A DNA stretch of 64,000 nt from Candidatus Spechtbacteria bacterium (GTDB lineage: Bacteria; Patescibacteriota; Minisyncoccia; Spechtbacterales; JACPHP01): positions 24,786 through 88,785 of the forward strand of contig JACPHP010000009.1 of assembly GCA_016188605.1 (NCBI GenBank). The letters are read 5' to 3'. The first letter of the stretch is position 1; each line of letters starts with the position of its first letter. Both the position numbers and the translations under genes were made by a program. The notes under the pieces were generated by a model, which saw only the letters and a program-made list of their open reading frames with translations, had not been told where the DNA came from and searched no databases. Shown piece after piece: positions 1 to 64,000 of this stretch.

Positions 1-909
1 TTCAATGGCGACTCCTTTTTCCTCTAATGTGTCTAAAAATAAATTCATACCAATTGAGTCGGAGCTCATATGTCCAGCTACTATCACGTTGATATGCGCT
101 TGATCGGCGAACTCACGATGCTTTTCTGATTGATGCATCGCGATCACCGTACCCACGCCCGCCTGCGCCATTTTTTCGTAAATATCAGGCGCGCCCTCGG
201 TGCCTCCAGTTATTTCCGTAACCGCGATAATGCCAGCGCGATTTTCTCTATTGCCCGCAAAAAGTTGCGGACCAAAACCCATACGCGTTGCCTGCTTGTA
301 TTCGGGAACTTCCATCAGCATATCAAAAACCTCACCAACACGATAAGGCTTTTTTGTTTCAACAAGATTTTTCAAGAATTGAAACGCCATGTTGTCGGTC
401 ACGGTGTGCGTGCACATAAATGGCATGTCTGCCAAGCGCGCAATTTCCACCACGCGGTAATGATTGCCGGGAGAAAGATTGCGTGTAACTTCTAAAATAC
501 GCTTGTTGAGCATCGCCTCGGCAACATTGATTGGCACGCCATAATCGTTCAGCACGTCTGCCTGCATGTGCATCACGTCGTCAAGCCCGGCAAGCGCGAT
601 GCCCTCTGGGTGATGGGCAATACACGCCTCTACGTTTCCTAGCTGCTTTGCAATAATAAGCTCGCCGTCATCAATATCAATGCCGACCATCACTTTTTTT
701 ATTTCGCGATCACTCCCGCCGTACAATATGCGCGTATCAGAATAAGGGTTTTCCAAGCGCTCCATGTCGTAATACGCTTTATCTTTTTCTTTCATCGCCT
801 CATATGCCTTGCGATTTTCTTCCAAAACACGACGAGCTCCCTGCTCTCCTCGCGGGTCAGCTTTCATTCCTAGATCCACTGCTTGCTTGTATATATCTTG
901 TAGTTTCAT
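1..909 (-). CDS. Nif3-family (DUF34, YqfO/YbgI-like) metal-binding protein, partial; its C-terminus runs off the window start
   Basis: Minus-strand ORF with ATG at 909..907, open to position 1. It is absent from the ORF track because no stop lies inside the window. The translation MKLQDIYKQAVDLG...CIAHHPEG...AGHMSSDSIGMNLFLDTLEEKGVAIE has the two His-containing motifs I associate with Nif3. This is a motif-recall call only. Confidence 0.35.
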   Translation of the reverse strand, partial: MKLQDIYKQAVDLGMKADPRGEQGARRVLEENRKAYEAMKEKDKAYYDMERLENPYSDTRILYGGSDREIKKVMVGIDIDDGELIIAKQLGNVEACIAHHPEGIALAGLDDVMHMQADVLNDYGVPINVAEAMLNKRILEVTRNLSPGNHYRVVEIARLADMPFMCTHTVTDNMAFQFLKNLVETKKPYRVGEVFDMLMEVPEYKQATRMGFGPQLFAGNRENRAGIIAVTEITGGTEGAPDIYEKMAQAGVGTVIAMHQSEKHREFADQAHINVIVAGHMSSDSIGMNLFLDTLEEKGVAIE

Positions 910-942
910 AAGTGAAGATTGGTTTTATTGAATAATTAGTAT

Positions 943-1010
943 TTGTCATCTCGAATCCCGCCGTAGCGGGTGAGAGATCTCTCGTCGTTGCGACGACTTC
1001 GAGATGACAA
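943..1010. repeat. Copy 1 of a three-copy intergenic hairpin element: a variable GC mini-hairpin plus the conserved 39-nt core gagagatctctcgtcgttgcgacgacttcgagatgacaa
   Basis: The core at 972-1010 recurs almost identically at 10502-10540 and 14113-14151. The core folds as a bulged stem-loop (ATCTC/GAGAT and GTCGT/ACGAC). It is preceded by cccgc-cgta-gcggg (957-970). The flank ttgtcatctcgaa (943-955) is the reverse complement of the core's 3' end. Confidence 0.6.
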
Positions 1011-1052
1011 CACAAATAAAGTATTAAATTACTCAACAATAACCATTGCTAA

Positions 1053-1601
1053 TTATAATTGCACCACTAATTCCGCTCGTATCGGAAAATCGTGTTTAAC
1101 ATGACCGCTCTTGAACGGCGCCGAAAAACGATCGGCCACATTAGATGCCGCGGCAGATTCTGGCTTGATAAACACATCAAACCCAAGTCCGCGCGCCATG
1201 CCCACCACTTCTTTAATCATACTTTTAGTTGGCCCGCCCTCGCCAACGTCAATATGAATTTCAATGTTGTGGCGTAAAATCGCATCACCGCACTCAAGCT
1301 CCGCCGCGCGCTTCTTTAATAGCATACCCATCTCACAAGCGAGCCACGCTTCGGTGTGAATTTTCTGCTGCATAGTATTAATATTTTCTCTGCGCACGCG
1401 GGTAATAAAAAAACGCCCGCCTTGACCCACGCGATGAATGGTTATTGCGACTGGAAAATCTATCACGTTATAACCTTCTCCATCAGATCCAACCGCAATC
1501 CGATATTGGCGCTCCGGCGCGTCATTGATGTATGAGCTTAACTCAAAAATTACTTCATCAATACTGGTTAAAACGCCTTTTGTTTGATTAAAAAACCGCA
1601 T
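1053..1601 (-). CDS. YkuK-family protein (DUF458, RNase H-like fold)
   Basis: The ORF-track frame 1053..1676 begins at a GTG. The ATG at 1601 (MRFFNQTKG...) is the more plausible start. Motifs YRIAVGSDGEG, ITIHRVGQGG and ESAAASNVADRFS match my recall of B. subtilis YkuK (IGTDSQ / IHRKGKG / AASGYADKY). Confidence 0.5.
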   Translation of the reverse strand: MRFFNQTKGVLTSIDEVIFELSSYINDAPERQYRIAVGSDGEGYNVIDFPVAITIHRVGQGGRFFITRVRRENINTMQQKIHTEAWLACEMGMLLKKRAAELECGDAILRHNIEIHIDVGEGGPTKSMIKEVVGMARGLGFDVFIKPESAAASNVADRFSAPFKSGHVKHDFPIRAELVVQL

Positions 1602-1691
1602 AATGAATACTTCCACCCTACCACGAGATGCTGTCTTTTTCCAGCCCGCCGCCAAAGCAAAACAAAATCCCGACACGATACCGTATCGGGA

Positions 1692-2672
1692 TTATATATT
1701 TCTTCTCCATAAAAGAACAAAAAACGAAATGCCTAGGGGAATGAAGAATATCCATCCCAAGTCTTGTTTTTGAGGTGCGGTAACGAACGCCTGGCCTGTA
1801 TCTTTCAGCTCGCTGCGCAAAATATTGACTAGCTCGTCGTCCTGATACTGTTCAAGGTAAATTCCGTTTGTCTGCGCGGCAAGGTTGCGAAGCCACTCGC
1901 TCTGTAAAAAAGAAAAATATTCCTTACCGTTTGATGTGGCATAAGAACCAGTAAAGATACCATCCTCGTCAACCAAGGGAATTGGCGCGCCGTTTTTAGA
2001 ACCAACACCCATAACAACAAGTTTTAAATGTTGAGCTTGAAATTCGTCTATCATTTGATCTATTGCGCCAGATGAATATCCAGAACCTCCGTCTGTCAGA
2101 AGAATTATATGGGACACGTCCTTGTACATCTCTGATGAGAAAATTCTTTTGGCTGCAACCCTGAGAGCATTTATAATATCAGATCCGCGTTCCGGAATCC
2201 TGTCTACCACCATTTCATGGGTTATAACTTCCCACAGTATATCCCTATCACACGTAACAGAACTAACAGGAAAAGTTAATTTGGAAAAAAGAAACACTCC
2301 GAAGCATGCCTCTGGAACACCATCAATTATTTTTTGCATGACACTTTTTGCTCTATCAAGCTGCGAGGGAGAACTTGGCCCTTCTCGAGCAGCCATACTC
2401 GTGGAAGTATCTACGACAAACACATATTGTCCGCTAATCCCTTTTTGCGCCGCGACACCGATAAAGTATGGCTGTGCCATAATTATTATCAGCGAAACCA
2501 GGGCAACACAACTCAAAATAAACTTTAATAAAGCGTCTCTCTCCACCCTTTCGTGGTCTTCGTGCAAAGCCTTGCGCACATCTCGTTGTTTTCGCGCCTC
2601 TCGCGCGATAAATACAGCAATAAGCGGCAATACCATCAAACCGATAACTGCATAGGGAAACTCTACTTCCAT
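1692..2672 (-). CDS. vWA-domain protein, BatB-like (Bat/MoxR aerotolerance-type operon)
   Basis: N- and C-terminal transmembrane segments. MIDAS-type motif VFVVDTSTSM (DxSxS). Last gene of a co-directional, overlapping gene series with moxR, DUF58 and a second vWA gene. Confidence 0.7.
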   Translation of the reverse strand: MEVEFPYAVIGLMVLPLIAVFIAREARKQRDVRKALHEDHERVERDALLKFILSCVALVSLIIIMAQPYFIGVAAQKGISGQYVFVVDTSTSMAAREGPSSPSQLDRAKSVMQKIIDGVPEACFGVFLFSKLTFPVSSVTCDRDILWEVITHEMVVDRIPERGSDIINALRVAAKRIFSSEMYKDVSHIILLTDGGSGYSSGAIDQMIDEFQAQHLKLVVMGVGSKNGAPIPLVDEDGIFTGSYATSNGKEYFSFLQSEWLRNLAAQTNGIYLEQYQDDELVNILRSELKDTGQAFVTAPQKQDLGWIFFIPLGISFFVLLWRRNI

Positions 2673-3182
2673 TTAATAATCCTTGGGAGATTCGCCGCGT
2701 CCATAACCATCTCCTTTATCATTTCCTTGGCTCGACTGATCCGATTGTTGTTGAGCGGGCGACGACAAGTCCTTCTTATCGGTTTCGTTCTGATGCCTTA
2801 GAGAAAGTAAAATTTCTAGATTCAGTTTGGCGTCTTCGTCCCGCGAATCCAGACGCACTGCTTGCTTCAAGGCTTCTTCTGCCGCCCGCGACGGGCCATA
2901 GTCTTTGTTTTGAGCGAGTCCCGTGCCAAAATTATACGCGCTTGCCTCGCGTACCTTTTTATCTTTCGCGTCTGACGCGAGTCTAGAAAAAATCTTCAAC
3001 CCGTCTACTTGTTCTTGTTCGTTTTTCATTGCCCTACTCGCATTGTTGTATAATTCCATGTCATAAGAGAATGGATATGGCCAAAACCACACAACGACAG
3101 CTAGCGCGCATCCTGCGACAAAAATCTTTTTCCCCAACCCAAGCGGCCATATAAAGCGTCTTAGCTTGCGCAAAATTTTCAT
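2673..3182 (-). CDS. TPR-like membrane-anchored protein, BatC-like
   Basis: N-terminal hydrophobic segment, a helical repeat-like region and an acidic low-complexity tail. It sits between two vWA genes and shares 1 bp with the upstream gene (3182), consistent with translational coupling. Confidence 0.4.
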   Translation of the reverse strand: MKILRKLRRFIWPLGLGKKIFVAGCALAVVVWFWPYPFSYDMELYNNASRAMKNEQEQVDGLKIFSRLASDAKDKKVREASAYNFGTGLAQNKDYGPSRAAEEALKQAVRLDSRDEDAKLNLEILLSLRHQNETDKKDLSSPAQQQSDQSSQGNDKGDGYGRGESPKDY

Positions 3183-4210
3183 TACGCTCTCCTTTCGCTG
3201 TTATAACGATTGGCGACCATAAAGAAAATGTTTTCGGAAAGAAAAATCAAAAGCAACAGCGCGAAGAAAAAAGATGCCGCGGCATAGAATCTTAGGCTTG
3301 TATCATATGCGCGATTCGGTGTGTTGAGATCGCGTTGGTATTCCGTATTCTCAATAAGAGAAAAAGCTTCTTTAGTGTCTGCTGGTGATGTTGCGGAGAA
3401 AACGCGCACATCATCATCTTCAACGAATACTCGCTGAATATCTTTGGCAACCTCCTGATTTGTGGCAATGCCTAACACATAAATACGAACTCCTTTGGCG
3501 CGCAATCGCTTTATTGAATTAATTAACTCTTTGGGATTATCAAAAAGGTCTGTGATTAACAAAAATACTTTGTCGTTCGCGTATTCCGCTTCTTGAAGTA
3601 TTTTTTCTCCTGCCAAAAATGCTTTTGGCGTATTTGTGCCGCCGGAGAACGAATATAGCTGCGATAGATCATTCTTTGCGGAGATATCATCTTGGAAAAG
3701 CACATTTTCCAAAAACACCATATCGCGTGAAGGATATGTGACTATAAAGGAATCATTGCTAAAAAGAATCAGGCTAATGCGTTCGTTCTTTTGACTCCTT
3801 ACGATTTCTCTAAATGATTCGCGCGCTAATTGATAAGGTGTTAATCCTTCCTCTTTGTCATAACCCACTGATACGCTCATGCTGTATGAAACATCCAACA
3901 GCACGATAAAATGCTTGAATAATTCCTTGCGATTTGTTTGGGTAATGTCCTGGGTCGTAATAATCCTAGGATCGGCCAATGCAACAGTAAAAACAAATAT
4001 ACCAAAAACAAGGAGTATCGTTCGAAGGTTTTTCATAAAACCAGCTCTACTGCCGCGCGGCAACAAATCAATATCGCTTACGCTAAATGCATATTGTTTT
4101 TTTCGTCCCAGTGATTGATATACCAGCGCCGCAAGATACGGCACGGCTATCAAAAGCAACCAGGGGGAGGAAAAATAAAAAGTTCGCAAAATATCAAACA
4201 ATGCGCTCAT
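3182..4210 (-). CDS. vWA-domain membrane protein, BatA-like
   Basis: Two N-terminal transmembrane segments, MIDAS motif VLLDVSYSMS, and a C-terminal transmembrane segment. Overlaps the upstream ORF by 4 bp. Confidence 0.7.
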   Translation of the reverse strand: MSALFDILRTFYFSSPWLLLIAVPYLAALVYQSLGRKKQYAFSVSDIDLLPRGSRAGFMKNLRTILLVFGIFVFTVALADPRIITTQDITQTNRKELFKHFIVLLDVSYSMSVSVGYDKEEGLTPYQLARESFREIVRSQKNERISLILFSNDSFIVTYPSRDMVFLENVLFQDDISAKNDLSQLYSFSGGTNTPKAFLAGEKILQEAEYANDKVFLLITDLFDNPKELINSIKRLRAKGVRIYVLGIATNQEVAKDIQRVFVEDDDVRVFSATSPADTKEAFSLIENTEYQRDLNTPNRAYDTSLRFYAAASFFFALLLLIFLSENIFFMVANRYNSERRA

Positions 4211-5169
4211 TGTTTTTCCCCCCTTCTTTCAAAGTATCGCCGCAAAATTATCCCTAGTAGTTGATAAGCAAGCACCGCATCGCTCTCTTTGGGATCGTAT
4301 CTGGCGTACGCTATCTCGATCAACGCCCACAAATTCCCCCATACCGCGCGTTGTTCTTTAGGGAAATACTTCCCCCAAATCTGGATCGATGTAAAGCCCT
4401 CGTCTTTTGCAAGACCGTGCGCAAATAACTCAATCTCAAACAGCGCTCTTCGCGAATCATGTAATGTTTTTCCAATTTCTTGATATCGCAGCCGCAAAAG
4501 ATCATTTTGTGACATAGACGATATTATGCGATTCCGATGCCTCAATTTTCTTTCTATGAAAACAATAATTGGCGCACTAACTAGTGAGATGGCAATAACT
4601 GCCGCGTAAATTCTTGTGAGCCATCGCCAATTAAAAATTTCTTTCTTGAGCGGGGCGAAATCAGCTTCTTCGGCGTTCACGCGACGTTCAATTTTTATAA
4701 TAGTCCGCGGCACACCAATTGTATTCCTTTGAGAAGTTGCTGGGTCTAGAAAGCTAATTTTCGACGGGCCAATCGCATAACTCTCTCCTGGAATTATTTC
4801 TACCGCCTGCAAAAGATATTTTCGCGAATAACTTACAATATCGCCCTTCATGCTTTTCTCTTGCGCGTAAGCAATAATATTATCAAACGGTTTAAGAGAA
4901 ATAGAATTATTTAACTCCTGCTTATCTAGTTCTACAAGCGAAGGCCGGTATGTCACTGTCGCCACAAACCAAAATTCATTACCTGCGTATATGGTTGTCG
5001 GATTAGTATCCGCGGTAAAAGAAAATTTTTCTCCGGCGTTTAGATTGCCTACACTAATATTGGCACTATCATATGGCACAAGTACACACGCCGCCAAAGC
5101 AATTAGGAGGGCCGCAAGAATGCGCGCGCTCCTACCTTTTACTGTGATTAGTCTGACAAATATTTCCAT
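4207..5169 (-). CDS. Hypothetical membrane protein in the Bat/MoxR operon (BatD/DUF4381-like position)
   Basis: N-terminal signal/TM segment (ILAALLIALAACVL) and a central TM segment (IYAAVIAISLVSAPIIVFI). No catalytic motif recognised. The assignment rests on operon context only. Confidence 0.3.
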   Translation of the reverse strand: MEIFVRLITVKGRSARILAALLIALAACVLVPYDSANISVGNLNAGEKFSFTADTNPTTIYAGNEFWFVATVTYRPSLVELDKQELNNSISLKPFDNIIAYAQEKSMKGDIVSYSRKYLLQAVEIIPGESYAIGPSKISFLDPATSQRNTIGVPRTIIKIERRVNAEEADFAPLKKEIFNWRWLTRIYAAVIAISLVSAPIIVFIERKLRHRNRIISSMSQNDLLRLRYQEIGKTLHDSRRALFEIELFAHGLAKDEGFTSIQIWGKYFPKEQRAVWGNLWALIEIAYARYDPKESDAVLAYQLLGIILRRYFERRGEKQ

Positions 5170-5186
5170 CTTGCGCCCTCCTTTCT

Positions 5187-6095
5187 TTAACCAGAGTGAA
5201 GTCTTTGCCTAGTTTTGCGACTAAGAAAAAAGTTAGAAAAAACCCCGAATAACCCCCCAAGACTATAGTCGTCAATGTGTATCGACTCAATGCCCGCATT
5301 GCGAAAAGCGGCTTGCAGCTCTGTAAATCTTTTTTCATTAGCCGTTTTGATTTCACGCTGATCTTCCGGGGTTAACCACAATTCCCGCTGACGTTCTGCT
5401 TCTTCGTCGTATAAGACAAAACTAATGGGAAAGTCAAAGACGGGAAAAGTGTATTCCAGATCGTCTTGCACGATGACTGGAATAATATCGTAGCGATGAG
5501 CCAGTTGCTTAAGAACCTTTTCTCTTTCGTCACCCGAAACATACAAACCGAGAAAATCAGAAATAACAAACACGATACTGTGTGGCTCAATTGTTCTGTG
5601 CAGATGTTGATATAGCGCTAGAAGAAAATCTTGTTTGCTCGATTTCTTATCTTGCCCGCTCCCCAGCCTCCGATAAAGAGAAAGGAATTGTTGTTCTCCG
5701 CGTCGAGGATTAAGATGATTTTTCCAATCGCCTAGAAAGGCAAGCTCAAACGAGCTTTCGTGTTTATAAGCAGAAAAAAGCAACGTGGCAGCAGCGTTAA
5801 TCTGAATAACTTTTTTACTTCTTAATCTCATAGACGCCGTTGCATCGCCATAGATTACAACAGTCAAATCGCGCAGCGTTACGCGATCAACGATCGTCTG
5901 AACGCCGCGTTTTGCGCTAATGCGCGGGTTTACGCGCCTGATATTATCCCCGATACGATAATCGCGAAGAGAATCGATATCAAACCCCTCGCCGTGATAC
6001 ACGCTATCCCACTCGCCGGGCAAAATGCTTACCACTGGATGCAACGGGACCAGTGGAACGCGATATCTTTCCAAGGCTACTAAGAATTTATCCAT
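5187..6095 (-). CDS. DUF58 family protein (MoxR partner)
   Basis: Motif RDYRIGDNIRRVNPRISAKRG is typical of DUF58. The gene lies immediately downstream of the MoxR ATPase. Confidence 0.65.
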   Translation of the reverse strand: MDKFLVALERYRVPLVPLHPVVSILPGEWDSVYHGEGFDIDSLRDYRIGDNIRRVNPRISAKRGVQTIVDRVTLRDLTVVIYGDATASMRLRSKKVIQINAAATLLFSAYKHESSFELAFLGDWKNHLNPRRGEQQFLSLYRRLGSGQDKKSSKQDFLLALYQHLHRTIEPHSIVFVISDFLGLYVSGDEREKVLKQLAHRYDIIPVIVQDDLEYTFPVFDFPISFVLYDEEAERQRELWLTPEDQREIKTANEKRFTELQAAFRNAGIESIHIDDYSLGGLFGVFSNFFLSRKTRQRLHSG

Positions 6096-7079
6096 CTATT
6101 TTTCCCCTCTAATCACTTCATCGCAAACCTTTTGCACAAAATTTTGGATTGCTTTTTCGTCCTCCTCCACGCCTAGTTCAAATACTAAACGGTGACGAAG
6201 AATACGCAGAGCAACACCTTGAAGATCTGCTGGCGATACATAATTACGTGAATTAAGCGCGGCATGAACCCGCGCCGCCTCAACTAGCGCAATCGGTACA
6301 CGAGGAGAAGCGCCACCAAAATGGGCAATAATACCCTCTCCGCATTGATCTTGCTCCGGACGCGTTGCCTGTGCAATTCGCGCGGCAAGTTCATAGATAC
6401 GCCGTTCAGCATGAAGGGAACGAATAGTATCGCAAATTTCCAATACGGTTTGCGCGTCCATTACTTGGGAAATAGCGATGTCTTCTTGTTTTTGCGTAGA
6501 ATAGCGCCTAGCAATTTCTATCTCATCCTCAAGTGAAGGATATTGCACAAGAACTTTCATTAAAAATCTATCAAGCTCCGCTCTGCCCAGAGGATATGTG
6601 CCTTCTGCTTCAAGAGGATTTTGTGTAGCCATAACCATAAATGGTTGCGGCAATGCGAGTGTTTCTCCTCCCACCGTAACTTGCTGCTCCTGCATCGGCT
6701 CCAAAATCCTGCTCTTTGATTTTGTACTAGCGCGGTTAAGTTCATCACACAGAAAAAGATTGGTGAATACGGGCCCTCTTTCTACAAGTTTGGTACGTTG
6801 ATTTTCACTATCAAATACCTCCACGCCCACAATATCCCCGGGCAAAATGTCAGATGCAAACGAAACACGCCTGCAATCCAAAGACATTGCCCTTCCCAAG
6901 GTTTTTAGCAAAAGAGTCTTCCCAAGCCCCGGTGCGCCTTCAAGCAACACATGCCCGTTGCAAAACAAACATATAAGCACTGATTCTACCACATCATCCA
7001 TGCCAACAATAACCTTGCGAATCTCTTTCTGAAGCATGGATATTTCCCGCACCGCCTCACTAATTGTCATGACGCTCAT
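6096..7079 (-). CDS. moxR: MoxR-family AAA+ ATPase
   Basis: Walker A GAPGLGKT and Walker B region FLCDELNRAST. Length about 327 aa. First gene of the Bat-like operon. Confidence 0.8.
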   Translation of the reverse strand: MSVMTISEAVREISMLQKEIRKVIVGMDDVVESVLICLFCNGHVLLEGAPGLGKTLLLKTLGRAMSLDCRRVSFASDILPGDIVGVEVFDSENQRTKLVERGPVFTNLFLCDELNRASTKSKSRILEPMQEQQVTVGGETLALPQPFMVMATQNPLEAEGTYPLGRAELDRFLMKVLVQYPSLEDEIEIARRYSTQKQEDIAISQVMDAQTVLEICDTIRSLHAERRIYELAARIAQATRPEQDQCGEGIIAHFGGASPRVPIALVEAARVHAALNSRNYVSPADLQGVALRILRHRLVFELGVEEDEKAIQNFVQKVCDEVIRGEK

Positions 7080-7135
7080 TTTGTTCCTCGCTTTCTTTAT
7101 ATATTGTCAAAGTACGCTCGCCCCTCTCTTTTTAC

Positions 7136-7195
7136 AGAAAAAGGACAATTCCTCTGCACGAATTAATATCGCATGCAGAAAAATTGTCCTTTTAG
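7136..7195. terminator. Imperfect 18-bp-stem hairpin (aaaaggacaatt...aattgtcctttt) with T-runs on both strands
   Basis: Inverted repeat around the loop acgaattaatatcgcat. It lies downstream of the minus-strand Mur ligase gene and upstream of moxR. Candidate bidirectional intrinsic terminator. Confidence 0.35.
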
Positions 7196-7307
7196 GGATA
7201 GAGTCGGCGTTGCCTGCCATAATGGAAGCAGCTTGCCCTTTCCTTTCCGAAGGAATCGCGCATCATATTGTTACTTGAATGGTTTATCGTTTTTCGTACC
7301 ACAAAAC

Positions 7308-8690
7308 CTAGCTGGGGTCAACTGTTTTCAGCTTTCTGTATTCTTCTCTGACAACCGTGCGATCGTCCCAAGGAATCCTTCCATCTTTCACCATCATCCA
7401 CGGCTCGCATCCCTTGCCGGTGACAATGACCACATCGTCTTGCTTGGCTATGTTTAGGGCATGTCTTATTGCTTCCCGACGGTCTAAAATTTCATTCGGT
7501 TTCGAAATTCGAAATGCAAAATTCGAAATTCCAAATTTTATTTCCGATAAAATCTGGCTGGGGTTTTCGTTGTAGGGATCCTCATCTGTCAAAATAATTT
7601 CGTCGCAATGTTGCGCCGCAATTTTGCCCATCTCCGGCCGCTTCCATTTATCTCGCCCTCCGCCGGCGGAACCTAGCACGCAAATTAATCTGCTGCTAAC
7701 TGCTGACAGTCGACCGTCTACCGCTGACCGCTGACCGCCCTCGTAAGCAGTTGTCTGTTGTCTGTTGTCGATTGTCTGTTGTCGGTAGACTTCGAGCGTT
7801 TTATAAACATTTTCCAACGCGTCTGGCGTATGCGCGTAATCTACAAATACTGTAAACGGATCCTTAATTACTATTTCCATACGTCCTGGCTCGCCTTGCA
7901 CTTCCGCAAGCGCCTCTTTTATTGTTTCTAATTTCACGCCCTGTGCTTTTGCCGCGCATATTGCCGCCATCGCGTTTTGTACATTAAACTCGCCGAAAAG
8001 ATTAAGACCAATTCTAGTACCCAGTACATCGAATGAAGTTCCGTTTTTTCCAAGTATTGTATTTTCAGCTTCTATAGTTTTGAATTGCGAATCATGAATT
8101 GTGAGTTGTGAATCTTTATGACTTAATTTATAAACCAACTTTCTCTCCGCGTTAAACTTCAAAAAGTAATCCGCGCTGGGATCATCGCCGTTCACCACCA
8201 TTGTTTTTACGCTCTTGAATAGTTCGCTTTTTGCCTTGCGATAGTTTTCAAATCCGCCGTGACTCTCAATGTGCTCGGGCGTAACATTGGTAAGCACCGC
8301 TGTATCAAAATTAATAAACTTATGACGATGCTGCGCGATCCCCTCTGACGTCACTTCCACCACAGCGTACTTGCAGCCGGCATCCACTGCCTCGCGCAAA
8401 AACCTCTGCGTCATCATTCGCCCGGGCATAGTCATTTTTAAAGTATTCAAAGATTCTTTTCCCGCGACGCGAAATCTAATAGAAGAAGCGGATGCCACAA
8501 GTTGATTGTCTTTTTCCAAAATACGCGCGATTAAATCAACGGTTGTTGACTTGCCATTAGTGCCAGTAACCCCAATTAGCACCATCTTTCGCCCAGGAAA
8601 ACCGTAATAAGCCGCGGCAAAAAAAGCCGTAGCCCAGTAATACCAGTCCAGCAAAAACCGCGGGATGAGTTTTTTTAGTATACTTTTCAT
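7308..8690 (-). CDS. Mur ligase family protein, MurE-like, with a short N-terminus and in-frame low-complexity insertions
   Basis: P-loop LIGVTGTNGKSTT. DYAHTPDAL is the MurE-type motif; TDEDPYNENP resembles MurE DNPR. Only about 35 aa precede the P-loop. Degenerate heptamer arrays at 7691-7740, 7751-7785 and 8060-8100 encode QQTIDNRQQTT..., SAVDGRLSAVSSRL and HDSQLTIHDSQFKT. Confidence 0.55.
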   Translation of the reverse strand: MKSILKKLIPRFLLDWYYWATAFFAAAYYGFPGRKMVLIGVTGTNGKSTTVDLIARILEKDNQLVASASSIRFRVAGKESLNTLKMTMPGRMMTQRFLREAVDAGCKYAVVEVTSEGIAQHRHKFINFDTAVLTNVTPEHIESHGGFENYRKAKSELFKSVKTMVVNGDDPSADYFLKFNAERKLVYKLSHKDSQLTIHDSQFKTIEAENTILGKNGTSFDVLGTRIGLNLFGEFNVQNAMAAICAAKAQGVKLETIKEALAEVQGEPGRMEIVIKDPFTVFVDYAHTPDALENVYKTLEVYRQQTIDNRQQTTAYEGGQRSAVDGRLSAVSSRLICVLGSAGGGRDKWKRPEMGKIAAQHCDEIILTDEDPYNENPSQILSEIKFGISNFAFRISKPNEILDRREAIRHALNIAKQDDVVIVTGKGCEPWMMVKDGRIPWDDRTVVREEYRKLKTVDPS

Positions 8691-8702
8691 TATCTCTACA
8701 TT

Positions 8703-9593
8703 CTATATCTTACCTTTCAATGTGTAAAAAAAGTAAGATATTTTGTTTAAAACAAAGTCGTATGAACCAATATAGTTCACTTCCCGCCCGCCGAACCCTC
8801 GCTTGAATCTTGTCACGCCTGGCCATTTTTTCTCATCAATACCCCAAAAATCATAGGTCTCATAATTTTGCTTTTTTGCCTCTTTTATGATTTCCCAGTG
8901 CAATTGATATGGCGCCATTAAGTTTCTATGTCCGTAATCGGACGCGCCGTGAAGATAGTAGGCTTGATTTTCAAAAAATAATACTATTGCTCCAGCTAAT
9001 ATCTTGCCATTCTGTTCCGCTAAAAATATTTTGCACGCCGCTCTGCTTTCTACCCCATCCCCCATACCAAAAAATGAAAGTAAAACACGGTAGTATTCTT
9101 TTTCATGTGTAAAAAATTTATCTCGCTCCGCGGTTTTTTGAAGAAGATTCCAAAAAATTTCGTAGTCCTCTTCTATATTTTCCAACTGCCTTATTTGCAC
9201 GCCATTTTTTTGCGCTACACGGATGTTGTAGCGAGTTTTAGGATGCATGCCGACCAGCAATTCTTCTTCGGTCTTTTTTAGATCCATTACAATCGTTGAC
9301 TGTGGTTGAATAAACTTGGCTGATTTCTTAAATCCAACTTTCTCCAGTACATCAACTTGCCTGGCATCTTCCATCATCGGCTCAAATTTAAAAAACATCG
9401 CCTTTATTTCTTGGGCGATTTCTTTTACTTCACTTAGTATCTGTGGGTTGTAGCTTGCGCCAGCCGCGTACAACGACTTTTGCCCAAACGGCATTACTCT
9501 TTCCAATACCAGCATGCCATCACTTGTCCGCCAAGTTTTTCGTTGAAGCGCCTTTTGAAATTGCTCCCACTCTTTTGATTGTAAGAAGTGCAT
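8703..9593 (-). CDS. FemAB-family peptidoglycan interpeptide-bridge aminoacyltransferase
   Basis: Motifs MHPKTRYNIR and YYLHGASDYGHRNLMAPY, length about 296 aa, next to the Mur ligase. Family recall only (PF02388-like). Confidence 0.55.
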   Translation of the reverse strand: MHFLQSKEWEQFQKALQRKTWRTSDGMLVLERVMPFGQKSLYAAGASYNPQILSEVKEIAQEIKAMFFKFEPMMEDARQVDVLEKVGFKKSAKFIQPQSTIVMDLKKTEEELLVGMHPKTRYNIRVAQKNGVQIRQLENIEEDYEIFWNLLQKTAERDKFFTHEKEYYRVLLSFFGMGDGVESRAACKIFLAEQNGKILAGAIVLFFENQAYYLHGASDYGHRNLMAPYQLHWEIIKEAKKQNYETYDFWGIDEKKWPGVTRFKRGFGGREVNYIGSYDFVLNKISYFFYTLKGKI

Positions 9594-9796
9594 AGTGTGT
9601 GTAAAAAATTTTCAATTTTCAATGATCAATTTTCAATCAATGACCTAATGTCCTAATTTTCTCCGCCTGAGGCGGATCAGCCTATGGCTGAAAACACACG
9701 ATTAGAAATTGAAACATTGAAAATTTATTGCGTAGAGCAACGTGGTTGCCACGCAACTCTACGTTGTAAATTGAAAATTGATCATTGAAAATTCAG
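9594..9796. repeat. Palindromic intergenic element, 'ttttcaa' heptamer family, with a central double GC hairpin
   Basis: The left arm has degenerate 7-mer tandems (ttttcaa ttttcaa tgatcaa ttttcaa tcaatga). The centre at 9661-9695 holds ccgcc-tga-ggcgg plus tcagcc-tat-ggctga, and a nested hairpin cgtagag...gttgc-cac-gcaac...ctctacg. The right arm is the inverted array (attgaaaattgatcattgaaaatt). It belongs to the same family as 62630-62770. Confidence 0.6.
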
Positions 9797-10375
9797 TTAT
9801 CGTCCCCCTAAAATCTTCAGCGCCGCTTTAATTTTCTCTTCGGGCGTCACAGGGCCTTCGGGAAGCGCTCGCAAAACTTTTTGCGCATCGCCTCTGGAAT
9901 AGCCAAGAGTGGCTAGCGCCTCCAGCACATCAGTTTCTTCTTTAATATTTCCTGGTAACGTGCCCCACTCTTCGCCGTACTTATCTTTTAATTCCAACAC
10001 CACTTTTTGCGCGATTTTATTGCCAATGCCAGACACACGCGTCAGCATCGTAGTATCACCCGAAGCAATGGCGCGTTGAAGCGTATCAACCGGCGCGGCA
10101 TTCAAAATCCCCATCGCGCCCTTCGGCCCGATACCCGAAACTGTCAGCAAAATTCTAAACATCTGCTCGTCCGCCTTAGTCGGAAAGCCGTAAAGCTCCA
10201 TCACTGTTTCGCGAATATAGTGAAAGGTATAAAGAGTTTTGTCTTGGCCTATTTCGCGCGCAAATTGCGGAATATCGCGCGGCACGCAAAAAATCCGATA
10301 GCCAACACCCTGCACGTCACAAAGCACGGCGTTGTCCTCTACTTCTAGTATTTTACCTCGTAGGAATCCTATCAT
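9797..10375 (-). CDS. ruvA: Holliday junction branch migration protein RuvA
   Basis: MIGFLRGKI..., HhH motifs GIGPKGAMGILN and VSGIGNKIAQKVVLELKDK, 192 aa. Confidence 0.9.
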   Translation of the reverse strand: MIGFLRGKILEVEDNAVLCDVQGVGYRIFCVPRDIPQFAREIGQDKTLYTFHYIRETVMELYGFPTKADEQMFRILLTVSGIGPKGAMGILNAAPVDTLQRAIASGDTTMLTRVSGIGNKIAQKVVLELKDKYGEEWGTLPGNIKEETDVLEALATLGYSRGDAQKVLRALPEGPVTPEEKIKAALKILGGR

Positions 10376-10393
10376 AAGCCAATTATGGCACTA

Positions 10394-10423
10394 TTTACCC
10401 TAACCCTCAAGTTATGCTATAAT
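10394..10423 (+). promoter_or_regulatory. Candidate sigma70-type promoter for uvrB with an extended -10 (TGcTATAAT)
   Basis: tgctataat at 10415-10423. Weak -35 tttacc at 10394-10399 with an 18-bp spacer. It lies about 150 bp upstream of uvrB, with the hairpin repeat in the leader. Confidence 0.35.
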
Positions 10424-10469
10424 AGTGTGCTTTGGAAAGTAACAATGAATATGCGTACGTAAGTAAGAG

Positions 10470-10540
10470 TGTCATCTAGAACGCCCTGCCGTTGCGGGGC
10501 GGAGAGATCTCTCGTCGTTGCTACGACTTCGAGATGACAA
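10470..10540. repeat. Copy 2 of the 39-nt-core hairpin element, in the uvrB 5' leader
   Basis: gagagatctctcgtcgttgctacgacttcgagatgacaa at 10502-10540. It is preceded by the GC mini-hairpin ccctgccgttgcgggg and the flank gtcatctaga. Confidence 0.6.
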
Positions 10541-10575
10541 AATTAGGGAAATAGATAAGCTAGGTAAGTAACTTT

Positions 10576-12615
10576 ATGAAATTCAAACTTGTCTCCCCAT
10601 TTAGTCCCACCGGCGACCAACCCCAAGCAATCAAACAATTGTCCGAGGGCGTTTTGACTGGAAAGAAACATCAGGTTCTGCTTGGCGTTACAGGATCAGG
10701 TAAAACATTTACCGTGGCTTCGGTGATTGAAAAAGTACAAAAACCGACGCTGGTTATGTCACCCAACAAAACTCTCGCGTGGCAGCTGTATCAGGAGTTC
10801 AAGGAATTTTTTCCGGACAACGCTGTGGAATATTTTGTCAGCTATTACGACTATTATCAGCCGGAAGCATATATACCCCAGAGCGATACATACATAGAAA
10901 AGGACGCGCGTGTTAACGAAAAAATCGACCAGATGCGCCACCAGTCAGTGCAAAGTCTTTTAACTCGCAATGATGTTATAGTCATCGCTTCTGTGTCGTG
11001 CATCTATAACCTTGGCTCTCCCAAAGAATATCAAGCTGTTAGCGTGCGCATCGCGCAGGGGCAAAATATATCACGCCAACAATTCTTGCACGAGCTGGTG
11101 CGTTTAGGATACACGCGAAATGACATTGCTCCGGGCCCGGGAAATTTCAGCGCTAAAGGCGCGCAAGTAAAAGTGCATCCTTCAACCGGCCTTAATGTAG
11201 TACAGATAGAATTTGATAAGAATACTGTAAGTAAAATCGCGATGGTAGATGATACGAAGATGTTGAAGCTTAGCTTCAACGAGCTCGTTGAAGCTAAGCT
11301 TCAACATCTTGTGGACACAGTATCAATCTTCCCAGCGCACTTTTGGATAACGCCGGAAGAAAAACTGCGTATTGCAATTGTAAATATAAAACAAGAATTG
11401 CAAACAGCTCTGGCGAATTTGCGCGCGCAAGGAAAACTGCTTGAAGCGCAACGCCTGGAAAGCCGCACCAATTACGACATTGAGCTGATTGAGCAAACAG
11501 GCTGGTGCCACGGCATTGAAAACTATTCTTCGCACTTGGAGTTCCGCCCGGAAGGTTCTTCGCCCTACACTTTGCTTGATTATCTCGCCGAGTCACAAAA
11601 AGATTTTCTCACGATTATAGACGAATCACATCTTGCAGTCCCGCAGGTTGGCGGCATGTATTTTGGTGACAAAGCTAGAAAAACGACATTGGTTGATTAT
11701 GGCTTTCGATTGCCTTCAGCCAAAGACAATCGACCGCTTAAGTTTAGCGAATTTGAGGATCGTATTGGCCAGAGAGTATATGTAAGCGCCACGCCCGGGC
11801 ACTACGAATACGACGAAATAAAAATACAGGACGAGGAACAGTCTCTTTTAGGAAGGACCGACCCTCCTAATGCCTCGCTGGTGGAACAGGTCATCCGCCC
11901 GACCGGCCTTGTTGACCCATCGATAGAAATTCGCCCCACAGAAAACCAGATGAGAGACGCGATTGCGGAAATTGAAAAGCGTATCGCCAAAGGCCAGCGT
12001 TCTCTCGTAGTTACTATTACAAAGCGCCTCGCTGAAGATATTGCGGAATACTTGGCAGAGGAAAATATTACGGCCGCCTATCTGCACTCGGAAATCCACA
12101 CGCTGGAACGGCCAAAAATTTTGCGCGATTTACGCCTTGGCGTGTATGACGTTTTGGTGGGAATAAATCTTTTGCGCGAGGGATTGGACTTACCAGAAAC
12201 CTCTCTTGTAGTTATTTTTGACGCGGATAAAGAAGGATTTTTGCGCAACGAAACAACGCTTGTGCAAACTATGGGTCGCGCCGCGCGCCATCTTGAGGGG
12301 CACGTAATTATGTACGCCGACCAAGTCACCGGCTCCATGAAACGCGCTATATCCGAAGTTGACCGCAGACGAAAAATCCAGATTGCCTACAACGAAGAAC
12401 ACAACATCACCCCTAGAGGAGTAGAAAAGAAGATATATGATATGCCGGACGGGCTTAATCAAGAGGAAGAAAATGAAGAAGATTACTCCCCTGTCCAGAA
12501 ACTAGATGCCGGCGCGCAAAAGGAGATTGAAAAGCAAATGAAAATAGCGGCCAAAAATTTGGACTTTGAGAAGGCGGCGAAGTTAAGAGACAAACTCAAT
12601 AGAACCGCTTTATAA
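10576..12615 (+). CDS. uvrB: Excinuclease ABC subunit B (UvrB)
   Basis: GVTGSGKTF, helicase motifs, and a C-terminal UVR domain (FEKAAKLRDKLN), 679 aa. Confidence 0.9.
   Translation: MKFKLVSPFSPTGDQPQAIKQLSEGVLTGKKHQVLLGVTGSGKTFTVASVIEKVQKPTLVMSPNKTLAWQLYQEFKEFFPDNAVEYFVSYYDYYQPEAYIPQSDTYIEKDARVNEKIDQMRHQSVQSLLTRNDVIVIASVSCIYNLGSPKEYQAVSVRIAQGQNISRQQFLHELVRLGYTRNDIAPGPGNFSAKGAQVKVHPSTGLNVVQIEFDKNTVSKIAMVDDTKMLKLSFNELVEAKLQHLVDTVSIFPAHFWITPEEKLRIAIVNIKQELQTALANLRAQGKLLEAQRLESRTNYDIELIEQTGWCHGIENYSSHLEFRPEGSSPYTLLDYLAESQKDFLTIIDESHLAVPQVGGMYFGDKARKTTLVDYGFRLPSAKDNRPLKFSEFEDRIGQRVYVSATPGHYEYDEIKIQDEEQSLLGRTDPPNASLVEQVIRPTGLVDPSIEIRPTENQMRDAIAEIEKRIAKGQRSLVVTITKRLAEDIAEYLAEENITAAYLHSEIHTLERPKILRDLRLGVYDVLVGINLLREGLDLPETSLVVIFDADKEGFLRNETTLVQTMGRAARHLEGHVIMYADQVTGSMKRAISEVDRRRKIQIAYNEEHNITPRGVEKKIYDMPDGLNQEEENEEDYSPVQKLDAGAQKEIEKQMKIAAKNLDFEKAAKLRDKLNRTAL
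11257..11310. repeat. 54-bp perfect palindrome centred on GAGCTC inside the uvrB coding sequence
   Basis: aagatgttgaagcttagcttcaacgagctcgttgaagctaagcttcaacatctt is its own reverse complement. It is in frame and encodes KMLKLSFNELVEAKLQHL. Confidence 0.85.
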
Positions 12616-12655
12616 ATACTTGCTTAGAATTAAAAACTATGCTAACGTAGCCCAT

Positions 12656-12913
12656 ATGCCTATTACTAAATCAGCTAAAAAAGCTTTGCGACAAAGCGCC
12701 AAGCGACGCGAGCACAATTCGTCTGCCAAAAAAGCGATGAAAAACGCTATTAAGGACCTAAAGAAGCTCGTCCGCGAAGGCAAAACAGAAGAAGCTAGAA
12801 AACAGCTTCCGGCAGTATACAAAGTGCTTGATAAGTCGGCTAAAACCAATCTTATTAAGAAAAATACTGCGGCGCGCTACAAGTCACGCATTGCAAAATC
12901 CGTGGCAAAATAG
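12656..12913 (+). CDS. rpsT: 30S ribosomal protein S20
   Basis: MPITKSAKKALRQSAKRREHN... is a typical S20 N-terminus. The ORF-track start at 12620 is probably too far upstream, so I chose the internal ATG at 12656. Confidence 0.8.
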   Translation: MPITKSAKKALRQSAKRREHNSSAKKAMKNAIKDLKKLVREGKTEEARKQLPAVYKVLDKSAKTNLIKKNTAARYKSRIAKSVAK

Positions 12914-12943
12914 CCACTGCTGTGGCTCGCAGAATAACGCAGA

Positions 12944-13969
12944 CTAAACGCGGAAAAACGCAGACAATTTCTGCGACTGTCCGCGTGTGTCAGCGAGTGC
13001 CCCGCTAAAGGCACTGGCGACACGAAGCGCAAGGAGCTCTACACCCAACTGCGGGTCTAGAGCTCCTTGTTTTATTAACACGTCTGTTTCATGCACCGCC
13101 TGCATTAAATCTTGAGCAGACTGCCACGAAATGCGCCTTGCCATATGAGATGTTTTGCGAAGAACAAATGGATGAACGCCAGCCAAAAACCCTTTCTTGT
13201 TGAAAGGGTTTTTGGCTACCCCCTCACTCTGCGATTTTAGCGCAGTGACAACACGCATCTGCCGCGCGATCATGGCAAGCAGGTAAAGAGGATCATCCCC
13301 TGCTTTAATATGGCTTTCAATTTGCGACAAACTATTCTTTACATCACCCGCAAAAAGAGCGTCTATTGTTGAAAAAATTTGTACTTGTTGGGGCGGTGGG
13401 GCAAGCATCTCCACGTCAGATTGTTTTATAGTCCCACCCTCAGCATAGGCACGAAGTTTTTGAATGTCGTTAGCCGTCTGCCATGAATCACCTTCACGCC
13501 ACTGGCTAAATAGCGTTAACGCTTTTGGCTCAAACAAAATACCGTGCGCCTCGGCAAGCTTTAACACCCATGCGCGAAACGCGGGACCGCGTAAAAAAGA
13601 AAATTCCTGTTTTTTTTCAGCTATCTTTTCTATCACAGAGGATTCCTTCACCGAGCTTGCCAGCGCTTCATCCCAGAAAACAATAAATGCCTGCGTGTCA
13701 TCGGCAATGGCGGCGTGGTTTTTATTCGCCCCCAAGTCGCGCAAGAAATCCTTGCTTTCAAGCGCGCGCTCCACAACAATAAGACGCTTTGGCGCAAATA
13801 AAGATCTGTCGCCGAAACGCTCCCAAAAAATACCAAAACCGTCTTGCGGCGCATAGATAGTGGACTCTGCGAGACCGCTGCCATATTTACTCCTATATGC
13901 CCCAACAAACTCACGCATTTTAGCTCGCGAGCGATATGTGTCTGGTCCGTGCAGAAAGATAATCATCAC
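12944..13969 (-). CDS. holA: DNA polymerase III delta subunit (HolA)
   Basis: N-terminal MIIFLHGPDTY..., length 341 aa, helical C-terminus typical of delta. Confidence 0.65.
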   Translation of the reverse strand: MMIIFLHGPDTYRSRAKMREFVGAYRSKYGSGLAESTIYAPQDGFGIFWERFGDRSLFAPKRLIVVERALESKDFLRDLGANKNHAAIADDTQAFIVFWDEALASSVKESSVIEKIAEKKQEFSFLRGPAFRAWVLKLAEAHGILFEPKALTLFSQWREGDSWQTANDIQKLRAYAEGGTIKQSDVEMLAPPPQQVQIFSTIDALFAGDVKNSLSQIESHIKAGDDPLYLLAMIARQMRVVTALKSQSEGVAKNPFNKKGFLAGVHPFVLRKTSHMARRISWQSAQDLMQAVHETDVLIKQGALDPQLGVELLALRVASAFSGALADTRGQSQKLSAFFRV

Positions 13970-14032
13970 TGCAATACTAGCACGAAAATCGCTTGAGGAT
14001 TAGGACTTACGCTTTTGCCTGTCATCTTTAAT

Positions 14033-14094
14033 GTAGAAATACATTCTCTTGTATTTCTTGTTAAACGTAGAAATACATTCTCTTGTATTTCTTG
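14033..14094. repeat. Two tandem copies of the 28-bp hairpin unit gtagaaatacattctcttgtatttcttg, separated by ttaaac
   Basis: Units at 14033-14060 and 14067-14094. Each is agaaataca-ttctct-tgtatttct. The same unit (ctg variant) is embedded in the composite elements at 24936-24966 and 28896-28925. Confidence 0.7.
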
Positions 14095-14112
14095 TCGAGG
14101 AGTAGAAACTCC

Positions 14113-14151
14113 GAGAGATCTCTCGTCGTTGTTACGACTTCGAGATGACAA
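14113..14151. repeat. Copy 3 of the 39-nt-core hairpin element
   Basis: gagagatctctcgtcgttgttacgacttcgagatgacaa, preceded by the mini-hairpin ggag-tagaaa-ctcc. Confidence 0.6.
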
Positions 14152-14249
14152 ACTATCTATATCCAAATGCATTCAAACGCGCAAATCCTAAGAATAAAAA
14201 ATTTGCTTGTGTTTTCCTTGTTTATTCTACTGTTGATTATTTTTAGAAA

Positions 14250-14475
14250 CATTGTGTATACACGCCATATCTTATTGTATACAAAAATACACAGTTTGTA
14301 ATGAAAAATAATCAGACATAGGGCGGGGTGTTGTTTTTGCTTTATTTAAGCCAAAATACAAACTGTGTATAACTTTTGTGAGCAAACATTTTCGTGTATT
14401 TTAAGATTGCAGTTGTTTCTTTTTATACACATTGGTATAATAAAAGATGTCCCCATTGTTATACACAGGTCTTTA
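14250..14475. promoter_or_regulatory. AT-rich regulatory region with at least five TGTATACA-like palindromic motifs and a -10-like TATAAT, upstream of the XRE regulator
   Basis: tgtgtatacac (14253-14263), ttgtatacaaaaatacacagtttgta (about 14275-14300), tacaaactgtgtataac (14356-14374), ttatacacattggtataat (14422-14440) and ttatacacag (about 14460). The 14287-14301 and 14356-14370 segments are reverse complements of each other. Confidence 0.45.
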
Positions 14476-14491
14476 GAATAAACTTACTGCA

Positions 14492-14570
14492 GTGGGTTAG
14501 ACGAATAATTACTATTTCTCTGTGGCCCAGACCCCCGCCCAGCCACCACAAAGAAATAGTAATTATTCGG
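14492..14570. other. Long hairpin (24-bp stem, 1 mismatch; C-rich 17-nt loop) 20 bp upstream of the XRE regulator start
   Basis: cgaataattactatttctctgtgg ... ccacaaagaaatagtaattattcg. No downstream U-tract, so this is not a classical terminator. Confidence 0.5.
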
Positions 14571-14590
14571 CTCTTCATTGATGCAATACT

Positions 14591-14971
14591 ATGAAACCTT
14601 TTGAAAAACCATCACGAAACATGCAGTTATTGGGCCAGTATCTTAAATCCTTGCGCCTTGATTTTGGGCTAAGCATGCACGAGATAGCACGCCGCACTTC
14701 TCTCACTCCAAGCTATATATCTAAAATTGAATCTGGCGCGGTATTTCAATCAATCACAGTGCAAACACTTCAAGAGTTTGCTAAGGCATACAACTTGCCC
14801 GTGCAGCTCATTTTGGAGCGCGCTGGTTTTATCGAAGAATCTGCCGATGGCCTGCCAGCCCTCGGCGCATACCTTAAATCCAAACACCGTGCGCCGCACC
14901 AGGCGGTGCAGGAAATGGAATTGGCGTGGGAAATAATCAAGAAGAAATATTTATTGGATCGTACTCAATAA
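14591..14971 (+). CDS. XRE-family helix-turn-helix transcriptional regulator
   Basis: HTH segment LSMHEIARRTSLTPSYISKIESG (Cro/C1-type), 126 aa. Confidence 0.7.
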   Translation: MKPFEKPSRNMQLLGQYLKSLRLDFGLSMHEIARRTSLTPSYISKIESGAVFQSITVQTLQEFAKAYNLPVQLILERAGFIEESADGLPALGAYLKSKHRAPHQAVQEMELAWEIIKKKYLLDRTQ

Positions 14972-15017
14972 GCAATACAAAAGCCTCCACAATTGTGGAG
15001 GCTTTTGTATTGCTTAT
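14968..15017. terminator. 50-bp perfect palindrome; bidirectional intrinsic terminator between the convergent XRE and DUF3048 genes
   Basis: aataagcaatacaaaagcctccacaattgtggaggcttttgtattgcttat. GC-rich stem gcctccaca/tgtggaggc followed by T-runs on both strands. Confidence 0.7.
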
Positions 15018-15018
15018 A

Positions 15019-16068
15019 TTATTCTCCTATCCAATCAACCCTAGTCCCGGGATCGGCAATTTGAATCCACATAGTACCCCTTACTAAAAATACTTGTTTG
15101 CCATCTTTATCTAAAAACTCTAACGGGCTTGAAAGTTTTCTGGCATCTTTACGCCATTTAGCTTCCTGCCTTATTCCTTTCTGAAAAACCAGCGCGTCTC
15201 CCTCGCCCGTCACCGCCACCGTATTGTAATCTTTCTCTAGTTGGTGTGACGGCGCGAACATCACAACCACAACATCCGCGCTAACTTGTTGCTGCGTCAA
15301 CGCGTCAACTTCTTTCATATTACTGCGTGAACGTAAATATTTACCCGAGGATGGATCATAGGCGTAATCAACGCGGGCGGGATAATAAATCTTCAGTGTG
15401 CCGCTTTTATCGTTTCTCCCTTCGTTTGAGATACGGGCATATCCTGCAAATGTAGATGTTAGACTATAATCCAATCCCTGCGCCGCACGCAACATATTAT
15501 CAACCGACGTAAAGCCGTTATGCGGCGCTCTCACATATGATTTACGCCAGAATGTGTTAAATGGGTTCACTAAAGCATCGATACGATCTATAACATTCAA
15601 TTTTAATTCGTCTAACGCGTAGTGCGACCCTCCCCAATGAACAAATATCGCGTCAAAACCCGCGGCAAGCGGAATAAAATCGTGGCGCGCGGAACGAACA
15701 GACCCTATTTCTGACGACAAACTACATTGAAAAAGCGCCATCATGCGGTTAATGCCATTTGTAATCACCGGCATTTCAATAACAACATCAGCCAACCCAA
15801 TACCTGAAAGCGGACGAGCGACCTGATCTTCGGCCATCATCACGGCAAACGGCCTGCGTCCCGCGCTCTCGCCTTGCCCTTCCGTAGCTTTAGGCGAAGG
15901 AGGGCACGGCTCGCCGCGTAGAGAACTTATTGGTAAAATTATTTCTGGCACATCTTTTGCTACGGGCGCATTATTTTTTTCTTCCAGCGCCTTGTCAAAC
16001 ACCATAATCCTGTTGGGAATAATAAAAATACCCGCCGCGCCGATAAGCCCCGCGCCTATTGTTGCCAA
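15019..16068 (-). CDS. DUF3048-family secreted protein (YerB-like)
   Basis: N-terminal TM/signal segment. Motifs RPFAVMMAEDQVARPLSGIGLADVVIEMPV and IGSVRSARHDFIPLAAGFDAIFVHWGGS match my recall of DUF3048. Confidence 0.55.
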   Translation of the reverse strand: MATIGAGLIGAAGIFIIPNRIMVFDKALEEKNNAPVAKDVPEIILPISSLRGEPCPPSPKATEGQGESAGRRPFAVMMAEDQVARPLSGIGLADVVIEMPVITNGINRMMALFQCSLSSEIGSVRSARHDFIPLAAGFDAIFVHWGGSHYALDELKLNVIDRIDALVNPFNTFWRKSYVRAPHNGFTSVDNMLRAAQGLDYSLTSTFAGYARISNEGRNDKSGTLKIYYPARVDYAYDPSSGKYLRSRSNMKEVDALTQQQVSADVVVVMFAPSHQLEKDYNTVAVTGEGDALVFQKGIRQEAKWRKDARKLSSPLEFLDKDGKQVFLVRGTMWIQIADPGTRVDWIGE

Positions 16069-16137
16069 AAAAACCGCCTTTTTGCGGTTTTTTATCTGTA
16101 TTAGAATATTATCTATCGAAAAAATAAAAATAAAGAT

Positions 16138-16698
16138 TTAATAAATAACCCTTCCTTCGAGATGGTCTTTTGCGACAAACCCGAACCGTCGCGAATCAAA
16201 GGAGCTAGCATCAATCTCGTCTCCTAAAATTAAATACAAATCATTCTGGACTTTGCCGTCTTGAAGTTGTTTGGAGAGAATGTTTGAAGAAATTGAAGAA
16301 AAAACGTATTTTTGACCAGCCGAATTTACAAGCGGCGTGCCGTTGAGAAGCGCATTCTCTCCTTGGAAAGAAATTTCATCGCCTGGCACCGCGCCAATCT
16401 TTTTAATCAATAAGTCATCTCGCGTAGCGAATGCAAGAATAGCCACATCTCCTCTTTGTACTGGATTGCACGAATAGTAACCATAAAGCGAGTGTACTTT
16501 CTGCCCATCTTTTAATAACGGGACCATGGAAACACCTTTAACGTTATCGCTTGCCTCTCTGGTTATGCATGCGGTTTCATGGCTCTTCTTCGTCAACAAA
16601 AACCCCCCTGCGGCTAGGATAATAGCGGCTGTAATGATTAGATACAGAAGCCTTCTATCGCGCAATGCGTTAAGCATTTTTTCGCTAATATATTGCAT
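16138..16698 (-). CDS. lepB: Signal peptidase I
   Basis: S26 motifs GVSMVPLL (SM box), KKIGAVPGDEI and GDEIDASSFDSRRFGFV. The ORF-track start at 16737 would overlap the upstream gene, so I chose the ATG at 16698. Confidence 0.75.
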   Translation of the reverse strand: MQYISEKMLNALRDRRLLYLIITAAIILAAGGFLLTKKSHETACITREASDNVKGVSMVPLLKDGQKVHSLYGYYSCNPVQRGDVAILAFATRDDLLIKKIGAVPGDEISFQGENALLNGTPLVNSAGQKYVFSSISSNILSKQLQDGKVQNDLYLILGDEIDASSFDSRRFGFVAKDHLEGRVIY

Positions 16699-16711
16699 AT
16701 AGAGGCTATTC

Positions 16712-17140
16712 CTATAAATCTTTTTTAATTTTTTCAATGATTTCAGCCGGTGTGAACTGTGCCTTAACTAGATAATCTTTAGCGCCCAGCGCTCGAGCGC
16801 GCTCAACGTCATCTTCTTGTCCCAAATTAGAAAGCACAATGACGGGAATGTTCTCTGTCTCTTTTTTCTGTTTAAGCTGGCGAAGAACCTCGAAACCGTC
16901 AATGCCCGGCAAAATTATATCAAGCAAAATAATCTGCGGCTTGTTGTTGAGCGCCTTATTTAATCCCTCCTCCCCATCAATCGCCTCGAAGACAGTAAAA
17001 CCCTCTTCAATAAGCTTATGAACAATAAGATCTCTAAGAAATTGATCGTCTTCAACAACAAGAACTGCTGTAGATTTGGTTGTATCAAAACTATCTGTTT
17101 TTTCACTCATCTCTTGATTGTTTATTTTATTATCTTTCAT
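16712..17140 (-). CDS. Single-domain response regulator (CheY-like receiver)
   Basis: VLVVEDD...LLDIILPGIDGFEV...IPVIVLSN...AKDYLVK receiver-domain signature. No output domain. Confidence 0.75.
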   Translation of the reverse strand: MKDNKINNQEMSEKTDSFDTTKSTAVLVVEDDQFLRDLIVHKLIEEGFTVFEAIDGEEGLNKALNNKPQIILLDIILPGIDGFEVLRQLKQKKETENIPVIVLSNLGQEDDVERARALGAKDYLVKAQFTPAEIIEKIKKDL

Positions 17141-17160
17141 AAATATTATGGCTCTTAATT

Positions 17161-19413
17161 TTAAGAGATGCTTTGCATCTCTCCCCAGGATTCTCCAACT
17201 TTAAGATCGACGGTCAACGGAACAGATAATTCAACAATACTTTCTAAAAGCAATCGTATCTCCTGCGCCCTTTTCTGTATTATATCATCATCAGCTTCCC
17301 ACAACAATTCGTCGTGCACCTGCAAGAGTAATGCTAGGCCCGGAAACTCTTTCTCCGCGCGCACCATTGCTAGTTTTACAATATCAGCGGAAGTCCCTTG
17401 CACTGGCATATTAATTGCCGCGCGCTCCGCGGATTTGCGTATGCGCGGATCGCGCGAGTCAATATCGGGGATAAATCTCTTGCGACCCCACAGTGTTTCC
17501 ACGTATCCGTGTTGGCGCACAAATCTCTTGGTATTCTCCATGTATGCGGTAACGCCTTTAAAAACAAGCATATATTTATCTACAAAATCGCTGGCATCCT
17601 TGTTAGAAATTTTTGCGCGGCGAGCAAATGCCCGAACACCCATACCATATATAAGGCCAAAGTTTAGGGATTTGGCGCGAAACCTCATCTCTTTTGTCAC
17701 GTCTTTTTCGTCAACTCCAAACACGCGGGCGGCCGTGTGCGTGTGGATATCCTCTCCCCTGCCAAACGCTGCGATCATTTCCTCGTCGTGCGCCAAATGC
17801 GCGATGACGCGCAATTCCATTTGCGAATAATCCGCGGATAAAAATTTCTTTCCCTGCGCGGGAATAAACGCGCTGCGTATCCCAGCACCTATATTCGTAT
17901 GAAGCGGAATATTCTGTAAATTCGGATTAGAAGAAGAGATTCTGCCGGTCGTGGTGCCAAGTTGATTAAAAGTTGTATGAATGCGCCCATCTTTTGCCAT
18001 TAGCGTTGGCAGTGGCAGTAGATATGTTGAAAGCAACTTTTGAAGCTCGCGATATTCTAGCACAAGCGCGATTATAGGATTCCCGTCGCTGATACGTTCA
18101 AGCTCCGGCGCGGATGTAGAGATTTCACCGCCGGGAGTTTTGCCCACGCCCTTGGAGGATATGCCTAGCTTTTCAAATAAGGTGTTTGATAATTGTTGAG
18201 GCGAATTGATATTGAACTCACCGCCTGCCATATCAAAAATCTTTTTTTCAAGCTGCCCAATATTTGCAGATATATCCTTCTCTATCTTCTGCAGGGCGCT
18301 GACATCAAGCCTTATTCCCCTTTTTTGCATCGCCTGTAGAACCGGCGTTATATTAATCTCCAAATCATAAATCTGTTTCGAGAAAACTCCCTGCTTAAAC
18401 TCTTCTTCTATTTTTTCTTGTATAGTCGGTTCTTTCTCTACGCCAAACAGACTGCCTTGTTTGGTCTTTTTTACTTGCGCCGACGCGAGTGTGATTGCTT
18501 GGCCATCAACCCCAAGCTCTGTGATTCTGCGAAATAATGTGGAAAAACCTAGCTGTTTAAATAAATCTTGAATCTGATTTGCGTCAAAATTCTTCCAGCG
18601 CGAAGCCGGAAGTGAAAATTTTACTGGCGCGTCTATGCGAATTGTCGCGAGCATCTTACTAAAAAACGCATCGTCCTTATGGGTTCGCAACAACTCTAAT
18701 ATGCGCGGCTTAATAGACGCGGGACTATCTTCTTTAATAGCCTCATATAAACCCTCTAGGGTTATAAATTCGTGCAACAACTTCATGGCTGTCTTCTCTC
18801 CGATACCGGGCACGCCAATAATATTGTCCGAAGGATCACCGCGCAGACCGCGATAATCTGCTAGTTGATCCGGCTTTAATCCATAGCGCTCAAATACTTC
18901 TTTCTCTCCATACAACACCGTGTCGTTTATTCCCTTCCGCATGGTAAACACACGAGTGTATTTATTCACCAACTGCAAGGCGTCCATATCGCCCGTAACA
19001 ATAATAATTTCTAGATCAGTAAACTGGTGTTTCTTTGGAGCTTGAGCTACTAATGTGCCAATAATATCATCTCCTTCAAAGCCCTCGTGCTCATATACGG
19101 GTATATGAAAAGCTGACAATACATCTTTTACTCGAGGTATTTGATTATAAAGCTCATCTGGAGCTTTAACGCGTTTTGCTTTGTATTCGCGGTATTCTTT
19201 GCTGCGGAACGTCGGAGCTGCCATGTCAAAAGCAGCCGCGACATAGTCTGGATTAAACTCCTTTAGTACTTTTAAGAGTATTGCAGTAAACCCATAGACT
19301 GCGTTGACCAGCTCCCCATCCGGCGCCGTTAGGGGTGGCAACGCGTGATAGGCGCGATGCACAAGCGCGTTTGAATCTAATATTACAAATTCTTTATGTT
19401 GATTTTTGTTCAT
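17161..19413 (-). CDS. polA: DNA polymerase I (5'-3' exonuclease plus polymerase domains; short form)
   Basis: Family A motifs DYSQMELRVIAHLA, NFGLIYGMG and QVHDELL. N-terminal 5' nuclease domain. 750 aa. Confidence 0.9.
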   Translation of the reverse strand: MNKNQHKEFVILDSNALVHRAYHALPPLTAPDGELVNAVYGFTAILLKVLKEFNPDYVAAAFDMAAPTFRSKEYREYKAKRVKAPDELYNQIPRVKDVLSAFHIPVYEHEGFEGDDIIGTLVAQAPKKHQFTDLEIIIVTGDMDALQLVNKYTRVFTMRKGINDTVLYGEKEVFERYGLKPDQLADYRGLRGDPSDNIIGVPGIGEKTAMKLLHEFITLEGLYEAIKEDSPASIKPRILELLRTHKDDAFFSKMLATIRIDAPVKFSLPASRWKNFDANQIQDLFKQLGFSTLFRRITELGVDGQAITLASAQVKKTKQGSLFGVEKEPTIQEKIEEEFKQGVFSKQIYDLEINITPVLQAMQKRGIRLDVSALQKIEKDISANIGQLEKKIFDMAGGEFNINSPQQLSNTLFEKLGISSKGVGKTPGGEISTSAPELERISDGNPIIALVLEYRELQKLLSTYLLPLPTLMAKDGRIHTTFNQLGTTTGRISSSNPNLQNIPLHTNIGAGIRSAFIPAQGKKFLSADYSQMELRVIAHLAHDEEMIAAFGRGEDIHTHTAARVFGVDEKDVTKEMRFRAKSLNFGLIYGMGVRAFARRAKISNKDASDFVDKYMLVFKGVTAYMENTKRFVRQHGYVETLWGRKRFIPDIDSRDPRIRKSAERAAINMPVQGTSADIVKLAMVRAEKEFPGLALLLQVHDELLWEADDDIIQKRAQEIRLLLESIVELSVPLTVDLKVGESWGEMQSIS

Positions 19414-19419
19414 TACTTA

Positions 19420-19860
19420 TTACAAAAATGATATTTTCCTAGCGCTATCCTTAATAGAAAAATAAATTTGTATCATTCCCTCGGGGTAAAGCGAAGGAAA
19501 TTTATCTGCCCACTCAACCAACACAAGATGTGAAGTATTACTAATAATTTCATCCCACTCAAGAATTTTGATATCTGATGGGCTAGAAAGTCTATACCAA
19601 TCAAAGTGATAAAACGTGGAAATACCGTGTAGTGTTTTTGGCAGTACAAGAGGCCTCATAATAATAAAAGTTGGGCTCTGGACGATCCTCGTAATACCGA
19701 GTCCTTTTGCTATGCCTTGCGTGAAGGTTGTTTTACCTGCTCCAAGCTCCCCCTCAAGTCCAACACAAAGAGCGCCTGACCTAGGACGCTTAATAGCATC
19801 TATAATAAACCTTGCGGCAATCTTCTGTGTTTCTAGCGGACTATTCGATATATATTCCAT
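19420..19860 (-). CDS. tsaE: tRNA threonylcarbamoyladenosine biosynthesis protein TsaE
   Basis: P-loop GELGAGKTTF. The ORF-track start is a TTG at 19881; the ATG at 19860 (MEYISNSP...) is more likely. Confidence 0.7.
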   Translation of the reverse strand: MEYISNSPLETQKIAARFIIDAIKRPRSGALCVGLEGELGAGKTTFTQGIAKGLGITRIVQSPTFIIMRPLVLPKTLHGISTFYHFDWYRLSSPSDIKILEWDEIISNTSHLVLVEWADKFPSLYPEGMIQIYFSIKDSARKISFL

Positions 19861-20092
19861 AGCGAATATCTCAAAACGCAAATCTTAAATCGCAAAACTA
19901 CAACTCAAATCTAAAAACTACAAGAGGCTTATGGCGAAGATTTTAGATTTAAGATTTAGTAAAAGATTTTCCGCCCGAGGCGGATCAGCCTCTGGCTGAG
20001 AGTTTTACGATTTAGATTTAAGATTTGCCATTTGAGATTTGAGATAAATAATCGAATGTGAGACAATAATCTATTACACATCTAGCAACCCT
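19861..20092. repeat. Palindromic intergenic element, 'tctcaaa' heptamer family, with a short GC double hairpin at its centre
   Basis: Left arm of degenerate 7-mers (tctcaaa acgcaaa tcttaaa tcgcaaa actacaa ctcaaat...). Centre at 19955-19996: agtaaaagattttccgcccgaggcggatcagcctctggctgagag. The right arm is the inverted array (agatttaagatttgccatttgagatttgaga). Confidence 0.6.
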
Positions 20093-20656
20093 ATGAACAC
20101 TGAGGCTGCAACCGACCTACTTACCGACATTATTGCACAGACAAACAAGTTTCAACACCCCAAAGTCAGCTCGCAATCACTAAAGATTGCATCGATTCTT
20201 GTTGAGAAGGGGGCCGATTATCAGAAAGCCTCACAAAAACAAAATAACCAAAGATCTCTATCTTCACTATATTTATGGGGTGAGGTACTTAGTAATCTAA
20301 CGTGTGATAATGAGGTTGGTACATGCTGGAGCGTGCTAGCAGAATCTTGCTTTATTAAGACCAAAACTACACCGATGCAAATCCCACGTCTTCTTTTGCA
20401 ACTTCGCAATTATATTTATCCCAAAGAAACAGTTATAATTCTCTGGAGCGATCCGCCGCAAACAAAATCCCGCTCCCTTTTTGGAAATCGCGCTCTTATT
20501 TTAAGTTCCCGTACCAATTTCAGTGCTTATCTACAACCTATTGAATTTGTACAGAAGAATATTTTTCTAGCTACATATCTTCAGGATAAAGAAATATTTG
20601 AAGCATCAAACGACCTGATAGAGCACTTGGGATTCGCTCTGTCAAAAAAAAGCTAA
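20093..20656 (+). CDS. Hypothetical protein upstream of the PilB/GspE ATPase
   Basis: 187-aa ORF with no recognisable motifs. It is co-directional with the following ATPase, 4 bp away. Confidence 0.35.
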   Translation: MNTEAATDLLTDIIAQTNKFQHPKVSSQSLKIASILVEKGADYQKASQKQNNQRSLSSLYLWGEVLSNLTCDNEVGTCWSVLAESCFIKTKTTPMQIPRLLLQLRNYIYPKETVIILWSDPPQTKSRSLFGNRALILSSRTNFSAYLQPIEFVQKNIFLATYLQDKEIFEASNDLIEHLGFALSKKS

Positions 20657-20660
20657 TTGC

Positions 20661-22382
20661 TTGCAATTGGCTAAAATGCATAATTTAGGTACGATACAAA
20701 ATATGGAATCTCCGTTTGTAATACCAAAAGAACAACAACGCGAACAAGAGCATGAAATAACCTCTTTACGCGCCAAGGAAGAGGAAGAATTTGCAAAAAA
20801 ACTTGCGGAAGATTTGAATCTGCCTTATATCAATCTTTCTTTTGTCCCCATTCAGCAGGAAGCGGTACAAATTATTCCTAAAGACGAAGCGCGAGAAGCT
20901 GAAATTGCTATCATCCAAAAAACCGGACGTGTAATTCAGATAGTCGCTCGAGACCCGCGCAATAAAAACGCGAAAAATATTATTGACTCACTAAAAAACC
21001 AATATATTCGCGTTACTATATTTGTTGTCTCCGAAACAAGTCTTAAAAAGGCGTGGGGGCAATATCCAAAATCAACAGGGAAAACAAAGATTACCGGCGA
21101 AGTAAGCATCTCCCCCAATGCGGTCAAAAGCCTGCGAGAATCAATTCATTCCTGGGATGATTTGCGCCAAAACCTCTCAACGCTTTCCGAAGAGCGGGTA
21201 TCTAGTGTTCTTGAGATGATTCTTGCTGGGGCGCTTAACTTACGAGCGTCGGATGTGCATATTGAGACACAAGATAAAGATCGCTCCGTCCTACGCTTGC
21301 GCATCGATGGAATCCTTCACAATATCACGGAGATATCCCCTCACGCCCAACGACTATTGCTTTCTCGTGTTAAATTATTATCTGGCATGAAATTAAATAT
21401 CAAGAACACATCGCAGGATGGACGCTTTTCTCTAGCGTCTGGTGAGGATCAAATAGAAATTAGATCTTCCGCGCTTCCCGGAGAATATGGAGAAAATATA
21501 GTCTTGAGAGTACTAGATCCGGCTTCACTAAAATCTGTGGCTGATTTAGGCTTCCGCCAAAATTTATTTGAACTTATAGATTCTCAAATCCACCAGCCAA
21601 ACGGCATGATACTTGTAACAGGCCCGACGGGATCAGGAAAAACTACCACGCTATATGCTTTTTTAAAAACACTAGCTACTCCTGAGGTAAAAATCATTAC
21701 GCTTGAAGATCCCGTAGAATACCATTTGGAAGGAATTACTCAGACACAGGTTGACCCAAAACACAATTATACGTTTGCTAGCGGTCTGCGTTCCATACTG
21801 CGCCAAGATCCGGATATTATTCTTGTTGGAGAAATTCGTGACGACGAGACGGCCGATACTGCAATTCACGCCTCGCTTACAGGCCACCTTGTTTTTTCAA
21901 CACTGCACACAAACGATGCTGCTGGCGCTATTCCCCGCCTTATGTCGCTTGGCGGAGACCCCGCCGTTTTAGGATCTGCGCTTCATATGATTATCGCTCA
22001 ACGATTAGTACGCGTGCTTTGCGCGGCTTGCAAAAAATCATATACGCCGACTAAAGAGGAGATGGCATATATTCAAGACGTTATCAATTCGCTTCCTATA
22101 CAATTTCCCAAGCCGGTTTTCTCGGTAACAGATTCGCTGTATATACCGGTAGGTTGTGAGGAATGTACGGCAACTGGTTATCGCGGAAGAATTGGTGTTT
22201 TTGAAATTTTGCCGATGACACCAGAACTTGAACAACTAATTCAAAAACATCCTACAATCGCACAAATTAAAGATTTAGCTTATTCTATTGGCGTTACAAC
22301 TATGGAACAAGATGGAGTGCTTAATGTGATTGCCGGTAATACAACTATTGAAGAAGTTAAGAGAGTTATGGGAGAGGAATAG
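20661..22382 (+). CDS. Type II secretion / type IV pilus assembly ATPase (GspE/PilB family)
   Basis: Walker A VTGPTGSGKTTTLYA, GEIRD, His box, and a C-terminal tetracysteine motif (CAACKK...GCEECTATGYRGRIGVFEIL). 573 aa. Confidence 0.85.
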   Translation: MQLAKMHNLGTIQNMESPFVIPKEQQREQEHEITSLRAKEEEEFAKKLAEDLNLPYINLSFVPIQQEAVQIIPKDEAREAEIAIIQKTGRVIQIVARDPRNKNAKNIIDSLKNQYIRVTIFVVSETSLKKAWGQYPKSTGKTKITGEVSISPNAVKSLRESIHSWDDLRQNLSTLSEERVSSVLEMILAGALNLRASDVHIETQDKDRSVLRLRIDGILHNITEISPHAQRLLLSRVKLLSGMKLNIKNTSQDGRFSLASGEDQIEIRSSALPGEYGENIVLRVLDPASLKSVADLGFRQNLFELIDSQIHQPNGMILVTGPTGSGKTTTLYAFLKTLATPEVKIITLEDPVEYHLEGITQTQVDPKHNYTFASGLRSILRQDPDIILVGEIRDDETADTAIHASLTGHLVFSTLHTNDAAGAIPRLMSLGGDPAVLGSALHMIIAQRLVRVLCAACKKSYTPTKEEMAYIQDVINSLPIQFPKPVFSVTDSLYIPVGCEECTATGYRGRIGVFEILPMTPELEQLIQKHPTIAQIKDLAYSIGVTTMEQDGVLNVIAGNTTIEEVKRVMGEE

Positions 22383-22888
22383 ATATATAGAGAGCACCCT
22401 CCTTCGCTCTGATAAGATCAGGGCTTCGAAAGGGTTGTTTTAATAAGTCCACAACCATGGACTTATTAAAACAAAAACCCCTCGACAAGCTCGGGGCAAG
22501 ACATCCACAAAGATGTAGGCAACTCCTGGCATGGGAACCGAGGATTTAGGATTTTTCCGAGGAACGCCTCAGTCGGAACCAAAACGCCCGGTGTCTAAGA
22601 AAAATCCCGTGTCTATCATAGGACAGACGTGTTGCCCACATCCTTATGGATGTATCGATACATGTTAGCAAATTAAGAACTATTTGTCAAGGAAGACGGA
22701 ATAACATATCATTATCTCAAAAATCAAATCGCAAATTGCAAATCTAAATCTCAAATCTTCAGCCCGAGGCTGATCCCCGCCAAAGGCGGGCAGGCGTCTC
22801 TGGCGGAAAAATACCGTAGTTTGTAGTTTCAAGATTTGAGTTGTAATTTTGAGTTTTGCGATTTCAGATTTGAGATTTAAATTTTACT
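22383..22888. other. Non-coding region of about 500 bp with several perfect hairpins; candidate structured ncRNA or leader that I could not identify
   Basis: No ORF of 60 aa or more. Hairpins tttaataagtcca-caacca-tggacttattaaa (about 22440-22475), acatcc-ttat-ggatgt and palindrome atgtatcgatacat (about 22650-22680). Mixed GC composition, unlike the AT-rich heptamer elements. The heptamer palindromic element occupies 22690-22888. Confidence 0.3.
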
Positions 22889-23986
22889 ATGTCCGACGAT
22901 CCATTATTATCAAAAAATCACCTATCTGAAGACGTGACCCTCGATCTGGCTCTCCGCCCTCACTCTTGGGACGACTATATCGGCCAAACAAACACTAAAA
23001 ACAATTTGCGCGTGTTTATTGAGGCCGCCAAAAAAAGAAGCGATCCTCTTGATCATGTGCTTATTTACGGGCCCCCGGGTCTTGGCAAAACGACCCTGGC
23101 CCATCTTATCGCTAGAGAATTAGGTACATCGATTAAACTAACCTCTGGCCCGGCAATTGAGCGTGTTGGCGACCTTGCTTCAATCCTCACCAATCTTACG
23201 CCCGGCGAAGTTCTTTTTATTGATGAAGCGCACCGTCTAAATAAAACAATTGAAGAGGTGTTGTACCCCGCGATGGAAAATCGCACGCTTGATATTATTC
23301 TCGGAAAGGGTCCCTCTGCGCGAACAATTCAACTTGAGCTCCCCCCGTTTACGCTCATTGCGGCAACAACACGCATCGGCCTGCTCTCATCTCCCTTACG
23401 ATCTCGCTTTGGCATAACGCTGCATGTAGAATACTACAGCCATGAGGATATTGGCCAGATACTTACTAGGTCAGCGCGAATGCTGGGCATACAGAGCAGG
23501 GGCAATGCACTGCCTTTAATTGCTAGATCTAGCAGATCCACTCCTCGCGTAGCAAATAGACTTATTAAAAGAGTGCGTGATTATGCTGATGTGCGCGGCG
23601 AAGGTATTATTACACCAGAAATTGTAAAGCACTCGCTTAATATGCTTGAAGTAGACGAGCTGGGGCTTGAAACAACAGATAGACGAATTTTGGAAATTAT
23701 TATAAACAAATTTCGCGGCGGGCCTGTTGGCATCTCTACTCTTGCCGCAGGCACCTCGGAAGAAGAGGATACAATTGAAGAAGTATACGAGCCATACCTT
23801 CTCCAACTCGGATTTATCGAACGCACGCCGCGCGGACGCATCGCCACCCCCCTCGCCTATCAACACCTCGGTATTGACCCAGTTAGAAACAACTCCGCGG
23901 AAACCTTGCAGACTCGTGTTAGTAATGCTAATGAAACTTCTAATGAGGTTGACATTACAAACCAAAACCAACAAAATCTGTTCTAG
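22889..23986 (+). CDS. ruvB: Holliday junction DNA helicase RuvB (with a C-terminal low-complexity extension of about 30 aa)
   Basis: [11 protein letters not shown], Walker B FIDEAHRL, 365 aa. Tail ...[31 protein letters not shown]. Confidence 0.9.
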
Positions 23987-24057
23987 ATAGAGATATACAC
24001 ATCCCGCTTGCGGGATTCCGTAATTTTTCAATTTTCGCTTTTAATTTTTAATTAGGT

Positions 24058-24786
24058 ATGTCTGGACACTCCCATTGGGCAGGTATTAAACACAAAAAAG
24101 AAGCTAACGACAAAAAACGAGCTCAGGTCTTTGCTAAAGCCGCTCGCTTAATTACTGTCGCCGCGCGTGTTGGCGGGGGTGATGTTAATATGAACGCCAC
24201 ACTTCGTACTGCGATTGAAAAAGCGCGAAGTCTTAACATGCCTAAAGACAACATTGATCGCGCTATTAAAAAAGGCGTTGGAGGTATTGATGGTGAGCAA
24301 TTCGAAGAAACAACTATGGAGGCATACGGACCTGCTGGAACCGCCCTTCTTATTAAGGTTATTACCGACAACAAGAACAGAACCCTTGCCGACGTAAGAC
24401 ACGTGCTTAATCAGCACCAAGGCAAAATAGCAGAGGGGGGAAGCGTGCAGTGGTTGTTTGATAGAACGATTGTATTTTCACTTCAATTGCCAGCCGGTCA
24501 ATCTAAAGATGATTTTGAATTGTCGGTTATAGATGCCGGAGCAACAGACACGGAGTGGGACGAGGATACGCTTTTTGCATACTGCGCTCCAGATCATGCG
24601 GAAACCTTGCGAGTTAATCTTGAAAAACAGGGTGTAATAATTCAATCTTCAGAGCTTGAGATGCGCGCTAAAACAGAGACTGCCGTAGACACCCCTACTG
24701 AAGAACAGTTGCGCAAACTTTTGGAAGCGCTTGATGATTTGGATGATGTACAGAGCGTTTACAGTAATGTAGCTTTTACTGAATAA
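24058..24786 (+). CDS. yebC: YebC/PmpR-family DNA-binding regulatory protein
   Basis: N-terminus MSGHSHWAGIKHKKEANDKKRAQVFAK... 242 aa. Confidence 0.9.
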   Translation: MSGHSHWAGIKHKKEANDKKRAQVFAKAARLITVAARVGGGDVNMNATLRTAIEKARSLNMPKDNIDRAIKKGVGGIDGEQFEETTMEAYGPAGTALLIKVITDNKNRTLADVRHVLNQHQGKIAEGGSVQWLFDRTIVFSLQLPAGQSKDDFELSVIDAGATDTEWDEDTLFAYCAPDHAETLRVNLEKQGVIIQSSELEMRAKTETAVDTPTEEQLRKLLEALDDLDDVQSVYSNVAFTE

Positions 24787-24998
24787 CCTCAAAACTTAAA
24801 TAGTAAATCTAATCCTTAAATCTTCGCTGTAGTTTTCAGATTTGAGTTTTAGTAAAAGATTTTCCGCCCGAGGCGCCTGCCCGCCTCTGGCGGGGATCAG
24901 CCTTAGCGTAAAATTACATTTTGTTGTAATTTTTGTTAAACGTAGAAATACATTCTGTTGTATTTCTTGCTCTGGCTGAGAGTTTTGCGATTTGAAAT
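24787..24998. repeat. Composite palindromic intergenic element with a core of about 140 bp (24842-24980) that recurs inverted at 28875-29013
   Basis: Core agtaaaagattttccgcccgaggcgcctgcccgcctctggcggggatcagccttagcgtaaaattacattttgttgtaatttttgttaaacgtagaaatacattctgttgtatttcttgctctggctgagag, flanked by 'agatttgag' heptamer arrays. Confidence 0.7.
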
Positions 24999-25490
24999 TT
25001 GAGATTTATTTCTATGAACATTAGAGTACTCGGAATTGATCCTGGCACCGCGCGCGTAGGTTTTGGTGTTGTAGAAAAAAGCACTAGAGGCGCTGTTCAT
25101 ATTGCGTCTGGATGCATTACCACATCCGCCAAAACAGATCCGACTGAACGCCTGGCAACGATATTTACCCAAACTCAACAACTTATTGAAACTTACAAAC
25201 CTCAATTATTCGGAATTGAAGATTTATTTTACTTTAAAAATCAAAAAACTATCATTCAGGTAGGACAAGCGCGCGGCGTTCTGCTCCTTGCCGCCACTCT
25301 TGCAAAAATCCCTGTTTGTTCGTATACTCCCCTGCAGATTAAACAGGCTGTCACCGGCTATGGCCAGGCTGATAAGAACCAGGTCCAAAAGATGGTTCAA
25401 AAACTCCTGGGGCTTGAAAGCATACCTCGTCCCGATGATGCGGCCGATGGTCTTGCGATTGCAATATGCTGTCTCCATTCTTGTTTATAG
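24999..25490 (+). CDS. ruvC: Crossover junction endodeoxyribonuclease RuvC
   Basis: RVLGIDPGTARVGFGVVEK... The start may be the ATG at 25014 (MNIRVLGIDPG). Confidence 0.85.
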   Translation: MRFISMNIRVLGIDPGTARVGFGVVEKSTRGAVHIASGCITTSAKTDPTERLATIFTQTQQLIETYKPQLFGIEDLFYFKNQKTIIQVGQARGVLLLAATLAKIPVCSYTPLQIKQAVTGYGQADKNQVQKMVQKLLGLESIPRPDDAADGLAIAICCLHSCL

Positions 25491-26119
25491 AAAATCTAAT
25501 TTCATACGCACCAGGCGCAACAGCCGCGGGATTTACAAACGCAACACTGCATTTTGTTTTATTTGCGCCAATTTTAATTGTTTTTGTTGTTGCCGCAAGA
25601 CAAATCATCGGACTGCGTGGTGTCGGAATCGCGGCGCCTCTTGTTTCAATATATCTGGTTGCCCAAACGGGTGTTGCTCTTGGATTTATTGTTGTCTCGT
25701 CTGTGATTGCGGCTGGTTTTATAACGCGCCTTTTTCTAAAATATACCCATCTTCTGTTTCTTCCTCGTATCGGACTATTTATACTCGTTGCCATAGGCTC
25801 TACGCTGCCTTTCGTATTTATTGATATAAACAACCGATCAACAATTCCTTTTATAACGCCGCTTATAGTTATCACCGCCCTTGTGCTCACAGAAAGGCTA
25901 TTTGAGGGCAATAGACCGCCAGTTTTTGCCGCGGCAGAATTTTTATCTATTCTTCTGGCTGGTGTAATTATTATACGCATAGAAATTCTTGATTATATAT
26001 TCTTGGTTTATCCTTGGCTATCATTTGCACTCGGGGTTATTTTATTGGTATTTTTAGGACGTTGGACCGGACTGCGCCTGACCGAATATTTTCGTTTCAG
26101 GTCGTCTCTTGACCAATAA
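25466..26119 (+). CDS. Polytopic membrane protein (about 6-7 TM helices); candidate 7TM partner of the adjacent ATP-grasp/retropepsin protein
   Basis: Highly hydrophobic ORF of 217 aa. The opposite-strand ORF 25351..25980 is R/T-rich and was judged a shadow. Its position directly upstream of the ATP-grasp gene matches the described 7TM-ATPgrasp-protease neighbourhood. Confidence 0.5.
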   Translation: MLSPFLFIENLISYAPGATAAGFTNATLHFVLFAPILIVFVVAARQIIGLRGVGIAAPLVSIYLVAQTGVALGFIVVSSVIAAGFITRLFLKYTHLLFLPRIGLFILVAIGSTLPFVFIDINNRSTIPFITPLIVITALVLTERLFEGNRPPVFAAAEFLSILLAGVIIIRIEILDYIFLVYPWLSFALGVILLVFLGRWTGLRLTEYFRFRSSLDQ

Positions 26120-26184
26120 TGTGGGGTATCGGATACCCCGCATAAGATGTCTCACATAAACACTCTGCTATTCTCTTCTTAATT

Positions 26185-27531
26185 ATGAATCCTTTTTTTA
26201 ATGGCCTGCTTGGCATTAACGCGCGCAATTTGCTGTTTATACAGCGGTCAACTTCGCCGTACACGCGCGTATTAATAGACAATAAACTTAAAACAAAAGA
26301 GATTTTAGAAAAAAACAATATTCCCACGCCAAAAACATTCGCTGTTATTCGATCGGCTGACGAAGCTCTTAATTTTAACTGGTCGTCGCTTCCTTTGAGT
26401 TTTGCTCTTAAACCAAATAAAGGATTTGGTGGCGCGGGTATTGTGGTGGCATATGGAGAGTGTAAAAAAAATCACTCGCGAGCTGTAGGCTCGCCCCACA
26501 TACCCACTCGCACATGGATCGGTTTACGCCGTACTCATCTGGACACCAATTTTCTCTCAAAACATATTATAGACATCCTTGATGGAAAATATTCCATAAA
26601 TGGAACGCAAGACACCGCGTATTTTGAGGAAAGGATTAAACTACTCAAAGAATTTCGCATATTTACATCCAAAGGAATGCCTGATATTAGGGTTGTGGTT
26701 TACAACAGCATTCCTGTTATGGCGGAGTTGCGCTTGCCGACAACAGAATCTGACGGAAGGGCAAACCTGCACTTGGGCGGAGTTGGCGTGGGCATAGATA
26801 TCTCTACTGGTAAAACTACTTTTGCAATTCACCACGACAAACCAATAACATTTCATCCCGACAACTTAAGGATTCCATTGGCAGGCCTCGCCATCCCTTA
26901 TTGGGAAGAAATACTTGAGCTTGCGATTGCTTCTCAACAAGCTATTGGATCAAATTTCCTGGGGGTTGATATAAGCATTGATAAGTATAGAGGGCCTATG
27001 ATCTTGGAGTGCAACGCGCGCCCTGGACTCGCTATTCAGCTTGCCAATAGGGCACCACTTTATTCACGCCTTCAGCGCGTAGAGGGGTTAAAAATACATT
27101 CTATAAAACAAGGGGTACAAATTGCAAAAAATATATTTTGTGACGACAATTCGCATGAACAGGAGGGGTTACAGCGCACTGATATTATTGGTATAAGAGA
27201 AAATATTTCTATAATCACGCCTAATGGTATCACACACCCTACCGTGGCCAAGATAGACACCGGCGCCTATCGCACAACGCTTGATGTAAAAATAGCGGAA
27301 CAATTAAATCTAACTGGGATAAAAAAGTACAAACATGTTCGCGGTGTGCTAGGAAAAGAAAATAGACCAATTATTGATCTTGTTTTTGAATTACGAAATA
27401 AAAAAATAAGCACAGAAGCATTTGTGGCTGATCGAGAGGAAATGAAACACGATATTATTATAGGCAGAAGAGATCTTAAACGATTTTTAGTCGATCCCGC
27501 AAAAAATGTTAGAATTCCTTACAGTGAATAG
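26185..27531 (+). CDS. RimK-like ATP-grasp ligase fused to a C-terminal retropepsin-like domain (DUF785, formerly 'putative ATP-dependent zinc protease')
   Basis: N-terminal ATP-grasp region (IRSADEALNFNW..., GFGGAGIVVAYGE, ...). C-terminal AKIDTGAYRTTLDVKIAEQLNL is the hallmark DTGA aspartyl-protease-like motif of PF05618-type domains. Confidence 0.55.
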   Translation: MNPFFNGLLGINARNLLFIQRSTSPYTRVLIDNKLKTKEILEKNNIPTPKTFAVIRSADEALNFNWSSLPLSFALKPNKGFGGAGIVVAYGECKKNHSRAVGSPHIPTRTWIGLRRTHLDTNFLSKHIIDILDGKYSINGTQDTAYFEERIKLLKEFRIFTSKGMPDIRVVVYNSIPVMAELRLPTTESDGRANLHLGGVGVGIDISTGKTTFAIHHDKPITFHPDNLRIPLAGLAIPYWEEILELAIASQQAIGSNFLGVDISIDKYRGPMILECNARPGLAIQLANRAPLYSRLQRVEGLKIHSIKQGVQIAKNIFCDDNSHEQEGLQRTDIIGIRENISIITPNGITHPTVAKIDTGAYRTTLDVKIAEQLNLTGIKKYKHVRGVLGKENRPIIDLVFELRNKKISTEAFVADREEMKHDIIIGRRDLKRFLVDPAKNVRIPYSE

Positions 27532-27571
27532 CAAAAACTCCCCGCCGCGGCGGGGAGTTTTTGCTATTCAC

Positions 27572-28780
27572 TTATTTTATGCGCACCCTTGCAAATTTTC
27601 TTCTTCCAACCCTAACAACACTTCCGTCGCTAGGTGTAATGGTTTGCCGCCAGTCTTCAATTATTTCATCATTAATAAATACCGCCCTTTGCTCCACCAT
27701 GCGCTTTGCTTCGCTTTTTGAAGGCACGAGGTTAAGCGCAACAAGAAAGTCCATTATATTTATCTCTTTTTTGGATATAGTGATGGCTGGTATATCTGAA
27801 GGTATTTGATGTTGCGCAAAAACCCTATCAAATTCTTCCGCCGCTTCATCAGCGTCTTTTTTACCCCAATAAAATTCAGTGATTATGTGTGCTAGTAGGG
27901 CTTTGGTAGCGCGAGGATTGCCTCCCTCTACAAGGTTTTGTATTTCTTCCTTAGATAATTCTGTTAAGTAGGTGAAATAATCTCTTACTAAAGCGTCTGG
28001 TATGCTCATTAATTTTCCGTACATAGAGTTTGGCTCCTCTGAAAGTCCAATATAATTACCCAAACTCTTGCTCATTTTTTGTGCGCCGTCCGTGCCGATA
28101 AGGTATGGGGTTAAAACAACGTCTTGCGGCTCCATGCCGGCTTGTTTTTGCAAAACGCGCCCCGTAAGAATATTAAATTTCTGCTCGCTTGCCCCAACTT
28201 CCACATCCGCCTTAACCATTACAGAATCGTACCCTTGAAGGAGCGGATATAACATTTCGTGTGCCATAAACGGCCGCTCGTTTTCCAAGCGCTTGCGAAA
28301 TGTTTCATGACTCAAAAGATAAGATACTGACAGCCGTGATGTTAGTTCCAAGATGTCTTTTAGGCGAAATTTGTTAAACCACTCGCTCTGAAAATGGAGT
28401 TCTGTCTGATCTTTTTTAAGAATTTTTAAGATTTGATTTTTATACAAAGCGCTGTTATTTTTAATCTCTTTTAGAGATAACGAATGGCGCGTAGTATCTT
28501 TACCCGACGGGTCCCCTATAGAAGCCGTGTAGTCTCCAATTATAATAACCGCGGTATGACCAAGCTCCTGGAAATGTCGCAATTTCCACAAGGGTATAGT
28601 GTGGCCAAGGTGAATATCTGGCGCTGTTGGATCAATCCCAAACTTAACACGCAATTTTTTGCCCCCTCTAAGGGCTTCTAACAGGTGGTCCTTCTCGATA
28701 ATCTCTACTACGCCACGCTCTATAACCTGAATAACAAGTTCTTGAGTGGCCTGTGTATCGCTTGTTTTTTTTATTGACAT
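27572..28780 (-). CDS. tyrS: Tyrosyl-tRNA synthetase
   Basis: HIGH motif in GIDPTAPDIHLGHTIPL. KMSKS present (KMSKSLGN). C-terminal S4-like region. I chose the ATG at 28780; the ORF-track maximal start is 28834. Confidence 0.85.
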   Translation of the reverse strand: MSIKKTSDTQATQELVIQVIERGVVEIIEKDHLLEALRGGKKLRVKFGIDPTAPDIHLGHTIPLWKLRHFQELGHTAVIIIGDYTASIGDPSGKDTTRHSLSLKEIKNNSALYKNQILKILKKDQTELHFQSEWFNKFRLKDILELTSRLSVSYLLSHETFRKRLENERPFMAHEMLYPLLQGYDSVMVKADVEVGASEQKFNILTGRVLQKQAGMEPQDVVLTPYLIGTDGAQKMSKSLGNYIGLSEEPNSMYGKLMSIPDALVRDYFTYLTELSKEEIQNLVEGGNPRATKALLAHIITEFYWGKKDADEAAEEFDRVFAQHQIPSDIPAITISKKEINIMDFLVALNLVPSKSEAKRMVEQRAVFINDEIIEDWRQTITPSDGSVVRVGRRKFARVRIK

Positions 28781-28834
28781 ATAATATAAAGGTGAGGCTA
28801 ATATAAATCTGTCTCGAAAATAAATTTTAAGCAC

Positions 28835-29125
28835 TAAATTTATTTTGAAATTTTATTATCTTAAATCTCAAATGGCAAATCTCTCAGCCAGAGCAAGAAA
28901 TACAACAGAATGTATTTCTACGTTTAACAAAAATTACAACAAAATGTAATTTTACGCTAAGGCTGATCCCCGCCAGAGGCGGGCAGGCGCCTCGGGCGGA
29001 AAATCTTTTACTGAATCTAAAATTTCAAAATTTCTTCCGTAGATTTAAGATTTGAGTTTTAGTTTTGCGATTTTAGATTTGAGTTTTGAGATAACCATAA
29101 TTAATCTAAATATAACATAACGCCC
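28835..29125. repeat. Composite palindromic intergenic element; its inverted core (28875-29013) matches 24842-24980
   Basis: ctctcagccagagcaagaaatacaacagaatgtatttctacgtttaacaaaaattacaacaaaatgtaattttacgctaaggctgatccccgccagaggcgggcaggcgcctcgggcggaaaatcttttact is the reverse complement of the 24.8-kb core. Flanked by 'agatttgag' heptamer arrays. Confidence 0.7.
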
Positions 29126-31618
29126 ATGACTGGTCTATTAAAAAAACTTCGTACTATCCTCCTTTATTTCATAGCTTTAATCATGGGGCTTTTTCTTGTT
29201 GGCGGCGGAGTAGTCGCCTACTATGTTAAAACCCTCCCCTCTCCTCAAGACTTAACAAATATGCGCGTAGTTGAGTCCACAAAAATATATGATCGCACGG
29301 GTACTGTGCTTTTATATGATATTTATGATGAACAGAAAAGAACAATTATTTCTCAAGATCAAATTCCTAATTTTATTAAATGGGCGACAATTTCCGCTGA
29401 AGATGATTCTTTTTATACTAATTTTGGCATAGATGTTAAGGGAATAATCCGCGCTATGTTTAAGAACATTCAAAGCGGAGGCATGCAACTTCAAGGAGGT
29501 TCAACAATAACCCAGCAGTTTGTAAAGAATGCATTTTTAACTCGCGAGCAGACAATACCTAGAAAAATAAAAGAGCTAATATTAACGCTTGAAATTGAAT
29601 GGCGCTACCCCAAAGATCAAATTCTTACATGGTATCTTAATCAAATTCCTTATGGCTCAAACACTTACGGAATTGAGGCTGCTTCCGAATTTTATTTTAA
29701 CAAACACGCGCAAGATCTAACTATAGCGGAATCCGCCCTCCTTGCCGCGATTCCCCGCGCGCCAACATATTACTCTCCTCATGGTAATCATCCTGATGAG
29801 CTTATAGCGCGCCAACAATATATTTTGGATCGCATGCGAAAATTTGATTATATCACGCAAGAAGATTACGATAATGCGCTGAAAGAAAAACTTACTTTCC
29901 AAAAAAATCAAGGGGGTTTTAAAGCGCCTCATTTTGTGCTTTACGTAAAAGAACAGCTTGAAACAATATATGGACCTAACTATCTCCAGTCATCAGGTCT
30001 TGTTGTGCGCACAACACTTGATTGGGATCTGCAAAAAAAAGCTGAGGAGATTATTAAAGAAGAGGCGCTTAAAAATCTCAAAAATAAAGGGCAGAATGCC
30101 GCCCTTGTTACTATCGACCCTAAAACTGGCCAAATTTTAACGATGGTGGGGTCTCGCGACTACTTCGCCGACCCATCTCCGGCCGGTTGTATCTCGGGAA
30201 AAAATTGCGCCTTTGACCCTAATGTTAATGTTGCTATTCGTCCGCGCCAACCAGGATCGTCGTTCAAGCCTTTTGCATACTCAGAAGCCTTTAATAAAGG
30301 ATACACTCCTGATACTATTATTTTTGACATACCTACAGAATTTAACGCCTACTGCGCTCCTGATGGGTCGCAAGATAAAGATCAATATGGCTTAAAATGT
30401 TATCACCCGCAAAACTACACAGGAACTTTCCGCGGCCCCGTAACAATGAAAGAAGCGTTGGCGCAATCAATTAATATTCCTGCCATTAAAACCCTTTACC
30501 TTGCTGGCGTATCGGAAACAATTAGTCTTGCTAAAAAAATGGGTATTACGTCTTTGCGCGATCCAAGCCGGTATGGATTGTCTTTAGTTTTAGGTGGCGG
30601 CGAGGTAACTCTTCTTGAAGAAACGTCCGCGTATGGAGTGTTCGCGACAAGTGGGAGTTATATGCCCACAACATCCATTATATCTATCACGGATACTGAA
30701 GGAAATGTTGTTCAAAAACACAACGAAACACCACAGCTAGTGCTTGATAAATCAGTCACTGATTTAATTAGCGGCATTCTCTCTTCTGACGATCTAAGAG
30801 CGCCTGTTTTTGGTAGGCATGGAAATCTTTACACTCCCAATATATCAACTGCCGTAAAAACCGGCACAACGCAAAACTATCGCGATGCGTGGACTGTGGG
30901 ATACACGCCCGATATTGTTGTTGGTGTATGGGTTGGCAATAACGATGGCACGTTTATGACGCAAGGGGGGGTTAATGCCGCAGCTCCTATTTGGAATAAA
31001 ATAATAACATATATCTATAATCGCCCTAAATCAAATAGTGATTTTATAGTTTCTCGCGCTTCTACTCTACCAGTATTATCACCATCGCAGACAGGAAACC
31101 TTATTCTCGATGGTAATATAGCCGGACTTGAAACCGTAGATGGGGTATTTCATACAATCTTATATTTCCTTGACAAGGACAATCCTCGCGGACAAGGAAA
31201 CTCTCAAGGCGACGCTCAATTTTCTCAATGGGAGGCTGCTATATCAAACTGGATTAAAACTAACCCTATTTTAATTCCGCCGCCGCCAACAGCGCCGCAA
31301 CCTAATAATCCAACACAACCAATACCGCCCATATCTATTGATTTACTATCTCCAACGCAATACCAACTCCAAAAAAATTCTCAAAATATTGCTGAGATTA
31401 TTTTAATATCAACCACGCCAATCTCTACTCTTCGCATAACGCAAGATGATAGGATTATTTTGGTAAAGGATTTATCTGATCAAAACACATTGTCTTTTAC
31501 TGCGGATATTTATCTTAATAAACCTATTAAAGACAGTAAAACCTCTACTGTAAGAATAGAGGTTGGTAATAAGTCGGGAGAATCTTTGTCTAAATCATTT
31601 CCTTTTATATCTAACTAA
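29126..31618 (+). CDS. Class A penicillin-binding protein (PBP1A; glycosyltransferase plus transpeptidase)
   Basis: GT51 motifs ISAEDDSFYTNFGID and QGGSTITQQ. Transpeptidase SSFKPF (SxxK) and KTGTT. N-terminal TM anchor. Pro-rich C-terminal extension. Confidence 0.9.
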   Translation: MTGLLKKLRTILLYFIALIMGLFLVGGGVVAYYVKTLPSPQDLTNMRVVESTKIYDRTGTVLLYDIYDEQKRTIISQDQIPNFIKWATISAEDDSFYTNFGIDVKGIIRAMFKNIQSGGMQLQGGSTITQQFVKNAFLTREQTIPRKIKELILTLEIEWRYPKDQILTWYLNQIPYGSNTYGIEAASEFYFNKHAQDLTIAESALLAAIPRAPTYYSPHGNHPDELIARQQYILDRMRKFDYITQEDYDNALKEKLTFQKNQGGFKAPHFVLYVKEQLETIYGPNYLQSSGLVVRTTLDWDLQKKAEEIIKEEALKNLKNKGQNAALVTIDPKTGQILTMVGSRDYFADPSPAGCISGKNCAFDPNVNVAIRPRQPGSSFKPFAYSEAFNKGYTPDTIIFDIPTEFNAYCAPDGSQDKDQYGLKCYHPQNYTGTFRGPVTMKEALAQSINIPAIKTLYLAGVSETISLAKKMGITSLRDPSRYGLSLVLGGGEVTLLEETSAYGVFATSGSYMPTTSIISITDTEGNVVQKHNETPQLVLDKSVTDLISGILSSDDLRAPVFGRHGNLYTPNISTAVKTGTTQNYRDAWTVGYTPDIVVGVWVGNNDGTFMTQGGVNAAAPIWNKIITYIYNRPKSNSDFIVSRASTLPVLSPSQTGNLILDGNIAGLETVDGVFHTILYFLDKDNPRGQGNSQGDAQFSQWEAAISNWIKTNPILIPPPPTAPQPNNPTQPIPPISIDLLSPTQYQLQKNSQNIAEIILISTTPISTLRITQDDRIILVKDLSDQNTLSFTADIYLNKPIKDSKTSTVRIEVGNKSGESLSKSFPFISN

Positions 31619-31662
31619 TTATTGAAGGTGATAAATGATTTGTTTTGGCGCAATAACTATTA

Positions 31663-31971
31663 TTAATTTTTAGGCACAGGGTGGTTATATATAAATAAAA
31701 TATTCTGAATCGGAAATCGCGTTTTTACAACAATTTTTTCAATCAATGCTTTTTTATTACCCTCAAATTCACTCACCCAGATCGGTTGGCTAACAAAAAC
31801 TTTCAATATGTTATTTTGCACGCCCACTGCCTTGCTGTATATACTAGAACTAGGGTATAACTCCTCCACAACACTCTTCCATACTACACACACTTCATTC
31901 TCTTTAAATGGAGCTTCTAGACCCTTTTTTTTAATATAATCGGCAATAGTAAAAGAAAGCTTACTCCACAT
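31663..31971 (-). CDS. DUF721 (DciA-like) protein downstream of dnaN
   Basis: About 100 aa. VCVVWKSVVEELYPSSSIYSKAVGVQNNILKVFVSQPIWVSEF fits my recall of DUF721. Conserved position in the dnaA-dnaN neighbourhood. Confidence 0.45.
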   Translation of the reverse strand: MWSKLSFTIADYIKKKGLEAPFKENEVCVVWKSVVEELYPSSSIYSKAVGVQNNILKVFVSQPIWVSEFEGNKKALIEKIVVKTRFPIQNILFIYNHPVPKN

Positions 31972-31980
31972 AAAACATAA

Positions 31981-33120
31981 TTATTTCCTTAGTGGCATCA
32001 CAATATAACGATATTCTTGTTTTGAAGACGGCTCAAACACTATCGGGCCGTCTTTTTGTTTTATTTTAACTATAACATCAGAATCCTCTAGGGGTTGCAA
32101 GCCGTCAAGCAAATATTGATAATTAAACACAATATCTTGATCTTCACCTCCCTCAATATTGCAAGACACGCGAGATTTAAATGACCCCCTGTCGTAATCT
32201 TCTGTTGATATTTCAACGCATTTCTGCGCTGGTAATACACGAATACCTATTTCTCTTAGCTTATTTGCGAACAATCCGGCGCTTTTTATTGTATTTAATA
32301 ATTCTGATTTAGAAATAATTACTTTTGTCTTCCATTCTTTGGGAATAATTTGTATATAATCAGGATAATCACCATCAATAAGACGAGAGATAAGTGTTAG
32401 TGCCGGAATATTTGATTGTTCGTTGGGATTATATTCAAACAATACCTGGCCCTGGCCCAAATAACAAACTAGCGGTGAAATTGATTCATCTTGCTGAAAA
32501 ATACGTATAATTTCCTGAGCTGCCCTCATTGGTAAAATAAAATTTATATCATCATCTGATTTTGACTTATATAGATCTGTATTTTCTGCTAAACGAAAAC
32601 TATCTGTAGCAACGCAAATAATTGAGTTGGGTGTAAATTTTACTAATATGCCCGTTAACTCTGGCTTAGTATCAACAACGGATAAAGAGTGTATAACGCG
32701 TTCGAGCGAATGCGCAAATTTATTCGCCTCTATATTAAAACCGTTATCGCGAGAAAGTTTAGGTAAAAGAGGATAGTTTGTCGGGTCATCGCCTTTTATT
32801 TGAGCCACAACGCCTTCATTTACTCCTGTAATAATAAGTGTTTGTTTTTTTTCAGCTCCTATAATTGAATCATCTGACATTGTCCGTATAAGACCGCTTA
32901 ATGTATGCGCTGGTAAGGCCAATACGCCTTCTTTCTGCACTTTAGCGGAAACCCACGCGGAAATACCAACCTCTAAATCAGTAGCAATAAACACTAATCT
33001 ATTCTGCTCTGCTCTAATAAGAATATTTTGAAGAATGGGCAGTGTGGTATTACGACCGCATACACGCTCAACTAACTGTATTCCTTGAAAAAATTTATTT
33101 TTAGTACAGGTGAATTCCAT
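31981..33120 (-). CDS. dnaN: DNA polymerase III beta sliding clamp
   Basis: 379 aa, N-terminus MEFTCTKNKFFQGIQLVERV..., immediately downstream of dnaA. Confidence 0.85.
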   Translation of the reverse strand: MEFTCTKNKFFQGIQLVERVCGRNTTLPILQNILIRAEQNRLVFIATDLEVGISAWVSAKVQKEGVLALPAHTLSGLIRTMSDDSIIGAEKKQTLIITGVNEGVVAQIKGDDPTNYPLLPKLSRDNGFNIEANKFAHSLERVIHSLSVVDTKPELTGILVKFTPNSIICVATDSFRLAENTDLYKSKSDDDINFILPMRAAQEIIRIFQQDESISPLVCYLGQGQVLFEYNPNEQSNIPALTLISRLIDGDYPDYIQIIPKEWKTKVIISKSELLNTIKSAGLFANKLREIGIRVLPAQKCVEISTEDYDRGSFKSRVSCNIEGGEDQDIVFNYQYLLDGLQPLEDSDVIVKIKQKDGPIVFEPSSKQEYRYIVMPLRK

Positions 33121-33342
33121 AATCTAATTATTATATTTATTTATAGTGTAATAGTTGTTAGTGTCTCAACAATTCTGGGGATAAGTAAATTTAACCTTTT
33201 ATTTATCAGTAGAATAGATATGCATATCTATGTGTATAAACAAGGCGCAATATAGTGTATTACTAGGCGCTTTTAGAAATATTCGTACTTGTGTTCAGTT
33301 CTACCACAACTTATCCATATGGTTTTCCACACGTTGTACACC
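33121..33342. promoter_or_regulatory. AT-rich dnaA-dnaN intergenic region with DnaA-box-like 9-mers (candidate oriC part or DUE)
   Basis: ttatccata, ttttccaca, ggggataag and tgtgtataa are 0-2 mismatches from TTATCCACA or its complement. Very AT-rich. Confidence 0.4.
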
Positions 33343-34713
33343 CTACAATTGTAGTATTTTTTGTTTTATTATCTCAAATTCCTCTCTAAAAAATTCATCT
33401 TTTTTTAATTTTTCCGCAATTTTATTACAAGCATGCATAACTGTGGTATGATCTCTTCCCCCAAGTGTTTTGCCAATTAATGGATAGGAGGTGTGAATAA
33501 CTTCGCGCATGGCATACATAATAACCTGACGCGCGTGAGCGAGCTCTTTTCTTCTGTTTTTGCTTAATATTTCCTTTTCTTTAATATTATAAAACCCAGA
33601 CACTGCGGCAGTAATAACCTTGTGTGTTATGAGAGGACGAGAGTTTTTAACAATACCCCTTAATGCTTTTTTAGTATCTTCTAATGTGATTTGCCGATCT
33701 GGCTCATTTGCTTTAGATGTAAGCAGAATATTAAGAGCGCCTTCTAGCTCCCTCATATTTCTTTGTATTTGTTCCGCGATAAATTGAAGGATACTTAGGT
33801 GTAAATTAAGGTTTTTTTCTTTACATTTTGCTTGTAAAATGGCTAGTCGCATTTCATATTCTGGGTAACTGATATCAGCGATCATTCCTCCCTCGAAACG
33901 AGATCGCAATCTCTCCTCAAGTGTTGCAATTGATTGTGGCGGTCTGTCAGAGCTTAAAATAATTTGTTTATTGTTTTCGTAAAGAGTATTAAATGTGTGG
34001 AAAAACTCCTCTTGTGTTGTTACTTTACCGGCTATAAATTGAATATCATCAATGATTAGCGCGTCAATTTTCCTATAGCGCGCCTTAAATTCATCCATTT
34101 TTTTGTTGCGCATTGACACAACAAGATCGTTTAAAAAATGTTCAGAAGAAAGGTATCTAATTTTTTTTCCTTTTTGGAAAAATTCATTTCCTATGGCTTG
34201 CAAAAGATGTGTTTTACCAAGCCCCACCCCCCCGTATATAAATAAGGGGTTATAAAGTGTTCCGGGTTGTTTAATAATAGCTTGGGCTGCCGCATGAGCT
34301 ATTACATTTGAAGATCCCACTATAAATGAGTCAAAAGTATATTTTGAATTAAGTCCTGTCTCTTTATTTACCACTATGCGTTCCAAGGGCAGTTCGTATA
34401 AATTTGTTTTTTGCATCTGTTGTGGGGTAATCAAACGAACCCTAGTATTTTGAGTTAAGGGATTTTTTCGCGCGTTTATTATATAGCTTATTTCTTTTAT
34501 TTCAGGGGCAAGCGTTCTTATTGCCTTAAGTATATGTTTATGATATTTATTTTCTAACCATTCTTTAGCAAAGCCGCTAGGAACAGCAATAATAACCTCC
34601 CCATCATTTTTTGCAGTGATAGAAGTATTACGAAACCACGTTATGTAATTTGCGGGAGAAATTTGAAGCTCTATGTCGGCCAAAGCCGCTTGCCATAGTT
34701 CGTTCGGGTTCAT
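33343..34713 (-). CDS. dnaA: Chromosomal replication initiator DnaA
   Basis: Walker A GGVGLGKTHLLQAIGN, DDIQFIAGK, and C-terminal DNA-binding helix HTTVMHACNKI. 456 aa. Confidence 0.95.
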   Translation of the reverse strand: MNPNELWQAALADIELQISPANYITWFRNTSITAKNDGEVIIAVPSGFAKEWLENKYHKHILKAIRTLAPEIKEISYIINARKNPLTQNTRVRLITPQQMQKTNLYELPLERIVVNKETGLNSKYTFDSFIVGSSNVIAHAAAQAIIKQPGTLYNPLFIYGGVGLGKTHLLQAIGNEFFQKGKKIRYLSSEHFLNDLVVSMRNKKMDEFKARYRKIDALIIDDIQFIAGKVTTQEEFFHTFNTLYENNKQIILSSDRPPQSIATLEERLRSRFEGGMIADISYPEYEMRLAILQAKCKEKNLNLHLSILQFIAEQIQRNMRELEGALNILLTSKANEPDRQITLEDTKKALRGIVKNSRPLITHKVITAAVSGFYNIKEKEILSKNRRKELAHARQVIMYAMREVIHTSYPLIGKTLGGRDHTTVMHACNKIAEKLKKDEFFREEFEIIKQKILQL

Positions 34714-35123
34714 TGCAAAAAAATTTAACTTGCTAATTCCAACACAGGTTATATTGGTTGGTTACTTTATTGGAAGGTGTCGGAAACCGCGGGTTTCTGA
34801 CTATAAAATTTTTCATTCAATACCGACCCGCTTGCTAGTCAGAGGTTCATTCCAGGTGTGATTAATTATATCACAAGGTACTTTATAAAAGTAAAATAAC
34901 GGTAAAGAGCGGAAAAATCATTAAAAACTGTTAATAAGTCTGTGGATTAACGGTGGATAACTTTTTTAATAGATTAAACTAGAAAAAATTATACTTCTAT
35001 TTTTAAATTAGCATAGAAAAAATTTTTTGTATTGTCCAACAAACAGATATTAAACATTTAATATTAAATTTGACCAACAAACTAATCTCTGCTACAAAAA
35101 GAATGAGCGCTAATAATATCATT
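34714..35123. promoter_or_regulatory. Divergent dnaA / rpmH intergenic region with adjacent DnaA boxes (candidate oriC and dnaA promoter)
   Basis: tgtggatta (34941-34949) and ggtggataa (34953-34961) lie in an AT-rich stretch of about 400 bp between divergent dnaA and rpmH. Confidence 0.5.
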
Positions 35124-35258
35124 ATGTCGGTTACATACCAAAAAAAGACCAAAAAAAGAAATCGCAAGCATGGTTTTATGGAAAGGAGTTCAACTCCCAG
35201 TGGAAGAAGGGTTTTAGCTAGGAGAAGGACTAAGCAAAGAAAGAATTTATCAGTATAA
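35124..35258 (+). CDS. rpmH: 50S ribosomal protein L34
   Basis: [44 protein letters not shown] (44 aa) is L34-like. The ORF track extended it to an upstream ATG at 35070. Confidence 0.85.
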
Positions 35259-35259
35259 T

Positions 35260-35607
35260 ATGCCTACAAAGCGCCTTTTGGCGTTGCGCGGTTCGTATAA
35301 TATTCAAAATCTTTTCTCTAAAGGAAGGGTTATAAAAACACCACACTTCCTTATTAGGTATAAGGAAAAAAAAGATGATAGCGTGAGGGCGGGTGTTATT
35401 GTGACTAAAAAGATAGCTAAGAAAGCCGTTCAAAGAAATAAAATTAAGAGGCAGGTTCGCGAATGTCTTCGCAGTGTCGCGGATTTTTTTATTGGAGGAG
35501 TAGATGTTATTGTAATACCAAATTCAATAGATATGGAGTTTCAAGATATGAAAAACGAGATTATATTAGCTCTCAAAACAAGCAGACTTATTATTATAAA
35601 AGAATAG
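35260..35607 (+). CDS. rnpA: RNase P protein component
   Basis: 115 aa, basic. Position rpmH-rnpA. Motif KKAVQRNKIKRQVRE. Confidence 0.8.
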   Translation: MPTKRLLALRGSYNIQNLFSKGRVIKTPHFLIRYKEKKDDSVRAGVIVTKKIAKKAVQRNKIKRQVRECLRSVADFFIGGVDVIVIPNSIDMEFQDMKNEIILALKTSRLIIIKE

Positions 35608-35611
35608 ATTT

Positions 35612-35836
35612 ATGCTCAGTTTTATTAATGTTATTATATCAAGAATCTTCCTGGTGTGTATTAAATTGTATCAGTATACATTATCCCCCGACCACGGTTT
35701 AGCGTCTTATTATACAGTGGGCGTATGCCGCTCCCGTCCAACATGCTCAGAATTTGCGTATTTAGAAATTAAAAAAAGAGGCATTAAAGCAATCCCAGCA
35801 GTTTTTATAAAGATAAAGAATTGCCAGCCTTTTTAA
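35612..35836 (+). CDS. yidD: Membrane protein insertion efficiency factor YidD
   Basis: YQYTLSPDHG...CRSRPTCSEFA matches YidD (CRFxPSCSxYA-type). Confidence 0.75.
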   Translation: MLSFINVIISRIFLVCIKLYQYTLSPDHGLASYYTVGVCRSRPTCSEFAYLEIKKRGIKAIPAVFIKIKNCQPF

Positions 35837-36600
35837 TATATATGTGGTCAACGATTACAAATACATTATATGGCTTCTTTCATCCTGTTCTAATACAGCC
35901 GCTTTTTAATCTTCTCATTGTAATTTATATTGTTTTTCCAATAAAAGATCTTGGCATCGCTATTATTTTAATGACATTATTTGTGCGCGCTGTGACATAC
36001 CCCCTCTCTCAGAAGGTTGCCGTTTCACAAAAAAAACTTTCCTTACTTCAGCCCCAAATAAAGGAAATTGAAAAAAAATACGCGCACGACAATGAGGTAA
36101 AAACTAAGGCGATGATGAATTTTTATAAAGAGAACGATGCCAATCCATTTAGCGGCTGTTTTCCAACAATAATACAACTTGTTTTATTTATAGGTTTATA
36201 TTATATGCTGCAGGAGAGTATGGCGCCCCAAAATACTTTTGGTGATTTATATTCATTTATTCCCGCGCCTACAACGCTAAATACCAATTTTCTTGGGATT
36301 ATAGACATAACTCATTCAAACAAAGTGCTTGCCATTCTTGTTGGTGTAGCAACATATCTACAATCAAAAGTGACATTTAATCAAAAGAAACACATTGGCG
36401 CGCAAGAGACAAAGAGTAGCGAACCAGATATTCAAAAAATTATTGGAATGCAAATGGTGTATTTTCTTCCTATTTTTATAGGTTTTATTGCATGGACTCT
36501 TCCGGCGGGGCTGTCATTGTATTGGATAACAACAACGCTATTTTCTTTTATTCAACAATATAGTATAAATAAGAGATTCAATGTAGGGTTGGGTGCGTAA
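35821..36600 (+). CDS. yidC: YidC/Oxa1-family membrane protein insertase (short form)
   Basis: 259 aa with 5 TM helices, directly after yidD. Conserved ...LLQPQIKEIEKKY... region. Confidence 0.8.
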   Translation: MPAFLIYMWSTITNTLYGFFHPVLIQPLFNLLIVIYIVFPIKDLGIAIILMTLFVRAVTYPLSQKVAVSQKKLSLLQPQIKEIEKKYAHDNEVKTKAMMNFYKENDANPFSGCFPTIIQLVLFIGLYYMLQESMAPQNTFGDLYSFIPAPTTLNTNFLGIIDITHSNKVLAILVGVATYLQSKVTFNQKKHIGAQETKSSEPDIQKIIGMQMVYFLPIFIGFIAWTLPAGLSLYWITTTLFSFIQQYSINKRFNVGLGA

Positions 36601-36681
36601 AGCACCACGCGGTGCGGGGCGTTTGTGCAAAGAGGGCGCGGTCCTCCACCGAGAGTTTTACACAATTAGCAATTCTGTTTT

Positions 36682-37137
36682 ATGGAGACGGATGAATTGG
36701 TAAAAAAAGAAGCACACACGCTACTTTCCCATATGGGATATGTGTGTGTTGCTCCAACGGAAGTAAAGGAGCGTGAAAATCGCGTATCTATTTCGCTTTC
36801 AATTGAGCGTCCTCACGAACTTATTGGAGAACGCGGCGCTACTCTTAACGCGCTTCAGCATATTATTCGTTTATGTGTTGTAAAGAAATATAATATTCAC
36901 ATACCCATAGACATTGATATTAATAACTATAAAAAGAAAAGAGAAGAATTTCTTCAAGAATTTGCAAAACAAATCGGGGAACGAGTTAGGATGACGAAAA
37001 ATGAGATGGAGCTTGAACCCATGTCCCCCTTTGATCGTCGGGTAATACACTGTACTCTTGCGGAGTATTCTGACTTAATAACGGAAAGCAAAGGAGAAAA
37101 CGAGAGTCGTCATATTGTCGTGCGCTTCTTTTCTTAA
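36682..37137 (+). CDS. Jag/KhpB-like RNA-binding protein (KH/R3H)
   Basis: R3H-like C-terminus FDRRVIHCTLAEYSDLITESKGENESRHIVV. Position after yidC. Confidence 0.7.
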   Translation: METDELVKKEAHTLLSHMGYVCVAPTEVKERENRVSISLSIERPHELIGERGATLNALQHIIRLCVVKKYNIHIPIDIDINNYKKKREEFLQEFAKQIGERVRMTKNEMELEPMSPFDRRVIHCTLAEYSDLITESKGENESRHIVVRFFS

Positions 37138-37155
37138 TTATGTGATACATTTTAA

Positions 37156-38628
37156 ATGCGATTCAATAATCTAAACCTAACCCAGCGCATTACTTTAAAT
37201 ACTATTGCGGCTGTCGGTGTTCGAGTTGCGGGAGGTTTTTTTGCGCTTTTAATAGTAGGCATCACAACACGCGCCCTTGGTCTTGATGGATTTGGCGAGT
37301 ATTCTACGGTAATTGCGTATCTCTCCACAGTTGGTATTTTTGTTGATCTGGGGCTTTACACCTTGATGACGCGCGAGATCTCGTCTGTAGAAGATAAAAA
37401 CGAGGAGAAGAAAATTGTAAGCTATTTTTTCACTCTGCGCCTGGCGCTCGCGGTGATTTTTTTTGTTCTGGCCGTGGCAGGATCGTTTTTATTTCCATAT
37501 ACCACCGCGGTGAAAATTGGAATTATTATTACATCAAGCGGGTATATTTTTCTTTCGCTATCGCAGGTGTTAATGGGAGTTTTTCAAAAATATCTTCATA
37601 TTGAGAAAGCAAGTATAGCGGAGCTTGTTGGGCGTGTCGTTCAGCTTATTTTTGTTTCACTTTTCTTTATACTCGGCGGCGAATTATTTGCGTATTTGTG
37701 GGCCGTGGTATTTGGAACCTTTGCGACTCTCGTGGCCAATATATTTTTTGCTAGAAAGTTTGTAGCTTTTGGGTTAGCCATATCTATTCCCTATTGGCGT
37801 AAGACACTCGTTACAACACTGCCGATCGCAATCTCTTTATTATTTATTCTGCTCTATTTTAAAATCGACGCGATTATTCTTTCTTTAATAAAATCTCCAA
37901 GAGATGTCGGAATATATAGCGTGGCATACAAAACACTGGAAACATTAATTTTTTTCCCTGCTATGTTCGTAGGAATTACAATGCCAATACTATCCCGCGC
38001 CGCGGTAAATAAGGACGAGTTTTCTCGGACGTTTCAACGTGTATTTAATGCTTTGGTTATAAGCGCGCTGCCTATTGTTGTGGGTGGCATTCTGACCGCC
38101 TCTTCAATAGTAAATATTATAGGAGGATATCAATTTTTACTTTCAACCCTGCCACTTCAAGTGCTTTTTCTTGCCGTAGGAATAATATTCTTTGGGACCC
38201 TAGCTGGAAGCAGCGTTGTTGCTCTTAACATACAAAAAAGAGCAATGTGGATTTATTTCTTAGGAATGGTTTTTAATGTAATTGCTAATTTGATACTAAT
38301 CCCATCATATTCATACATGGCAGCTGCTTGGACGACTGTGATAACCGAGCTTATTGTAACCGCAATGCTTTTCTGGCTTATTTGGAGCAATATACGCGTT
38401 TTTCCAAAGTTTCGCGTATTATGGCGTAGCGCGCCGGCGGCTATTGCGACGGGTATATTTATATATATTTTTACTAACCCCATTAGCCAGCCGATGTCGG
38501 TGTGGTATTTTATACTTATTATCGGGTTTGCTAGCGCAATCTATGGATCGTTGCTTGTTCTGTTTAGAGCAATAACAAAAGATGATTTGAGATTGCTTAA
38601 TATATACAGAAGCCCCAAATCCCAATGA
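37156..38628 (+). CDS. MOP-superfamily flippase (Wzx/MurJ-like polysaccharide biosynthesis protein)
   Basis: 490 aa with about 14 TM helices. N-terminal pattern TIAAVGVRVAGGFFALLIVGITTRALG...FGEYS typical of PF01943-type flippases. Confidence 0.6.
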   Translation: MRFNNLNLTQRITLNTIAAVGVRVAGGFFALLIVGITTRALGLDGFGEYSTVIAYLSTVGIFVDLGLYTLMTREISSVEDKNEEKKIVSYFFTLRLALAVIFFVLAVAGSFLFPYTTAVKIGIIITSSGYIFLSLSQVLMGVFQKYLHIEKASIAELVGRVVQLIFVSLFFILGGELFAYLWAVVFGTFATLVANIFFARKFVAFGLAISIPYWRKTLVTTLPIAISLLFILLYFKIDAIILSLIKSPRDVGIYSVAYKTLETLIFFPAMFVGITMPILSRAAVNKDEFSRTFQRVFNALVISALPIVVGGILTASSIVNIIGGYQFLLSTLPLQVLFLAVGIIFFGTLAGSSVVALNIQKRAMWIYFLGMVFNVIANLILIPSYSYMAAAWTTVITELIVTAMLFWLIWSNIRVFPKFRVLWRSAPAAIATGIFIYIFTNPISQPMSVWYFILIIGFASAIYGSLLVLFRAITKDDLRLLNIYRSPKSQ

Positions 38629-38692
38629 CCAATGTTGTTGCCACGCAATTTTACGTTAGGCATTTGTGTTTGGTCGCCGGGATTTATAGGTT

Positions 38693-39934
38693 ATGCTATC
38701 CATGCAAACATTTACCATTCTAATAATATTGTTTTTTTCTGCGGTCGCTTTATATAAGAGGCAGTGGGGTTTATATCTGTTTGTATTTCTATTGCCGCTA
38801 TATATTTTTCGCATTGATGTGCAGGTATTTAACACCGGAAGGATGGTAGCGTTATCTATAAGCGAAATATTATTCTACATACTTACAATCATAGTATTGA
38901 TAAGAGATTGGCGCGAAGCGGGTAGAAAAATGAGAGAATTAATTATTAGAGAGAAGCTTTTATTGTTAGGTATTTTATATCTTTTATCTGGTGTTTTTGT
39001 TGGTGTGTGGCAGAGCAACAATGCCCTACAGACGGTGGGTATCTTGCGTGGCTGGATTATAGCACCAACGGCACTGTTCTTTATATCCATAATAATCAGA
39101 GCCAATAAGGAATATATTGCAAGGGCGCTTGCGGTCAGCGCGTCGTTTGTTGCCGCGGCAAGTTTTTTTGCGCCCCACGCCTTTAATGCAGACGTAAGGC
39201 TGCAGGGTTTCCTTGGGTCTCCTAATTACTTGGCTATGTATCTCGCCCCCCTATTGCCTTTTATACTATACGAAATTTTTAAATGTATTAGAGATAAAAA
39301 ACCTTTTATAACATCTGCTTTTTGGGTGGCAGGTTGCGCGGTGACCACAACAGCAATATTTTTTTCATTTTCACAAGGGGCATGGCTTGGGATTGTTGCG
39401 GCGCTTGTTGTTGCGGCGTTGTGGTATGCTAAAAAAAGATTTTCAACAAATGCCATTATTATCGCAATGTTTTTTATAATTTTATTTAGTGAGTTTATTG
39501 GGCAGTCGTTTTTACAAGACTCCATTGCTTCTTCGTTGAAATCTCGCGCTGGGCTGTGGGAGGCCGCGTGGAACATCGGCGTCTCCCATCCCCTATTTGG
39601 TATTGGCGCCGGCATGTTCCCCGAAGCCTATAAGATTCAAAAACACATTGTGCTTTACCCCACCAGCATGGAAACAGCGTTGCACCCACATAATATTTTT
39701 CTATCTTTTTGGCTTTACGGCGGATTACTAGGAATGCTTGGTTTTGGGATTATTCTTATTTGGCTCGCTAAAAAATTATATATAAGGCTTTTAGAAAAAG
39801 AAAAAAACAGCGCTATGTTATATGGCGCTGTTGCCGCGGCGTTTATCATTATATTAGTTCACGGGCTAGTAGATACCACCTATTGGAAAAACGATCTGGC
39901 GTTTATGTGGTGGATTCTACTGGCTATGGTGTAG
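38693..39934 (+). CDS. O-antigen ligase / Wzy_C-family polytopic membrane protein
   Basis: 413 aa with about 10-12 TM helices. Central loop ...SFSQGAWLGIVAAL... as in O-antigen ligase-like proteins. Family recall only. Confidence 0.45.
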   Translation: MLSMQTFTILIILFFSAVALYKRQWGLYLFVFLLPLYIFRIDVQVFNTGRMVALSISEILFYILTIIVLIRDWREAGRKMRELIIREKLLLLGILYLLSGVFVGVWQSNNALQTVGILRGWIIAPTALFFISIIIRANKEYIARALAVSASFVAAASFFAPHAFNADVRLQGFLGSPNYLAMYLAPLLPFILYEIFKCIRDKKPFITSAFWVAGCAVTTTAIFFSFSQGAWLGIVAALVVAALWYAKKRFSTNAIIIAMFFIILFSEFIGQSFLQDSIASSLKSRAGLWEAAWNIGVSHPLFGIGAGMFPEAYKIQKHIVLYPTSMETALHPHNIFLSFWLYGGLLGMLGFGIILIWLAKKLYIRLLEKEKNSAMLYGAVAAAFIIILVHGLVDTTYWKNDLAFMWWILLAMV

Positions 39935-39936
39935 CT

Positions 39937-40689
39937 CTACGGAACTTGAATTTGATTAATATCAAGTATGGGCATGCGAATATCAAGCGTGGCAGGGTCA
40001 AATCCCTTTGAGCGAATCCAATCAAGCGCAAGACCTTCTTGCCCCTGCAGCTCGTCAAAAATCTCTTGGCGAGTTTTTAGTCGGTCTGCCGAATCAGAAG
40101 GAATATTTACTGATATAAGATAATGCGCTTTTAAGTTTGCTTCATCTGACACCCCATAATCAACATGGAATCCGTCTGATTCATGTGGTAGTAATCGTAG
40201 TAACGGATTAGCCTCCTCAAGGCGTTTTTGAAAATCTATTAATTGCGAATAACCAAGTTTATTGTACTCATAGGACTGCTTGGTATTAGAGAATCCTCTA
40301 ACTACGATTGGCGTTTGGTCTGAGGTTCTGAATTGTAGATTTCCTCGCACAGCACGGTTTAAAGGATTAAATCCTCGAGTATTTAACGAAATAGAGAAAT
40401 CTGTATTTAGTGAAAGATTTGGAACTGGAGTTATGGTAATATTGGGTCCACTTGTAGATATTCTTGCAAACTTAAGCATGTCTGGGTAATTACTTTGTAT
40501 TTGCCCGATAATATTATTCGGCAAAGAGCTACTAAATGTCATAATGATTTCAATATCGGGTGAGGTGGATACGTTTTTTGTCTCTGGAAAAGAAGAAACA
40601 AGCGTGATTGGCCACAGCAACTGTGTCAGTACGAGAGAGAGAACATATAAGAGTATCAATACCGGTAGTACTAATAAAAATCTTTTCAT
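39937..40689 (-). CDS. Hypothetical N-terminally anchored extracytoplasmic protein; last gene of the T4SS-like cluster (VirB8-like topology?)
   Basis: The ORF-track start at 40752 overlaps the upstream gene; the ATG at 40689 (MKRFLLVLPVLILLYVL...) gives a single N-terminal TM segment plus a domain of about 230 aa. No motif recognised. Confidence 0.35.
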   Translation of the reverse strand: MKRFLLVLPVLILLYVLSLVLTQLLWPITLVSSFPETKNVSTSPDIEIIMTFSSSLPNNIIGQIQSNYPDMLKFARISTSGPNITITPVPNLSLNTDFSISLNTRGFNPLNRAVRGNLQFRTSDQTPIVVRGFSNTKQSYEYNKLGYSQLIDFQKRLEEANPLLRLLPHESDGFHVDYGVSDEANLKAHYLISVNIPSDSADRLKTRQEIFDELQGQEGLALDWIRSKGFDPATLDIRMPILDINQIQVP

Positions 40690-40700
40690 AAGCGCACTAT

Positions 40701-42212
40701 TTAATTGCCAAACCCTATATAGCGATATGCATGCGTCATTCTTGATTGCCAACGATCAGGTCCGGTAGGAAGATAATTCTCTAAAGAAGCTTGCCATTCC
40801 CTTCTAACAACGCCATCAGCCCCCACTGGGTCGTCGAGCCAAATTGCAACATGTCCATCTGGCCCCCAACCATTGTTTGTAGGAAATAAAATATCACCCG
40901 GCCTTAATTGGCTAGAATCAGTTATGTTAACAAATTGAAAGTTCGGATTATTCTTAAGATAATCCTCTTGTGTTGGCGTGCCAATATCGGGAAAACTAGG
41001 ATCAATTGTTGCCTTTACAACGCTAGCTACGTAAATACCACAATCAGCACCATAGAAATTTGTTGCAGTCTTAAGGTAGAGTGGTTCTGCGTGAATATAA
41101 AGCTGGTGTTCGGGAGCGCTGGGATTAAGTGTTTGTTGGAAGGGTTTTATGGCAAATCCACGAGCAACGCGCGCGAAGTCGGTATACGTGGTTCCTCCAA
41201 CCACTCCCCCGCCAATTCCAGCACTTCCTCCAACCCCACCATAATACTGAAGCTTTATACTTGATACATCATTATCCCAATGATCAATAATACAACCATC
41301 CGTAAGGCAAATTAGATTGAAGTTAATAAATAATATTCCTGCCTTGTTTCTACTATCTCCGGTTACTTTAGATAAACAGTCCTGCGTTACGTTGCTGTCT
41401 AGAAACTTTTGTTTGCACGTATAAGTTGTGCCATGAACTGTTACTTCTATCCATCCTTTGGCCGGCTGGCCAGTATTGTTATTTGGATACTGGAAAAAAG
41501 TTGCCTTAGTATTTCCGGTAACAACTGCCATCTGAACCTTGCCATCATAATTACCCACAATGTTTCCAGCAGAATCAATAATTGGTAGGTTGTATAAATT
41601 TTCATTTCCCGGGATACTAATTGCAGTTGGGCAATTTTTTGTTATGTCAAAGGGTGGCGTGCCGTCTAATCTAGACAGGTCGTGTAATGCGTAAATGCAT
41701 ACGCCGTTTTGTAATCCTTGCGTCCCGCCTCCTACCGCGCCGGAAAGGGTTGGGAAGTCGGGATTGCTGCAAGCCGGCATGCCCGGAGCGCCGCATATTT
41801 TAAACGAACTTTCGCTCGGTGTAAGCAACTGCGGATTGATATTGGCAAGTAAAATATATGATCCGAGCAAGATTACCATGCCAACAAGAACATCGCGAAT
41901 GCGCTGCTGTGCTTTAAGCCGTTTCCACGGCGAGCCGGTTGAGGTGGCGAGCGTAAACATGGCGACCAGCAGCGCGCCCAACGCCATAAGCCCAGCAAGC
42001 CATAGCGCGCCGGCAAAAGCAAACTGCAAAATCTGCGGAATAGTTATACCGCCGGCGATTTGGTCTAGCGTGTTAAGTGTTTGGGGCAGATCTCCAAATC
42101 CGGGAATATGTGGGTATTGTAGTTCAAGAGCATTCGCCGAAGGCGAATACAAGAATCCCACAACCAAAAAAAGAGCGAAGAAAAATAGTTTTTGTAAAAT
42201 TTTTTTAATCAT
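40701..42212 (-). CDS. Secreted pilin-like (TrbC/VirB2-like two-helix) module fused to a C-terminal CHAP-type peptidoglycan peptidase domain
   Basis: Signal peptide ...SPSANA|LELQYPHIPGFGDL. Two hydrophobic helices (ILQFAFAGALWLAGLMALGALLVAMFTLA / VLVGMVILLGSYILLANINPQL). C-terminal YGADCGIYVA ... PDGHVAIWLDD, a Cys...His pair as in CHAP/NlpC-P60. Paralogous to the next two genes. Confidence 0.5.
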   Translation of the reverse strand: MIKKILQKLFFFALFLVVGFLYSPSANALELQYPHIPGFGDLPQTLNTLDQIAGGITIPQILQFAFAGALWLAGLMALGALLVAMFTLATSTGSPWKRLKAQQRIRDVLVGMVILLGSYILLANINPQLLTPSESSFKICGAPGMPACSNPDFPTLSGAVGGGTQGLQNGVCIYALHDLSRLDGTPPFDITKNCPTAISIPGNENLYNLPIIDSAGNIVGNYDGKVQMAVVTGNTKATFFQYPNNNTGQPAKGWIEVTVHGTTYTCKQKFLDSNVTQDCLSKVTGDSRNKAGILFINFNLICLTDGCIIDHWDNDVSSIKLQYYGGVGGSAGIGGGVVGGTTYTDFARVARGFAIKPFQQTLNPSAPEHQLYIHAEPLYLKTATNFYGADCGIYVASVVKATIDPSFPDIGTPTQEDYLKNNPNFQFVNITDSSQLRPGDILFPTNNGWGPDGHVAIWLDDPVGADGVVRREWQASLENYLPTGPDRWQSRMTHAYRYIGFGN

Positions 42213-43691
42213 TTATCGTGTTACCGGAGGATTCAAAGGGATTTTCGCTCCATTTGTTCCAAGAGGAACAAAACGATCATAGGTTGCTCCAAAATTTTTT
42301 ATAAAATTTGGATTATTCGCGCATATAAAATTTTGATTGGGACCGCAGAACCAACGTACCCACTCGGCAAAATCATTAGGGTGTTCGTTGTGAGTAAAGT
42401 TGATAAAACAATCAAGCGATTGTTGAAAGGGTACTGTAGATAATACACCGCCCGGAAAACATCCAAACCCGCTGGCCGCATCAACTCCCGGGCTTGATGC
42501 GCCAGACTCCTCGGCCCATATAGAAAAAGCAAAAGCCGGATTTATGGAATTAGCTATAGCGGCATCAATAACCCTTTGTCCTAGCTCTTCAACGCGATTG
42601 TCAGTGAATCCCATTGTGTCTAAAATATTTTTAGCCCTAGCAAGGTCTACTGCAACAGAAGAGTCTGTATGCGATATAGTATACGTGAGGGGCTGTGGAG
42701 GATTGATAACCGCTCCTCCTCCCAATAAACTTACCTTTATACTAGATATATCATCTTCCCAGCGGTCGCCAAAGGAACCACAGCTTGATTCTATACATAT
42801 ATTTTTAAAATTCACGTAAAGCAAACCGCCCTTATTCCTGGGGTCAGAGCCAAGATCGTTTTTACAATCATGTATATCTTGACCTGTATTAGGTTTGCGT
42901 CGGCAAGAGTAGTTGGCGCCATCTTTGATGATTTCTATCCATCCTTTGTCGTCTTGTCCTGCATTGTAGTCTCTGTATTGGTAAAAGGTGGCTTTTGTAG
43001 TAGTGCCTGTAATGATAGCGAAGTATACTTTACCATCCCAATTTAATGGTCCGCTCGATCCTGGTACAATGCGGGGATTATTAGTTAAATCTGCATCACC
43101 GGGCGGGATAATTTGAGCTGGGCAATCTTTTGTGATGTCAAAAGGTGTCCCTAGGTTTATAGGCGTTGTATCTAGCATACACACGCCTGACGTTAGGGAT
43201 AAAGTTGGGTCTATTTCGCTTCCTCCGCCCAATATGTCTGGGAAATCAGGATTCTTGCATTGAATTGTTCCTCCTCTGCCATCGGGCGCGCCACAAATAC
43301 GGAAATACTGGCCACCCAAGGTTAATAATTGGGGGTTAAGAAGGCCAAGGACGATGTATACGCCAAGCAGAATTACCACACCAATCATCACATCCCATAT
43401 TCTATTTTTTGCATTCATTTGTTTCCATGGCGCGCCTTGGGACGTGGCATACATAAATCCTGCTATAATAAGCGCCCCAAACGCCATTAGCCCCGCGATC
43501 CACAGTGAAAAAGCCAGCACGAATTGGACAAGCTGACCAATTCCAAGCGCGCCGCTATTGTAAAGCGTATTTAAATCCCCAAATCCCGGAATGGTGGGAT
43601 ATTGGAGCTCAAGAGCACGCGTGGGGGGAGCAATAACACTGAAAAGAATACTAGCTAAAAATATATATATTTTTTTATTTAGTTTAATCAT
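42213..43691 (-). CDS. Secreted pilin-like module fused to a C-terminal lysozyme-like (GH73/SLT-like) domain candidate
   Basis: Signal peptide ...PPTRA|LELQYPTIPGFGDL. Helices FVLAFSLWIAGLMAFGALIIAGFMYA / VMIGVVILLGVYIVLGLLNPQL. The central region is paralogous to 40701..42212 (TPFDITKDCPA, cysteine pattern). The C-terminal NPAFAFSIWAEESGASSPG resembles the catalytic Glu-Ser-Gly of GH73/GH23. Confidence 0.4.
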   Translation of the reverse strand: MIKLNKKIYIFLASILFSVIAPPTRALELQYPTIPGFGDLNTLYNSGALGIGQLVQFVLAFSLWIAGLMAFGALIIAGFMYATSQGAPWKQMNAKNRIWDVMIGVVILLGVYIVLGLLNPQLLTLGGQYFRICGAPDGRGGTIQCKNPDFPDILGGGSEIDPTLSLTSGVCMLDTTPINLGTPFDITKDCPAQIIPPGDADLTNNPRIVPGSSGPLNWDGKVYFAIITGTTTKATFYQYRDYNAGQDDKGWIEIIKDGANYSCRRKPNTGQDIHDCKNDLGSDPRNKGGLLYVNFKNICIESSCGSFGDRWEDDISSIKVSLLGGGAVINPPQPLTYTISHTDSSVAVDLARAKNILDTMGFTDNRVEELGQRVIDAAIANSINPAFAFSIWAEESGASSPGVDAASGFGCFPGGVLSTVPFQQSLDCFINFTHNEHPNDFAEWVRWFCGPNQNFICANNPNFIKNFGATYDRFVPLGTNGAKIPLNPPVTR

Positions 43692-43693
43692 AT

Positions 43694-46312
43694 TTAATTT
43701 ATGTTTTGTGCAAATGACTGGTAAGCTTGATATAGCGTATCCCAGTCACGATGGAATATGTGGTCCATTCCTCGGTCGCGATCACCGTCACCGTTATCAG
43801 TAGGTGTTGCCATAAATCCCCACTGACAGTAAAATCCTGTTCCTGCGGTAAAGGCTTTTTGCATGTCATCGCTGATATTTTGAGAACGGTCGTCATTTGG
43901 TCCCGCGTTAAAACCCGCCTCATCAAGTATATAGGGTTTATTTTGCTGTTGGGCAATCCATAAATCTTGATCATTAAATCCATTATAGGAGTGAGCGCCA
44001 ACGAAGTCGAAAGAATTATAAAGATCAAGCGCTTGATCTTGAGATAAGCCCGCCTGCTCTGTTTTTTCTAAACCTGTTCCTATCAAATGATATGGATCTT
44101 GTTTTCGTATTTCATCAGCCATATTTTTCATAAAGGCAACTAAATCTTCATTGTTTCCTCCCTGAAGAGTGTTGTTGCGCAACTCATTACCTACTTGCCA
44201 TGCAAATATGCCAGGATGCCTGCCGCCTCCTATTTGTTCTGTGATAAGGCGTACCCATGGCAGGTAGTTTTGTCTAAAACCTTGTTTAAACCACTGTGGA
44301 TTGAGCACCGCAGGTATGTTGGGCGAGCCATCAGATTGATAATACGCATCGTCTCCTGGTGGGGAAAAACCAGTTTGGAACCAATCGGTTAGTGCAACAA
44401 TAACTCGCATATCGTATTGATAATAGGCCTTATCGAGAAAAATTCGTACACGATCCACTGATTGTTGCGGAGTGAGAGAATTGTTCGCCCCAAACAGTCT
44501 TATGACTTTCACACCCATTGCTTTTGCAGCGGCAAGCTGGGTATCTTCTGTGCCACCCGCTTGTTGTACATATCCTACACCAGCGCCATAGTGCGCCAGT
44601 CCCCTATTGCTTATGCAGATACCTCGAAAAGGGGTTGTTCCCAGGACAAAATTTTTGCCATTACTACTAACCACTCCAGCGATAGGCGCCGACGAATTTC
44701 CTGGTGGTCTTCCATTCCCACCTCCACTCGACCCACCTCCTCCGGTGGTTCCTCCTCCCCCGGCCGCGCCTCCGCCAACTCCAAGCGCGCTTGCCCCGTC
44801 GCAAAAATAGAAATCTTCATTGCGGCAGGTTTGGGTATCTGTGCGCGTAGCTGTGTCGGGGCAGCAAAAGTCGCTGCTGCTACAGTAAACATTTTCGTGT
44901 ATCGCTGATTTTTTCTTTGTTTCGTTACAAGTGGTAAGCCAAAGGTTGTGAGGAGTAGCGGGGTCATAGTTTGCAATTGCAAGCACTCCCAGAGGATCAA
45001 TTTGTTCGGCAAGATACGCCAAGCTTGCTGTGGAGTTTGCGTCTGTGCCAAGCGCCTGAAGCCGGGCGCGAAAGGCGTTAAGCTGGGCAAGCTTCGCCCA
45101 TGTATCTGGTGAGCAGGATTTGTCGTAATTATTGTACGCGCCACCCTGCCTATTTTCGCAATTTCCAGCCGCCGTGCCAATACCCGCAGAACAGGTTGTG
45201 GACGAGGGGCATACAAACTGGGTGTTTGAACACGAGCACGCGTTGATGGCATTAGATATGGAATTGATATTATCAATAAGCGCCTGTTCTTTTTGTAATA
45301 ATTCCGGAATTTTTAGTGTCAGTCTTCTAAAAGTCGTATGGTCTGTGTTGCCGCAAAAATAATCAGTACTCTCAGCGCAGTCAGTGCAGTTTTTTGCCAA
45401 ATCAGAGAAAGGTACTGCCAGCGAATAATTTAATAGCTCGCCCGAAATAGTCACGCACGATTGAATTTGCGCACGTATTGGTTTAATCTCGTTATTCCAA
45501 AAAGTGCGAAGGTCGTTAAGAATATTAATTGTTTCTCCAAGCAATGTATTGGCTGTACCGCGAGCTGCGCATGGCTCCGGGCTTCCTCCAGATGACTGTG
45601 TGCAGGGATCTGCGACGCATGTAGACGGCGGCTGGCACTCCCAACCGCAAGAAGTGCAATCTTTCCCGCAAGACCTGCATATGTAAGCGCCCGGAGTATA
45701 GGGGGTGGGTGTTATCCCTTGGCACGCGCTTGCGGAACAGCCCGCGAGTCCATCTTTTACTTTGGTTACCAGACCGTTGTAGATTAGCCCATCCGGCAGA
45801 GAATTATACATATCTTGTATTAACACATCCGTGTTATCAAGCGCTTTCCCCAACGCGTATTTTGAAAATTGGCTGCCGGGAGCAATGGTATTGGGAATAT
45901 TAGGCGAAATTGTTGATACGGAAATATCAGGGAACGCCGGTGCTTCGCGAAAACCCAGGGTGGTCAGCTGAGGATTTATGAAATTTAAAAAAATTACCGC
46001 GCCAAGCAGCATCAGTATGCCTACGATAATGCTAATGATATGGTTACGAGCCGCAAGGCGTTTCAAGGGCGTTTGTCCGCTTGTGGCAAGCTGGAAACCG
46101 ATCATAATTATTCCCGCAACAGCCACTAAACTGCCTACGCCAAGCGATGCGTTAAAAATAATTTTAGTAATTTCGCCGATTGTAAGAGTATCTTTAATTG
46201 GTAAAAAGGAAGGATATGAAAGCTCCAGCGCTTGAGCTGGATGAACGACAAAAAGGCCGAAGATGAGCGCTGTGGCCAGGTAAGGCAATGCATCTATAAT
46301 TTTTTTAAGCAT
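43694..46312 (-). CDS. Large secreted pilin-like module / Cys-rich region / Gly-rich linker / C-terminal GH5-like (clan GH-A) glycoside hydrolase domain
   Basis: Signal ...HPAQA|LELSYPSF. Helices SLVAVAGIIMIGFQLATSG / IISIIVGILMLLGAVIFLNFINPQL. Many Cys residues; GGGAAGGGGTTGGGGSSGGGNG linker. C-terminal motifs FAWQVGNELRN (NE acid/base), VGAHSY (His-x-Tyr), ILDEAGF (nucleophile Glu) and QWGF (Trp) follow the GH5 order of conserved residues. Confidence 0.5.
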   Translation of the reverse strand: MLKKIIDALPYLATALIFGLFVVHPAQALELSYPSFLPIKDTLTIGEITKIIFNASLGVGSLVAVAGIIMIGFQLATSGQTPLKRLAARNHIISIIVGILMLLGAVIFLNFINPQLTTLGFREAPAFPDISVSTISPNIPNTIAPGSQFSKYALGKALDNTDVLIQDMYNSLPDGLIYNGLVTKVKDGLAGCSASACQGITPTPYTPGAYICRSCGKDCTSCGWECQPPSTCVADPCTQSSGGSPEPCAARGTANTLLGETINILNDLRTFWNNEIKPIRAQIQSCVTISGELLNYSLAVPFSDLAKNCTDCAESTDYFCGNTDHTTFRRLTLKIPELLQKEQALIDNINSISNAINACSCSNTQFVCPSSTTCSAGIGTAAGNCENRQGGAYNNYDKSCSPDTWAKLAQLNAFRARLQALGTDANSTASLAYLAEQIDPLGVLAIANYDPATPHNLWLTTCNETKKKSAIHENVYCSSSDFCCPDTATRTDTQTCRNEDFYFCDGASALGVGGGAAGGGGTTGGGGSSGGGNGRPPGNSSAPIAGVVSSNGKNFVLGTTPFRGICISNRGLAHYGAGVGYVQQAGGTEDTQLAAAKAMGVKVIRLFGANNSLTPQQSVDRVRIFLDKAYYQYDMRVIVALTDWFQTGFSPPGDDAYYQSDGSPNIPAVLNPQWFKQGFRQNYLPWVRLITEQIGGGRHPGIFAWQVGNELRNNTLQGGNNEDLVAFMKNMADEIRKQDPYHLIGTGLEKTEQAGLSQDQALDLYNSFDFVGAHSYNGFNDQDLWIAQQQNKPYILDEAGFNAGPNDDRSQNISDDMQKAFTAGTGFYCQWGFMATPTDNGDGDRDRGMDHIFHRDWDTLYQAYQSFAQNIN

Positions 46313-46667
46313 CGGCAGATTGCATTAAAAACATAATTACGTTTATTGTCCACAAAGGCAGCGTTGTTCCTACTAGTGGAACATATTCCGCTAGCATCAA
46401 TGGCGCGCGGCGTTTGAGAAACTTACTTAATCTTCCAGTTGTGTTTACTCCTCCCCCGCCTCGCGTGTACATCCACCCTCCTAAGACTATTGTAAATAAA
46501 ATATCTGGTATCCACGCGATGATTTCACCTATTCCAAAGAATATATTTAACGCGAGCAAAATAAATCCAATAAAATCAGCAAACATCGCGGTGGTCAACA
46601 TTAAAATTCCCTCGGGATTGAAGGGCGTTGGCCTGGAATGGCTGGATTGTTGGACTTCTTCGGGCAT
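46305..46667 (-). CDS. Small integral membrane protein (3 TM) downstream of the VirB4-like ATPase
   Basis: 120 aa with three hydrophobic helices. No motif. Overlaps the next gene by 8 bp. Confidence 0.4.
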   Translation of the reverse strand: MPEEVQQSSHSRPTPFNPEGILMLTTAMFADFIGFILLALNIFFGIGEIIAWIPDILFTIVLGGWMYTRGGGGVNTTGRLSKFLKRRAPLMLAEYVPLVGTTLPLWTINVIMFLMQSADA

Positions 46668-46821
46668 AGGACGGTACTTATCTCAAATCTCAAAACTCAA
46701 ATCGCAAAACTGAATCTCAAATCGTAAAACTACCGACCGAGTAAGATTTTAGTTTTGCGATGTAGTTTTGAGATTTACCATTTGAGATTTGAGATAATAT
46801 ATACTATTATCTCTGCACTTG
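46668..46821. repeat. Palindromic intergenic element, 'tctcaaa' heptamer family, inside the T4SS-like cluster
   Basis: Left arm tctcaaa tctcaaa actcaaa tcgcaaa actgaat ctcaaat cgtaaaa. The right arm is inverted (ttttgcgatgtagttttgagatttaccatttgagatttgaga). No GC hairpin at the centre. Confidence 0.6.
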
Positions 46822-48639
46822 CTATTGTGCAACTTCTTCTGCGGGTTCATTTTCCAACTCCTCCCTCGCTTTTTCTATCTGCAATAATTGCACCGGGTCA
46901 GATGTAATTATTTGGTCTTCAGTGTAAGAGGCAATAACCTTAATTGCCACATGTTTTGTGCCTGCAAAGAAGAGTCCCTCCCCCACCGCGCCCTCAAGCA
47001 GTAAGTATTTTTCTTCATCCGTGAGGTGAAAGGTATTTTGCACAACATCGATAGAGGCGGGCGACTGCTTTAGCAAAAGCTGTAGTGATGAGTTAGTCAC
47101 AATGGGTTTACCGTAATTAGACACCATAAAATCGCTAACATCTTGGCTGATAGTAGTAAGCCCCATGTAGTATTTGCGGCAGCGCTTGGCGATGGCATAA
47201 AGAAACGCCGCGCTATTTTCGTGTTGCATCATCCACCACGCCTCGTCAATAATTAACACGCGTTTTTTGAGAGTTCGGCGAATTGTGTCCCAAATGTAGT
47301 GCAGAATGAGAAACATGGCGACGGGGCGAAGTTCGTCTTCCATGTCGCGGATATTAAATACCACAAGCTGGCTATCAAGATTTATATTCGTCGGCTGGTT
47401 CAAGAATCCAGCGTAAATTCCTTCCACATACGGTTGTAGGCGCAGAGCAAGCGATTCCGCTCCCTCAATATTTTGTAACACCGTATAAAGATCACCCATG
47501 CGCGGCGGTACTATTCCTTCAAAATTTTCTCTTTCTGGAGTTATGTCACGCGAGGCGTATGTTTGGGTTATTGCTTGATCGAGCAAGGATTCTTCTTCTG
47601 GTGTCATGGTTCCTAGCATAACTTTCACCAGGCCCATTAGGGTTACGACGGTACTGCGCAGCACATCAGACGCATTTTCATCGGTACCAACCGGTGGCAG
47701 GTCAAAAGGATTAATATGATGTTCGGACGTTAGCGAGAGTTTGAAAAACGACCCGCCGACAGTTTCTGCAAGATATTGGTATTCGTTTTCAGGGTCAATT
47801 ACCAGTACGTCGTCGCCAAACATTAAGGAGCGCAATATTTCTAGCTTAATAGCATAGCTTTTTCCAGCACCAGATTTTCCAAAAACTACAGCGTTGGCGT
47901 TCTCCAAAGAGAATCTATCAAAAAGAATTAAACTGGAGTTGTGGCGATTAATGCCATACAATATACCCTTGTCTGCCGTTAAATCAAAAGAAACAAAGGG
48001 AAATATTGATGAAAGCGGGCTGGTATTTAAGCTGCTATATATAAGAAGCTCATCAAACAGAACCGGCAGAGAGGAATTGAATCCAGCTGTTTGCTGATAA
48101 AGAGCGGGTTTCATGTACACCATGCGGCTTTCAAGCACCGCGCGAACCTCAGACTCTATCTGCTCAAGTCCTTTTTCTGAAGTGGCATAAATAGTAATGT
48201 ATAAGCCAAACTTAAACATTTTTTCTTCCGCTTGTTGAAGCTTATCGCGCAGTTCTTCAATATTTTGGTAGGCGGCATCAAGGATAGGGTCGCGTATCAG
48301 GCCTTTTTCCGAACGCTCCATCAGGTCTGCTTCAACCGAAGTAATCTGCCGCTCAAGGGTTTTTAATATCTGTTCTGTGGACAATGGGTGGATAAACATT
48401 GAAACATCCACTGCATTACCCATGTTTATTATCGGCGAGAACCAGTTAGTGGTTAAAAAACGAGGATAGCTGAATACAAAAAGCGTTCTCGCGTAGCTGT
48501 CGCCGAGTTTTATGAAAGAGGCGTTAATTTCAAGCGCGGCAGGCGCTATAATATCGCGCAGAGTTTGCAGTTGCTGTTTGTTAGCCTCTGGGCTCTGCGC
48601 AAGCGCGTTTTCAAATTGTTGATTGGTATCTTTTGGCAT
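46822..48639 (-). CDS. VirB4/TraC/CagE-family ATPase, C-terminal (P-loop) portion; it appears to be the second half of a split VirB4
   Basis: Walker A VVFGKSGAGKSYA and the VirB4-typical Walker B LIIDEAWWMM (DEAW). Central VirB4-like region ...FVFSYPRFLTTNWFSPIINMGNAVDVSMFIHP... At 605 aa it is about 200 aa short of a typical VirB4. Confidence 0.7.
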   Translation of the reverse strand: MPKDTNQQFENALAQSPEANKQQLQTLRDIIAPAALEINASFIKLGDSYARTLFVFSYPRFLTTNWFSPIINMGNAVDVSMFIHPLSTEQILKTLERQITSVEADLMERSEKGLIRDPILDAAYQNIEELRDKLQQAEEKMFKFGLYITIYATSEKGLEQIESEVRAVLESRMVYMKPALYQQTAGFNSSLPVLFDELLIYSSLNTSPLSSIFPFVSFDLTADKGILYGINRHNSSLILFDRFSLENANAVVFGKSGAGKSYAIKLEILRSLMFGDDVLVIDPENEYQYLAETVGGSFFKLSLTSEHHINPFDLPPVGTDENASDVLRSTVVTLMGLVKVMLGTMTPEEESLLDQAITQTYASRDITPERENFEGIVPPRMGDLYTVLQNIEGAESLALRLQPYVEGIYAGFLNQPTNINLDSQLVVFNIRDMEDELRPVAMFLILHYIWDTIRRTLKKRVLIIDEAWWMMQHENSAAFLYAIAKRCRKYYMGLTTISQDVSDFMVSNYGKPIVTNSSLQLLLKQSPASIDVVQNTFHLTDEEKYLLLEGAVGEGLFFAGTKHVAIKVIASYTEDQIITSDPVQLLQIEKAREELENEPAEEVAQ

Positions 48640-48815
48640 GAGTTATATTCAAATTAACCTCATCTAACAGTTTAGGTGTTTTTTGGTTAGTAAAATAGTA
48701 TCTCAGATCTCAAATCGTAAATCTCAAAACTGAAATTTAAATCTCAAAACTACACGTGAAGATTTTAGATTTGAGTTGTAGATTTGAGATTTAAGATTTG
48801 AGTTTTGAGATAACT
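48640..48815. repeat. Palindromic intergenic element, 'tctcaaa' heptamer family, separating the two VirB4 halves
   Basis: Left arm tctcagatctcaaatcgtaaatctcaaaactgaaatttaaatctcaaaactac. Centre cacgtg. The right arm is inverted (agattttagatttgagttgtagatttgagatttaagatttgagttttgaga). Confidence 0.6.
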
Positions 48816-49481
48816 TTATTCTGGTGCGGTATAACTTTCTTCAAGAGGTTTCATCATAGCGCGTTTTTTAAGGCCTTGTGGGTTATATAGATTCCAGAAA
48901 AGGACAATCAGCTCTTCTGTTTCAAGTTGTTTGGTAAGTAAGCCCATGCGATGAAGACCAGCCGCGACAAAATCTAGGCGTTGTTCAAGCTGTGTGCGGT
49001 AATGAGCAAATTGTTGTTCCTTTAATTCTTCGCCCCCGCCGCCAATACCGAACATTCCCAGCAATCCCTTCCCTCCCCCGCTGGTTATAGCACCTTGCTC
49101 AAAAGGGTTTAGAGGAGCTACGACAAAAAAATCAGTGGAGACAATATTTGTGGTTTCAACAAATTCTTTTATAAACTTGCGATACTCTTGTGTCTGTATG
49201 CGTAAAAGGTCGTTATTTTGACGGGATTCAAGATCGGCAAGCGTGGCGATATATTCATCAATATTTAAGAATCGCGAATTGATGAATATCTGTATGTCAA
49301 AATCAAGTGAATTCAGAAAGCTTTGAAACGCGAAGATAATCGCGTCTTGCTCTTCCTGCGATTTTAACGCGAAGTTGATGCTGGACACGCGAAGCACGCC
49401 GCGCATTCCCCCGCCCTTGAGGATGAGGACGCCATCGCGGATTGCGTCAATACGGACAAAGTTTTGAGTGGAGAAAGCCAT
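48816..49481 (-). CDS. VirB4 N-terminal-domain-like protein (CagE_TrbE_VirB-type); candidate first half of the split VirB4
   Basis: MAFSTQNFVRIDAIRDGVLILKGGGMRGVLRVSSINFALKSQEEQDAIIFAFQSFLNSLDFDIQIFINSRFLNIDEY follows the VirB4 N-domain pattern as I recall it. 221 + 605 aa gives 826 aa, a typical Gram-positive VirB4 length. Confidence 0.5.
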   Translation of the reverse strand: MAFSTQNFVRIDAIRDGVLILKGGGMRGVLRVSSINFALKSQEEQDAIIFAFQSFLNSLDFDIQIFINSRFLNIDEYIATLADLESRQNNDLLRIQTQEYRKFIKEFVETTNIVSTDFFVVAPLNPFEQGAITSGGGKGLLGMFGIGGGGEELKEQQFAHYRTQLEQRLDFVAAGLHRMGLLTKQLETEELIVLFWNLYNPQGLKKRAMMKPLEESYTAPE

Positions 49482-49602
49482 AACAATTTAAATTACAAAG
49501 TCCAAATTACAAATGTCAAAGTAATGTCAAAGTTTAAAGTTTTGACATTTGGCATTTAGTCATTTGAAATTGATTTGTAATTTGACATTTGGATTTTGAA
49601 AT
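49482..49602. repeat. Palindromic intergenic element, 'tttgacattt' word family
   Basis: aaattacaaagtccaaattacaaatgtcaaagtaatgtcaaagtttaaag | ttttgacatttggcatttagtcatttgaaattgatttgtaatttgacatttgg. The arms are inverted repeats of each other. Confidence 0.6.
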
Positions 49603-50004
49603 TTATTTTTTGTCTATCCTCTGTGCCAACTGTTGTATCTGTTCTCGAGTAACCGAAGCACCCGGCCGAGCAAACTGACCCACCTCTTTTTTGATCTTAG
49701 TCGGTGTTTCCGCTTGTTTTTGCGGCGCTCTAGTCCATACGTATACGCGCGGCGAGACAGTAAAGGTAAGGAAATTCATGAAAAAATCAGCAAAGGGTTT
49801 CTCGTTTACGCGTACAAAAGCAAGCACAAGAGTCACGATTGAAATAATTATCGCGACAGGGAAGAAAAGAAAAGACTCTAGTATAAAATATAGGCCGACA
49901 ATAACCGCGCCCGCCCCGACAACCGTTAGTGTTTGGGGCAAGGTGAGCGATGCGAGAATTTTCTCCTCAAGATCAATGAATTTTGGGACTTGGAATTGCT
50001 GCAT
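49603..50004 (-). CDS. VirB3-like small two-TM membrane protein (PrgI/TcpE-like position upstream of VirB4)
   Basis: 133 aa with two adjacent TM helices (TLTVVGAGAVIVGLYFILESFLFFPVAIIISIVTLVLAFVRV). It directly precedes the VirB4 N-domain gene. Assignment by topology and position only. Confidence 0.4.
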   Translation of the reverse strand: MQQFQVPKFIDLEEKILASLTLPQTLTVVGAGAVIVGLYFILESFLFFPVAIIISIVTLVLAFVRVNEKPFADFFMNFLTFTVSPRVYVWTRAPQKQAETPTKIKKEVGQFARPGASVTREQIQQLAQRIDKK

Positions 50005-50006
50005 AC

Positions 50007-50366
50007 TTAAGATTGAGTACCCACGTCTTCTTCGGCGGCGCGGGGTATGTTATGAGTCTTCCTAAGATAGTCGCCAATTTTTACAAAAAGTTTATCGCGA
50101 ACCTCGTATGCTAATTGTCTAGCAGTAGTTTCAGGAAGTCCAAGCTCTACCTGAAGAGTTTCGCGATATTTCTGGACAGGAATTAAACCCATAATTACAT
50201 AATCGGTTATTTGCGAGAAGGTATAAACTTTATCTGGTATGTTGTATTCTCGCACTAGATAAAAAAATAGATCTGTTAGATTCTCATCCCAAAGTAAATC
50301 CTTAACTTCATCTGGAAGGTCTCTATATTGCAGCCAAAATTGTTCTTGAGAATAATTGGTAAGCAT
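50007..50366 (-). CDS. Hypothetical soluble protein in the T4SS-like cluster
   Basis: 119 aa with no TM segment and no recognisable motif. 3 bp from the downstream gene. Confidence 0.4.
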   Translation of the reverse strand: MLTNYSQEQFWLQYRDLPDEVKDLLWDENLTDLFFYLVREYNIPDKVYTFSQITDYVIMGLIPVQKYRETLQVELGLPETTARQLAYEVRDKLFVKIGDYLRKTHNIPRAAEEDVGTQS

Positions 50367-50378
50367 CGCATTATGGCA

Positions 50379-52862
50379 TTACGTTCCTCTCTTATTGTAT
50401 ATTTGTTGAAGTATCTTAATATAAGCCGCTCGTCGTGCTGGCGAAGGTTCATCTTGTATAGCATCGTTTACAGCCTTTCGATATCGTTCAAGATTTTCCG
50501 GCGTTTCGTTAAGATTGTACGTGGCTTCAGTCTGTTCTACTTGCGCGCGTAAACGATTTTGTTGTTCTTCTAACTCGGCCTTGTACTGTTCTTTTTGTGC
50601 TTGCTCCGCTTCTTTTTTAGCCGCTTCTGCTTTGGTGACAAAATTAGCGTTTTTACCACTCTCTGATGTAGGCGGAGTTGGCGCAGGCGTTGGCTTAGAA
50701 ACAAAATCTCCCTCTGGTGTTCTTGTAATATTATGTTGCTCCATTATTCTATCAAGGTCTTCCTGGCTCATAGATTCACCAGTAGTAGCCGTTGGTAGTG
50801 GAGGAGGTGTTTGTACTGAAGGGGGAGTTTGAACTGGAGTAGCGGCCGTAGGTTTTGGAGAGCTTGGTGGTGTAGGCGGCGGAGTTGGCGCGGGTGTTGG
50901 ACCAGATGGTGGTTGTTGCCATGGAGGAACAATAGTTCCAGGTTGGCTTGCGCCTCCTGCTCCAGGAGTTGCGCCGGGCGTTCCTTCACCCGCAGTCGTG
51001 CCACCACTCCCCGGAGTTGGTATATACATATTAGGTATTCTCGGGTCGATTTGTTGCGCCTGGAAAGTTGCTGTAAATTGAGCAAACTTTTTATTTTCAT
51101 TATTAAACTTCAGAAGCGCCGCAGGGTCGTTATATATTTTAATAAGCTGATCAACCACCGCATCCATAACATCCGGGTTATAGTTATCATGAATGTTTCT
51201 TAAATGCGTTGCTTGAATACCCCATACCCAATCTGCCACATTATTCTTTATTTCATCAGGAGAGATTTTATCTGGATCAAACCTGCCAGGAGTAGGGATT
51301 TTGTTTACTTTTTTCGGCGCCATTCCTCTAGCAAGACCAGCACCCATAGCCGCGCCAGCTGGACCTAGGCCAGCTAATTGTTTTTGTGCAAATGGCACAG
51401 ATCCCTTAACCGCTTCCCCTGCTTTTTTCTTGCCAGCCGTGTATCCCGCCTTGGCTTGAGATTTAACATATTTGCCAGCCGTCGTAGCGCCAGGAACTTG
51501 ACCTAATACACTACCAACTTTTCCTGCTACCGTGCTAGCCTTTGTTTTAGCGCCAGCATAAGCCCCCCCAATTTTTTGACCTACAGGAGTGCCGGCAATT
51601 CTGGTTTTTGCCGCGCGATAGCCCGTGCGGCCAACACCAACAGTAGCTCGGCCAGTTTTCTTTCCCATCCAAGTACCTGCCGCAGTTCCCCATTTTGTGC
51701 CATTGCTGACGATAAGCTTTGATCCTACCGCGCTAAATGAGAAGCTGATCATGAACCCGACGAACAGTGTGCCGATTGCAAACAGTAGCATGATGGCATT
51801 GCACATATTGGCATTCTGCAAAATGGTGAGGCCAGTTCCAGTCGTCGCATCATACGCTGTAATTGTATTGTATGATCCAGTAATGCCAGAGGGATTAGTA
51901 AAGGAAAAGTTAGTACACAGCGCGTTTCCTGATGCAATGAATCTCGCCGCCAGCCAGTAGAATAGTCCCAGTGGAATGGGTAATATTGCCCACTGGAAAA
52001 AATTACCCCACCATTGGCTAAAGTATTTTCTTGTTTCAGGAAGAATATATGCTACAAACGCAAGCGGTGAGATGATAACCAGAATCCACACAGCAAGAAT
52101 TCGTATGAGTATGAGCAGAGACATTGCTACAAACGCGGCTATTGAAAGAATATGGAAAATCACATCAACCAAAGCTTGGGCGAATACTCCAAACGCGACG
52201 CCGACGTCACCGGTAAATATTGTTTTAAGAGCCGTTAGCCATATTGAGCCAAGTGTGCTGAACGCGGGCAAGAAAAGCTTCCATCCCCCGCCAGCTCCAC
52301 CAGCATCAAAAAATATTTTTGTAAGAATGTTTGTGACATCTATAATAAAGCCAGTTATTACGGGTGTGAAGTTAATGAGTAGCGCAATTCCAATAAAGGG
52401 TATTAAAAGTTTTCGCCATCGTTCCGTTCCCAATTCCAGTATTGTGCTAACCGCAATTGCAATTAGCACAAACACAAGTCCTATATTTGCCAGATCGCGC
52501 ATCACGCCCCACGCGATTGTAATAACAGTGTTCGCAGCCGCCGGGTTTGCGGGGGTGTAGGGGACGGCAAGAGAAAAATTAATTATTGCGTCCATCACAG
52601 CGCCCATAATAATTGCAAAAACGGTAAGTATCGTACTGATGATGACAAGAATGGTTGTTACGATTGCAACAAGTAACGCAGTGAGGCGAGATGCAAAGAA
52701 CCCAACTATAGCATCGTAGAATGCATCTCCAATAACATTGGCAGAAGCTATGTGGGTTGGCATCAACAGACCAATAGAAACTAAACAAAACAAGGATAAC
52801 AAAATTACCGCAGTGCTTTGTGTGGAATGCTTGGTGAAAAATTTCACTATAGATTTCATCAC
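50379..52862 (-). CDS. VirB6/TrbL-like polytopic membrane protein with a long Pro/Thr-rich and coiled-coil C-terminal extension
   Basis: Signal/TM N-terminus and about 8 TM helices. Segment VIISPLAFVAYILPETRKYFSQWWGNFFQWAILPI resembles the TrbL/VirB6 core (PF04610-like). C-terminus PTPAPTPPPTPPSSPKP... then a charged helical region. First gene of the cluster. Confidence 0.45.
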   Translation of the reverse strand: MMKSIVKFFTKHSTQSTAVILLSLFCLVSIGLLMPTHIASANVIGDAFYDAIVGFFASRLTALLVAIVTTILVIISTILTVFAIIMGAVMDAIINFSLAVPYTPANPAAANTVITIAWGVMRDLANIGLVFVLIAIAVSTILELGTERWRKLLIPFIGIALLINFTPVITGFIIDVTNILTKIFFDAGGAGGGWKLFLPAFSTLGSIWLTALKTIFTGDVGVAFGVFAQALVDVIFHILSIAAFVAMSLLILIRILAVWILVIISPLAFVAYILPETRKYFSQWWGNFFQWAILPIPLGLFYWLAARFIASGNALCTNFSFTNPSGITGSYNTITAYDATTGTGLTILQNANMCNAIMLLFAIGTLFVGFMISFSFSAVGSKLIVSNGTKWGTAAGTWMGKKTGRATVGVGRTGYRAAKTRIAGTPVGQKIGGAYAGAKTKASTVAGKVGSVLGQVPGATTAGKYVKSQAKAGYTAGKKKAGEAVKGSVPFAQKQLAGLGPAGAAMGAGLARGMAPKKVNKIPTPGRFDPDKISPDEIKNNVADWVWGIQATHLRNIHDNYNPDVMDAVVDQLIKIYNDPAALLKFNNENKKFAQFTATFQAQQIDPRIPNMYIPTPGSGGTTAGEGTPGATPGAGGASQPGTIVPPWQQPPSGPTPAPTPPPTPPSSPKPTAATPVQTPPSVQTPPPLPTATTGESMSQEDLDRIMEQHNITRTPEGDFVSKPTPAPTPPTSESGKNANFVTKAEAAKKEAEQAQKEQYKAELEEQQNRLRAQVEQTEATYNLNETPENLERYRKAVNDAIQDEPSPARRAAYIKILQQIYNKRGT

Positions 52863-52894
52863 TATCTATTGTAGCACAAGAGTGCCTGTGCTGA

Positions 52895-53785
52895 TTACAG
52901 TGGATATCTATTGACGAGAGTTTTCCACTCGTTAAGCGATAATGTTTCGGGACGGCGAGTTTGTTCAATATCGTTTTGAGCAAGCCATATCGTTATTTTT
53001 TCTTTTGGCAGGCCGAGCCCTTGCGATAAGGTTTTTTGTAGCTGTTGGCGCGGGTGTGCAAACCCAGCTTTGGCGATTTTGAAGAACAACGGAATATCTT
53101 TTTCTGCTATGACTGGGCTAGGATAGACATCCACAACTAATAATGCGGAATCAACTGTAGGTTGCGGCCAAAAAGCGCCCTTGGAAACTATGCGTACAAT
53201 AGTAGGGTTGCCATATAATTGCACGGAAAGAGCCAAAAGATTCATCCCGTTAGAGGTAGAGCGGCGCTGTGAGCCCTCGCGACCTCTAACGGGATTCATG
53301 TCTGGGGTCTTTGCGCAAATCTTCTGCGCTACTTCTTTTTGGATAATAACAGCGATTCGACTTGGGCGAATCGGCTCTTCATCAAGGAATTTACGGAATA
53401 GACGGGCTGTTAAATAATAAGGAGGCGTTCCGACGAGTTTGTAGTCCTGTATTCTGTATTCCGTATTCTGTATTCTCAGTGCGTCGCCCTCGATAATTTC
53501 TATATTCTTATAGTTTGCCGTTTGCTCGCGCAGAATAGGAATTAATGCGCGATCTTTTTCAATTGTCACGACGCGGCCAACGTATTTTGCTATTTCTGTC
53601 GTAACCGTGCCTAGTCCGCCGCCTATCTCAAGCACTGTATCGTTTTTATCTAGCTGTGCCGCGGCGATTAGAGCGTTAAGAATATCTTGATTAACCAAAA
53701 AATTCTGCCCAAGCCGCTTGTTTGGCATTAAAATATCATGTTGCAGGTAGATTTCTTTGATTTCAGAGGGCGTTAGCATAAGCAA
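52895..53785 (-). CDS. rsmA: 16S rRNA (adenine1518/1519-N6)-dimethyltransferase KsgA/RsmA
   Basis: GQNFLVNQDILNALIAAA, SAM motif VLEIGGGLGTVT. Contains an in-frame heptamer array (53446-53479) encoding RIQNTEYRIQDYK. Confidence 0.85.
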   Translation of the reverse strand: MLMLTPSEIKEIYLQHDILMPNKRLGQNFLVNQDILNALIAAAQLDKNDTVLEIGGGLGTVTTEIAKYVGRVVTIEKDRALIPILREQTANYKNIEIIEGDALRIQNTEYRIQDYKLVGTPPYYLTARLFRKFLDEEPIRPSRIAVIIQKEVAQKICAKTPDMNPVRGREGSQRRSTSNGMNLLALSVQLYGNPTIVRIVSKGAFWPQPTVDSALLVVDVYPSPVIAEKDIPLFFKIAKAGFAHPRQQLQKTLSQGLGLPKEKITIWLAQNDIEQTRRPETLSLNEWKTLVNRYPL

Positions 53786-53870
53786 TCAACGAATAACGAA
53801 TCCTGTGCGAATATACGAATACTCCACTGTAGTCAATTCGTTTATTCGTAACGGATTCGTTATTCGTTGA
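53786..53870. repeat. MITE-like palindromic element with 18-bp terminal inverted repeats tcaacgaataacgaatcc / ggattcgttattcgttga
   Basis: It lies exactly between the uvrD-like stop (53883) and the ksgA start (53785). A second copy with the same termini is at 60933-61015. The interior is made of cgaata/tattcg heptamer-like words. Confidence 0.65.
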
Positions 53871-53882
53871 TGATTAAGATTG

Positions 53883-55841
53883 TTATCCCCACTCAATCAC
53901 CTCCTCTTCCCCACTATCGATATGGTCAATTGGGCGAAAGTCGATGAGGTGTTCCGGTATATCAAACAAGAAAGACGACGGCGGGTTAGCGTGCACCGAG
54001 CCAAACACCATGCGGGTACGGGCAAAGGTGAAGTACAGGCGCTGTTTGGCGCGTGTAATGCCTACATAGCAGAGACGGCGTTCTTCTTCAAGCTCTGATT
54101 GTGAAGTAGCGCTGCGGCTGTGCGGGAAAACTCCCTCCTCGCAGCCGGCGATAAACACTACGGAAAATTCAAGGCCCTTGGCGGCGTGAAGCGTCATAAG
54201 AGAAACGCGATCCTTGTTATAGCGACCATCCGCCTCCTGCACCAGAGCCACTTTTTCTAGAAACTGGGTTAATGCCTCTCGGGGCGGCGTGTCTTTGTAG
54301 AATTCAGCCGCGCTGATGAGTTCGCCTATGTTCTCCCAGCGCTCTTCCCCCTCTTTAGTACCATCACGTAGATACTTTTCATAACCCATTTCCTTTGCCA
54401 CCTTTGTAATTAAAAGATGTGGTGGTGTTGTTTGCATCTCACCGCGCAGAGTTTCTATCTGTTCCAAGAAGCGCGTTGCTTGCGTTGGTTCTTTGTCTGA
54501 ACCAATTTTTTCCCGCGCTACCTTGCCAATGCCGCGAGGAGGTGTGTTTATAATACGGTTCAACGCGGCAATGTCTTTAGGATTAGCCAGTAACCGCAAA
54601 TACGAGATTATATCTTTAACCTCTTTGCGCTTGTAGAACTGCACGCCGCCTATTAGCACATAAGGAAAATCGTATCGCAAAAATGCCTCTTCCAGGGCGC
54701 GCGATTGGGCGTTTGTTCGATATAGTATTGCGCATTCAGATAGCGGTACACGCAGTTCGCGCACGGCACGTTCAATCTCTGCGATTATATACCCCCCCTC
54801 TTCTTGTTCATTGTCCAACTCTTTTAGAATAATTTTTTTTCCTTCGCCATTGTTTGTCCAAAGAGTTTTTTTTGTTTTGTATTGGTTGCGATCAATTACT
54901 GCGGTTGCGGCATCAAGAATAATTTGGGTTGAGCGGTAGTTTTGGTCGAGAATAACCACTTTGGCATCGGACCAGTCTTTTTCAAAGCGCAAAATGTTGC
55001 GGAAGTCGGCTCCACGCCAAGAATAAATGCTTTGGCTGTCATCCCCAACGCAGCAGACATTATGGTGTTTTTGTGCTAGCTGGCGGATAAGTTTGTACTG
55101 CGCGCCGTTAGTGTCTTGGTATTCATCTACTAATATATATTGGAATTGATTTTGGTAGCGTTCCAGCACGTCGGGGTTTCTCTCAAATAAAAGCACGGTC
55201 TGAAACAAGAGGTCGCCAAAATCCATGGCATTGTGATCTTTGAGTGTTTGTTGATATATAGGATAAACCTTAGCCACAAGGTTTTTAGGATAATCGGTGG
55301 CTATATTTTCAAATTCAATAGGCCCCAGCAATTCGTCTTTGGCGCGGCTGATGGTATCCATAACTTTTTGAGGCGGATGTTCTTTGACCGACAGCTTTAC
55401 TCGATCCATTGCATTTTTAATAATGCGCAGCTGGTCATCATCATCATATACAGTAAAATGCGGCGTATAACCGAGTAGACTGCCGGTATCGCGCAGAATT
55501 TTAGCGCAGATACTGTGGAATGTGCCCATCGCAGGCGCGCCCCAAAGGGGCGCGCCTGCGATGCAAAGTTCATTTTGGCGCAAAAGCGCATTCACCCGTT
55601 CTTTCATTTCCCCCGCCGCTTTGTTGGTGAATGTCACCGCTAGAATGTGATGCGGGGCAATGCCTTGTTGGATAAGATGGGCAATGCGGTGCGTGATGGT
55701 TTTGGTTTTACCAGATCCAGGACCTGCAATAATAAGAAGCGGCCCGTTTATAATAGAAGCCGCTTGTTTTTGTTTGTCATTTAGGGAATCCAGGAAATTT
55801 TCCATAATTTTAATCATATCGTACTGGTGGTGTTTTTCCAA
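53883..55841 (-). CDS. UvrD/PcrA/Rep-family ATP-dependent DNA helicase
   Basis: Walker A AGPGSGKT, motifs TFHSICAKIL, VDEYQDTN, and a C-terminal helicase domain. 652 aa. Confidence 0.85.
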   Translation of the reverse strand: MEKHHQYDMIKIMENFLDSLNDKQKQAASIINGPLLIIAGPGSGKTKTITHRIAHLIQQGIAPHHILAVTFTNKAAGEMKERVNALLRQNELCIAGAPLWGAPAMGTFHSICAKILRDTGSLLGYTPHFTVYDDDDQLRIIKNAMDRVKLSVKEHPPQKVMDTISRAKDELLGPIEFENIATDYPKNLVAKVYPIYQQTLKDHNAMDFGDLLFQTVLLFERNPDVLERYQNQFQYILVDEYQDTNGAQYKLIRQLAQKHHNVCCVGDDSQSIYSWRGADFRNILRFEKDWSDAKVVILDQNYRSTQIILDAATAVIDRNQYKTKKTLWTNNGEGKKIILKELDNEQEEGGYIIAEIERAVRELRVPLSECAILYRTNAQSRALEEAFLRYDFPYVLIGGVQFYKRKEVKDIISYLRLLANPKDIAALNRIINTPPRGIGKVAREKIGSDKEPTQATRFLEQIETLRGEMQTTPPHLLITKVAKEMGYEKYLRDGTKEGEERWENIGELISAAEFYKDTPPREALTQFLEKVALVQEADGRYNKDRVSLMTLHAAKGLEFSVVFIAGCEEGVFPHSRSATSQSELEEERRLCYVGITRAKQRLYFTFARTRMVFGSVHANPPSSFLFDIPEHLIDFRPIDHIDSGEEEVIEWG

Positions 55842-56022
55842 ATTTAATAGTTTGCGATTACCTTAAAAAAGTATCTTAGGGCGCGTGCGTTCGCGCACGC
55901 GCCCCTTCGTGTTTTATCCACCCGTCCAAGGCTTGACCTACCAGCTACCAAAATGCTAGGATACTAAAGTTAAGGCAAATGCCTTTTTTGTTTGCAATTT
56001 TGTTCTTCAGTCGGTCGTTCGA

Positions 56023-57366
56023 GTGAAAGACTTAAAGCCACAAACTCCTTTAGGCGTACATATGGGCGCAAGAGGATTTTCAAGGCCTATTCGCAAAACC
56101 ATACAACATTCTGTGTCCGCGGACGCCCCTAGGGGAGCAGCAGTAAGCGCGCTACAAAGCGTGCAAGCTGTTACCACCAAGGGGATCGCATCGCGGGTAG
56201 AGAACTACATAACCATTCCACATAAAGAGTTGCCACGTTTTTTCCCAAACACTCTTAAAGGAATGATTCTTACCACAGCGCATCGTTTTTTGCGCTTTGT
56301 TGCGTATAATGCGGCGTGGTCAGGAATTGGCGCCATTGTGCTTGTTGTGGGTGTTGGTAACGTCATACAGCCGCAGTTTCCAGTAGATTTTGGATTTATT
56401 CGTGATGTTGGTCAAGAAAATTTTGTTCAAGAGGTAGAAGCCATGCCCAAGATGACCGTGGTAACACCCATACTTACGCCAAGTTTGTTTTTTGTGAGCG
56501 GATATAATTCCGTGCCCGGCGCAGATATAGAGGCTTCTATATACAGGGGCGTAGGCGGACCAGCGGATAATGAAATATTTATTTCAATAGAAGATGCCAC
56601 GGTGGTTGCCTCCTCTTCTCCGCTTACCATTGCAGCATCGGCAAATCAACGTAAGAAAATTGAAAAATACATTGTGCAAGATGGCGATACGCCCTCTAGT
56701 ATTGCGGCAGCTTTCGGTATTACCACAAATACGCTTCTATGGGCAAATAGTTTAAGGGATGGCGATTATATTCGCCAAGGGCAGGAACTTAGTATATTGC
56801 CTGTGTCGGGCGTAAGCTACCAAGTGAAGAGTGGTGATACTCTTTTATCTATATCAAAGCAATTTAATGGTAACGCAAGCGCAGTTATTGCGTATAATAA
56901 ACTTGCCTCAAGTGGCGACTTGAGCGCTGGTGAAACTATTATTATTCCCGATGGAGAGATGCCTAAACGTCAATATGCTTTGGCGTCTTCGCGAGTATAT
57001 ACTTATGGAGGGCAAGATTTGGGCGGTTACTTTTTAAAGCCAGCCGCGGGCTATATTAGTCAAGGGCTTCATCCTAATAATGCCGTTGATATCGCAAATG
57101 CTTGCTGGACTCCTGTTTATGCTGCTGCAGAGGGTACGGTTGTTATTGCTGATTCTTACGGATGGAATGGTGGATATGGGCAATATGTTCGCATTCGTCA
57201 TCCCAACGGAGTTGAAACAGTTTATTCTCATGCTATTAAGTTAGTAGTATCAGCCGGTCAAAAAGTTACGCGCGGGCAACTTATTGAATATATGGGTGAA
57301 ACGGGTCGCGCCACGGGATGCCATGTGCACTGGGAAGTTTATGGAGCAAAAAACCCCTTAAGATAA
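56023..57366 (+). CDS. LysM-domain M23-family (LytM-like) peptidoglycan endopeptidase
   Basis: Two LysM repeats (YIVQDGDTPSSIAAAFGITTNTLLWAN and YQVKSGDTLLSISKQF). M23 motifs HPNNAVDIA, GGYGQYVRIRHPNGVETVYSHA and GETGRATGCHVHWEV. N-terminal TM segment. Confidence 0.8.
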   Translation: MKDLKPQTPLGVHMGARGFSRPIRKTIQHSVSADAPRGAAVSALQSVQAVTTKGIASRVENYITIPHKELPRFFPNTLKGMILTTAHRFLRFVAYNAAWSGIGAIVLVVGVGNVIQPQFPVDFGFIRDVGQENFVQEVEAMPKMTVVTPILTPSLFFVSGYNSVPGADIEASIYRGVGGPADNEIFISIEDATVVASSSPLTIAASANQRKKIEKYIVQDGDTPSSIAAAFGITTNTLLWANSLRDGDYIRQGQELSILPVSGVSYQVKSGDTLLSISKQFNGNASAVIAYNKLASSGDLSAGETIIIPDGEMPKRQYALASSRVYTYGGQDLGGYFLKPAAGYISQGLHPNNAVDIANACWTPVYAAAEGTVVIADSYGWNGGYGQYVRIRHPNGVETVYSHAIKLVVSAGQKVTRGQLIEYMGETGRATGCHVHWEVYGAKNPLR

Positions 57367-57598
57367 GAGGTTTTTGCTCCATAAACTTGGCCGCAAAAGC
57401 GGCCGGGGTAGTTGTGGTGACCTCAGTTTTTTGCCCGAGACGACTTCATATGCTTATGAAGTCGGTGAGAAATATTTGGCGTCGCCACAACGGTACCTTG
57501 GTGTTAATATTTTATGGAGCAAAAAACCCCTTAAGATAGAACAGAATACAGAATACAGAATACAGAATACAGAATACAGAATACAGAATACCAACTGT
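57339..57598. repeat. Composite repeat region. A 27-bp direct repeat (57339-57365 / 57512-57538) duplicates the 3' end of the M23 gene. Internal hairpins, then a (acagaat)x7 heptamer array at 57541-57589.
   Basis: DR ttatggagcaaaaaaccccttaagata occurs twice, 173 bp apart. The first copy is followed by its own inverted copy (ggtttttgctccataaa), forming a hairpin. Further hairpins ggccgc-aaaa-gcggcc and cgacttcata-tgct-tatgaagtcg. The heptamer array matches the one inside ksgA. Confidence 0.7.
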
Positions 57599-59128
57599 TT
57601 AGTAGGTTTCTGCTTCTTTCCTAATATACCCCAATGCCTCTGTAAGATGCGGCACGAGTATTGCTTCTGACGCGGCAAGGTCTGCGATCGTTCGCGCAAC
57701 TTTGAGTAAATTGTGATATCCGCGGGCGGAAAGGCCAAAAGAGTTTACCGCGCGTTCAACAATGTGCTCAGAATCACCACTAAGAACGCAGTATTTTTTA
57801 ATCAAAGGCAGAGTCATTTCGCTGTTTGTTTTTGTTGCGAGTCCTGTAAAGCGCTTGTTTTGTATGTTGCGTGCTTGATTTACTCGAGTCTGTACAATAA
57901 TAGTGGATTCACCAAGTATAGTTGAGGATAGGACCTCATATGTTTGCGAAGGAACCCAGACGTGAATATCTATGCGGTCGGCAATCGGCCCAGAAAGTTT
58001 TCGTTGATACATCATAATTTGCGACGGACTGCACACGCAAGGGTGTTTGTCATCATTGCGATAGCCGCAGGGGCAAGGGTTTGCCGCCGCAACAAGCGTA
58101 AAGGAAGCGGGATAGTGTATAGTGCCCTTGCTTCGCGCCACTGTTATTTTGCGCGATTCAAGCGGTTGACGGAGACTTTCTAACACATCGCGATGAAATT
58201 CAGGGAATTCATCAAGAAACAAGACGCCGCGATGGGCCATGGTGATTTCGCCAGGTAAAAGATTGGACCCGCCGCCAAGCAAAGCCACCTCAGAAGAAGA
58301 ATGATGTGGCGAGCGGAACGGGCGATCGTAAACAAGCGGGGAATCGGGATTTAATTCTCCTTTTATGCTTGTAATTTGAGTAACTTCAAGCTGCTCCTCT
58401 CGTGACATTGCGGGCAAAATACCTGCCATGGCGCGTGCAAGAAGAGTTTTGCCGGAACCAGGGGGACCTTGCATTAATACGTTATGGCTACCAGCTGCCG
58501 CGATTTCTATAGCGCGTTTTGCTTGATGCTGGCCTTGAATCTGACCGATGTCGGGCAATGATTGCTGATACGATTGTTTGGGCGCGATGTTTTGTGGCGG
58601 CGTGAAATGCTCGTTATGCTCCAGCAGGCGTATACATTCATTGAGATTTGAGGGAGCTTCAACAACCATGTTCCCGACAAGCGATGCCTCGGCGGCGTTT
58701 TCGCGCGGAACAATAAGCCGCGCGATTTTCTTTTGTCTAGCGCAGAGGGCCATAGACAACGCGCCGCGTACAGGGCGTAATGTGCCGTCTAGACCAAGCT
58801 CGCCCATTATTAATGTGTTTGCATCAATAGGTTTTATTTGTTTAGACGACACAAGAAATCCTAAAGCCATTGGTAAATCAAAATGTGTCCCCTGTTTCTT
58901 TATATCAGCAGGCGCAAGGTTGATAATAGTGCGTTTATTAAAACTGCGAGGCGGTTTAAACTTACTGTTTTTTAAGGCGGAAGACATTCGTTCTTTTGCT
59001 TCTTCTACCGCTTTATCGGCGAGGCCAACGATATGAAAAGCATGGAGGCCGACGTGAACGTCGACCTCCGTATGAATAAGACGGGAATGAAGCCCATCAA
59101 TGGTTGCGGATAGAATAGTTGCGGGCAT
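57599..59128 (-). CDS. comM: YifB/ComM-family Mg-chelatase-like AAA+ ATPase
   Basis: N-terminal MPATILSATIDGLHSRLIHTEVDV..., Walker A GPPGSGKTLLA, 509 aa. Confidence 0.85.
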   Translation of the reverse strand: MPATILSATIDGLHSRLIHTEVDVHVGLHAFHIVGLADKAVEEAKERMSSALKNSKFKPPRSFNKRTIINLAPADIKKQGTHFDLPMALGFLVSSKQIKPIDANTLIMGELGLDGTLRPVRGALSMALCARQKKIARLIVPRENAAEASLVGNMVVEAPSNLNECIRLLEHNEHFTPPQNIAPKQSYQQSLPDIGQIQGQHQAKRAIEIAAAGSHNVLMQGPPGSGKTLLARAMAGILPAMSREEQLEVTQITSIKGELNPDSPLVYDRPFRSPHHSSSEVALLGGGSNLLPGEITMAHRGVLFLDEFPEFHRDVLESLRQPLESRKITVARSKGTIHYPASFTLVAAANPCPCGYRNDDKHPCVCSPSQIMMYQRKLSGPIADRIDIHVWVPSQTYEVLSSTILGESTIIVQTRVNQARNIQNKRFTGLATKTNSEMTLPLIKKYCVLSGDSEHIVERAVNSFGLSARGYHNLLKVARTIADLAASEAILVPHLTEALGYIRKEAETY

Positions 59129-59131
59129 GAA

Positions 59132-59509
59132 TTATGCGCGACGAGCGCTGCAATCGCGGCAAAACTTCGCCTCGGGATATGCTTGTAATCGTTTTATATC
59201 AATAGGTTTACCGCAATGCTCGCAAGCGCCATAAGTTCCTTTCTCAATTTTTTCTAGCGCGTTACTTATCGCTTGCAGGCGCAACTCCAGGCTATGCTCA
59301 ATGGGAAGATTTGTCGCGTATTCTTCAACTTCATTCGCCGCCTCTTCAAGGCTGGCATCGTTGTCGTAGCTTGGAAACCGCGCATCCCAGTCCCCTTTTA
59401 GGTTGGGATCTTGCGATGCAAAAGATTCTAAGCTCTTGCCCAGGCTAGCCTTAAGCCCAACAAGTTTTTCTTTTAATTCCGTAATGTCTTTAGTAGAAAG
59501 TATTTCCAT
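59132..59509 (-). CDS. DksA/TraR-family C4-type zinc-finger protein
   Basis: C-terminal CEHCGKPIDIKRLQAYPEAKFCRDCS (CxxC...CxxC). I chose the ATG at 59509 (MEILSTKD...) because the upstream 34 codons of the maximal ORF look like leader. Confidence 0.6.
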   Translation of the reverse strand: MEILSTKDITELKEKLVGLKASLGKSLESFASQDPNLKGDWDARFPSYDNDASLEEAANEVEEYATNLPIEHSLELRLQAISNALEKIEKGTYGACEHCGKPIDIKRLQAYPEAKFCRDCSARRA

Positions 59510-59950
59510 AATATTTATTGTACGCAAAGAGAATAAAAATACAATAGAACAGAGAACAGAGAACCATGAGCAATAACAAATGAAAAGCCACTCGTATGTT
59601 ACGGGTGGCACGGATGAAAGAACAGATATATAAGAAATTTCTCAGAGATGCAGGAGATCCCCTTGCACATAGTGTTGGGTTCGTGCATCTCTGAGAGAAA
59701 GAGTCTTTTTCGTTTCCTCTTAAAGCGAAATGACTTTATTGGTTTGCCAATTGGGGGTATGTCCCCGATTCGTCGGACAAGAGGTCAGAACAACCTGCGT
59801 CCAATGAGCAAACCAATTGAAACAAAGAACTGTTACATATACATAATAACATTTATAATAATTTACATCAAGCACCAGTTATCCACAGGGTGAATCTCTA
59901 GTACGTAGTGAGTAGTCCGCGCGTCTTCGGCGCGTTATTCTACTCACTAC

Positions 59951-60922
59951 TCATTGGTTGGAGTAAAAGTGCTCTTCTAGTAATTTACTGCGAGAAAAAG
60001 GGTAATGAAAAAGCAGGGTATTGTCGTCAATAATCATTTGTACCGGCTCCAGTTGTTTTTCATTGACACTGTGAACTATTCGCATCCTTTGGAAGTATCG
60101 CGCGCTTTGTTCAAGCATTACTCCAATTCCGCATGAGTTCATTATAAATTCAATAGTCAATTTTATTGCAAGTAATAAACGAGCTGGCTTAAATCCAAGC
60201 GCCGCGATTTTAGAGTTGTTGATTAGGGGCATATATTGAAGCATCCATTCATTTGTCTCGCCAATTTTTTTGAAATTATCTTGACCCCAATATGGCATTG
60301 CGGCTGCATAAATATGGGCAGTAGAAAGTATTTGGGGGTTGAGATGCGCGCTAGCTTTAGAAATATTGTTGCTATCTATGCTTATATAGTGGTTAAGGCA
60401 TATTTGGTCACAAATAAGGGTTTTGTGTCGGTATTTGCCAAGCAGCCATGTAAACATTCCCACAAGAAATCTTGTGAGCCAAACACGACCCGGAGCGCTT
60501 GCGATAAGAACATCAATATCGCTATCAGCCGTTGCGCTATCACGCACAACAGAGCCGGTTAACGTAACCACGCGCACGTAAGGAATATACGGATAGAAAC
60601 GCGCAATTTGTTGAAATACACGTCGTTTCTCAACGCTTATTTTTCTCGAGCGTATTCTTTGCCAGTAAGAATTTTTTGGAGATTCGATTAAAAAGAAATA
60701 ACCGTTTGATTCTATAATTTTTTTTTGCGCGATAAGTCCGTCGAGAGTTTTAAAGATTTCTTGCAGCGAAATTCTGTGTTTGTCCTGTTGATTTTTGTCT
60801 TGTGGCGCCCAAGTCAAATAACGCATCAGCTCAAGCGGAGTCAGCGCGTATAAATGAAGCGGCTTGTAGTATGTAAAAGTCGCAAGCAACGCTCTTTCGA
60901 GGTTAATTCTATCCATAACCAA
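59951..60922 (-). CDS. Nucleotidyltransferase-fold protein (pol-beta superfamily)
   Basis: NTase signature LTGSVVRDSATADSDIDVLI (GS...DxD). 323 aa. Specific family not recognised. Confidence 0.45.
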   Translation of the reverse strand: MVMDRINLERALLATFTYYKPLHLYALTPLELMRYLTWAPQDKNQQDKHRISLQEIFKTLDGLIAQKKIIESNGYFFLIESPKNSYWQRIRSRKISVEKRRVFQQIARFYPYIPYVRVVTLTGSVVRDSATADSDIDVLIASAPGRVWLTRFLVGMFTWLLGKYRHKTLICDQICLNHYISIDSNNISKASAHLNPQILSTAHIYAAAMPYWGQDNFKKIGETNEWMLQYMPLINNSKIAALGFKPARLLLAIKLTIEFIMNSCGIGVMLEQSARYFQRMRIVHSVNEKQLEPVQMIIDDNTLLFHYPFSRSKLLEEHFYSNQ

Positions 60923-60932
60923 CTAATAATCA

Positions 60933-61015
60933 TCAACGAATAACGAATCCACTACAAATAAACGAATTAACTGGTCGAGTATTCGTAAATTCGTACACGA
61001 TTCGTTATTCGTTGA
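60933..61015. repeat. Second copy of the MITE-like element with tcaacgaataacgaatcc / cgattcgttattcgttga termini
   Basis: It lies exactly between the stop of the 537-aa gene (61016) and the start of the NTase gene (60922). The interior resembles an inverted version of the interior of the 53786-53870 copy. Confidence 0.65.
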
Positions 61016-62629
61016 TTATTTACCCACCAACTGGTCAAGCGCAAAATACGCGGAGTTTTTAGATGTGGCAATGAGCAGATAATCGTTAACTAGCGCGTAA
61101 TTTAACCCCGTGGGGGAAATGGGCATATTGTTGTAGCGAACAATAATTCCAGCAGGATAGCTAATAGAAAAACCAGTGTAATTTGCTGTTTTCCAGCCCG
61201 TTGTTTGATCAAAAAGCGGAGAACCTAGAATAATAGGCATAAATAGCTGAACCAGGTTTTGTTCTTGATCGGAAATTGTATTTTGTACGGCAGTTTCGTG
61301 CGCGGGTAAAATCTTGAATATAATGCCAAGGCGCGACGAATAGCAGGAGATGTCAAAATTATTTATTTCCGTACATTTATTCTTTTCTTCCTCGCCAGGC
61401 GTATATATATAAAGCATGGGCGCGGGATCAAGAGAGTCTATAAGCGTTTGCGGGAGCTGGACATTGAGCAAGCTAAGAAGCTCTTTTGTTTGCAAGTAAG
61501 AATTATCTGTTAATTTTTTAATTGGCAAATAGGTTATTGTTTTAGGCGAGTTGATTGAATGTTCTAATGCGCGTAATTGTTCTACCAAAAACGACTCATT
61601 TCCTTTTTGTAATTCAATAATTTGTTGTGGTGTTTGGAAGAATGGACTGGGTGTTGCGGGTGCAACGGGGGTGGACGGAGCGCTCGGCGCGGCAGGCGCG
61701 GAGGGTTGCAAATAGACTCTCCAGTAAACAAATCCTCCGATTCCGCTGCCAACAATTAGTATACCGAGTAAAATTGCTACAAACTGCAAGATATTCGCGC
61801 GTCTTTTAGGAATTTCTTCGTATAATTGAGCTTCTGTTTGCGGAAATTTTCTTGTCGGCGACAATGGGGGAGCAGTAATCGGTCTTTGCGGCATTGTCAA
61901 TTGTGGCGACTGAGGCAGTGGTTTTTCTTGTAAGCGCATTGGCGTTGAAGACAATCCTAAAATTTCTTCAGGTGTTTTTAGCCCCCCCTCTTTACTAGGA
62001 ATAATTTGTCTTATCGGTCTTGTTTCTTTTTCTATACTAGGTAGGTTGGGCGGCGGAGCGGCAGTGAGGGGTTGTGGGCGAAGTGGGGGCGGAGGTAGCG
62101 CGGACGGGGGTGTTGGCGTAACAATAGGCCTTGTCGCTGTGGGTAAGGGCAAGGGTTTTTCTGCCGCAACTGAAACCGTTGGAGGTATTGCGCGTTCTTT
62201 TAAGATTTGTTCAAGCTCCTCTTCTTCTACAGGAATAAAATTTTTAGGAAGCTGAGTGGAAGGTGTTGCTGGTTTTGTCGGTGCCTGTGGACGCAAAGCA
62301 AGCTCGCCCAATTTAGGTTCACCTAGTTTTGGTTCATCTAGTTTTGGTGCGGGCTGATGCGTGTTTTGAGTTGGCTTGACTGGTATGGGTGGCGCGGGCA
62401 TAAAAGGCCTCTGTGGCGCAGGTCGTATTGGCACAGAAGGTTTTGCTGGTGATATTTGTGAAATCGGAGCAGATGGTTTTTTGAGTTGTTCCAACACACC
62501 TTCTTTTTTGTAGGGCTCTATGCCAGTAGGCAGGGGTTGTTTGAGCTGCCCTTGTTGTTTGCGTCGTGAGTCCTCAATGTCTTGAGACATTGTATGGATT
62601 CTACCGAGTGAAGACACGCTAGTGGGCAT
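61016..62629 (-). CDS. Proline-rich single-pass membrane protein with a C-terminal globular domain (hypothetical)
   Basis: About 270 aa Pro-rich, with repeats DEPKLGEPKLGEL, then TM segment ILQFVAILLGILIVGSGIGGFVYW, then a domain of about 230 aa. No motif recognised. Confidence 0.4.
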   Translation of the reverse strand: MPTSVSSLGRIHTMSQDIEDSRRKQQGQLKQPLPTGIEPYKKEGVLEQLKKPSAPISQISPAKPSVPIRPAPQRPFMPAPPIPVKPTQNTHQPAPKLDEPKLGEPKLGELALRPQAPTKPATPSTQLPKNFIPVEEEELEQILKERAIPPTVSVAAEKPLPLPTATRPIVTPTPPSALPPPPLRPQPLTAAPPPNLPSIEKETRPIRQIIPSKEGGLKTPEEILGLSSTPMRLQEKPLPQSPQLTMPQRPITAPPLSPTRKFPQTEAQLYEEIPKRRANILQFVAILLGILIVGSGIGGFVYWRVYLQPSAPAAPSAPSTPVAPATPSPFFQTPQQIIELQKGNESFLVEQLRALEHSINSPKTITYLPIKKLTDNSYLQTKELLSLLNVQLPQTLIDSLDPAPMLYIYTPGEEEKNKCTEINNFDISCYSSRLGIIFKILPAHETAVQNTISDQEQNLVQLFMPIILGSPLFDQTTGWKTANYTGFSISYPAGIIVRYNNMPISPTGLNYALVNDYLLIATSKNSAYFALDQLVGK

Positions 62630-62770
62630 AGTCTAAAATTTCCAATGATCAATTTACAATTTTCAATGAATTAACAAACTCAATTTTAATACGTATTGCG
62701 TATTTGGAAATTAGGTCATTTAGTCATTGATTGTGAATTGAAAATTGGTGCTTGAAAATTAGTTTTGTTT
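62630..62770. repeat. Palindromic intergenic element, 'ttttcaa' heptamer family (same family as 9594-9796)
   Basis: aaatttccaatgatcaatttacaattttcaatgaattaac ... tagtcattgattgtgaattgaaaattggtgcttgaaaattag, with centre acgtattgcgtat. Confidence 0.6.
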
Positions 62771-64000
62771 CTACATCGCCTGTTTTCGCGAAAGTCCAAC
62801 TTTCCCCTGCTCGTCTATTTTAACAACCTTAACGGGAATAATATCTCCTACCTTAACGATATCCTCTACGCTTTTTACGTATGTTGATGCAAGCTCTGAA
62901 ACATGCACGAGACCCTCTTGGCCAGGTAGGTATTCCACAAATGCGCCAAACTCTGCAATTTTCACTACTTTGGCTTGGAATAGCTCCCCTATCTTTGTTT
63001 CGTGAGTTAAGTTTTGGATTCTTTCAATCGCGCGCTTGCCGTCTGTTTGATTTTGCGCGGTAACAAATACCGTTCCATCATCTTCAATATCAATTTTAGT
63101 ATTTGTCTCGGCAATAATTTCATTAATAGTCTTCCCGCCAGTGCCTATTACTAATCTTATCTTACTTGGGTTAATTTTCAAAACCTGCACAAGCGGCGCG
63201 TAAGGTGAAAGTGTCGCGCGCGGCTCTTCTATTGCTTCAGATACTGTCGCAAGAATTTTCATGCGAGCTTTTTTACCATGTCGTAATGCCTCTTTTAGAA
63301 TATCAACCGTAATCCCTTCTATTTTAACATCCATCTGAATTGCAGTCACGCCATTCTTTGTGCCAGCAACTTTAAAGTCCATATCGCCATGGTGATCTTC
63401 GGGTCCTTGGATGTCGGTAAGCACTTGCGCGGATCCGTCAGAGCCCATCATTAAGCCAATAGCAATGCCCGCTACTGCTGCTTTGATTGGTACGCCAGCG
63501 TCCATCAAAGCCAGCGAGGCCGAGGTGGCGGAACCCTGTGAAGACGATCCATTTGAGGATAGTGTTTCAGAAACTATGCGAATTGTGTATGGAAAATCTT
63601 CCACGTTGGGGATAACCGCCTCCAGCGCGCGCTCCGCAAGAGCTCCATGGCCGATTTCGCGTCTGCCTGGACCGCGGTTGGGAGTTGGCTCGCCGACAGA
63701 GAAACCAGGAAAATTGTAGTGAAGCATAAAACGCTTCGTGTATTCCCCTGTCATTTCTTCCATTATTTGCGCGTCGCCAGGCGCTCCCAGCGTGCAAACA
63801 GATAGTACGTGAGTGAGTCCGCGCATGAAAAGACCAGAGCCGTGCGTGCGAGGCAAAAATCCAACATTGGCGCTAATAGAGCGTAGTTCGTCAGGCTTTC
63901 TGCCATCAACGCGTATGCCCCGCAATGCTTTTTCGTGAACAAGGCGGTTAATTTCTTCTTCAAAAAGGGCGAGAGCTGTTTCGCGGCGCATTTTGTCGTC
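62771..64000 (-). CDS. pnp: Polyribonucleotide nucleotidyltransferase (PNPase), C-terminal about 410 aa (second RNase PH domain, KH, S1); N-terminus beyond the window end
   Basis: [15 protein letters not shown] start of the second PH domain. KH region. S1 motif [33 protein letters not shown]. The reading frame stays open upstream of the ORF-track Met to position 64000. Confidence 0.8.

Follow-up and report, generated by a model that had tools for sequence, protein, structure and literature searches.

Does a run of type IV secretion system (T4SS) genes that carries no gene for DNA processing belong to a conjugative element, or does it encode an apparatus of the chromosome itself? We analyzed this question for ten genes that all lie in one direction on the minus strand (39937-52859) of a 64-kb stretch of DNA. 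This stretch (hereafter the window) is part of a contig of ~103 kb and was the scope of our gene searches in this genome. The ten ORFs correspond exactly, at 100% protein identity, to an unbroken series of NCBI gene calls (MBI2462940.1-MBI2462949.1; HYV65_01745-01790) from a Ca. Spechtbacteria MAG (Parcubacteria/Paceibacteria). Eight of these calls are annotated as "hypothetical", one as "PrgI family" and one as "ATP-binding". A first-pass annotation, made from the sequence alone, had counted ten to eleven genes; its ten minus-strand ORFs and their coordinates match the NCBI calls, the eleventh gene was dropped and two start sites were corrected. The last gene starts at the ATG at 40689 (250 aa) and not at the TTG at 40752, and the first gene starts at the ATG at 52859 (826 aa). 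The cluster opens with an extended VirB6/TrbL-like protein, a small soluble protein, PrgI/VirB3, a TrsD-like protein and VirB4; these are followed by a three-TM protein, three pilin-module proteins and an N-anchored protein (Table 1). The topologies claimed at first pass (a polytopic VirB6-like protein with a Pro/Thr-rich tail, a soluble protein, a two-TM VirB3, a three-TM protein and an N-anchor) were all recovered by hydropathy.

Table 1. Features of the locus, with positions in the window and the basis of each assignment.
Feature	Position	Strand	Basis
Extended VirB6/TrbL-like polytopic membrane protein, 826 aa	50379..52859	-	TrbL match, synteny, hydropathy; MBI2462949.1
Small soluble protein, 119 aa, probably helical	50007..50366	-	Conserved between virB6 and prgI
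PrgI family protein (VirB3 equivalent), 133 aa, two TM segments	49603..50004	-	PF12666; NCBI name "PrgI family protein"
AT-rich inverted repeat, prgI/trsD-like gap	49482..49602	.	Degenerate copy, of the same kind as in the other two gaps
TrsD-like protein, 221 aa, stand-alone homologue of the VirB4 N-terminal domain	48816..49481	-	NCBIfam matches
Hairpin-forming repeat, trsD-like/virB4 gap	48640..48815	.	RNA fold and repeats
VirB4-family ATPase, 605 aa	46822..48639	-	NF045971, Pfam and PDB matches
Hairpin-forming repeat, virB4/three-TM gap	46668..46821	.	Repeat identity
Small membrane protein, 120 aa, ~3 TM segments	46305..46667	-	Immediately downstream of virB4
Pilin-module fusion protein 1, 872 aa	43694..46312	-	Weak pilin matches and GH5 matches
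Pilin-module fusion protein 2, 492 aa	42213..43691	-	AF2 hairpin, paralogy
Pilin-module fusion protein 3, 503 aa	40701..42212	-	Paralogy, PHROG endolysin matches
N-terminally anchored protein, 250 aa, last of the run	39937..40689	-	Weak family matches only

The 605-aa protein matched the VirB4-like CD1110 family above its cut-off (NF045971; 373 bits against 325) over positions 179-734 of the 752 in the model, and it lacks the first ~180 residues of a full-length VirB4. It was also matched to Pfam P-loop_TraG (9e-28), to the VirB4 of Thermoanaerobacter (PDB 4ag5; 4.9e-44) and to TrwK (7o41; 7.6e-10), with residues 107-548 aligned on TrwK 288-736. Walker A (GKSGAGKS) was located at residue 254 and Walker B (VLIIDEAW) at residue 461. 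As judged from these motifs and matches, VirB4 is an intact P-loop ATPase. The ORF preceding it was rightly read at first pass as a VirB4 N-domain: the 221-aa protein aligned to the VirB4 models Mbov_0397 (positions 104-216 of 894; E = 4e-9) and CD1110 (positions 2-114 of 752; E = 1.3e-5) and to TrsD/TraD (NF041427; E = 5.7e-4), all three NCBIfam scores being below the curated cut-offs. This "split VirB4" had been presented as an oddity, which our comparison contradicts. Since a separate TrsD-like ORF stands ahead of a VirB4 of ~600 aa in 78 of 80 related loci (the remaining two are cut by contig ends), the pair is the norm of the clade and not a gene break. The best 120 VirB4 homologues measure 577-655 aa, mostly about 590-615, and in the literature, too, TrsD ranks first in abundance among the components associated with VirB4 (PMC12102498). 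The only other secretion-type ATPase in the window is a PilB-type T2SSE+MshEN protein (20661-22382).

The membrane components are less uniform in their matches. The 133-aa protein exceeded the gathering score of Pfam PrgI (PF12666; E = 6.3e-10; 39.9 bits against 27), and prgI adjoins trsD-virB4 in 77 of the 80 loci. The 826-aa protein presents ~7-8 TM segments in residues 1-385 and a tail of ~440 aa that passes from Gly/Lys-rich to Pro/Thr-rich and then coiled-coil-like sequence. Its assignment at first pass was borne out by TrbL matches (PF04610; E = 2e-4 to 5e-4), although their scores of 20.4-21.4 bits fell short of the gathering score (25.9). Among 55 family members from related loci, TrbL was the sole Pfam match (7 members; best E = 9e-8), and blastp identified a virB6 homologue in 56 of the 80 loci, upstream of prgI every time. 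The 119-aa protein contains no TM segment; of 71 informative loci, 65 have a homologue by iterative search, which in 61 of 64 cases immediately precedes prgI in the same orientation. Pfam placed none of 45 members in a family, and sequence searches of the PDB gave no match. Homologues of the 120-aa protein, also without a Pfam family, were found in 35 of 73 informative loci, 34 of them <700 nt downstream of virB4. By their recurrence, these two small proteins are conserved components outside every Pfam family, and they are discussed in neither of the two studies of these systems (PMC10633639; PMC12102498).

The same order recurs across 80 related species-level genomes: pcrA-rsmA-virB6-prgI-trsD-virB4-(variable)-jag-yidC-dnaA-dnaN. 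In dozens of species, yidC/jag/dnaA lie on one side and rsmA/pcrA on the other; here, the same-direction run likewise extends upstream through rsmA (52895-53785) and pcrA (53883-55841). The segment between virB4 and jag is variable and lineage-specific. Such recurrence in 80 genomes besides this one puts the cluster far outside what chance would give. Within the 64-kb window, ORF translations and Pfam revealed no gene for a relaxase, a coupling protein of the VirD4/TcpA type, VirB11 or an integrase, as the first-pass annotation had reported. Genes for a relaxase, a coupling protein, a VirB8-like protein or a short major pilin may be present in parts of this genome beyond the window. It is very likely that the locus represents a vertically inherited, chromosomal T4SS of the Patescibacteria type, an MPF-FATA derivative stripped of DNA processing that would serve attachment to, or exchange with, a host. 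The first-pass proposal of a chromosomal, non-conjugative envelope apparatus derived from a T4SS in a CPR bacterium thus agrees with the synteny and with published work (PMC12102498; PMC10633639). Its remark that the arrangement is not a textbook one does not stand if it means an unknown system: papers of 2023-2025 had already described such T4SSs, with no relaxase and with a location close to dnaA (Wang 2023, PMC10633639; Quinonero-Coronel 2025, PMC12102498). Patescibacteria T4SSs are described there as having MPF-FATA ancestry, TrsD, PrgI, VirB6, VirB2 arrays and no relaxase, with VirD4 homologues distant from virB4 in many genomes (PMC12102498). In Paceibacteria they lie close to dnaA, dnaN, rnpA and ksgA (PMC12102498), which matches our locus exactly.

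The closest studied parallel is Ca. Southlakia epibionticum ML1 (SEML1_0006-0019), which cannot grow epibiotically without its T4SS, the pilins of this system and the hydrolases encoded after virB4 (PMC10633639). The operon order is shared (VirB6-like, PrgI, TrsD-like, VirB4, wall hydrolases), as are PF18895-type pilins, the chromosomal location and the absence of a relaxase and coupling protein from the locus. However, Southlakia possesses six short separate pilin genes on the other strand, whereas our locus presents three fused modules and no stand-alone short pilin within the 64-kb window. The Southlakia hydrolases (lysozyme x2 + Cys peptidase; DD-peptidase) carry no pilin module, and no GH5 domain, as found here, is reported for them. 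Southlakia also has two VirB6-like genes and an NTF2-like (VirB8-like) gene, against one VirB6 and no recognisable VirB8 in our window. Relative to MPF-FATA systems (pCF10 Prg/Pcf, pGO1 Trs, C. difficile CTn2 CD1110-type, ICEBs1 Con), the locus shares a CD1110-family VirB4, a PrgI-type VirB3, a VirB6-type polytopic protein, associated wall hydrolases, a TrsD-like protein as in pGO1, and the lack of an outer-membrane core (VirB7, VirB9, VirB10). It differs in lacking a relaxase, a coupling ATPase (PcfC/ConQ/TcpA type), an oriT, a PrgB-type adhesin and a recognisable VirB8, and it is not on a mobile element. Conversely, VirB2-like pilins are present here but missing from Gram-positive conjugation systems (PMC12857230).

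The less ordinary feature of the locus is that every pilin gene is fused to a large predicted extracellular domain, two of which resemble hydrolases. All three large proteins present a signal peptide with the cleavage motif A-x-A|LEL and two TM helices. Singly, each pilin module, like VirB6, scored below its Pfam gathering threshold; a profile built from the three modules retrieved 10,130 representative proteins, and 109 of 116 of the best finds matched T4SS_pilin (PF18895; best E = 5e-50). Extensions are common, with 127 of the best 150 representatives measuring at least 250 aa, and we found no paper that treats extended pilin modules. In most of the 80 loci, virB4 has a gene with a pilin module downstream of it, and such ORFs in other loci bear NLPC_P60, M23, CHAP, Amidase_5, SLT or YkuD domains.

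The first-pass annotation had described three pilin-module hydrolase fusions; the pilin modules stand in all three proteins, the hydrolase in two. In the 872-aa protein, a signal peptide and VirB2-like module (1-125; T4SS_pilin 18.2 bits and NCBIfam Mbov_0395 pilin-like 24 bits, both below cut-offs) are followed by a Cys-rich stretch of ~400 aa, a Gly-rich linker and a terminal domain (~540-872). This domain matched the GH5 mannanases 3pz9 (E = 4e-6) and 6tn6 (E = 1.5e-5), with which its acid/base NE motif (GNEL, 708) and nucleophile motif (LDEAG, 796) align, and Pfam Cellulase below the gathering score (E = 0.005). Its assignment as a putative GH5-like glycoside hydrolase is supported. The 503-aa protein (42% identical to its 492-aa paralogue) begins with a signal peptide and a VirB2-like module, shares its middle domain with that paralogue and ends in a Cys/His domain (336-503) that matched PHROG endolysin families (phrog_7887, E = 4.4e-5; phrog_8781, E = 4.2e-4). 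Its YGADCG motif (C391) is conserved in all three homologous sequences covering that site and GH[VI].IWLDD (H454) in four of four homologues, and a helix begins at C391 in its low-confidence AF2 model (pLDDT 49.6). The best Foldseek match was the CHAP endolysin 6ist (E = 0.07, not significant), and for the middle domain beta-gamma-crystallins came up, likewise without significance. An endolysin-like Cys/His peptidase is moderately supported as the predicted identity of this domain. No such support was obtained for the 492-aa protein, in which the signal peptide and VirB2-like module (1-125) precede a beta-rich middle domain (126-325; common to the 492-aa and 503-aa proteins, P0132, P0133 and P0140) and a C-terminal domain (326-492) with no PDB, Pfam or PHROG match and no significant hit in the fold search. 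Its INPAFAFSIWAEESGAS could be aligned to the SLT "ESGG" motif with an hhalign probability of 0.4% (not significant). Structure prediction, suggested as a check at first pass, was informative for the pilin hairpin: the AF2 model of the 492-aa protein (89 sequences) presents a helical hairpin at residues 40-125 (pLDDT 84-97), with the remainder <50. Against the Aeropyrum conjugation pilin 8dfu this model reached a target TM-score of 0.51 (E = 3.7, not significant); elsewhere the models were poor and no fold match was significant.

These components suggest how such an apparatus might work. PrgI/VirB3 and the extended VirB6 would form the membrane platform, and the separate TrsD-like protein would supply the VirB4 N-domain. 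Pilin modules would be put into the membrane by the Sec system; a VirB4/TrsD hexamer would dock on PrgI/VirB6, pull them out and build a short pilus- or stalk-like structure across the cell's own wall. Because the C-terminus of VirB2-type pilins faces outward, the fused enzymes would sit on the outside of this structure, where they may open the peptidoglycan or polysaccharide of the cell's own wall (the VirB1 role), of the host envelope at the contact, or both. The outcome would be attachment to and exchange with a host cell, not conjugation. We infer this function from VirB4, VirB3, VirB6 and VirB2 in studied systems and from Saccharimonadia Tn-seq; to our knowledge, no Parcubacteria T4SS has been studied experimentally.

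Gram-positive VirB1-type hydrolases (PrgK, pIP501 TraG, CwlT) combine an N-terminal membrane anchor with a muramidase/SLT domain and a CHAP or NlpC/P60 domain. The locus likewise encodes hydrolases beside virB4 that are predicted here to be extracellular and membrane-tethered, and the parallel extends to the endolysin-family domain of the 503-aa protein and to relatives with SLT, CHAP, NLPC_P60 or M23. In contrast, the anchor is a VirB2-like pilin module and not a single TM helix, the predicted activities are split over separate paralogues, and one of these carries GH5, which is no peptidoglycan hydrolase family; the equivalence of the 492-aa protein to a muramidase/SLT is unproven. Such fusions could also be read as cargo: the VirB2-like module would be a membrane-parked handle, and VirB4 would release or present hydrolase effectors at the host envelope without a filament. 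The fusion of all pilin modules to large domains, the short pilin missing from the 64 kb and the recurrence of hydrolase-pilin-module fusions in other loci are compatible with this, and Wang et al. proposed that the system "may instead export proteins" (PMC10633639). However, a short pilin is present in most related loci and Saccharimonadia own six essential ones, which fits a filament, and one could lie outside our window. We consider protein export unlikely. We know of no precedent for VirB2-fused effectors.

A machine for DNA uptake, like the Helicobacter ComB T4SS or archaeal Ced, that would import DNA for nucleotides or recombination appears less probable still. Import is compatible with the missing relaxase. 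Archaeal Ced and VirB2-like conjugative pili (PMC9905601) resemble the locus in combining a VirB4-family ATPase and VirB2-like pilins with neither a conjugative element nor a relaxase. T4SS loci of class ABY1 adjoin comF, recG and radA (PMC12102498), and comM (57599-59128) lies 9 kb from our cluster. But the matches of VirB4 to CedB (E = 2.8e-9; 36 bits against a cut-off of 700) and CedD (3.3e-5) are weak and far below the NCBIfam cut-offs, unlike its match to the conjugative CD1110 family; no CedA-type membrane protein was recognised, and ComEC and DprA are absent from the locus. Furthermore, competence in Southlakia epibionticum needs type IV pili and ComEC, and deleting comEC ends transformation and leaves viability unaffected, whereas the T4SS is essential (PMC12857230).

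The three large proteins could instead be ordinary enzymes remodelling the wall during the cell's own growth, with the hairpin a mere anchor and their adjacency to the T4SS incidental; the below-threshold scores of the single proteins against T4SS_pilin and the peptidase and glycosidase types, which also serve ordinary wall turnover, would allow it. This is quite improbable, given that the three-module profile recovers PF18895 almost exclusively, that the module gene accompanies virB4 in most loci, and that in Saccharimonadia the pilins and downstream hydrolases are essential along with the T4SS. Finally, the cluster could be an integrative conjugative element, decayed or cut off, whose genes for relaxase, coupling protein and integrase lie just beyond the window. 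This would suit a VirB4 family (NF045971) typical of Firmicutes ICEs and the 64 kb inspected out of ~103 kb, but is highly improbable against housekeeping genes abutting the cluster (O-antigen-ligase-like at 2 bp, rsmA at 35 bp), matching flanks in dozens of species, no att-like repeats found around the cluster, no tRNA found in the window, a GC-content equal to that of the flanks and relaxases near virB4 in only 15 Patescibacteria genomes (PMC12102498).

Under the favoured reading of a host-contact T4SS, the 250-aa N-anchored protein is, by its distribution, lineage-specific and a candidate member of the apparatus. It matched only Big_5 (E = 0.009) and DUF2278 (E = 0.0097), both below gathering scores, and its C-terminal part has a homologue in one of the 80 loci (L004, Spechtbacterales), where it directly follows a pilin-fusion gene. 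Three intergenic gaps contain related repeats. The element between the trsD-like gene and virB4 folds as RNA at -39.7 kcal/mol (z = -4.46 relative to shuffles), and a 55-nt repeat is shared with the gap downstream of virB4 (46743-46797 and 48759-48813; 87% identity). The copy in the prgI/trsD-like gap shares 60% identity with the 55-nt reference repeat, and the repeat unit GTTTTGAGATTT occurs in 17 copies in the window, against 0.93 expected.

The cluster consists of ten minus-strand ORFs, whose translations are all identical to consecutive NCBI calls (MBI2462940.1-MBI2462949.1; HYV65_01745 to HYV65_01790) from a MAG named Candidatus Spechtbacteria bacterium. Spechtbacteria are placed by the NCBI taxonomy in the Parcubacteria group of the Patescibacteria group. 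The first-pass annotation, made by reading the sequence, had described a type IV secretion (T4SS) or pilus-like cluster of ten to eleven genes: ten were recovered, all matching NCBI calls, and the eleventh was dropped. The cluster itself is confirmed, since simple hydropathy gives back the topologies that had been described. In agreement with NCBI, the first gene (826 aa) starts at 52859 and the last (250 aa) at 40689, and the longer TTG/GTG extensions returned by the ORF finder are probably not used. Spacers within the cluster range from an 8-nt overlap to a 12-nt gap, plus three longer gaps of 121-176 nt, and the co-directional run extends upstream into rsmA and pcrA. NCBI labels eight of them 'hypothetical protein' out of the ten in the cluster, which indicates that automatic pipelines still miss the Patescibacteria T4SS.

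Several components of a secretion machine were identified in this run. The 605-aa VirB4 protein matches the NCBIfam model NF045971 (VirB4-like conjugal transfer ATPase, CD1110 family) with 373 bits (cut-off 325) over model positions 179-734 of 752, and it also matches the solved VirB4 ATPase domain (PDB 4ag5; E = 4.9e-44) and TrwK of plasmid R388 (E = 7.6e-10; residues 107-548 aligned to TrwK 288-736). It belongs to the monoderm (MPF-FATA) lineage of VirB4 ATPases, and both of its Walker motifs are intact, GKSGAGKS at residue 254 (A) and VLIIDEAW at residue 461 (B). Its 120 best homologues are 62-76% identical to it, apart from the query's own record at the top (100%); most of them are unnamed, and the named sources all belong to Patescibacteria groups (Spechtbacteria, Giovannonibacteria, Azambacteria and Parcubacteria). 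The 221-aa TrsD-like protein, encoded by a separate gene adjoining virB4, aligns with the N-terminal part (100-200 positions) of two VirB4 models and also matches the TrsD/TraD model NF041427 (E = 4e-9 to 6e-4); these matches are under the curated cut-offs and mutually consistent. The 133-aa PrgI/VirB3 protein, encoded beside virB4, matches PF12666 with 39.9 bits (gathering score 27). The only family matched by the 826-aa VirB6-like protein is TrbL/VirB6, weakly (20.4-21.4 bits; gathering score 25.9), and when its 55 orthologues from related genomes were compared with Pfam, TrbL was again the only family matched (by 7 of them; best E = 9e-8). The position and topology of this protein agree with VirB6/TrbL, and a PDB profile search with its family yielded spurious transmembrane matches only. 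No cluster ORF matched a VirB8-like (NTF2-fold) family in Pfam or NCBIfam, and the 250-aa N-anchored protein has a weak match to Big_5 only. The TrsD-like protein also matches the first 88 profile positions of a PHROG family annotated as 'terminase large subunit' (phrog_2666; E = 9e-11).

Together, the TrsD-like and VirB4 genes span a full-length VirB4. A 'split VirB4' had been noted at first pass as part of an unusual arrangement; the two genes are real, but they are no oddity, the TrsD-like ORF being separate in all but two of the 80 virB4 loci compared. The prevalence of this arrangement and the length of the best 120 VirB4 homologues (577-655 aa) led us to reject a recent frameshift as its cause, and these sequence comparisons argue that the 'split' is the ancestral state of the clade and not a break.

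We compared the locus to the 80 best loci fetched with VirB4 from species-representative GTDB genomes (Patescibacteria MAGs wherever the title names a taxon) by mapping the proteins of the window onto them with BLASTP. Synteny in related Patescibacteria, which the first-pass annotation had put forward as a check, was found as a single recurring order: pcrA - rsmA - (2.5-4 kb) - virB6 - x - prgI - trsD - virB4, followed by (3-4 kb variable) - jag - yidC - (rnpA) - dnaA - dnaN. The dnaA/rsmA-type context was present in 45-54 of the 80 loci, which represents most of those that are long enough. In the window, one flank opens with an O-antigen-ligase-like gene, which is separated by 2 bp from the last stop codon of the cluster, and continues with a murJ-like gene, jag, yidC, rnpA, dnaA and dnaN, and the other carries, beyond rsmA (ksgA), pcrA, a LysM-M23 peptidase gene, comM and pnp. 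The stretch downstream of virB4 is the variable part of the locus: in most loci one gene with a pilin module immediately precedes jag, and in roughly half of these it is short, and the window and three other Spechtbacterales loci (L001, L003 and L004) have several long ones. Two extra genes without Pfam match (~330-350 and ~400-450 aa) surround the pilin gene in most of the remaining loci (L006-L080), and other Parcubacteria loci present 2.5-4 kb of genes between rsmA and virB6. The window has neither of these sets of genes and has three long pilin fusions instead.

Coordinates of features in the window and number of virB4 loci, out of 80, in which the gene was found
Feature	Position	Strand	Loci (of 80)	Remark
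MoxR-type AAA ATPase operon	1692-7079	-		
187-aa ORF and PilB-type ATPase gene	20093-22382	+		
PilB-type ATPase gene	20661-22382	+		T2SSE + MshEN
7TM_transglut and ATP-grasp genes	25466-27531	+		
Intergenic hairpins outside the cluster	19866-20040, 22726-22878, 24832-24998, 28863-29073			
Candidate replication origin region	31981-35607			
dnaA	33343-34713	-	51	
Spacer between dnaA and rnpA	34714-35259			546 bp, 31% GC
rnpA	35260-35607	+		
yidC		+	54	
T4SS cluster	39937-52862	-		ten ORFs
120-aa protein gene	46305-46667	-		about three transmembrane segments
Intergenic hairpins in the cluster	46668-46821, 48640-48815, 49482-49602			
TrsD-like gene	48816-49481	-	78	separate ORF
PrgI gene		-	77	
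119-aa protein gene	50007-50366	-		soluble
VirB6 gene		-	56	
rsmA (ksgA)	52895-53785		45	abuts the cluster, 35 bp from the first start codon

This type of system has been described. In the saccharibacterium Southlakia epibionticum, Tn-seq showed that epibiotic growth requires an unusual T4SS (SEML1_0006-0019); the system is nearest to Gram-positive conjugation systems and has pilins but no recognizable coupling or relaxase proteins (Wang et al. 2023, PMC10633639). Based on structure, its operon encodes VirB6-like proteins, an NTF2-like protein, PrgI, an uncharacterized protein and VirB4, then a DD-peptidase and a lysozyme/lysozyme/Cys-peptidase protein, with six short PF18895 pilins on the opposite strand (PMC10633639). 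The VirB4 proteins of Patescibacteria form a monophyletic clade related to MPF-FATA, in which TrsD is the most abundant associated component (1,664 beside virB4), together with PrgI and VirB6 (Quinonero-Coronel et al. 2025, PMC12102498). The same study reported arrays of 2-11 VirB2-like pilin genes, relaxases near virB4 in only 15 Patescibacteria genomes, and a Paceibacteria T4SS adjoining dnaA, dnaN, rnpA and ksgA (PMC12102498), a pattern which the window follows. Because these two papers already describe the system, our cluster is a further member of it and nothing is new at the system level. The component matches, the housekeeping flanks and this literature support the view, taken at first pass, of a chromosomal, non-conjugative, T4SS-derived apparatus. 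Its composition had also been called 'not a textbook arrangement': the lack of a relaxase and the dnaA-side position were already published, whereas the fusion of pilins to enzymes is unmentioned in the literature that we searched, a limited library that leaves novelty unproven. The requirement for epibiotic growth was established by Tn-seq in Southlakia epibionticum alone.

The 872-, 492- and 503-aa proteins share an N-terminal pilin module of ~125 residues: a signal peptide ending in A-x-A, the motif LEL(Q/S)YP and a hydrophobic helix are followed by a short basic loop (ATSxGxPWKRL) and a second hydrophobic helix ending in NPQL. Taken singly, the three proteins match the T4SS_pilin family PF18895 with 17.5-18.2 bits, below the gathering score of 26.6, and they are also below the threshold for a mycoplasma ICE pilin-like family. 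A profile built from the three modules and run against 1.84 billion representative proteins yielded 10,130 proteins at E ≤ 1e-3, of which 1,113 reached E ≤ 1e-10. PF18895 was found in 109 of 116 of the best proteins (best E = 5e-50) and TrbC/VirB2 in two. We assign the module to pilin family PF18895, whose VirB2-like genes lie near virB4. AlphaFold2 (AF2) modeling of the 492-aa protein (89 sequences) was confident in the pilin module only, where residues 40-125 form a two-helix hairpin (pLDDT 84-97). When this model was compared with PDB structures by Foldseek, nothing reached E ≤ 0.001, the hairpin being too small to discriminate; the best thematically relevant hit, also non-significant, was the Aeropyrum conjugation pilin 8dfu. 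No stand-alone short pilin was found in the 64-kb window.

We further analyzed the extensions of these three proteins, which had been described at first pass as pilin-fused hydrolases. In the 872-aa protein the module is followed by a Cys-rich stretch (~400 residues) and, after a glycine-rich linker, by a C-terminal domain. This domain matches the GH5 mannanases 3pz9 and 6tn6 in the PDB (E = 4e-6 and 1.5e-5) and the GH158 structure 9oro (E = 0.013); the match to Pfam Cellulase (16.8 bits) is under the gathering score of 23.5. Enzymes of family GH5 adopt the clan GH-A barrel and use two glutamates, one as acid/base within an N-E motif and the other as nucleophile, and the motifs GNEL (708, N-E acid/base) and LDEAG (796, nucleophile) align to those of 3pz9. 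This evidence leans towards assigning the domain to glycoside hydrolase family 5. The 492- and 503-aa proteins are 42% identical and have a beta-rich middle domain in common, whose relatives include proteins matching Pfam beta/gamma-crystallin families; beta/gamma-crystallins were also among the non-significant Foldseek hits of a low-confidence model of the 503-aa protein. The C-terminal domain of the 503-aa protein matches two PHROG endolysin families (E = 4.4e-5 and 4.2e-4) and has no match in Pfam or, by single-sequence or profile search, in the PDB. In CHAP and NlpC/P60 enzymes, which have a papain-like alpha+beta fold, a helix begins with the catalytic Cys and the His lies downstream. In the 503-aa protein, 'YGADCG' (C391) is kept in the three sequences covering that region, 'GH[VI].IWLDD' (H454) is kept in all four homologues found, and a helix begins exactly at C391 in the AF2 model of residues 126-503, a poor model (mean pLDDT 49.6) whose best Foldseek hit against the PDB was the CHAP endolysin 6ist (E = 0.07), with no match at E ≤ 0.001. 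A word-indexed search with the full protein recovered only itself and its paralogue, and a profile search with the C-terminal domain recovered two proteins only; with so few homologues, no deep alignment was available. The C-terminal domain of the 492-aa protein had no Pfam, PDB (sequence or profile) or PHROG match, and its AF2 pLDDT is below 50. Lytic transglycosylases (SLT) carry their catalytic Glu in an E-S motif of a lysozyme-like helical fold; the 'WAEESG' of the 492-aa protein aligns to the 'ESGG' of pilin-SLT proteins, non-significantly (hhalign probability 0.4%). Because the AF2 models are poor and Foldseek gave no match at E ≤ 0.001, we claim no fold for the 492- and 503-aa extensions. 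The description as hydrolases is therefore supported for the 872-aa protein, moderately so for the 503-aa protein, and no match backs it for the 492-aa protein.

Long pilin-module proteins are frequent beyond this genome. Of the best 150 proteins representing the module, 127 reach or exceed 250 aa (median 381 aa), and some contain three to six tandem modules. The Pfam domains fused to the module in the 116 proteins include SLT (5), SLT_2 (1), SLT_3 (1), Peptidase_M23 (2), CHAP (1) and beta/gamma-crystallin families. We also took, from the fetched loci, the 27 pilin-module ORFs downstream of virB4 with an extension of at least 140 aa: 22 of them match PF18895, and their fused domains are NLPC_P60 (2), M23, CHAP, Amidase_5, SLT and YkuD (one each). 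These counts indicate that the combination of a VirB2-like module with a wall-active enzyme is recurrent and not peculiar to the Spechtbacteria genome. Pilin modules occur in a variety of architectures: among the relatives retrieved with the module profile, three or four tandem modules precede a clear SLT domain (ESGG...GLMQ) in some of P0128, P0129, P0131 and P0140, and P0140 has a glycosidase-like domain ahead of the pilin module and an SLT-like domain behind it.

In T4SSs, VirB4 hexamers docked on VirB3/VirB6 pull VirB2 pilins from the membrane and polymerize them, and both termini of VirB2-type pilins face outward. The locus combines the parts of such a machine and intact ATPase motifs with pilin modules of secretory/membrane topology; it is inherited vertically in the chromosome and has no DNA-processing genes nearby. 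From established T4SS biology, the machine most likely builds a short pilus- or stalk-like structure that exposes the fused enzymes. VirB4, on VirB3/VirB6, would extract the pilin modules from the membrane and polymerize them into a structure passing through the cell's own wall. Because the termini of VirB2-type pilins face outside, the C-terminal fusions would sit on the exterior of any assembled structure, where the exposed enzymes could act on the cell's own wall (the role of VirB1), on the host envelope or on both. Alternatively, the pilin module may serve as a handle for export, with the fused enzymes as effectors, a possibility opened by the lack of a short pilin in the window. DNA uptake is less likely than the assembly of an enzyme-exposing pilus or stalk. 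A more specific form of the assembly reading is that the VirB2-like module is an enzyme carrier and that the T4SS builds or presents an enzyme-studded pilus or stalk which digests the host envelope at the site of contact. All the pilins in the locus are fused to extracellular domains, namely a predicted GH5 glycosidase, an endolysin-like peptidase and one further domain; we nevertheless regard this specific form as rather improbable. If true, it would give a direct mechanistic reason why Patescibacteria need a relaxase-free T4SS, and extended pilin modules would constitute an overlooked class of T4SS-delivered, pilin-tethered effectors, a minority of which present recognizable wall-hydrolase domains.

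A mobile origin of the locus fares worse. The ORF and Pfam checks of the 64-kb window bore out what the first reading had reported, in that no relaxase (MOB family), VirD4/TcpA/FtsK-like coupling ATPase, VirB11 or integrase/recombinase was found. The only other secretion ATPase in the window is of the PilB type. ICEs integrate with an integrase or recombinase and are flanked by attachment repeats, often at a tRNA. The window contains no tRNA and no GC anomaly, and no att-like direct repeats beyond chance expectation flank the cluster. A decayed ICE is a less likely origin than the chromosomal apparatus favored here. An integrative conjugative element is rejected, since the housekeeping flanks are conserved across species and relaxase, integrase, tRNA and att repeats are all lacking in the window.

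A large fraction of uncultivated bacteria are Patescibacteria, which live on other microbes to which they attach, and their relaxase-free T4SS proved essential in the single species examined. A 2025 review called the T4SSs of Patescibacteria 'most exciting newcomers' and speculated that the pilus is a conduit to the host (PMC12857230). Our analysis shows that in Parcubacteria the pilin module can be joined directly to putative wall- and polysaccharide-degrading domains, a fusion that points to the envelope, own or host, as the target. The locus makes the question of T4SS cargo more testable, and the isolated domains are suited to in vitro assays. Its value lies not in the existence of the cluster but in the pilin-enzyme fusions and in two unannotated conserved components, which provide handles on function.

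The first of these components, the 119-aa soluble protein, has homologues in 65 of 71 informative loci (iterative search), directly upstream of prgI in 61 of 64. The family has no Pfam match and no PDB sequence match, and a PDB profile search returned spurious matches only. Its members are tandemly duplicated in two loci (L025 and L064). The family of the 120-aa protein, which has about three transmembrane segments and no Pfam match, was found in 35 of 73 informative loci (iterative search), and its gene directly follows virB4 in 34 of the 35. Conservation centers on a Glu and a subsequent Pro-x6-Pro pattern, with P97 invariant and D31 and P104 nearly so. Both proteins are conserved core neighbors of prgI/virB4 and belong to no described family; we found no mention of either family in the literature searched, a limited library by which novelty is unproven.

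Many intergenic regions of the window contain imperfect long hairpins built from short units such as TCAAATCT/AGATTTGA. The unit GTTTTGAGATTT, with at most one mismatch, occurs 17 times in the window (0.93 expected), and copies of a 55-nt repeat with 87% mutual identity flank virB4 on either side. The hairpin between the TrsD-like gene and virB4 (48640-48815) has a folding energy of -39.7 kcal/mol (z = -4.5). These hairpins may be REP-like elements that terminate transcription or affect mRNA stability and thereby set expression levels in the T4SS operon. Rfam gave no match in the window, and a promoter/terminator consensus scan of the cluster showed no useful difference from shuffled sequences.

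On the dnaA side, dnaN and dnaA diverge from rnpA-yidC-jag over a 546-bp spacer, and the cumulative GC skew reaches its minimum at 32-34 kb of the window. This region is likely the replication origin, as judged from gene order and skew. If so, the T4SS operon, rsmA and pcrA are transcribed towards the origin, head-on to replication. The convergent orientation of virB4 and jag is conserved in related loci. Host attachment in Patescibacteria has also been linked to a second envelope machine, the type IV pilus. The PilB-type ATPase (573 aa) is preceded by a 187-aa ORF without family match, and no other type IV pilus gene was found near it in the window. Two further loci were observed: an operon, identified by eye from translations, that encodes a MoxR-type AAA ATPase, a DUF58-like protein and several vWA membrane proteins (BatA/BatB-like), and a gene pair for a 7TM_transglut membrane protein and an ATP-grasp protein (sugar-transfer associated, RimK-like) with a C-terminal putative zinc/aspartyl protease domain.

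Follow-up and report, generated by a model that had tools for sequence, protein, structure and literature searches.

Pilin-Type Membrane Stems with Three Different Predicted Hydrolase Heads in a Probable T4SS Operon of Candidatus Spechtbacteria

Organization of the Locus

In the window, i.e., the whole 64-kb stretch of DNA that was analysed, ORF calling identified three genes on the minus strand, P1, P2, and P3, with exactly the boundaries given in Table 1. The P2 protein is identical to the NCBI MAG protein HYV65_01755 of Candidatus Spechtbacteria and the P1 protein to HYV65_01750. The three genes are almost contiguous; the P3/P2 junction reads TAA-AT-ATG, with the P3 stop 2 nt ahead of the P2 ATG, the P2/P1 junction reads TAAATG, and the start of P3 overlaps by 8 nt an upstream ORF of 120 aa.

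The gene order is VirB6-like, 119 aa, PrgI, TrsD-like, VirB4, 120 aa, P3, P2, and P1, with stops and starts that overlap or abut, and the genes lie near oriC; P1–P3 are most likely distal genes of a chromosomal T4SS operon of the Gram-positive type (VirB6-PrgI-VirB4) in an ultrasmall bacterium of Patescibacteria/CPR. The downstream gene with the weak Big_5 match, whose ATG at 40686 is 13 nt past the P1 stop, is probably the last of the operon. The place of the extended VirB6/TrbL-like protein agrees with that of VirB6 in CPR loci (PMC12102498), and orthologs of the TrsD-like protein adjoin VirB4 in loci L013 and L015. The 120-aa membrane protein, for which the family search gave no match, has an ortholog at the same position in the syntenic contig L003 (E = 3.6e-31). 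The window ORFs scanned yielded neither a coupling protein nor a relaxase, and no immunity-protein candidates were identified adjoining P1–P3.

Table 1. Genes and predicted protein regions of the locus, in window coordinates.
Feature	Position	Strand	Basis or composition
Extended VirB6/TrbL-like polytopic protein, 827 aa	50379..52862	-	Pfam TrbL E = 4.7e-4, below threshold
PrgI (VirB3-like) protein, 133 aa	49603..50004	-	Pfam PrgI E = 6.3e-10
TrsD-like/VirB4 N-terminal-domain-like protein, 221 aa	48816..49481	-	NCBIfam VirB4_plasma E = 4e-9, TrsD E = 5.7e-4
VirB4-type ATPase, 605 aa	46822..48639	-	Pfam P-loop_TraG E = 9e-28; also AAA_10, CagE_TrbE_VirB
Polytopic membrane protein, 120 aa	46305..46667	-	ORF call; between virB4 and P3
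P3 gene, 872 aa	43694..46312	-	pilin-type hairpin, Cys-rich region, poly-Gly linker, predicted GH5 domain
P3 signal peptide, aa 1–28	46229..46312	-	...HPAQA|LELSYP, A-Q-A site; cleavage predicted
P3 PF18895-type pilin module, aa 29–118	45959..46228	-	local family HMM E = 1.3e-27
P3 Cys-rich region, aa 123–505	44798..45946	-	26 Cys in 383 aa
P3 Gly-rich linker, aa 506–545	44678..44797	-	sequence GASALGVGGGAAGGGGTTGGGGSSGGGNGRPPGNSS
P3 predicted GH5 (clan GH-A) catalytic domain, aa 546–872	43697..44677	-	PDB profile matches, invariant residues
P2 gene, 492 aa	42213..43691	-	pilin-type hairpin, βγ-crystallin-like domain, GH73-like lysozyme-fold domain (modelled)
P2 signal peptide, aa 1–26	43614..43691	-	...PPTRA|LELQYP; read from sequence
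P2 PF18895-type pilin module, aa 27–125	43317..43613	-	local family HMM E = 8.5e-38
P2 middle domain, βγ-crystallin-like, aa 129–321	42729..43307	-	P1/P2 pair E = 4e-44; profile A11
P2 C-terminal lysozyme-fold domain, GH73-like (modelled), aa 331–492	42216..42701	-	invariant W-x-E394-E395-S
P1 gene, 503 aa	40701..42212	-	pilin-type hairpin, βγ-crystallin-like domain, Gly-rich linker, putative papain-like domain
P1 signal peptide, aa 1–28	42129..42212	-	...SPSANA|LELQYP; read from sequence
P1 PF18895-type pilin module, aa 29–131	41820..42128	-	local family HMM E = 2.5e-35
P1 middle domain, βγ-crystallin-like, aa 135–322	41247..41810	-	as for P2 middle domain
P1 C-terminal putative Cys/His peptidase, aa 343–503	40704..41186	-	candidate C391, H454, E472
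Secreted/anchored protein downstream of P1	39937..40686	-	weak Ig-like Big_5 match E = 8.7e-3

The N-Terminal Pilin-Type Module

The N-terminal ~125 residues of P1, P2, and P3 are 39–52% identical and P1 aligns with P2 at E = 4e-77, a likeness far above chance by sequence comparison; the ORFs and this identity bear out the first-pass annotation, which described three tandem paralogs with a common N-terminal module and three different C-terminal domains. Each N-terminus, as read from the sequence, shows a basic n-region followed by a hydrophobic h-region, and an AxA/TxA site immediately precedes L-E-L-(Q/S)-Y-P; the two hydrophobic helices that come next are connected through a loop with K+R = 3 and D+E = 0 in all three proteins, and the module ends in N-P-Q-L. 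Every one of the cysteines (9, 12, and 28 in the three proteins) lies in the extensions. The two helices, short polar loop, and NPQL end of the earlier description are present in all three proteins, which have a predicted signal peptide and a two-helix hairpin rather than a simple uncleaved signal anchor; of the stretch called strictly conserved, LEL(Q/S)YP is common to all three, whereas IPGF occurs only in P1 and P2 and P3 has SFLPIKD.

Pfam T4SS_pilin matches the P3 (E = 2.8e-3) and P2 (E = 4.3e-3) modules below threshold and gave no direct match to that of P1; all three also match the NCBIfam model of a pilin-like conjugal transfer protein without reaching its cut-off (P3, Mbov_0395 pilin-like, E = 2.3e-5; P1, E = 9.6e-3). 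In the AF2 model of P1, only helices 58–90 and 95–125 are moderately confident. At E ≤ 1e-3, a profile built from the three modules retrieved 9,902 representatives of clusters, and 110 of the 117 closest relatives match PF18895 "T4SS pilin" (best E = 1e-51). Across 147 related modules, LExxYP (L 84%, E 82%, Y 85%, P 98%) and NPxL (N 92%, P 97%) are family-wide motifs, not private to P1–P3. LExxYP had been proposed as a processing or sorting signal; since the related protein P0020 retains it in an internal module without a preceding signal peptide, it appears to be more than a cleavage site. The proposed TrbC/VirB2 pilin architecture holds for the layout and the PF18895 relationship, and no homology to classical VirB2/TrbC could be detected (hhalign probability 4.7% against five MPF-T VirB2/TrbC sequences); the module profile gave no pilin match in the PDB, and "pilin" is here a family label. 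The local family HMM found no short pilin within the 64-kb window; if P1–P3 were minor or tip subunits, their major partner would be unseen within it.

Spacers and Catalytic Heads

P1 and P2 have in common a middle domain of ~190 aa (E = 4e-44), absent from the first-pass annotation, from which an iterated HMM led to relatives with Pfam Crystall/Inhibitor_I36 matches over the same stretches; the top PDB matches of its profile are microbial βγ-crystallins (3hzb, E = 8.7e-4; clostrillin, 0.079), with further matches to γ-crystallins, spherulin 3a, and protein S. The Cys-rich region of P3 has no Pfam match, and its sole relative found is P0114 in the syntenic locus L003 (E = 2e-45).

The head of P3 is firmly predicted to be a GH5 enzyme. 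Its signature residues (N709-E710 acid/base, E798 nucleophile, R605, H774, Y776, and W831) are invariant in its family, A8; the single sequence matches the GH5 mannanase 3pz9 in the PDB at E = 3e-6, with WQVGNE aligned with WELANE, and the A8 profile matches the GH5 mannanase structures 3ziz and 3pz9 at E = 2.2e-31 and 3.5e-28, respectively. Pfam PF00150 gives E = 4e-4 for the head alone (20.3 bits versus a cut-off of 23.5), and the closest relatives are uncharacterised proteins of non-CPR MAGs (35–42% identity).

The head of P2 has no Pfam match; the family that it defines, A6, is small (ten members), confined to CPR, and marked by conserved cysteines, with W62, E64, and E65 invariant. Its AF2 model (pLDDT 82.6, pTM 0.84) confirms by predicted fold a lysozyme-like domain closest to GH73; the top 14 Foldseek matches are all GH73 enzymes (TM 0.39–0.57, E about 0.1–1.2).

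The head of P1 has zero sequence homologs among 5.8 billion proteins and the AF2 model of P1 has a pLDDT of 36, too low to support a fold for it. Matches to the PHROG endolysin families phrog_7887 (E = 4.1e-5) and phrog_8781 (E = 4e-4), and to Pfam NLPC_P60 below threshold (E = 0.015), weakly suggest an NlpC/P60-CHAP-type (papain-like) peptidase; the best phage tblastn match is an endolysin, the matched stretch being Pfam CHAP, and the His-strand LRPGDILF..GHVAI aligns with IRPGDIAVF..GHVEV of that region. The motifs earlier singled out (YGADCG/GHVAIW, SIWAEESG, and GNE/AHSY/ILDEAG), the Cys-rich region, and the poly-Gly linker are all present, and likeness to CHAP, lysozyme, and GH-A was found as had been supposed: clearly for the glycosidase of P3, by fold for the lysozyme-like candidate of P2, and weakly for the Cys/His peptidase of P1.

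Relatives in Other CPR Loci

In contig L003, VirB4 and the conserved small membrane protein are followed by stems with other heads: P0114 is P3-like without GH5, P0020 carries SLT_3, and P0012 carries Peptidase_M23. Among the 117 relatives, five are fused to SLT and two to M23, with a single case each of SLT_3 and CHAP; a C-terminal extension of at least 100 aa is present in 133 of the 150 closest relatives (median 237 aa), and in locus L014 a dockerin domain is attached to a pilin module. Three independent CPR contigs have P2-type domains without a pilin module that directly adjoin arrays of 6–8 short PF18895 pilins, and PrgI and VirB4 are encoded close by. P1–P3 join two T4SS parts, a pilin-like hairpin and an envelope-cutting enzyme, which in related bacteria are found as separate proteins; no description of pilin-hydrolase fusions was found in the literature searched. 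The idea of a modular toolkit on a pilin-like stem gains support from the VirB6-PrgI-VirB4 operon, the M23 and SLT_3 heads of L003, and the free P2-type heads.

A Possible Role at the Secretion System

The sequence data establish what the domains are (firmly for two, weakly for one), the reasoning on topology, the operon context, the synteny, and the link between fusions and neighbours; how P1–P3 may act at the T4SS (docking or polymerisation), on which substrates, and against which target, self or host, we infer. On balance, the stems probably hold hydrolases at the T4SS to breach the own wall and/or the host envelope. Each protein would be Sec-exported and would comprise a PF18895-type module with a cleavable signal peptide, an extracytoplasmic spacer, and a different envelope-degrading head; the hairpin would be embedded in the membrane and both its ends would face outward, so that spacer and enzyme would project from the cell surface. 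Through the hairpin, the enzymes may dock to the T4SS, VirB4/VirB6 treating them as pilin-type subunits, and the hydrolases would therefore be held where the machine crosses the own wall and meets the host envelope. P1 and P2 would supply peptidase plus glycosidase activity, as VirB1-type hydrolases (PrgK, TraG, CwlT) do in Gram-positive T4SSs, and P3 may add an activity on a non-peptidoglycan β-glycan layer. In S. epibionticum, virB4 has as neighbours an M15 peptidase and a protein that unites a Cys-proteinase domain with two lysozyme-like domains (PMC10633639 Table S2), and six short pilins are essential (PMC10633639, PMC12102498). Against this reading, remodelling of the own peptidoglycan needs no GH5 enzyme, P1–P3 are below the Pfam PF18895 threshold, the module has no detectable homology to solved or classical VirB2/TrbC pilins, and the peptidase head of P1 is weakly predicted. 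With heads of 40–80 kDa on every subunit, tight packing into a pilus is difficult to envisage, and "pilin" may thus not stand for a filament in this case.

The family label, the T4SS context, and the absence from the window and L003 of any pilin modules but those of the P1–P3 type could also fit polymerisation into a T4SS pilus or stalk with a hydrolase on every subunit or on tip/minor subunits only, a drill digesting through the own wall, S-layer, and host envelope. In favour of it, the pilin C-terminus in conjugative pili is surface-exposed and tolerates added peptides (F-pilin display), and flexible Gly-rich linkers and spacer domains would distance the heads from the filament. Such a pilus seems unlikely; the modules have no homology to pilins of solved pili, extensions of 370–750 aa per subunit would crowd a helical filament, and, to our knowledge, no pilus or filament has been observed in any CPR T4SS.

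The huge family, the frequency of extensions among the closest relatives, and the variety of attached domains (crystallins, SLT, M23, CHAP, and the dockerin of L014) would suit a hairpin that is a widespread two-helix membrane anchor for CPR surface proteins, with P1–P3 as ordinary autolysins or nutrient-scavenging enzymes and the T4SS proximity due to co-regulation or chance; CPR bacteria, in which numerous biosynthetic pathways are missing, could use surface glycosidases and peptidases to obtain wall material from the host. This is rendered rather improbable by the tight translational coupling to the virB4 operon, which an independent contig retains along with the small membrane protein that separates virB4 from the first stem, by the free P2-type hydrolases next to VirB4 and pilin arrays at three further loci, and by short family members being essential T4SS-cluster genes in S. 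epibionticum (PMC10633639). Alternatively, the pilin module could be an extraction/export signal by which VirB4 pulls the hairpin from the membrane, as with pilins, the whole protein then acting as a lytic effector that is set free or brought to the surface or interior of the host cell. The lack of a coupling protein and relaxase among the scanned ORFs would agree with this; most CPR loci also have neither, which was argued to indicate a non-conjugative role (PMC12102498, PMC10633639), and the existence of antibacterial T4SSs delivering peptidoglycan hydrolases, such as the X-T4SS (PMC8740702), counts for it. Delivery as effectors is nevertheless very doubtful: since P1–P3 carry Sec signal peptides of their own and their catalytic part faces outward, a T4SS step would be unneeded for reaching the own surface, and no immunity-protein candidates were identified beside their genes.

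Comparison with Known Systems

Among the nearest counterparts of P1–P3, as hydrolase-bearing stems probably docked to the T4SS, are the VirB2-like pilin arrays of Patescibacteria (PF18895; S. epibionticum SEML1_0014-0019; Wang et al. 2023, PMC10633639; Quinonero-Coronel et al. 2025, PMC12102498), which belong to the same signal peptide and two-helix hairpin family, consist of several divergent tandem paralogs, and lie in or beside a VirB4/VirB6/PrgI cluster without relaxase, near oriC. The described pilins are short (about 100–185 aa) and free-standing, whereas P1–P3 have an additional 370–750-aa extension ending in a predicted hydrolase; P1–P3 are below the published survey thresholds (i-E < 0.001), and such loci would therefore be scored without VirB2. 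Classical VirB2/TrbC pilins (PF04956; T-pilus, RP4, F-type) have the same layout of cleaved signal peptide, two hydrophobic helices, short cytoplasmic/lumenal loop, and both ends outside, and are T4SS operon genes; in contrast, their C-terminal trimming or cyclisation is inconceivable with the P1–P3 extensions, and the host of P1–P3 is a monoderm.

VirB1-type hydrolases (PrgK of pCF10, TraG of pIP501, CwlT of ICEBs1, and TcpG) and SEML1_0006/0007 are, like P1–P3, T4SS-encoded proteins with an N-terminal membrane anchor that adjoin virB4 and combine an extracytoplasmic glycosidase (SLT/lysozyme/GH73) with a CHAP or NlpC/P60 peptidase. Their anchor is a plain transmembrane segment and their two activities reside in one polypeptide, whereas here the anchor is a pilin-family hairpin, the predicted activities are spread over three paralogs, and the set adds a GH5 enzyme without peptidoglycan precedent. 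GH73 N-acetylglucosaminidases (LytB, AtlE, FlgJ, Auto) have the modelled fold and the E-S-G-type motif in common with the P2 head, which differs in its missing Pfam match and in its small CPR-restricted family with conserved cysteines; GH5 β-mannanases/cellulases share with the P3 head the signature residues and profile matches. The "evolved" VgrG/PAAR spikes of type VI secretion and phage tail-associated lysins also join a trans-envelope structural subunit to interchangeable lytic or effector domains, with paralogs bearing different heads; this is an analogy of mechanism, not homology, as the proteins and the machine are unrelated and delivery there occurs by contraction-driven puncture.

Organization of the Operon

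The three tandem paralogs P3, P2, and P1, each made of a signal peptide, a pilin-type hairpin (the stem), a spacer, and a C-terminal enzyme domain (the head), close a T4SS operon in which a VirB6/TrbL-like protein (827 aa), a 119-aa protein, PrgI, a TrsD-like/VirB4-N-terminal protein, VirB4, and a 120-aa membrane protein precede them and a secreted Ig-like protein follows. The genes are packed end to end: P3 begins 8 nt inside the ORF that precedes it, its stop is located 2 nt before the ATG of P2, and the ATG of P1 directly abuts the P2 stop. P1 and P2 are identical to HYV65_01750 and HYV65_01755, annotated as hypothetical in a MAG of Candidatus Spechtbacteria, a lineage within the Parcubacteria group of the Patescibacteria. 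P1–P3 carry the only pilin modules of the 64-kb window. An assembly or gene-fusion artefact was rejected because the ORFs are unbroken under table 11 and the architecture recurs in an independent sample (contig L003) and in most relatives.

VirB4 is apparently split: the 605-aa P-loop protein is immediately preceded by a 221-aa N-terminal-like protein, whose orthologs adjoin VirB4 in two other CPR loci, L013 and L015. The polytopic 120-aa protein has an ortholog in the same place in L003 (E=3.6e-31), and the product of the gene downstream of P1 is probably an additional surface component of the operon. The window ORFs scanned yielded neither a relaxase nor a coupling protein, and promoter and terminator counts in the operon were close to those expected from shuffled sequence. 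The position of dnaA, next to the cumulative GC-skew minimum (~32–36 kb), places the operon (39.9–52.9 kb) 5–19 kb from the likely origin, a location reported for the T4SS of many CPR genomes (PMC12102498); on this side of the origin, the strand on which it is transcribed is the opposite of the leading one. The window also encodes a PilB-type ATPase and, 3 kb past the operon and on the other strand, a protein that combines two LysM domains with Peptidase_M23.

Features of the T4SS operon, its surroundings, and related loci
Feature	Sequence	Position	Strand	Description
PilB-type T2SSE ATPase	window	20661-22382	+	type IV pilus
dnaA	window	33343-34713
Protein downstream of P1	window	39937-40686	-	13 nt past P1; N-terminal hydrophobic segment; weak Big_5 (Ig-like) match
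P1	window	40701-42212	-	503 aa ORF
P2	window	42213-43691	-	492 aa ORF
P3	window	43694-46312	-	872 aa ORF
P3 head	window	43697-44677	-	
Polytopic membrane protein	window	46305-46667	-	120 aa, after virB4 and before the first of the pilin-fusion genes; without family match
VirB4 P-loop protein	window	46822-48639	-	605 aa; P-loop_TraG E=9e-28
TrsD-like protein	window	48816-49481	-	221 aa; matches the N-terminal part of VirB4/TrsD models
LysM/Peptidase_M23 protein	window	56023-57366	+	
Ortholog of the 120-aa protein	L003	1852-2295		
P0020	L003	4165-6507		internal pilin module
N-terminally extended pilin	L013	4778-5824		359 aa, stop-to-stop ORF
N-terminally extended pilin	L014	16292-17668		473 aa, stop-to-stop ORF
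N-terminally extended pilin	L015	3688-4410		247 aa, stop-to-stop ORF

The Shared N-Terminal Module

The N-terminal ~125 residues of P1–P3 share 39–52% identity and have a common layout, in which a Lys-rich n-region and a hydrophobic core lead to an A/T-x-A site immediately ahead of L-E-L-(Q/S)-Y-P. Hydropathy and charge analysis places two hydrophobic helices after the signal peptide of each protein, with a basic loop of 12–13 residues between them (three K/R and no acidic residue), and N-P-Q-L ends the second helix. The AF2 model of full-length P1, computed on a 3-sequence alignment, has helices at 58–90 and 95–125 and a pLDDT of 35.9, too low for a fold test of the head or the hairpin. An uncleaved signal anchor was rejected in view of three distinct hydrophobic segments per protein with an AxA site after the first.

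The positive-inside rule puts the loop in the cytoplasm, with the mature N-terminus and all that comes past NPQL outside; the topology thus places spacer and head outside the membrane. The cysteines of the three proteins (9, 12, and 28) are all located in the extensions, which fits an extracytoplasmic position. In the same way, the internal module of P0020, a relative encoded in L003, lies between two extracytoplasmic-type domains, in agreement with both termini being outside.

The conserved stretch described at the cleavage site by the first-pass annotation is retained as LEL(Q/S)YP in all three proteins, but its continuation IPGF is found in P1 and P2 only. These motifs are not particular to the trio, being family-wide in 147 related modules: in LExxYP, L is conserved in 84%, E in 82%, Y in 85%, and P in 98%; the loop S and P are each found in 95%, G111 in 100%, and N and P of NPxL in 92% and 97%. 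The internal module of P0020 still starts with LQLQYP and, since the motif is kept at an internal position, it is part of the functional module, beyond a mere signal-peptidase site.

Relationship to PF18895 and to Classical Pilins

Direct searches place the stems below the thresholds of the known families: against PF18895, whose gathering score is 26.6 bits, P2 and P3 reach 17.5 and 18.2 bits and P1 gives no match, and all three match NCBIfam NF045849 (Mbov_0395 family pilin-like conjugal transfer protein) at sub-threshold scores. Full-length P1 recovered only P1 and P2 from a 5.8-billion-protein word index, and the module alignment scanned over GTDB genomes found no more than two loci, both distant and in Saccharibacteria. 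When 1.84 billion cluster representatives were searched with a profile built from the three modules, 9,902 proteins were collected at E<=1e-3 (1,082 at E<=1e-10); 110 of the 117 best relatives match PF18895 (best E=1.2e-51), and the module is therefore filed in the PF18895 (T4SS_pilin) family. The setting is also that of PF18895 pilins, with tandem paralogs in a VirB4/VirB6/PrgI cluster that is syntenic in L003. The described array pilins of this family are small stand-alone proteins of ~100–185 aa, in contrast to the 503, 492, and 872 aa of P1–P3.

The TrbC/VirB2 architecture proposed in the first-pass annotation holds for the hairpin layout with both termini outside, but not for homology at the sequence or profile level. 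Among P1–P3 the sole match to Pfam TrbC (PF04956) is that of P3 (E=0.62), and only two of 117 relatives match it (E ~5e-4); a 29-sequence module profile retrieved no pilin from the PDB, and hhalign of the module to five VirB2/TrbC proteins of MPF-T plasmids gave a colinear alignment of 63 columns with a probability of 4.7%. What the module has in common with these pilins is thus its layout and its genomic setting. The label "pilin" itself derives from Pfam and from the structure-based annotation of Wang et al. 2023 (PMC10633639, Table S2).

Some of the closest relatives (22 of 150, e.g., P0004–P0011, P0016, P0017, and P0021) have two to four pilin modules per polypeptide; these could represent true concatenated pilins, or else gene calls that read through a stop codon recoded in the lineage concerned.

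Spacers and Heads

P1 and P2 have in common a middle domain of ~190 aa (E=4e-44), absent from the first-pass annotation. An iterated HMM ties it to other pilin-fusion proteins, in which the corresponding stretches match Pfam Crystall and Inhibitor_I36, and in the PDB its profile ranks microbial βγ-crystallins first (3hzb, E=8.7e-4), ahead of clostrillin, γ-crystallins, spherulin 3a, and protein S. In P3 the spacer is instead Cys-rich (26 cysteines in 383 aa) and leads into a poly-Gly linker; the Cys-rich region is common to P0114, a protein of L003, only.

The head of P1, aa 343–503, had been read as a CHAP-like Cys/His peptidase. It matches two endolysin families of PHROG (E=4.1e-5 and 4e-4), and the best tblastn match in phages, an Arthrobacter phage endolysin at E=8 only, covers a stretch assigned to Pfam CHAP, in which IRPGDIAVF..NPYGHVEV aligns to LRPGDILF..GPDGHVAI of P1 (the His strand). 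On the other side, the Pfam scan gave no match to the CHAP model, and NLPC_P60, although spanning the Cys and His regions, remained sub-threshold with E=0.015 and 15.7 bits (cut-off 23). Among 5.8 billion proteins no homolog of the head was found, its sequence search of the PDB was empty, and a LysK CHAP query found nothing significant among the collected proteins. The head contains the candidate residues C391, H454, and E472 (H+18), whose order and spacing would suit a CHAP/NlpC-P60 triad. From these sequence features, the P1 head is probably a papain-like cell-wall peptidase or amidase.

The head of P2, aa 331–492, has no match in Pfam, PHROG, or NCBIfam, including the Glucosaminidase, SLT, and SLT_3 models, and defines a small, ten-member CPR family with an invariant W-x-E-E and conserved cysteines. 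In the family alignment, E394, E395, and S396, which may include the catalytic Glu of an E-S/T-G-type motif, vary little or not at all. The AF2 model built on the family alignment (pLDDT 82.6, pTM 0.84) has a lysozyme-like α-helical fold, and the top 14 Foldseek matches are all GH73 (TM 0.39–0.57, probability 0.18–0.93, E ~0.1–1.2). The only PDB match of the family profile is a weak one to C. difficile glucosaminidase (E=0.14), with IWIEESG over ISIHETG. The earlier lysozyme-like assignment is right as judged from the predicted fold, with GH73 as the closest family.

The GH5-like TIM-barrel proposed for the head of P3, aa 546–872, is borne out by profile comparison. The head alone retrieves the GH5 mannanase 3pz9 from the PDB (E=3e-6), with WQVGNE over WELANE and ILDEAG over VLEEYG, and the profile of eight sequences of its family retrieves 13 GH5 mannanases (E=2e-31 to 6e-18), covering ~290 of 322 positions. 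Pfam PF00150 scores 20.3 bits on the head alone, against a cut-off of 23.5; several of the ten relatives collected with it (24–40% identity) have a precomputed PF00150 match. R605, N709 and E710 (the N-E acid/base), H774 and Y776 (H-x-Y), E798 (the nucleophile), and W831 are invariant in the family alignment, and the β3 His of the canonical GH5 set was not located in the head. By sequence homology the P3 head is a GH5 clan-A glycosidase; its closest solved relatives are β-mannanases of roughly 20–30% identity, too low to fix the substrate. The nearest relatives (P0152–P0159, 34–40% identity) include a Myxococcales MAG protein, and relatives are joined to other modules such as CarboxypepD_reg, SH3_3, and F5/8 type C. 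The occurrence of non-CPR relatives in other module settings suggests that the head was horizontally acquired.

Fusion and Neighborhood of Pilin Modules and Hydrolases

An extension of at least 100 aa past the last module is present in 133 of the 150 best relatives (median 237 aa), a sample skewed to the LExxYP subfamily and not representative of all PF18895 proteins; C-terminal extensions are, on the sequences collected, the norm within this subfamily. In 117 relatives Pfam recognizes SLT (5), Crystall (4), Peptidase_M23 (2), SLT_3 (1), CHAP (1), and Inhibitor_I36 (1).

The syntenic contig L003, from an independent sequencing run, carries VirB4, the 120-aa ortholog, P0114, P0020, a 292-aa pilin protein, and P0012. 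P0114 has a P3-like stem and Cys-rich region without GH5, P0012 has a stem and spacer followed by Peptidase_M23, and P0020 consists of a signal peptide, a domain of ~300 aa, a Gly/Pro linker, the internal pilin module, a crystallin-like spacer, and SLT_3. Between L003 and the window, stems and spacers are kept and heads are exchanged.

The N-terminal domain of P0020 shows clan-GH-A-like motifs (AWQTLNE...TESG); it has no Pfam or PDB match, and hhalign to the P3 family aligns just 19 columns. Compared with the arrangement in the window, a glycosidase-like unit has apparently passed from one gene to another in P0020. The reverse polarity, with an N-terminal extension and the module at the C-terminal end, is observed in pilin proteins of the CPR loci L013, L014, and L015.

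Three relatives of the P2 head without a pilin module (P0151, P0166, and P0162), on three separate contigs, directly adjoin arrays of 6–8 short PF18895 pilins, with PrgI and VirB4 close by. The P2-type head is thus fused to the module here and adjacent to pilin arrays there, the classic signature of a functional link, which shows that pilin modules and a hydrolase family are connected by fusion and by neighborhood. In the cultivated species S. epibionticum, the genes adjoining virB4 encode SEML1_0006, which combines two lysozyme-like domains with one of the Cys-proteinase type, and SEML1_0007, an M15 peptidase, and the cluster also holds the six short pilins SEML1_0014-0019 (PMC10633639); both groups are reported as essential (PMC10633639, PMC12102498).

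Possible Function

By analogy with classical systems, in which VirB2 is handled by VirB4/VirB6, it is fairly likely that the hairpins hold the hydrolases at the T4SS where the machine crosses the wall. Docking through the hairpin would concentrate the P1 peptidase and the P2 glycan-strand hydrolase at this crossing, where they would do the job of PrgK, TraG, and CwlT in Gram-positive T4SSs, while P3 would contribute a β-glycanase against a non-peptidoglycan layer; a GH5 head argues for a target at least partly other than the cell's own peptidoglycan.

The same architecture can be read in other ways. A true pilus studded with enzymes, which the PF18895 affiliation would recall, is unlikely; no pilus or filament is reported for PF18895 members or for any CPR T4SS in the literature on CPR T4SSs searched. 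A generic surface anchor without a T4SS role appears distinctly unlikely beside the membership of the trio in the T4SS operon, and slightly less credit still is given to export of the proteins as effectors. A more far-reaching reading, rather doubtful as a whole, is that in a subset of CPR the T4SS "pilin" is more than a filament subunit and serves as a general display and export platform, in which an enzyme-bearing stalk, built by the essential T4SS, digests the host envelope and opens a feeding contact. If so, whole arrays would be nothing but pilin stems with interchangeable catalytic or binding heads (CHAP-like, GH73-like, GH5, M23, SLT, crystallins, dockerin), and heads exchanged among paralogs, or from one gene to the next, would adapt the stalk to different hosts.

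Significance and Comparison with Known Systems

The role of the Patescibacteria T4SS was called "completely unknown" in a 2024 perspective (PMC11665869); the system lacks DNA-transfer parts and is essential to epibiotic growth in the only species tested. CPR pilin arrays and T4SS-adjacent hydrolases are known already (PMC10633639, PMC12102498, PMC12857230). The literature keeps the arrays and the neighboring wall hydrolases apart, and the locus of the window unites them in single polypeptides; this fusion, together with the free neighboring hydrolase elsewhere, argues for a joint action of the pilin modules with envelope hydrolases. No description of such fusions was found in the full texts searched, which were those outside subscription journals, and database architecture pages may show them. 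The published CPR T4SS survey gives VirB2 matches without lengths or added domains and would miss P1–P3, which are below its inclusion threshold; in general, surveys based on the PF18895 cut-off would score genomes with stems as divergent as these as pilin-less. The non-peptidoglycan glycan target suggested by the GH5 head might identify the host envelope.

The tuning of heads supposed for a display platform would resemble that of evolved VgrG/PAAR spikes and of phage receptor-binding proteins. Membrane-anchored multi-domain hydrolases of the VirB1 type are well known in Gram-positive T4SSs. PrgK, TraG, and CwlT resemble the proteins described here in being T4SS-encoded, N-terminally anchored, and extracytoplasmic, and in combining glycosidase and peptidase activities, which are predicted for P2 and P1; in contrast, P1–P3 spread these activities over separate paralogs and not in a single chain.

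Follow-up and report, generated by a model that had tools for sequence, protein, structure and literature searches.

The locus studied here raises the question of whether the gene for a T4SS ATPase of the VirB4 type has been broken in two by a repeat element, or whether the two pieces are, and have long been, separate genes. It belongs to a chromosomal, monoderm-type (MPF-FATA-like) T4SS of Candidatus Spechtbacteria (Patescibacteria), contained in the 64,000-nucleotide stretch of DNA analyzed in this work and hereafter referred to as the window. The earlier note on this DNA had reported ORFs of 221 and 605 aa on either side of a 176-bp spacer holding a 'tctcaaa' palindrome, and had considered three options: a natural two-subunit VirB4, a gene disrupted by the repeat (as a pseudogene or a phase-variable gene) and an assembly artefact. 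Both ORFs are confirmed, on the minus strand, and the spacer is exactly 176 nt long; the similar elements described in the spacers at 46668-46821 and 49482-49602 are also real. In order of transcription, the genes of the cluster are the following.

50379-52862, minus strand: VirB6/TrbL-like polytopic membrane protein of 827 aa that opens the T4SS cluster; weak match to Pfam TrbL (E 4.7e-4)
50007-50366, minus strand: protein of 119 aa, function not assigned, with no Pfam or NCBIfam family match
49603-50004, minus strand: PrgI/VirB3-like small membrane protein of 133 aa (Pfam PrgI, 6.3e-10, above cutoff)
48816-49481, minus strand: TrsD-like or 'TraC-like' protein of 221 aa, a separate protein homologous to ~140-200 residues at the VirB4 N-terminus
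46822-48639, minus strand: short VirB4 ATPase of 605 aa, comprising the latter half of the N-terminal region of VirB4 and the P-loop C-terminal domain
46305-46667, minus strand: predicted membrane protein of 120 aa, downstream of virB4, with no Pfam or NCBIfam family match
43694-46312, minus strand: protein of 872 aa with a Cys-rich middle and with weak matches to a T4SS-pilin-like N-terminus and a GH5-like C-terminal domain

The 605-aa ORF carries the Walker A and DEAW motifs that had been noticed in it (GKSGAGKS at aa 254-261 and VLIIDEAW at aa 461-468), and its score of 373.1 bits against the NCBIfam model NF045971 (conju_CD1110) exceeds the curated cutoff of 325; with these motifs and this score, it is a T4SS ATPase of the VirB4/TraC/CagE type. 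It also matches Pfam P-loop_TraG (9e-28) and the VirB4 C-terminal domain in PDB entry 4ag5 (5e-44). The NF045971 alignment pairs its aa 19-566 with positions 179-734 of 752, BLASTP against the fused 777-aa VirB4 of Monoglobus pairs aa 21-564 with residues 203-753 (9e-65), and the alignment to TrwK spans TrwK residues 288-736, the first of which corresponds to ORF residue 107. The polypeptide is without the complete VirB4 N-terminal region, of which roughly the first 180-200 residues are absent, and holds the PF03135-like part of that region together with the ATPase domain.

The resemblance of the 221-aa ORF to the VirB4 N-terminal domain is borne out by sequence, by profile and by predicted fold. 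Its aa 6-116 align with positions 2-114 of 752 in the NCBIfam CD1110 VirB4 model (1.3e-5), its aa 5-110 with positions 104-216 of 894 in VirB4_plasma (4e-9) and its aa 6-125 with residues 23-142 of the fused Monoglobus protein (BLASTP, 4e-9), while hhalign gives a probability of 88.6%. Searches of the PDB by sequence, with the single sequence or with a 37-sequence profile, gave no meaningful match. When its AlphaFold model (pLDDT 76.7) was compared with the PDB using Foldseek, the top 14 matches were all TrwK/VirB4, with probabilities of 0.94-1.0 against 0.25 for the next one; the E-values are modest (2e-3 to 3e-2, TM 0.45-0.51). The protein has its own start and its own stop, and 1604 homologues, the best 120 of which are all 132-250 aa long; 21 columns are invariant over 37 sequences at 41-67% identity. 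Precomputed tables place PF26593 (TraC-like) on this protein and on all of the best 120 of those 1604 homologues; our own Pfam search with the ORF returned no match even at E = 10, PF26593 included. Against the NCBIfam TrsD/TraD model NF041427 it reaches 19.8 bits (E 5.7e-4), far below the cutoff of 200, and hence sequence comparison places it outside the staphylococcal TrsD subfamily, as a distant relative and not a member. On full-length VirB4, the 221-aa ORF thus matches the N-terminus and the alignment of the 605-aa ORF begins no earlier than about residue 179-203, so that the junction falls at about residue 180-200, between two recognized domains. The case that the earlier note had named as its refutation, a 221-aa ORF unlike VirB4 N-domains beside a 605-aa protein matching a full VirB4 end to end, is not what is observed.

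The comparison of orthologous loci addresses the question directly. Separate trsD and virB4 genes are found in 87/87 loci, a set that includes two re-assemblies of the window locus, and no fused VirB4 was found among them. The gap between the two genes is -4 to +25 nt in most loci; it measures 1-42 nt in four relatives (L003, L004, L006, L007) and 10 nt in L091. Two Bacillota plasmids (L089, L090) encode PrgI, then a TrsD-like protein of 332 or 345 aa and then an ATPase of 622-635 aa; the other layout seen on Bacillota plasmids is PrgI followed by a fused VirB4 of 777 aa. The split is therefore ancient, being common to all Patescibacteria loci examined and to pGO1-type Bacillota systems. The TrsD plus short VirB4 architecture of the window is, moreover, an already published form. 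In 2025, TrsD was ranked first in abundance among T4SS components of Patescibacteria and described as remotely homologous to the N-terminal portion of VirB4; 1664 of its 2272 homologues in Patescibacteria adjoin virB4, and the gene, which stands on its own, is reported to be essential in the cultured relative S. epibionticum (PMC12102498).

Of the three options, the natural two-subunit VirB4 is hence the right one, and the heading of the earlier note, according to which the palindrome splits VirB4, does not stand: the genes are separate everywhere, and most loci have no element between them. We estimate at about 85% the probability that the 221- and 605-aa ORFs are conserved subunits instead of fragments, and that the hairpin in the spacer is a secondary insertion. 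By analogy with the covalent N-terminus of R388 TrwK, TrsD would probably dock on the short VirB4 and link it to PrgI/VirB3 at the membrane.

The order of PrgI and TrbL/VirB6-like genes upstream of VirB4 is common to the window and its relatives; both in these and on Bacillota plasmids, PrgI is located 5' of the TrsD-like gene. PF19590 (TrbL_3) is found in relatives at the position orthologous to the 827-aa protein, two relatives (L004, L005) have a small ORF at the position of the 119-aa gene, and five relatives have an ORF of 134-182 aa 3' of virB4 (L003-L005, L007 and L091 left out as truncated). The 872-aa protein matches T4SS_pilin (0.0028) and Cellulase (0.0052), both below the Pfam cutoff. 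The cluster is located in the vicinity of ksgA and rnpA, as has been reported for Patescibacteria (PMC12102498). An Rfam scan of the window at the gathering threshold returned nothing, rRNA included, and no tRNA was found in a scan of the window.

In the spacers of the cluster, four features can be recognized.

48640-48698, minus strand: A/T-rich, non-palindromic leader of 59 nt before the virB4 ATG, with no Shine-Dalgarno motif
48699-48812, no strand assigned: heptamer palindrome TCTCAAA / TTTGAGA of 114 nt, with 57-nt arms that are 81% complementary and no loop
46678-46797, no strand assigned: heptamer palindrome of the TCTCAAA type, with 54-nt arms that are 78% complementary, within the 154-nt spacer that follows virB4 (46668-46821)
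49489-49605, no strand assigned: heptamer palindrome TGTCAAA/TTACAAA in the 121-nt PrgI-TrsD spacer (49482-49602), with 43-nt arms that are 79% complementary

The 176-nt spacer contains 3-7 stop codons per frame and its flanking ORFs lie in different frames, so that read-through cannot join them. The missing Shine-Dalgarno motif before virB4 is normal here, since such a motif precedes only 9/57 genes of the window. The palindrome at 48699-48812 lies directly 3' of the TrsD stop codon, and its hairpin is unusually stable both as RNA of the sense strand (-39.7 kcal/mol, z = -4.5, with 0/200 shuffles as stable) and as DNA (z = -5.3 versus shuffles). Lag-7 identity is 0.50 for the palindrome after virB4 and 0.57 for that before trsD. 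At a strict threshold the window contains 8 period-7 arrays, none of periods 4-6 or 8-12, and none appear in shuffled sequence; period 7 in the window is not due to chance. The heptamers themselves vary from site to site within the genome (TCTCAAA, TGTCAAA, ACGAATA, TTTTCAA, ACAGAAT). Inspection by eye showed no target-site duplication at 46678-46797 or 48699-48812. A GC-rich double-hairpin core was found in 0 of 90 other loci and is, on that count, lineage-specific.

The TCTCAAA palindrome is missing from most relatives' trsD-virB4 junctions and, with the genes separate whether or not an element is present, the hairpin must have entered an existing gene boundary. We propose that this 114-nt tandem-heptamer hairpin arose, by insertion or by growth, at a boundary where the two genes normally lie -4 to +25 nt apart, and that it is a member of a dispersed class of heptamer-stem elements, presumably selfish or neutral DNA tolerated because it lies between genes. 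Six relatives (L029, L042, L046, L051, L068, L092) carry other heptamer elements at the same junction, and in four (L005, L008, L016, L066) PF05635 or PDDEXK_3 genes lie there within pairing heptamer arms, those of L005, L008 and L066 being of the PF05635 type ("23S rRNA intervening-sequence protein"). Heptamer flanks were found at 15/22 cassettes versus 5/400 random segments, and at 48/71 metagenomic PF05635 loci. A fixed arm polarity, with the A-rich arm first, was considered and dropped, for the L008 cassette has the opposite composition. The window has no S23p/PF05635 ORF; its palindromes contain no cassette ORF, and neither jackhmmer nor tblastn detected a remnant of one in them. In Coxiella, the intervening sequence (IVS) combines a PF05635-family ORF with tandem heptamers and a terminal stem, and this stem is a site of RNase III cleavage (PMC4990558). 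Given that heptamer elements occur at this boundary in relatives, in some cases with PF05635 or PDDEXK_3 genes inside, the palindromes of the window appear related to rRNA intervening sequences, from which they differ in having no ORF; it is their architecture that suggests this kinship. Processing of the operon transcript at the palindromes is plausible on the same analogy: the long stem would probably be cut by RNase III, separating the trsD and virB4 messages.

A broader proposal, which we regard as possible and rather doubtful, is that heptamer-stem palindromes with or without PF05635/PDDEXK_3 genes form a single mobile class related to 23S rRNA intervening sequences, which would have colonized operon boundaries and permissive protein loops in Patescibacteria and other phyla. 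All cassettes seen are co-oriented with the operon, pointing to reliance on the host transcript, from which RNase III would excise the element; the intergenic heptanucleotide repeats of cyanobacteria, Beggiatoaceae, Bacteroidetes and Geobacter could then be ends or footprints of the class. TIGR-Tas was also considered, such arrays occurring in Patescibacteria without sequence conservation. TIGR (tandem interspaced guide RNA) arrays have ~36-nt units, box C/D motifs, two spacers and a Nop-domain Tas gene alongside (PMC12045711); with a 7-nt unit and T4SS neighbours, the window arrays were rejected as members.

Alternatively, the three palindromes might be selected regulators of the T4SS operon, acting as terminators or attenuators, as mRNA-stabilizing hairpins or as RNase III sites setting the PrgI:TrsD:VirB4 ratio. 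Their location precisely at three consecutive gene boundaries, the high stability of the hairpins and the spacing, typically of 5-15 nt, between the end of one arm and the start codon that follows all speak for such a role, as do the heptamer palindromes between T4SS genes of other Patescibacteria (e.g. L082, L068, L092) and the analogous Coxiella stem cut by RNase III (PMC4990558). Nonetheless, elements of the same kind occur in the divergent spacers 19882-20092 and 28835-29125, as well as within the Mur ligase and KsgA coding sequences, which argues against a T4SS-specific function, and both heptamer sequence and presence vary among close relatives, as in the bare 10-nt gap of L091. The sense RNA is more stable than the antisense in only 3/8 co-directional elements, and hence there is no signature of selection on the RNA hairpin. 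Intrinsic termination was rejected, the palindromes having no terminator-like site, no U-tract and no GC-rich stem; more generally, terminator and promoter scans gave counts not above those of shuffles, with 12 terminator-like sites in the region versus 11.3 expected. We consider selected regulation unlikely on this evidence.

Much the same diversity makes it very unlikely that the arrays are sites for a protein reading one heptad per subunit. A strict period of 7 nt and heptads in both direct and inverted orientation would suit a binder akin to the omega ribbon-helix-helix repressor/ParB of Inc18 plasmids, and cold-shock proteins are candidates on single strands, CspB taking heptamer direct repeats at one protein per heptamer (PMC4679880). 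The heptamers, however, change between sites of one genome, so that a single sequence-specific binder is not to be expected, and no candidate binder gene was identified.

Returning to the split itself, it is scarcely credible that a palindrome was inserted into a continuous virB4, yielding a pseudogene or a gene switched on and off through repeat number. The two ORFs do add up to 826 aa, about the size of a canonical VirB4, with which they align colinearly; arrays of heptamers are simple repeats prone to slippage (PMC4679880), and heptamer copy number differs between Coxiella strains (PMC4990558). Yet the two genes are separate at every locus, mostly with nothing inserted between them, the smaller has its own start, stop and conserved columns, as well as its many homologues, and TrsD is reported to be essential in its own right in a cultured relative (PMC12102498). 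With stops in all frames of the spacer and the repeats outside both coding regions, changes in repeat units could not restore a virB4 fusion. Finally, palindromes do break assemblies here, two independent Logan contigs (L001, L002) ending at 49518 inside the 49489-49605 palindrome and the L092 contig inside a heptamer array, but the chance that the spacer or the split reflects an artefact such as a palindrome-induced misjoin is next to nil, because two Logan assemblies, made from different runs with a different assembler, show 0 mismatches to the window over 10,703 and 3,540 nt, the 176- and 154-nt spacers included, and the two-gene layout is universal in the relatives examined.

Recognition of the two ORFs as TrsD and a short VirB4 changes little in itself, the architecture having been published, but the pair deserves proper annotation, since its genes are usually labelled 'hypothetical'. 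The VirB3, VirB4-N and VirB4-C modules may all be separate, as here, or VirB4-N may be fused to VirB4-C; fusion of VirB3 to VirB4 has been reported in the literature. The more interesting by-product of the analysis is the class of heptamer-stem elements, which are frequent in these tiny genomes, recur at T4SS boundaries, break assemblies and are architecturally tied to PF05635 cassettes. If processed by RNase III, they would shape operon expression in Patescibacteria, and the heptanucleotide repeats of other phyla might have the same explanation.

Among the known systems close to the palindromes are the 23S rRNA intervening sequences with an S23p/PF05635 ORF (Coxiella, Leptospira), which share long terminal inverted repeats, stem arms with tandem heptamers and, at the trsD-virB4 junction of relatives, a PF05635 ORF in the loop. 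Those sequences sit in rRNA helices, whereas the window elements lie between or inside protein-coding genes, contain no ORF and have longer stems (43-57 nt arms). REP/BIME and MITE-type palindromes are likewise dispersed, extragenic, hairpin-forming and ORF-less, and could serve mRNA processing or stability; unlike them, the window elements have arms made of tandem heptamers, and their copies form no single alignable family. The STRR and long simple sequence repeats of cyanobacteria, Beggiatoaceae, Bacteroidetes and Geobacter consist of intergenic tandem 7-nt units, often just 5' of start codons. They are mostly direct arrays with one dominant heptamer per genome, in contrast to the inverted pairs and several heptamer families of the window, but paired inverted sets resembling the window arrays have been reported among the heptanucleotide repeats of Geobacter.

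For the genes, the parallel lies in the TrsD and TrsE of pGO1/pSK41 MPF-FATA systems and in the TrsD-VirB4 pairs of Patescibacteria, in all of which a VirB4-N homologue lies directly 5' of a VirB4 of ~600-635 aa and a PrgI/VirB3-like gene precedes TrsD. The TrsD-like proteins of Bacillota are longer (332-345 aa) than the 221-aa protein of the window, and where other pairs abut, the two genes of the window are separated by 176 nt that contain a hairpin. Full-length VirB4 (R388 TrwK, PDB 7o41/8rtb; the CD1110 family of Clostridia) is one polypeptide, whereas the window encodes two. The Gly-rich, low-confidence loop of TrsD (aa 131-150) has no counterpart in the aligned regions. The predicted TrsD fold matches TrwK chains only, and TrsD and the 605-aa ORF together cover full-length VirB4 colinearly.

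The VirB4 ATPase of this locus is encoded by two adjacent genes within a compact T4SS gene cluster, all on the - strand of the window. The cluster lies near ksgA and rnpA, as has been described for the Patescibacteria T4SS cluster (PMC12102498).

T4SS genes in cluster order, followed by the two neighbors
50379-52862 (-), VirB6/TrbL-like gene
50007-50366 (-), 119-aa ORF
49603-50004 (-), PrgI/VirB3-like gene (Pfam PrgI, 6.3e-10)
48816-49481 (-), 221-aa ORF, TrsD-like
46822-48639 (-), 605-aa ORF, the ATPase (short-form VirB4), with Walker A GKSGAGKS at aa 254-261 and Walker B/DEAW at aa 461-468
46305-46667 (-), 120-aa membrane protein
43694-46312 (-), 872-aa protein, weakly matched below cutoff at its N-terminus (T4SS-pilin-like) and its C-terminus (GH5 cellulase-like), with a Cys-rich middle
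52895-53785 (-), KsgA
35260-35607, RnpA

A possible role for the 872-aa protein is that of a VirB1-like substitute that degrades the cell wall and is fused to a pilin-like anchor.

Four independent lines of analysis (NCBIfam models, pairwise BLASTP, profile comparison and predicted fold) identify the 221-aa ORF as the VirB4 N-terminus, in agreement with the resemblance proposed in an earlier note. In the NCBIfam CD1110-family VirB4 model (752 positions), residues 6-116 of this ORF match positions 2-114 (1.3e-5) and the 605-aa ORF covers positions 179-734, with 373 bits against a curated cutoff of 325; the NCBIfam mycoplasma VirB4 model aligns residues 5-110 of the 221-aa ORF with positions 104-216 (4e-9). 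A tblastn search of plasmids yielded, downstream of a PrgI gene in Monoglobus, a fused VirB4 of 777 aa, on which pairwise BLASTP places the 221-aa ORF at residues 23-142 (4e-9) and the 605-aa ORF at residues 203-753 (9e-65). The same N-terminal stretch of VirB4 is matched by a 37-sequence profile of the 221-aa family (hhalign, probability 88.6%). The AlphaFold model of this ORF (mean pLDDT 76.7) retrieves R388 TrwK/VirB4 chains as its best 14 matches in a PDB fold search (probability 0.94-1.0; TM 0.31-0.51, and 0.44-0.51 in the best-superposed chains), after which the probability falls to 0.25.

The 605-aa ORF does not by itself correspond to a full VirB4. Its alignment to TrwK begins at ORF residue 107 (TrwK residue 288), and its aa 121-192 weakly match CagE_TrbE_VirB over positions 122-196 of that 204-position profile. 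Where the VirB4 alignments of both ORFs fall puts the break at approximately residue 180-200 of canonical VirB4, between the TraC-like (PF26593) and PF03135 regions, and hence at a domain boundary and not in a domain interior, which settles a question that the earlier note had raised. TrsD and the short VirB4 jointly account for full VirB4 and are inherited as two adjacent genes. Going by PDB entries 7o41 and 8rtb, in which TrwM/VirB3 of R388 is paired with TrwK/VirB4, TrsD would supply in trans the VirB3-facing, membrane-proximal part of the ATPase.

The same layout is found well beyond this genome. For the 221-aa protein there are 1604 homologues at E <= 1e-3, and the lengths of the best 120 all fall within 132-250 aa; a protein from a Candidatus Spechtbacteria MAG matches it at 100%. 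All five relatives (5/5) whose gene neighborhoods were compared present the order PrgI, TraC-like gene (216-232 aa) and VirB4 (593-624 aa). A scan of species-representative genomes produced 593 encoding stretches, of which 80 loci were kept; together with the five relatives and two re-assemblies of this locus, trsD and virB4 are separate ORFs in 87/87 loci, with gaps mostly of -4 to +25 nt. In L091, among the closest relatives examined (64% identity), the gap is 10 nt. Bacillota plasmids carry the same split, with PrgI, a 332-aa protein and a 635-aa ATPase in Brevibacillus, and an annotated TrsD (345 aa) and a 622-aa ATPase in Halobacillus. Two comparison loci present variations of their own: a 1.7-kb insert (L037:5652-7326) separates trsD from virB4 and contains two ORFs, one of 193 aa and one of 356 aa whose NPPF motif is typical of N6-adenine methyltransferases, and the ORF after trsD that bears the virB4 match in L041 reaches 791 aa. 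TrsD and VirB4 have already been described as separate genes in Patescibacteria, with 2272 TrsD homologues, 1664 of them adjoining virB4, and with TrsD reported as essential to Ca. S. epibionticum (PMC12102498). Given this layout in relatives and the literature, the split is ancient, functional and published. Among the options put forward in the earlier note, a natural two-subunit VirB4 is thus upheld, as a sound observation of an architecture known from earlier work, and its reading of a gene disrupted by the repeat, be it a pseudogene or a phase-variable gene, is rejected. The remaining option, an assembly artefact, is dismissed: Logan assemblies from two different runs (SRR12113419, SRR12113428) match the window without any difference over 10,703 and 3,540 nt, which takes in the 176-nt and 154-nt spacers and makes the trsD-virB4 spacer reproducible across assemblies.

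Three spacers of the cluster, located where the earlier note had placed them along with the ORFs, contain long imperfect palindromes whose arms are made of tandem 7-nt units.

Spacers and palindromes
49482-49602 (121 nt), palindrome 49489-49605, arms of 43 nt (79%)
48640-48815 (176 nt), palindrome 48699-48812, arms of 57 nt (81%), no loop
46668-46821 (154 nt), palindrome 46678-46797, arms of 54 nt (78%)

The hairpin at 48699-48812 beats 200/200 shuffles (z = -4.5 as RNA, -5.3 as DNA). With 3-7 stop codons per frame in the trsD|virB4 spacer and the two ORFs in different frames, no translation through it is possible. Contrary to the wording of the earlier note, the element did not split VirB4; the gene boundary existed already, and the spacer entered it as a lineage-specific insertion.

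The element may be selfish or neutral DNA. In polycistronic RNA its stem would be a probable RNase III substrate, and virB4 translation would then start on a leader that is rich in A/U and lacks a Shine-Dalgarno motif. Such a start is normal for this genome, since a Shine-Dalgarno-like motif accompanies only 9/57 predicted genes of the window, which cluster in one operon (1692-7079). One arm of a palindrome frequently stops 5-15 nt upstream of the following start codon. The lack of terminator and promoter signals above chance, the lack of a sense-strand stability bias of the hairpins and the erratic presence of the elements among close relatives argue against a dedicated regulatory role.

Period-7 tandem arrays occur all over the window, and most of them come in inverted pairs that make up long hairpins.

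Period-7 arrays in the window
7501-7537
7705-7786
8081-8113
9606-9638/9760-9795
19868-20045
22714-22887
24021-24053
28858-29092
53443-53480
53785-53871
57532-57598
59536-59574
60928-61020
62630-62770

A strict threshold retains 8 arrays of period 7; periods 4-6 and 8-12 yield no array, nor do shuffled sequences. Heptamer families vary by site (TCTCAAA, TGTCAAA, TTTTCAA, ACGAATA, ACAGAAT), and the sites include co-directional and divergent spacers and the interior of the genes for KsgA and a Mur ligase. A convergent spacer contains a perfect (ACAGAAT) x 7.3 array (57541-57591); its unit recurs in the trsD-virB4 gap of L051 and, as the reverse complement CTGTATT, 4 kb away inside ksgA, where the array at 53443-53480 lies in a variable loop that holds a 37-aa insert in L005. 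An in-frame palindrome in ksgA (53224-53315, 41-nt arms) adds an 18-aa insert, PVRGREGSQRRSTSNGMN between DMN and LL, absent from four orthologues. The Mur ligase gene (7308-8690, -) has three heptamer arrays within its coding sequence, and the matching of its Mur_ligase_C domain in two stretches suggests in-frame repeat insertions.

In four larger composite elements the heptamer arms enclose a GC-rich core of two mini-hairpins (CAGCCnnnGGCTGATCC(CC)GCCnnnGGCGG).

Double mini-hairpin cores
9669-9690 (-), core
19977-19998 (-), core
22760-22781 (+), core
approximately 28880-29010, apparently interrupted copy

The core is matched 3 times in the window, where chance predicts 0, and is absent from 90 other loci; it is therefore lineage-specific. 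Period-7 arrays are present in 25/85 other Patescibacteria loci, and the trsD|virB4 boundaries of six loci (L029, L042, L046, L051, L068, L092) contain unrelated heptamer palindromes or arrays. Both Logan contigs stop at 49518, inside palindrome 49489-49605, and the L092 contig also ends (1609) inside a heptamer palindrome, all three being independent short-read contigs; heptamer palindromes are thus assembly breakpoints in Patescibacteria metagenomes.

At four further trsD|virB4 boundaries, a small gene flanked by pairing heptamer arms has been inserted.

Cassettes at trsD|virB4 boundaries
L005:7652-8076, PF05635 ('23S rRNA intervening-sequence protein') gene
L008:5652-6126, PF05635 gene
L016:3105-3549, PDDEXK_3 gene
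L066:4315-4756, PF05635 gene

With 18 more cassette ORFs in L016-L079, T4SS gene boundaries across 85 loci of other Patescibacteria contain 22 inserted cassette genes (18 PF05635 and 4 PDDEXK_3), all 22/22 co-oriented with the operon, and 15/22 have period-7 flanks, as opposed to 5/400 random segments. Among unrelated metagenomic PF05635 loci (L093-L172, GC 33-63%), 48/71 have period-7 arrays in a flank and 32/71 in both, and the flanks pair significantly in 42/71. No link between heptamer-stem palindromes, PF05635/PDDEXK_3 cassettes, intervening sequences and recurrent T4SS-boundary insertion was found in the searchable literature; the link among palindrome, cassette and intervening sequence is the most promising lead of this analysis, and the VirB4 part is of low interest.

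The 23S rRNA intervening sequence of Coxiella has the same anatomy as the heptamer-flanked PF05635 cassettes: an S23p ORF, a 28-bp terminal stem that is the site of RNase III cuts, and tandem heptamers (GACAGAT) differing in number between strains (PMC4990558). The window palindromes, in contrast, contain no ORF and no detectable ORF remnant. Since they share the architecture, we read them, on architectural grounds only, as putative ORF-less relatives of the intervening-sequence class.
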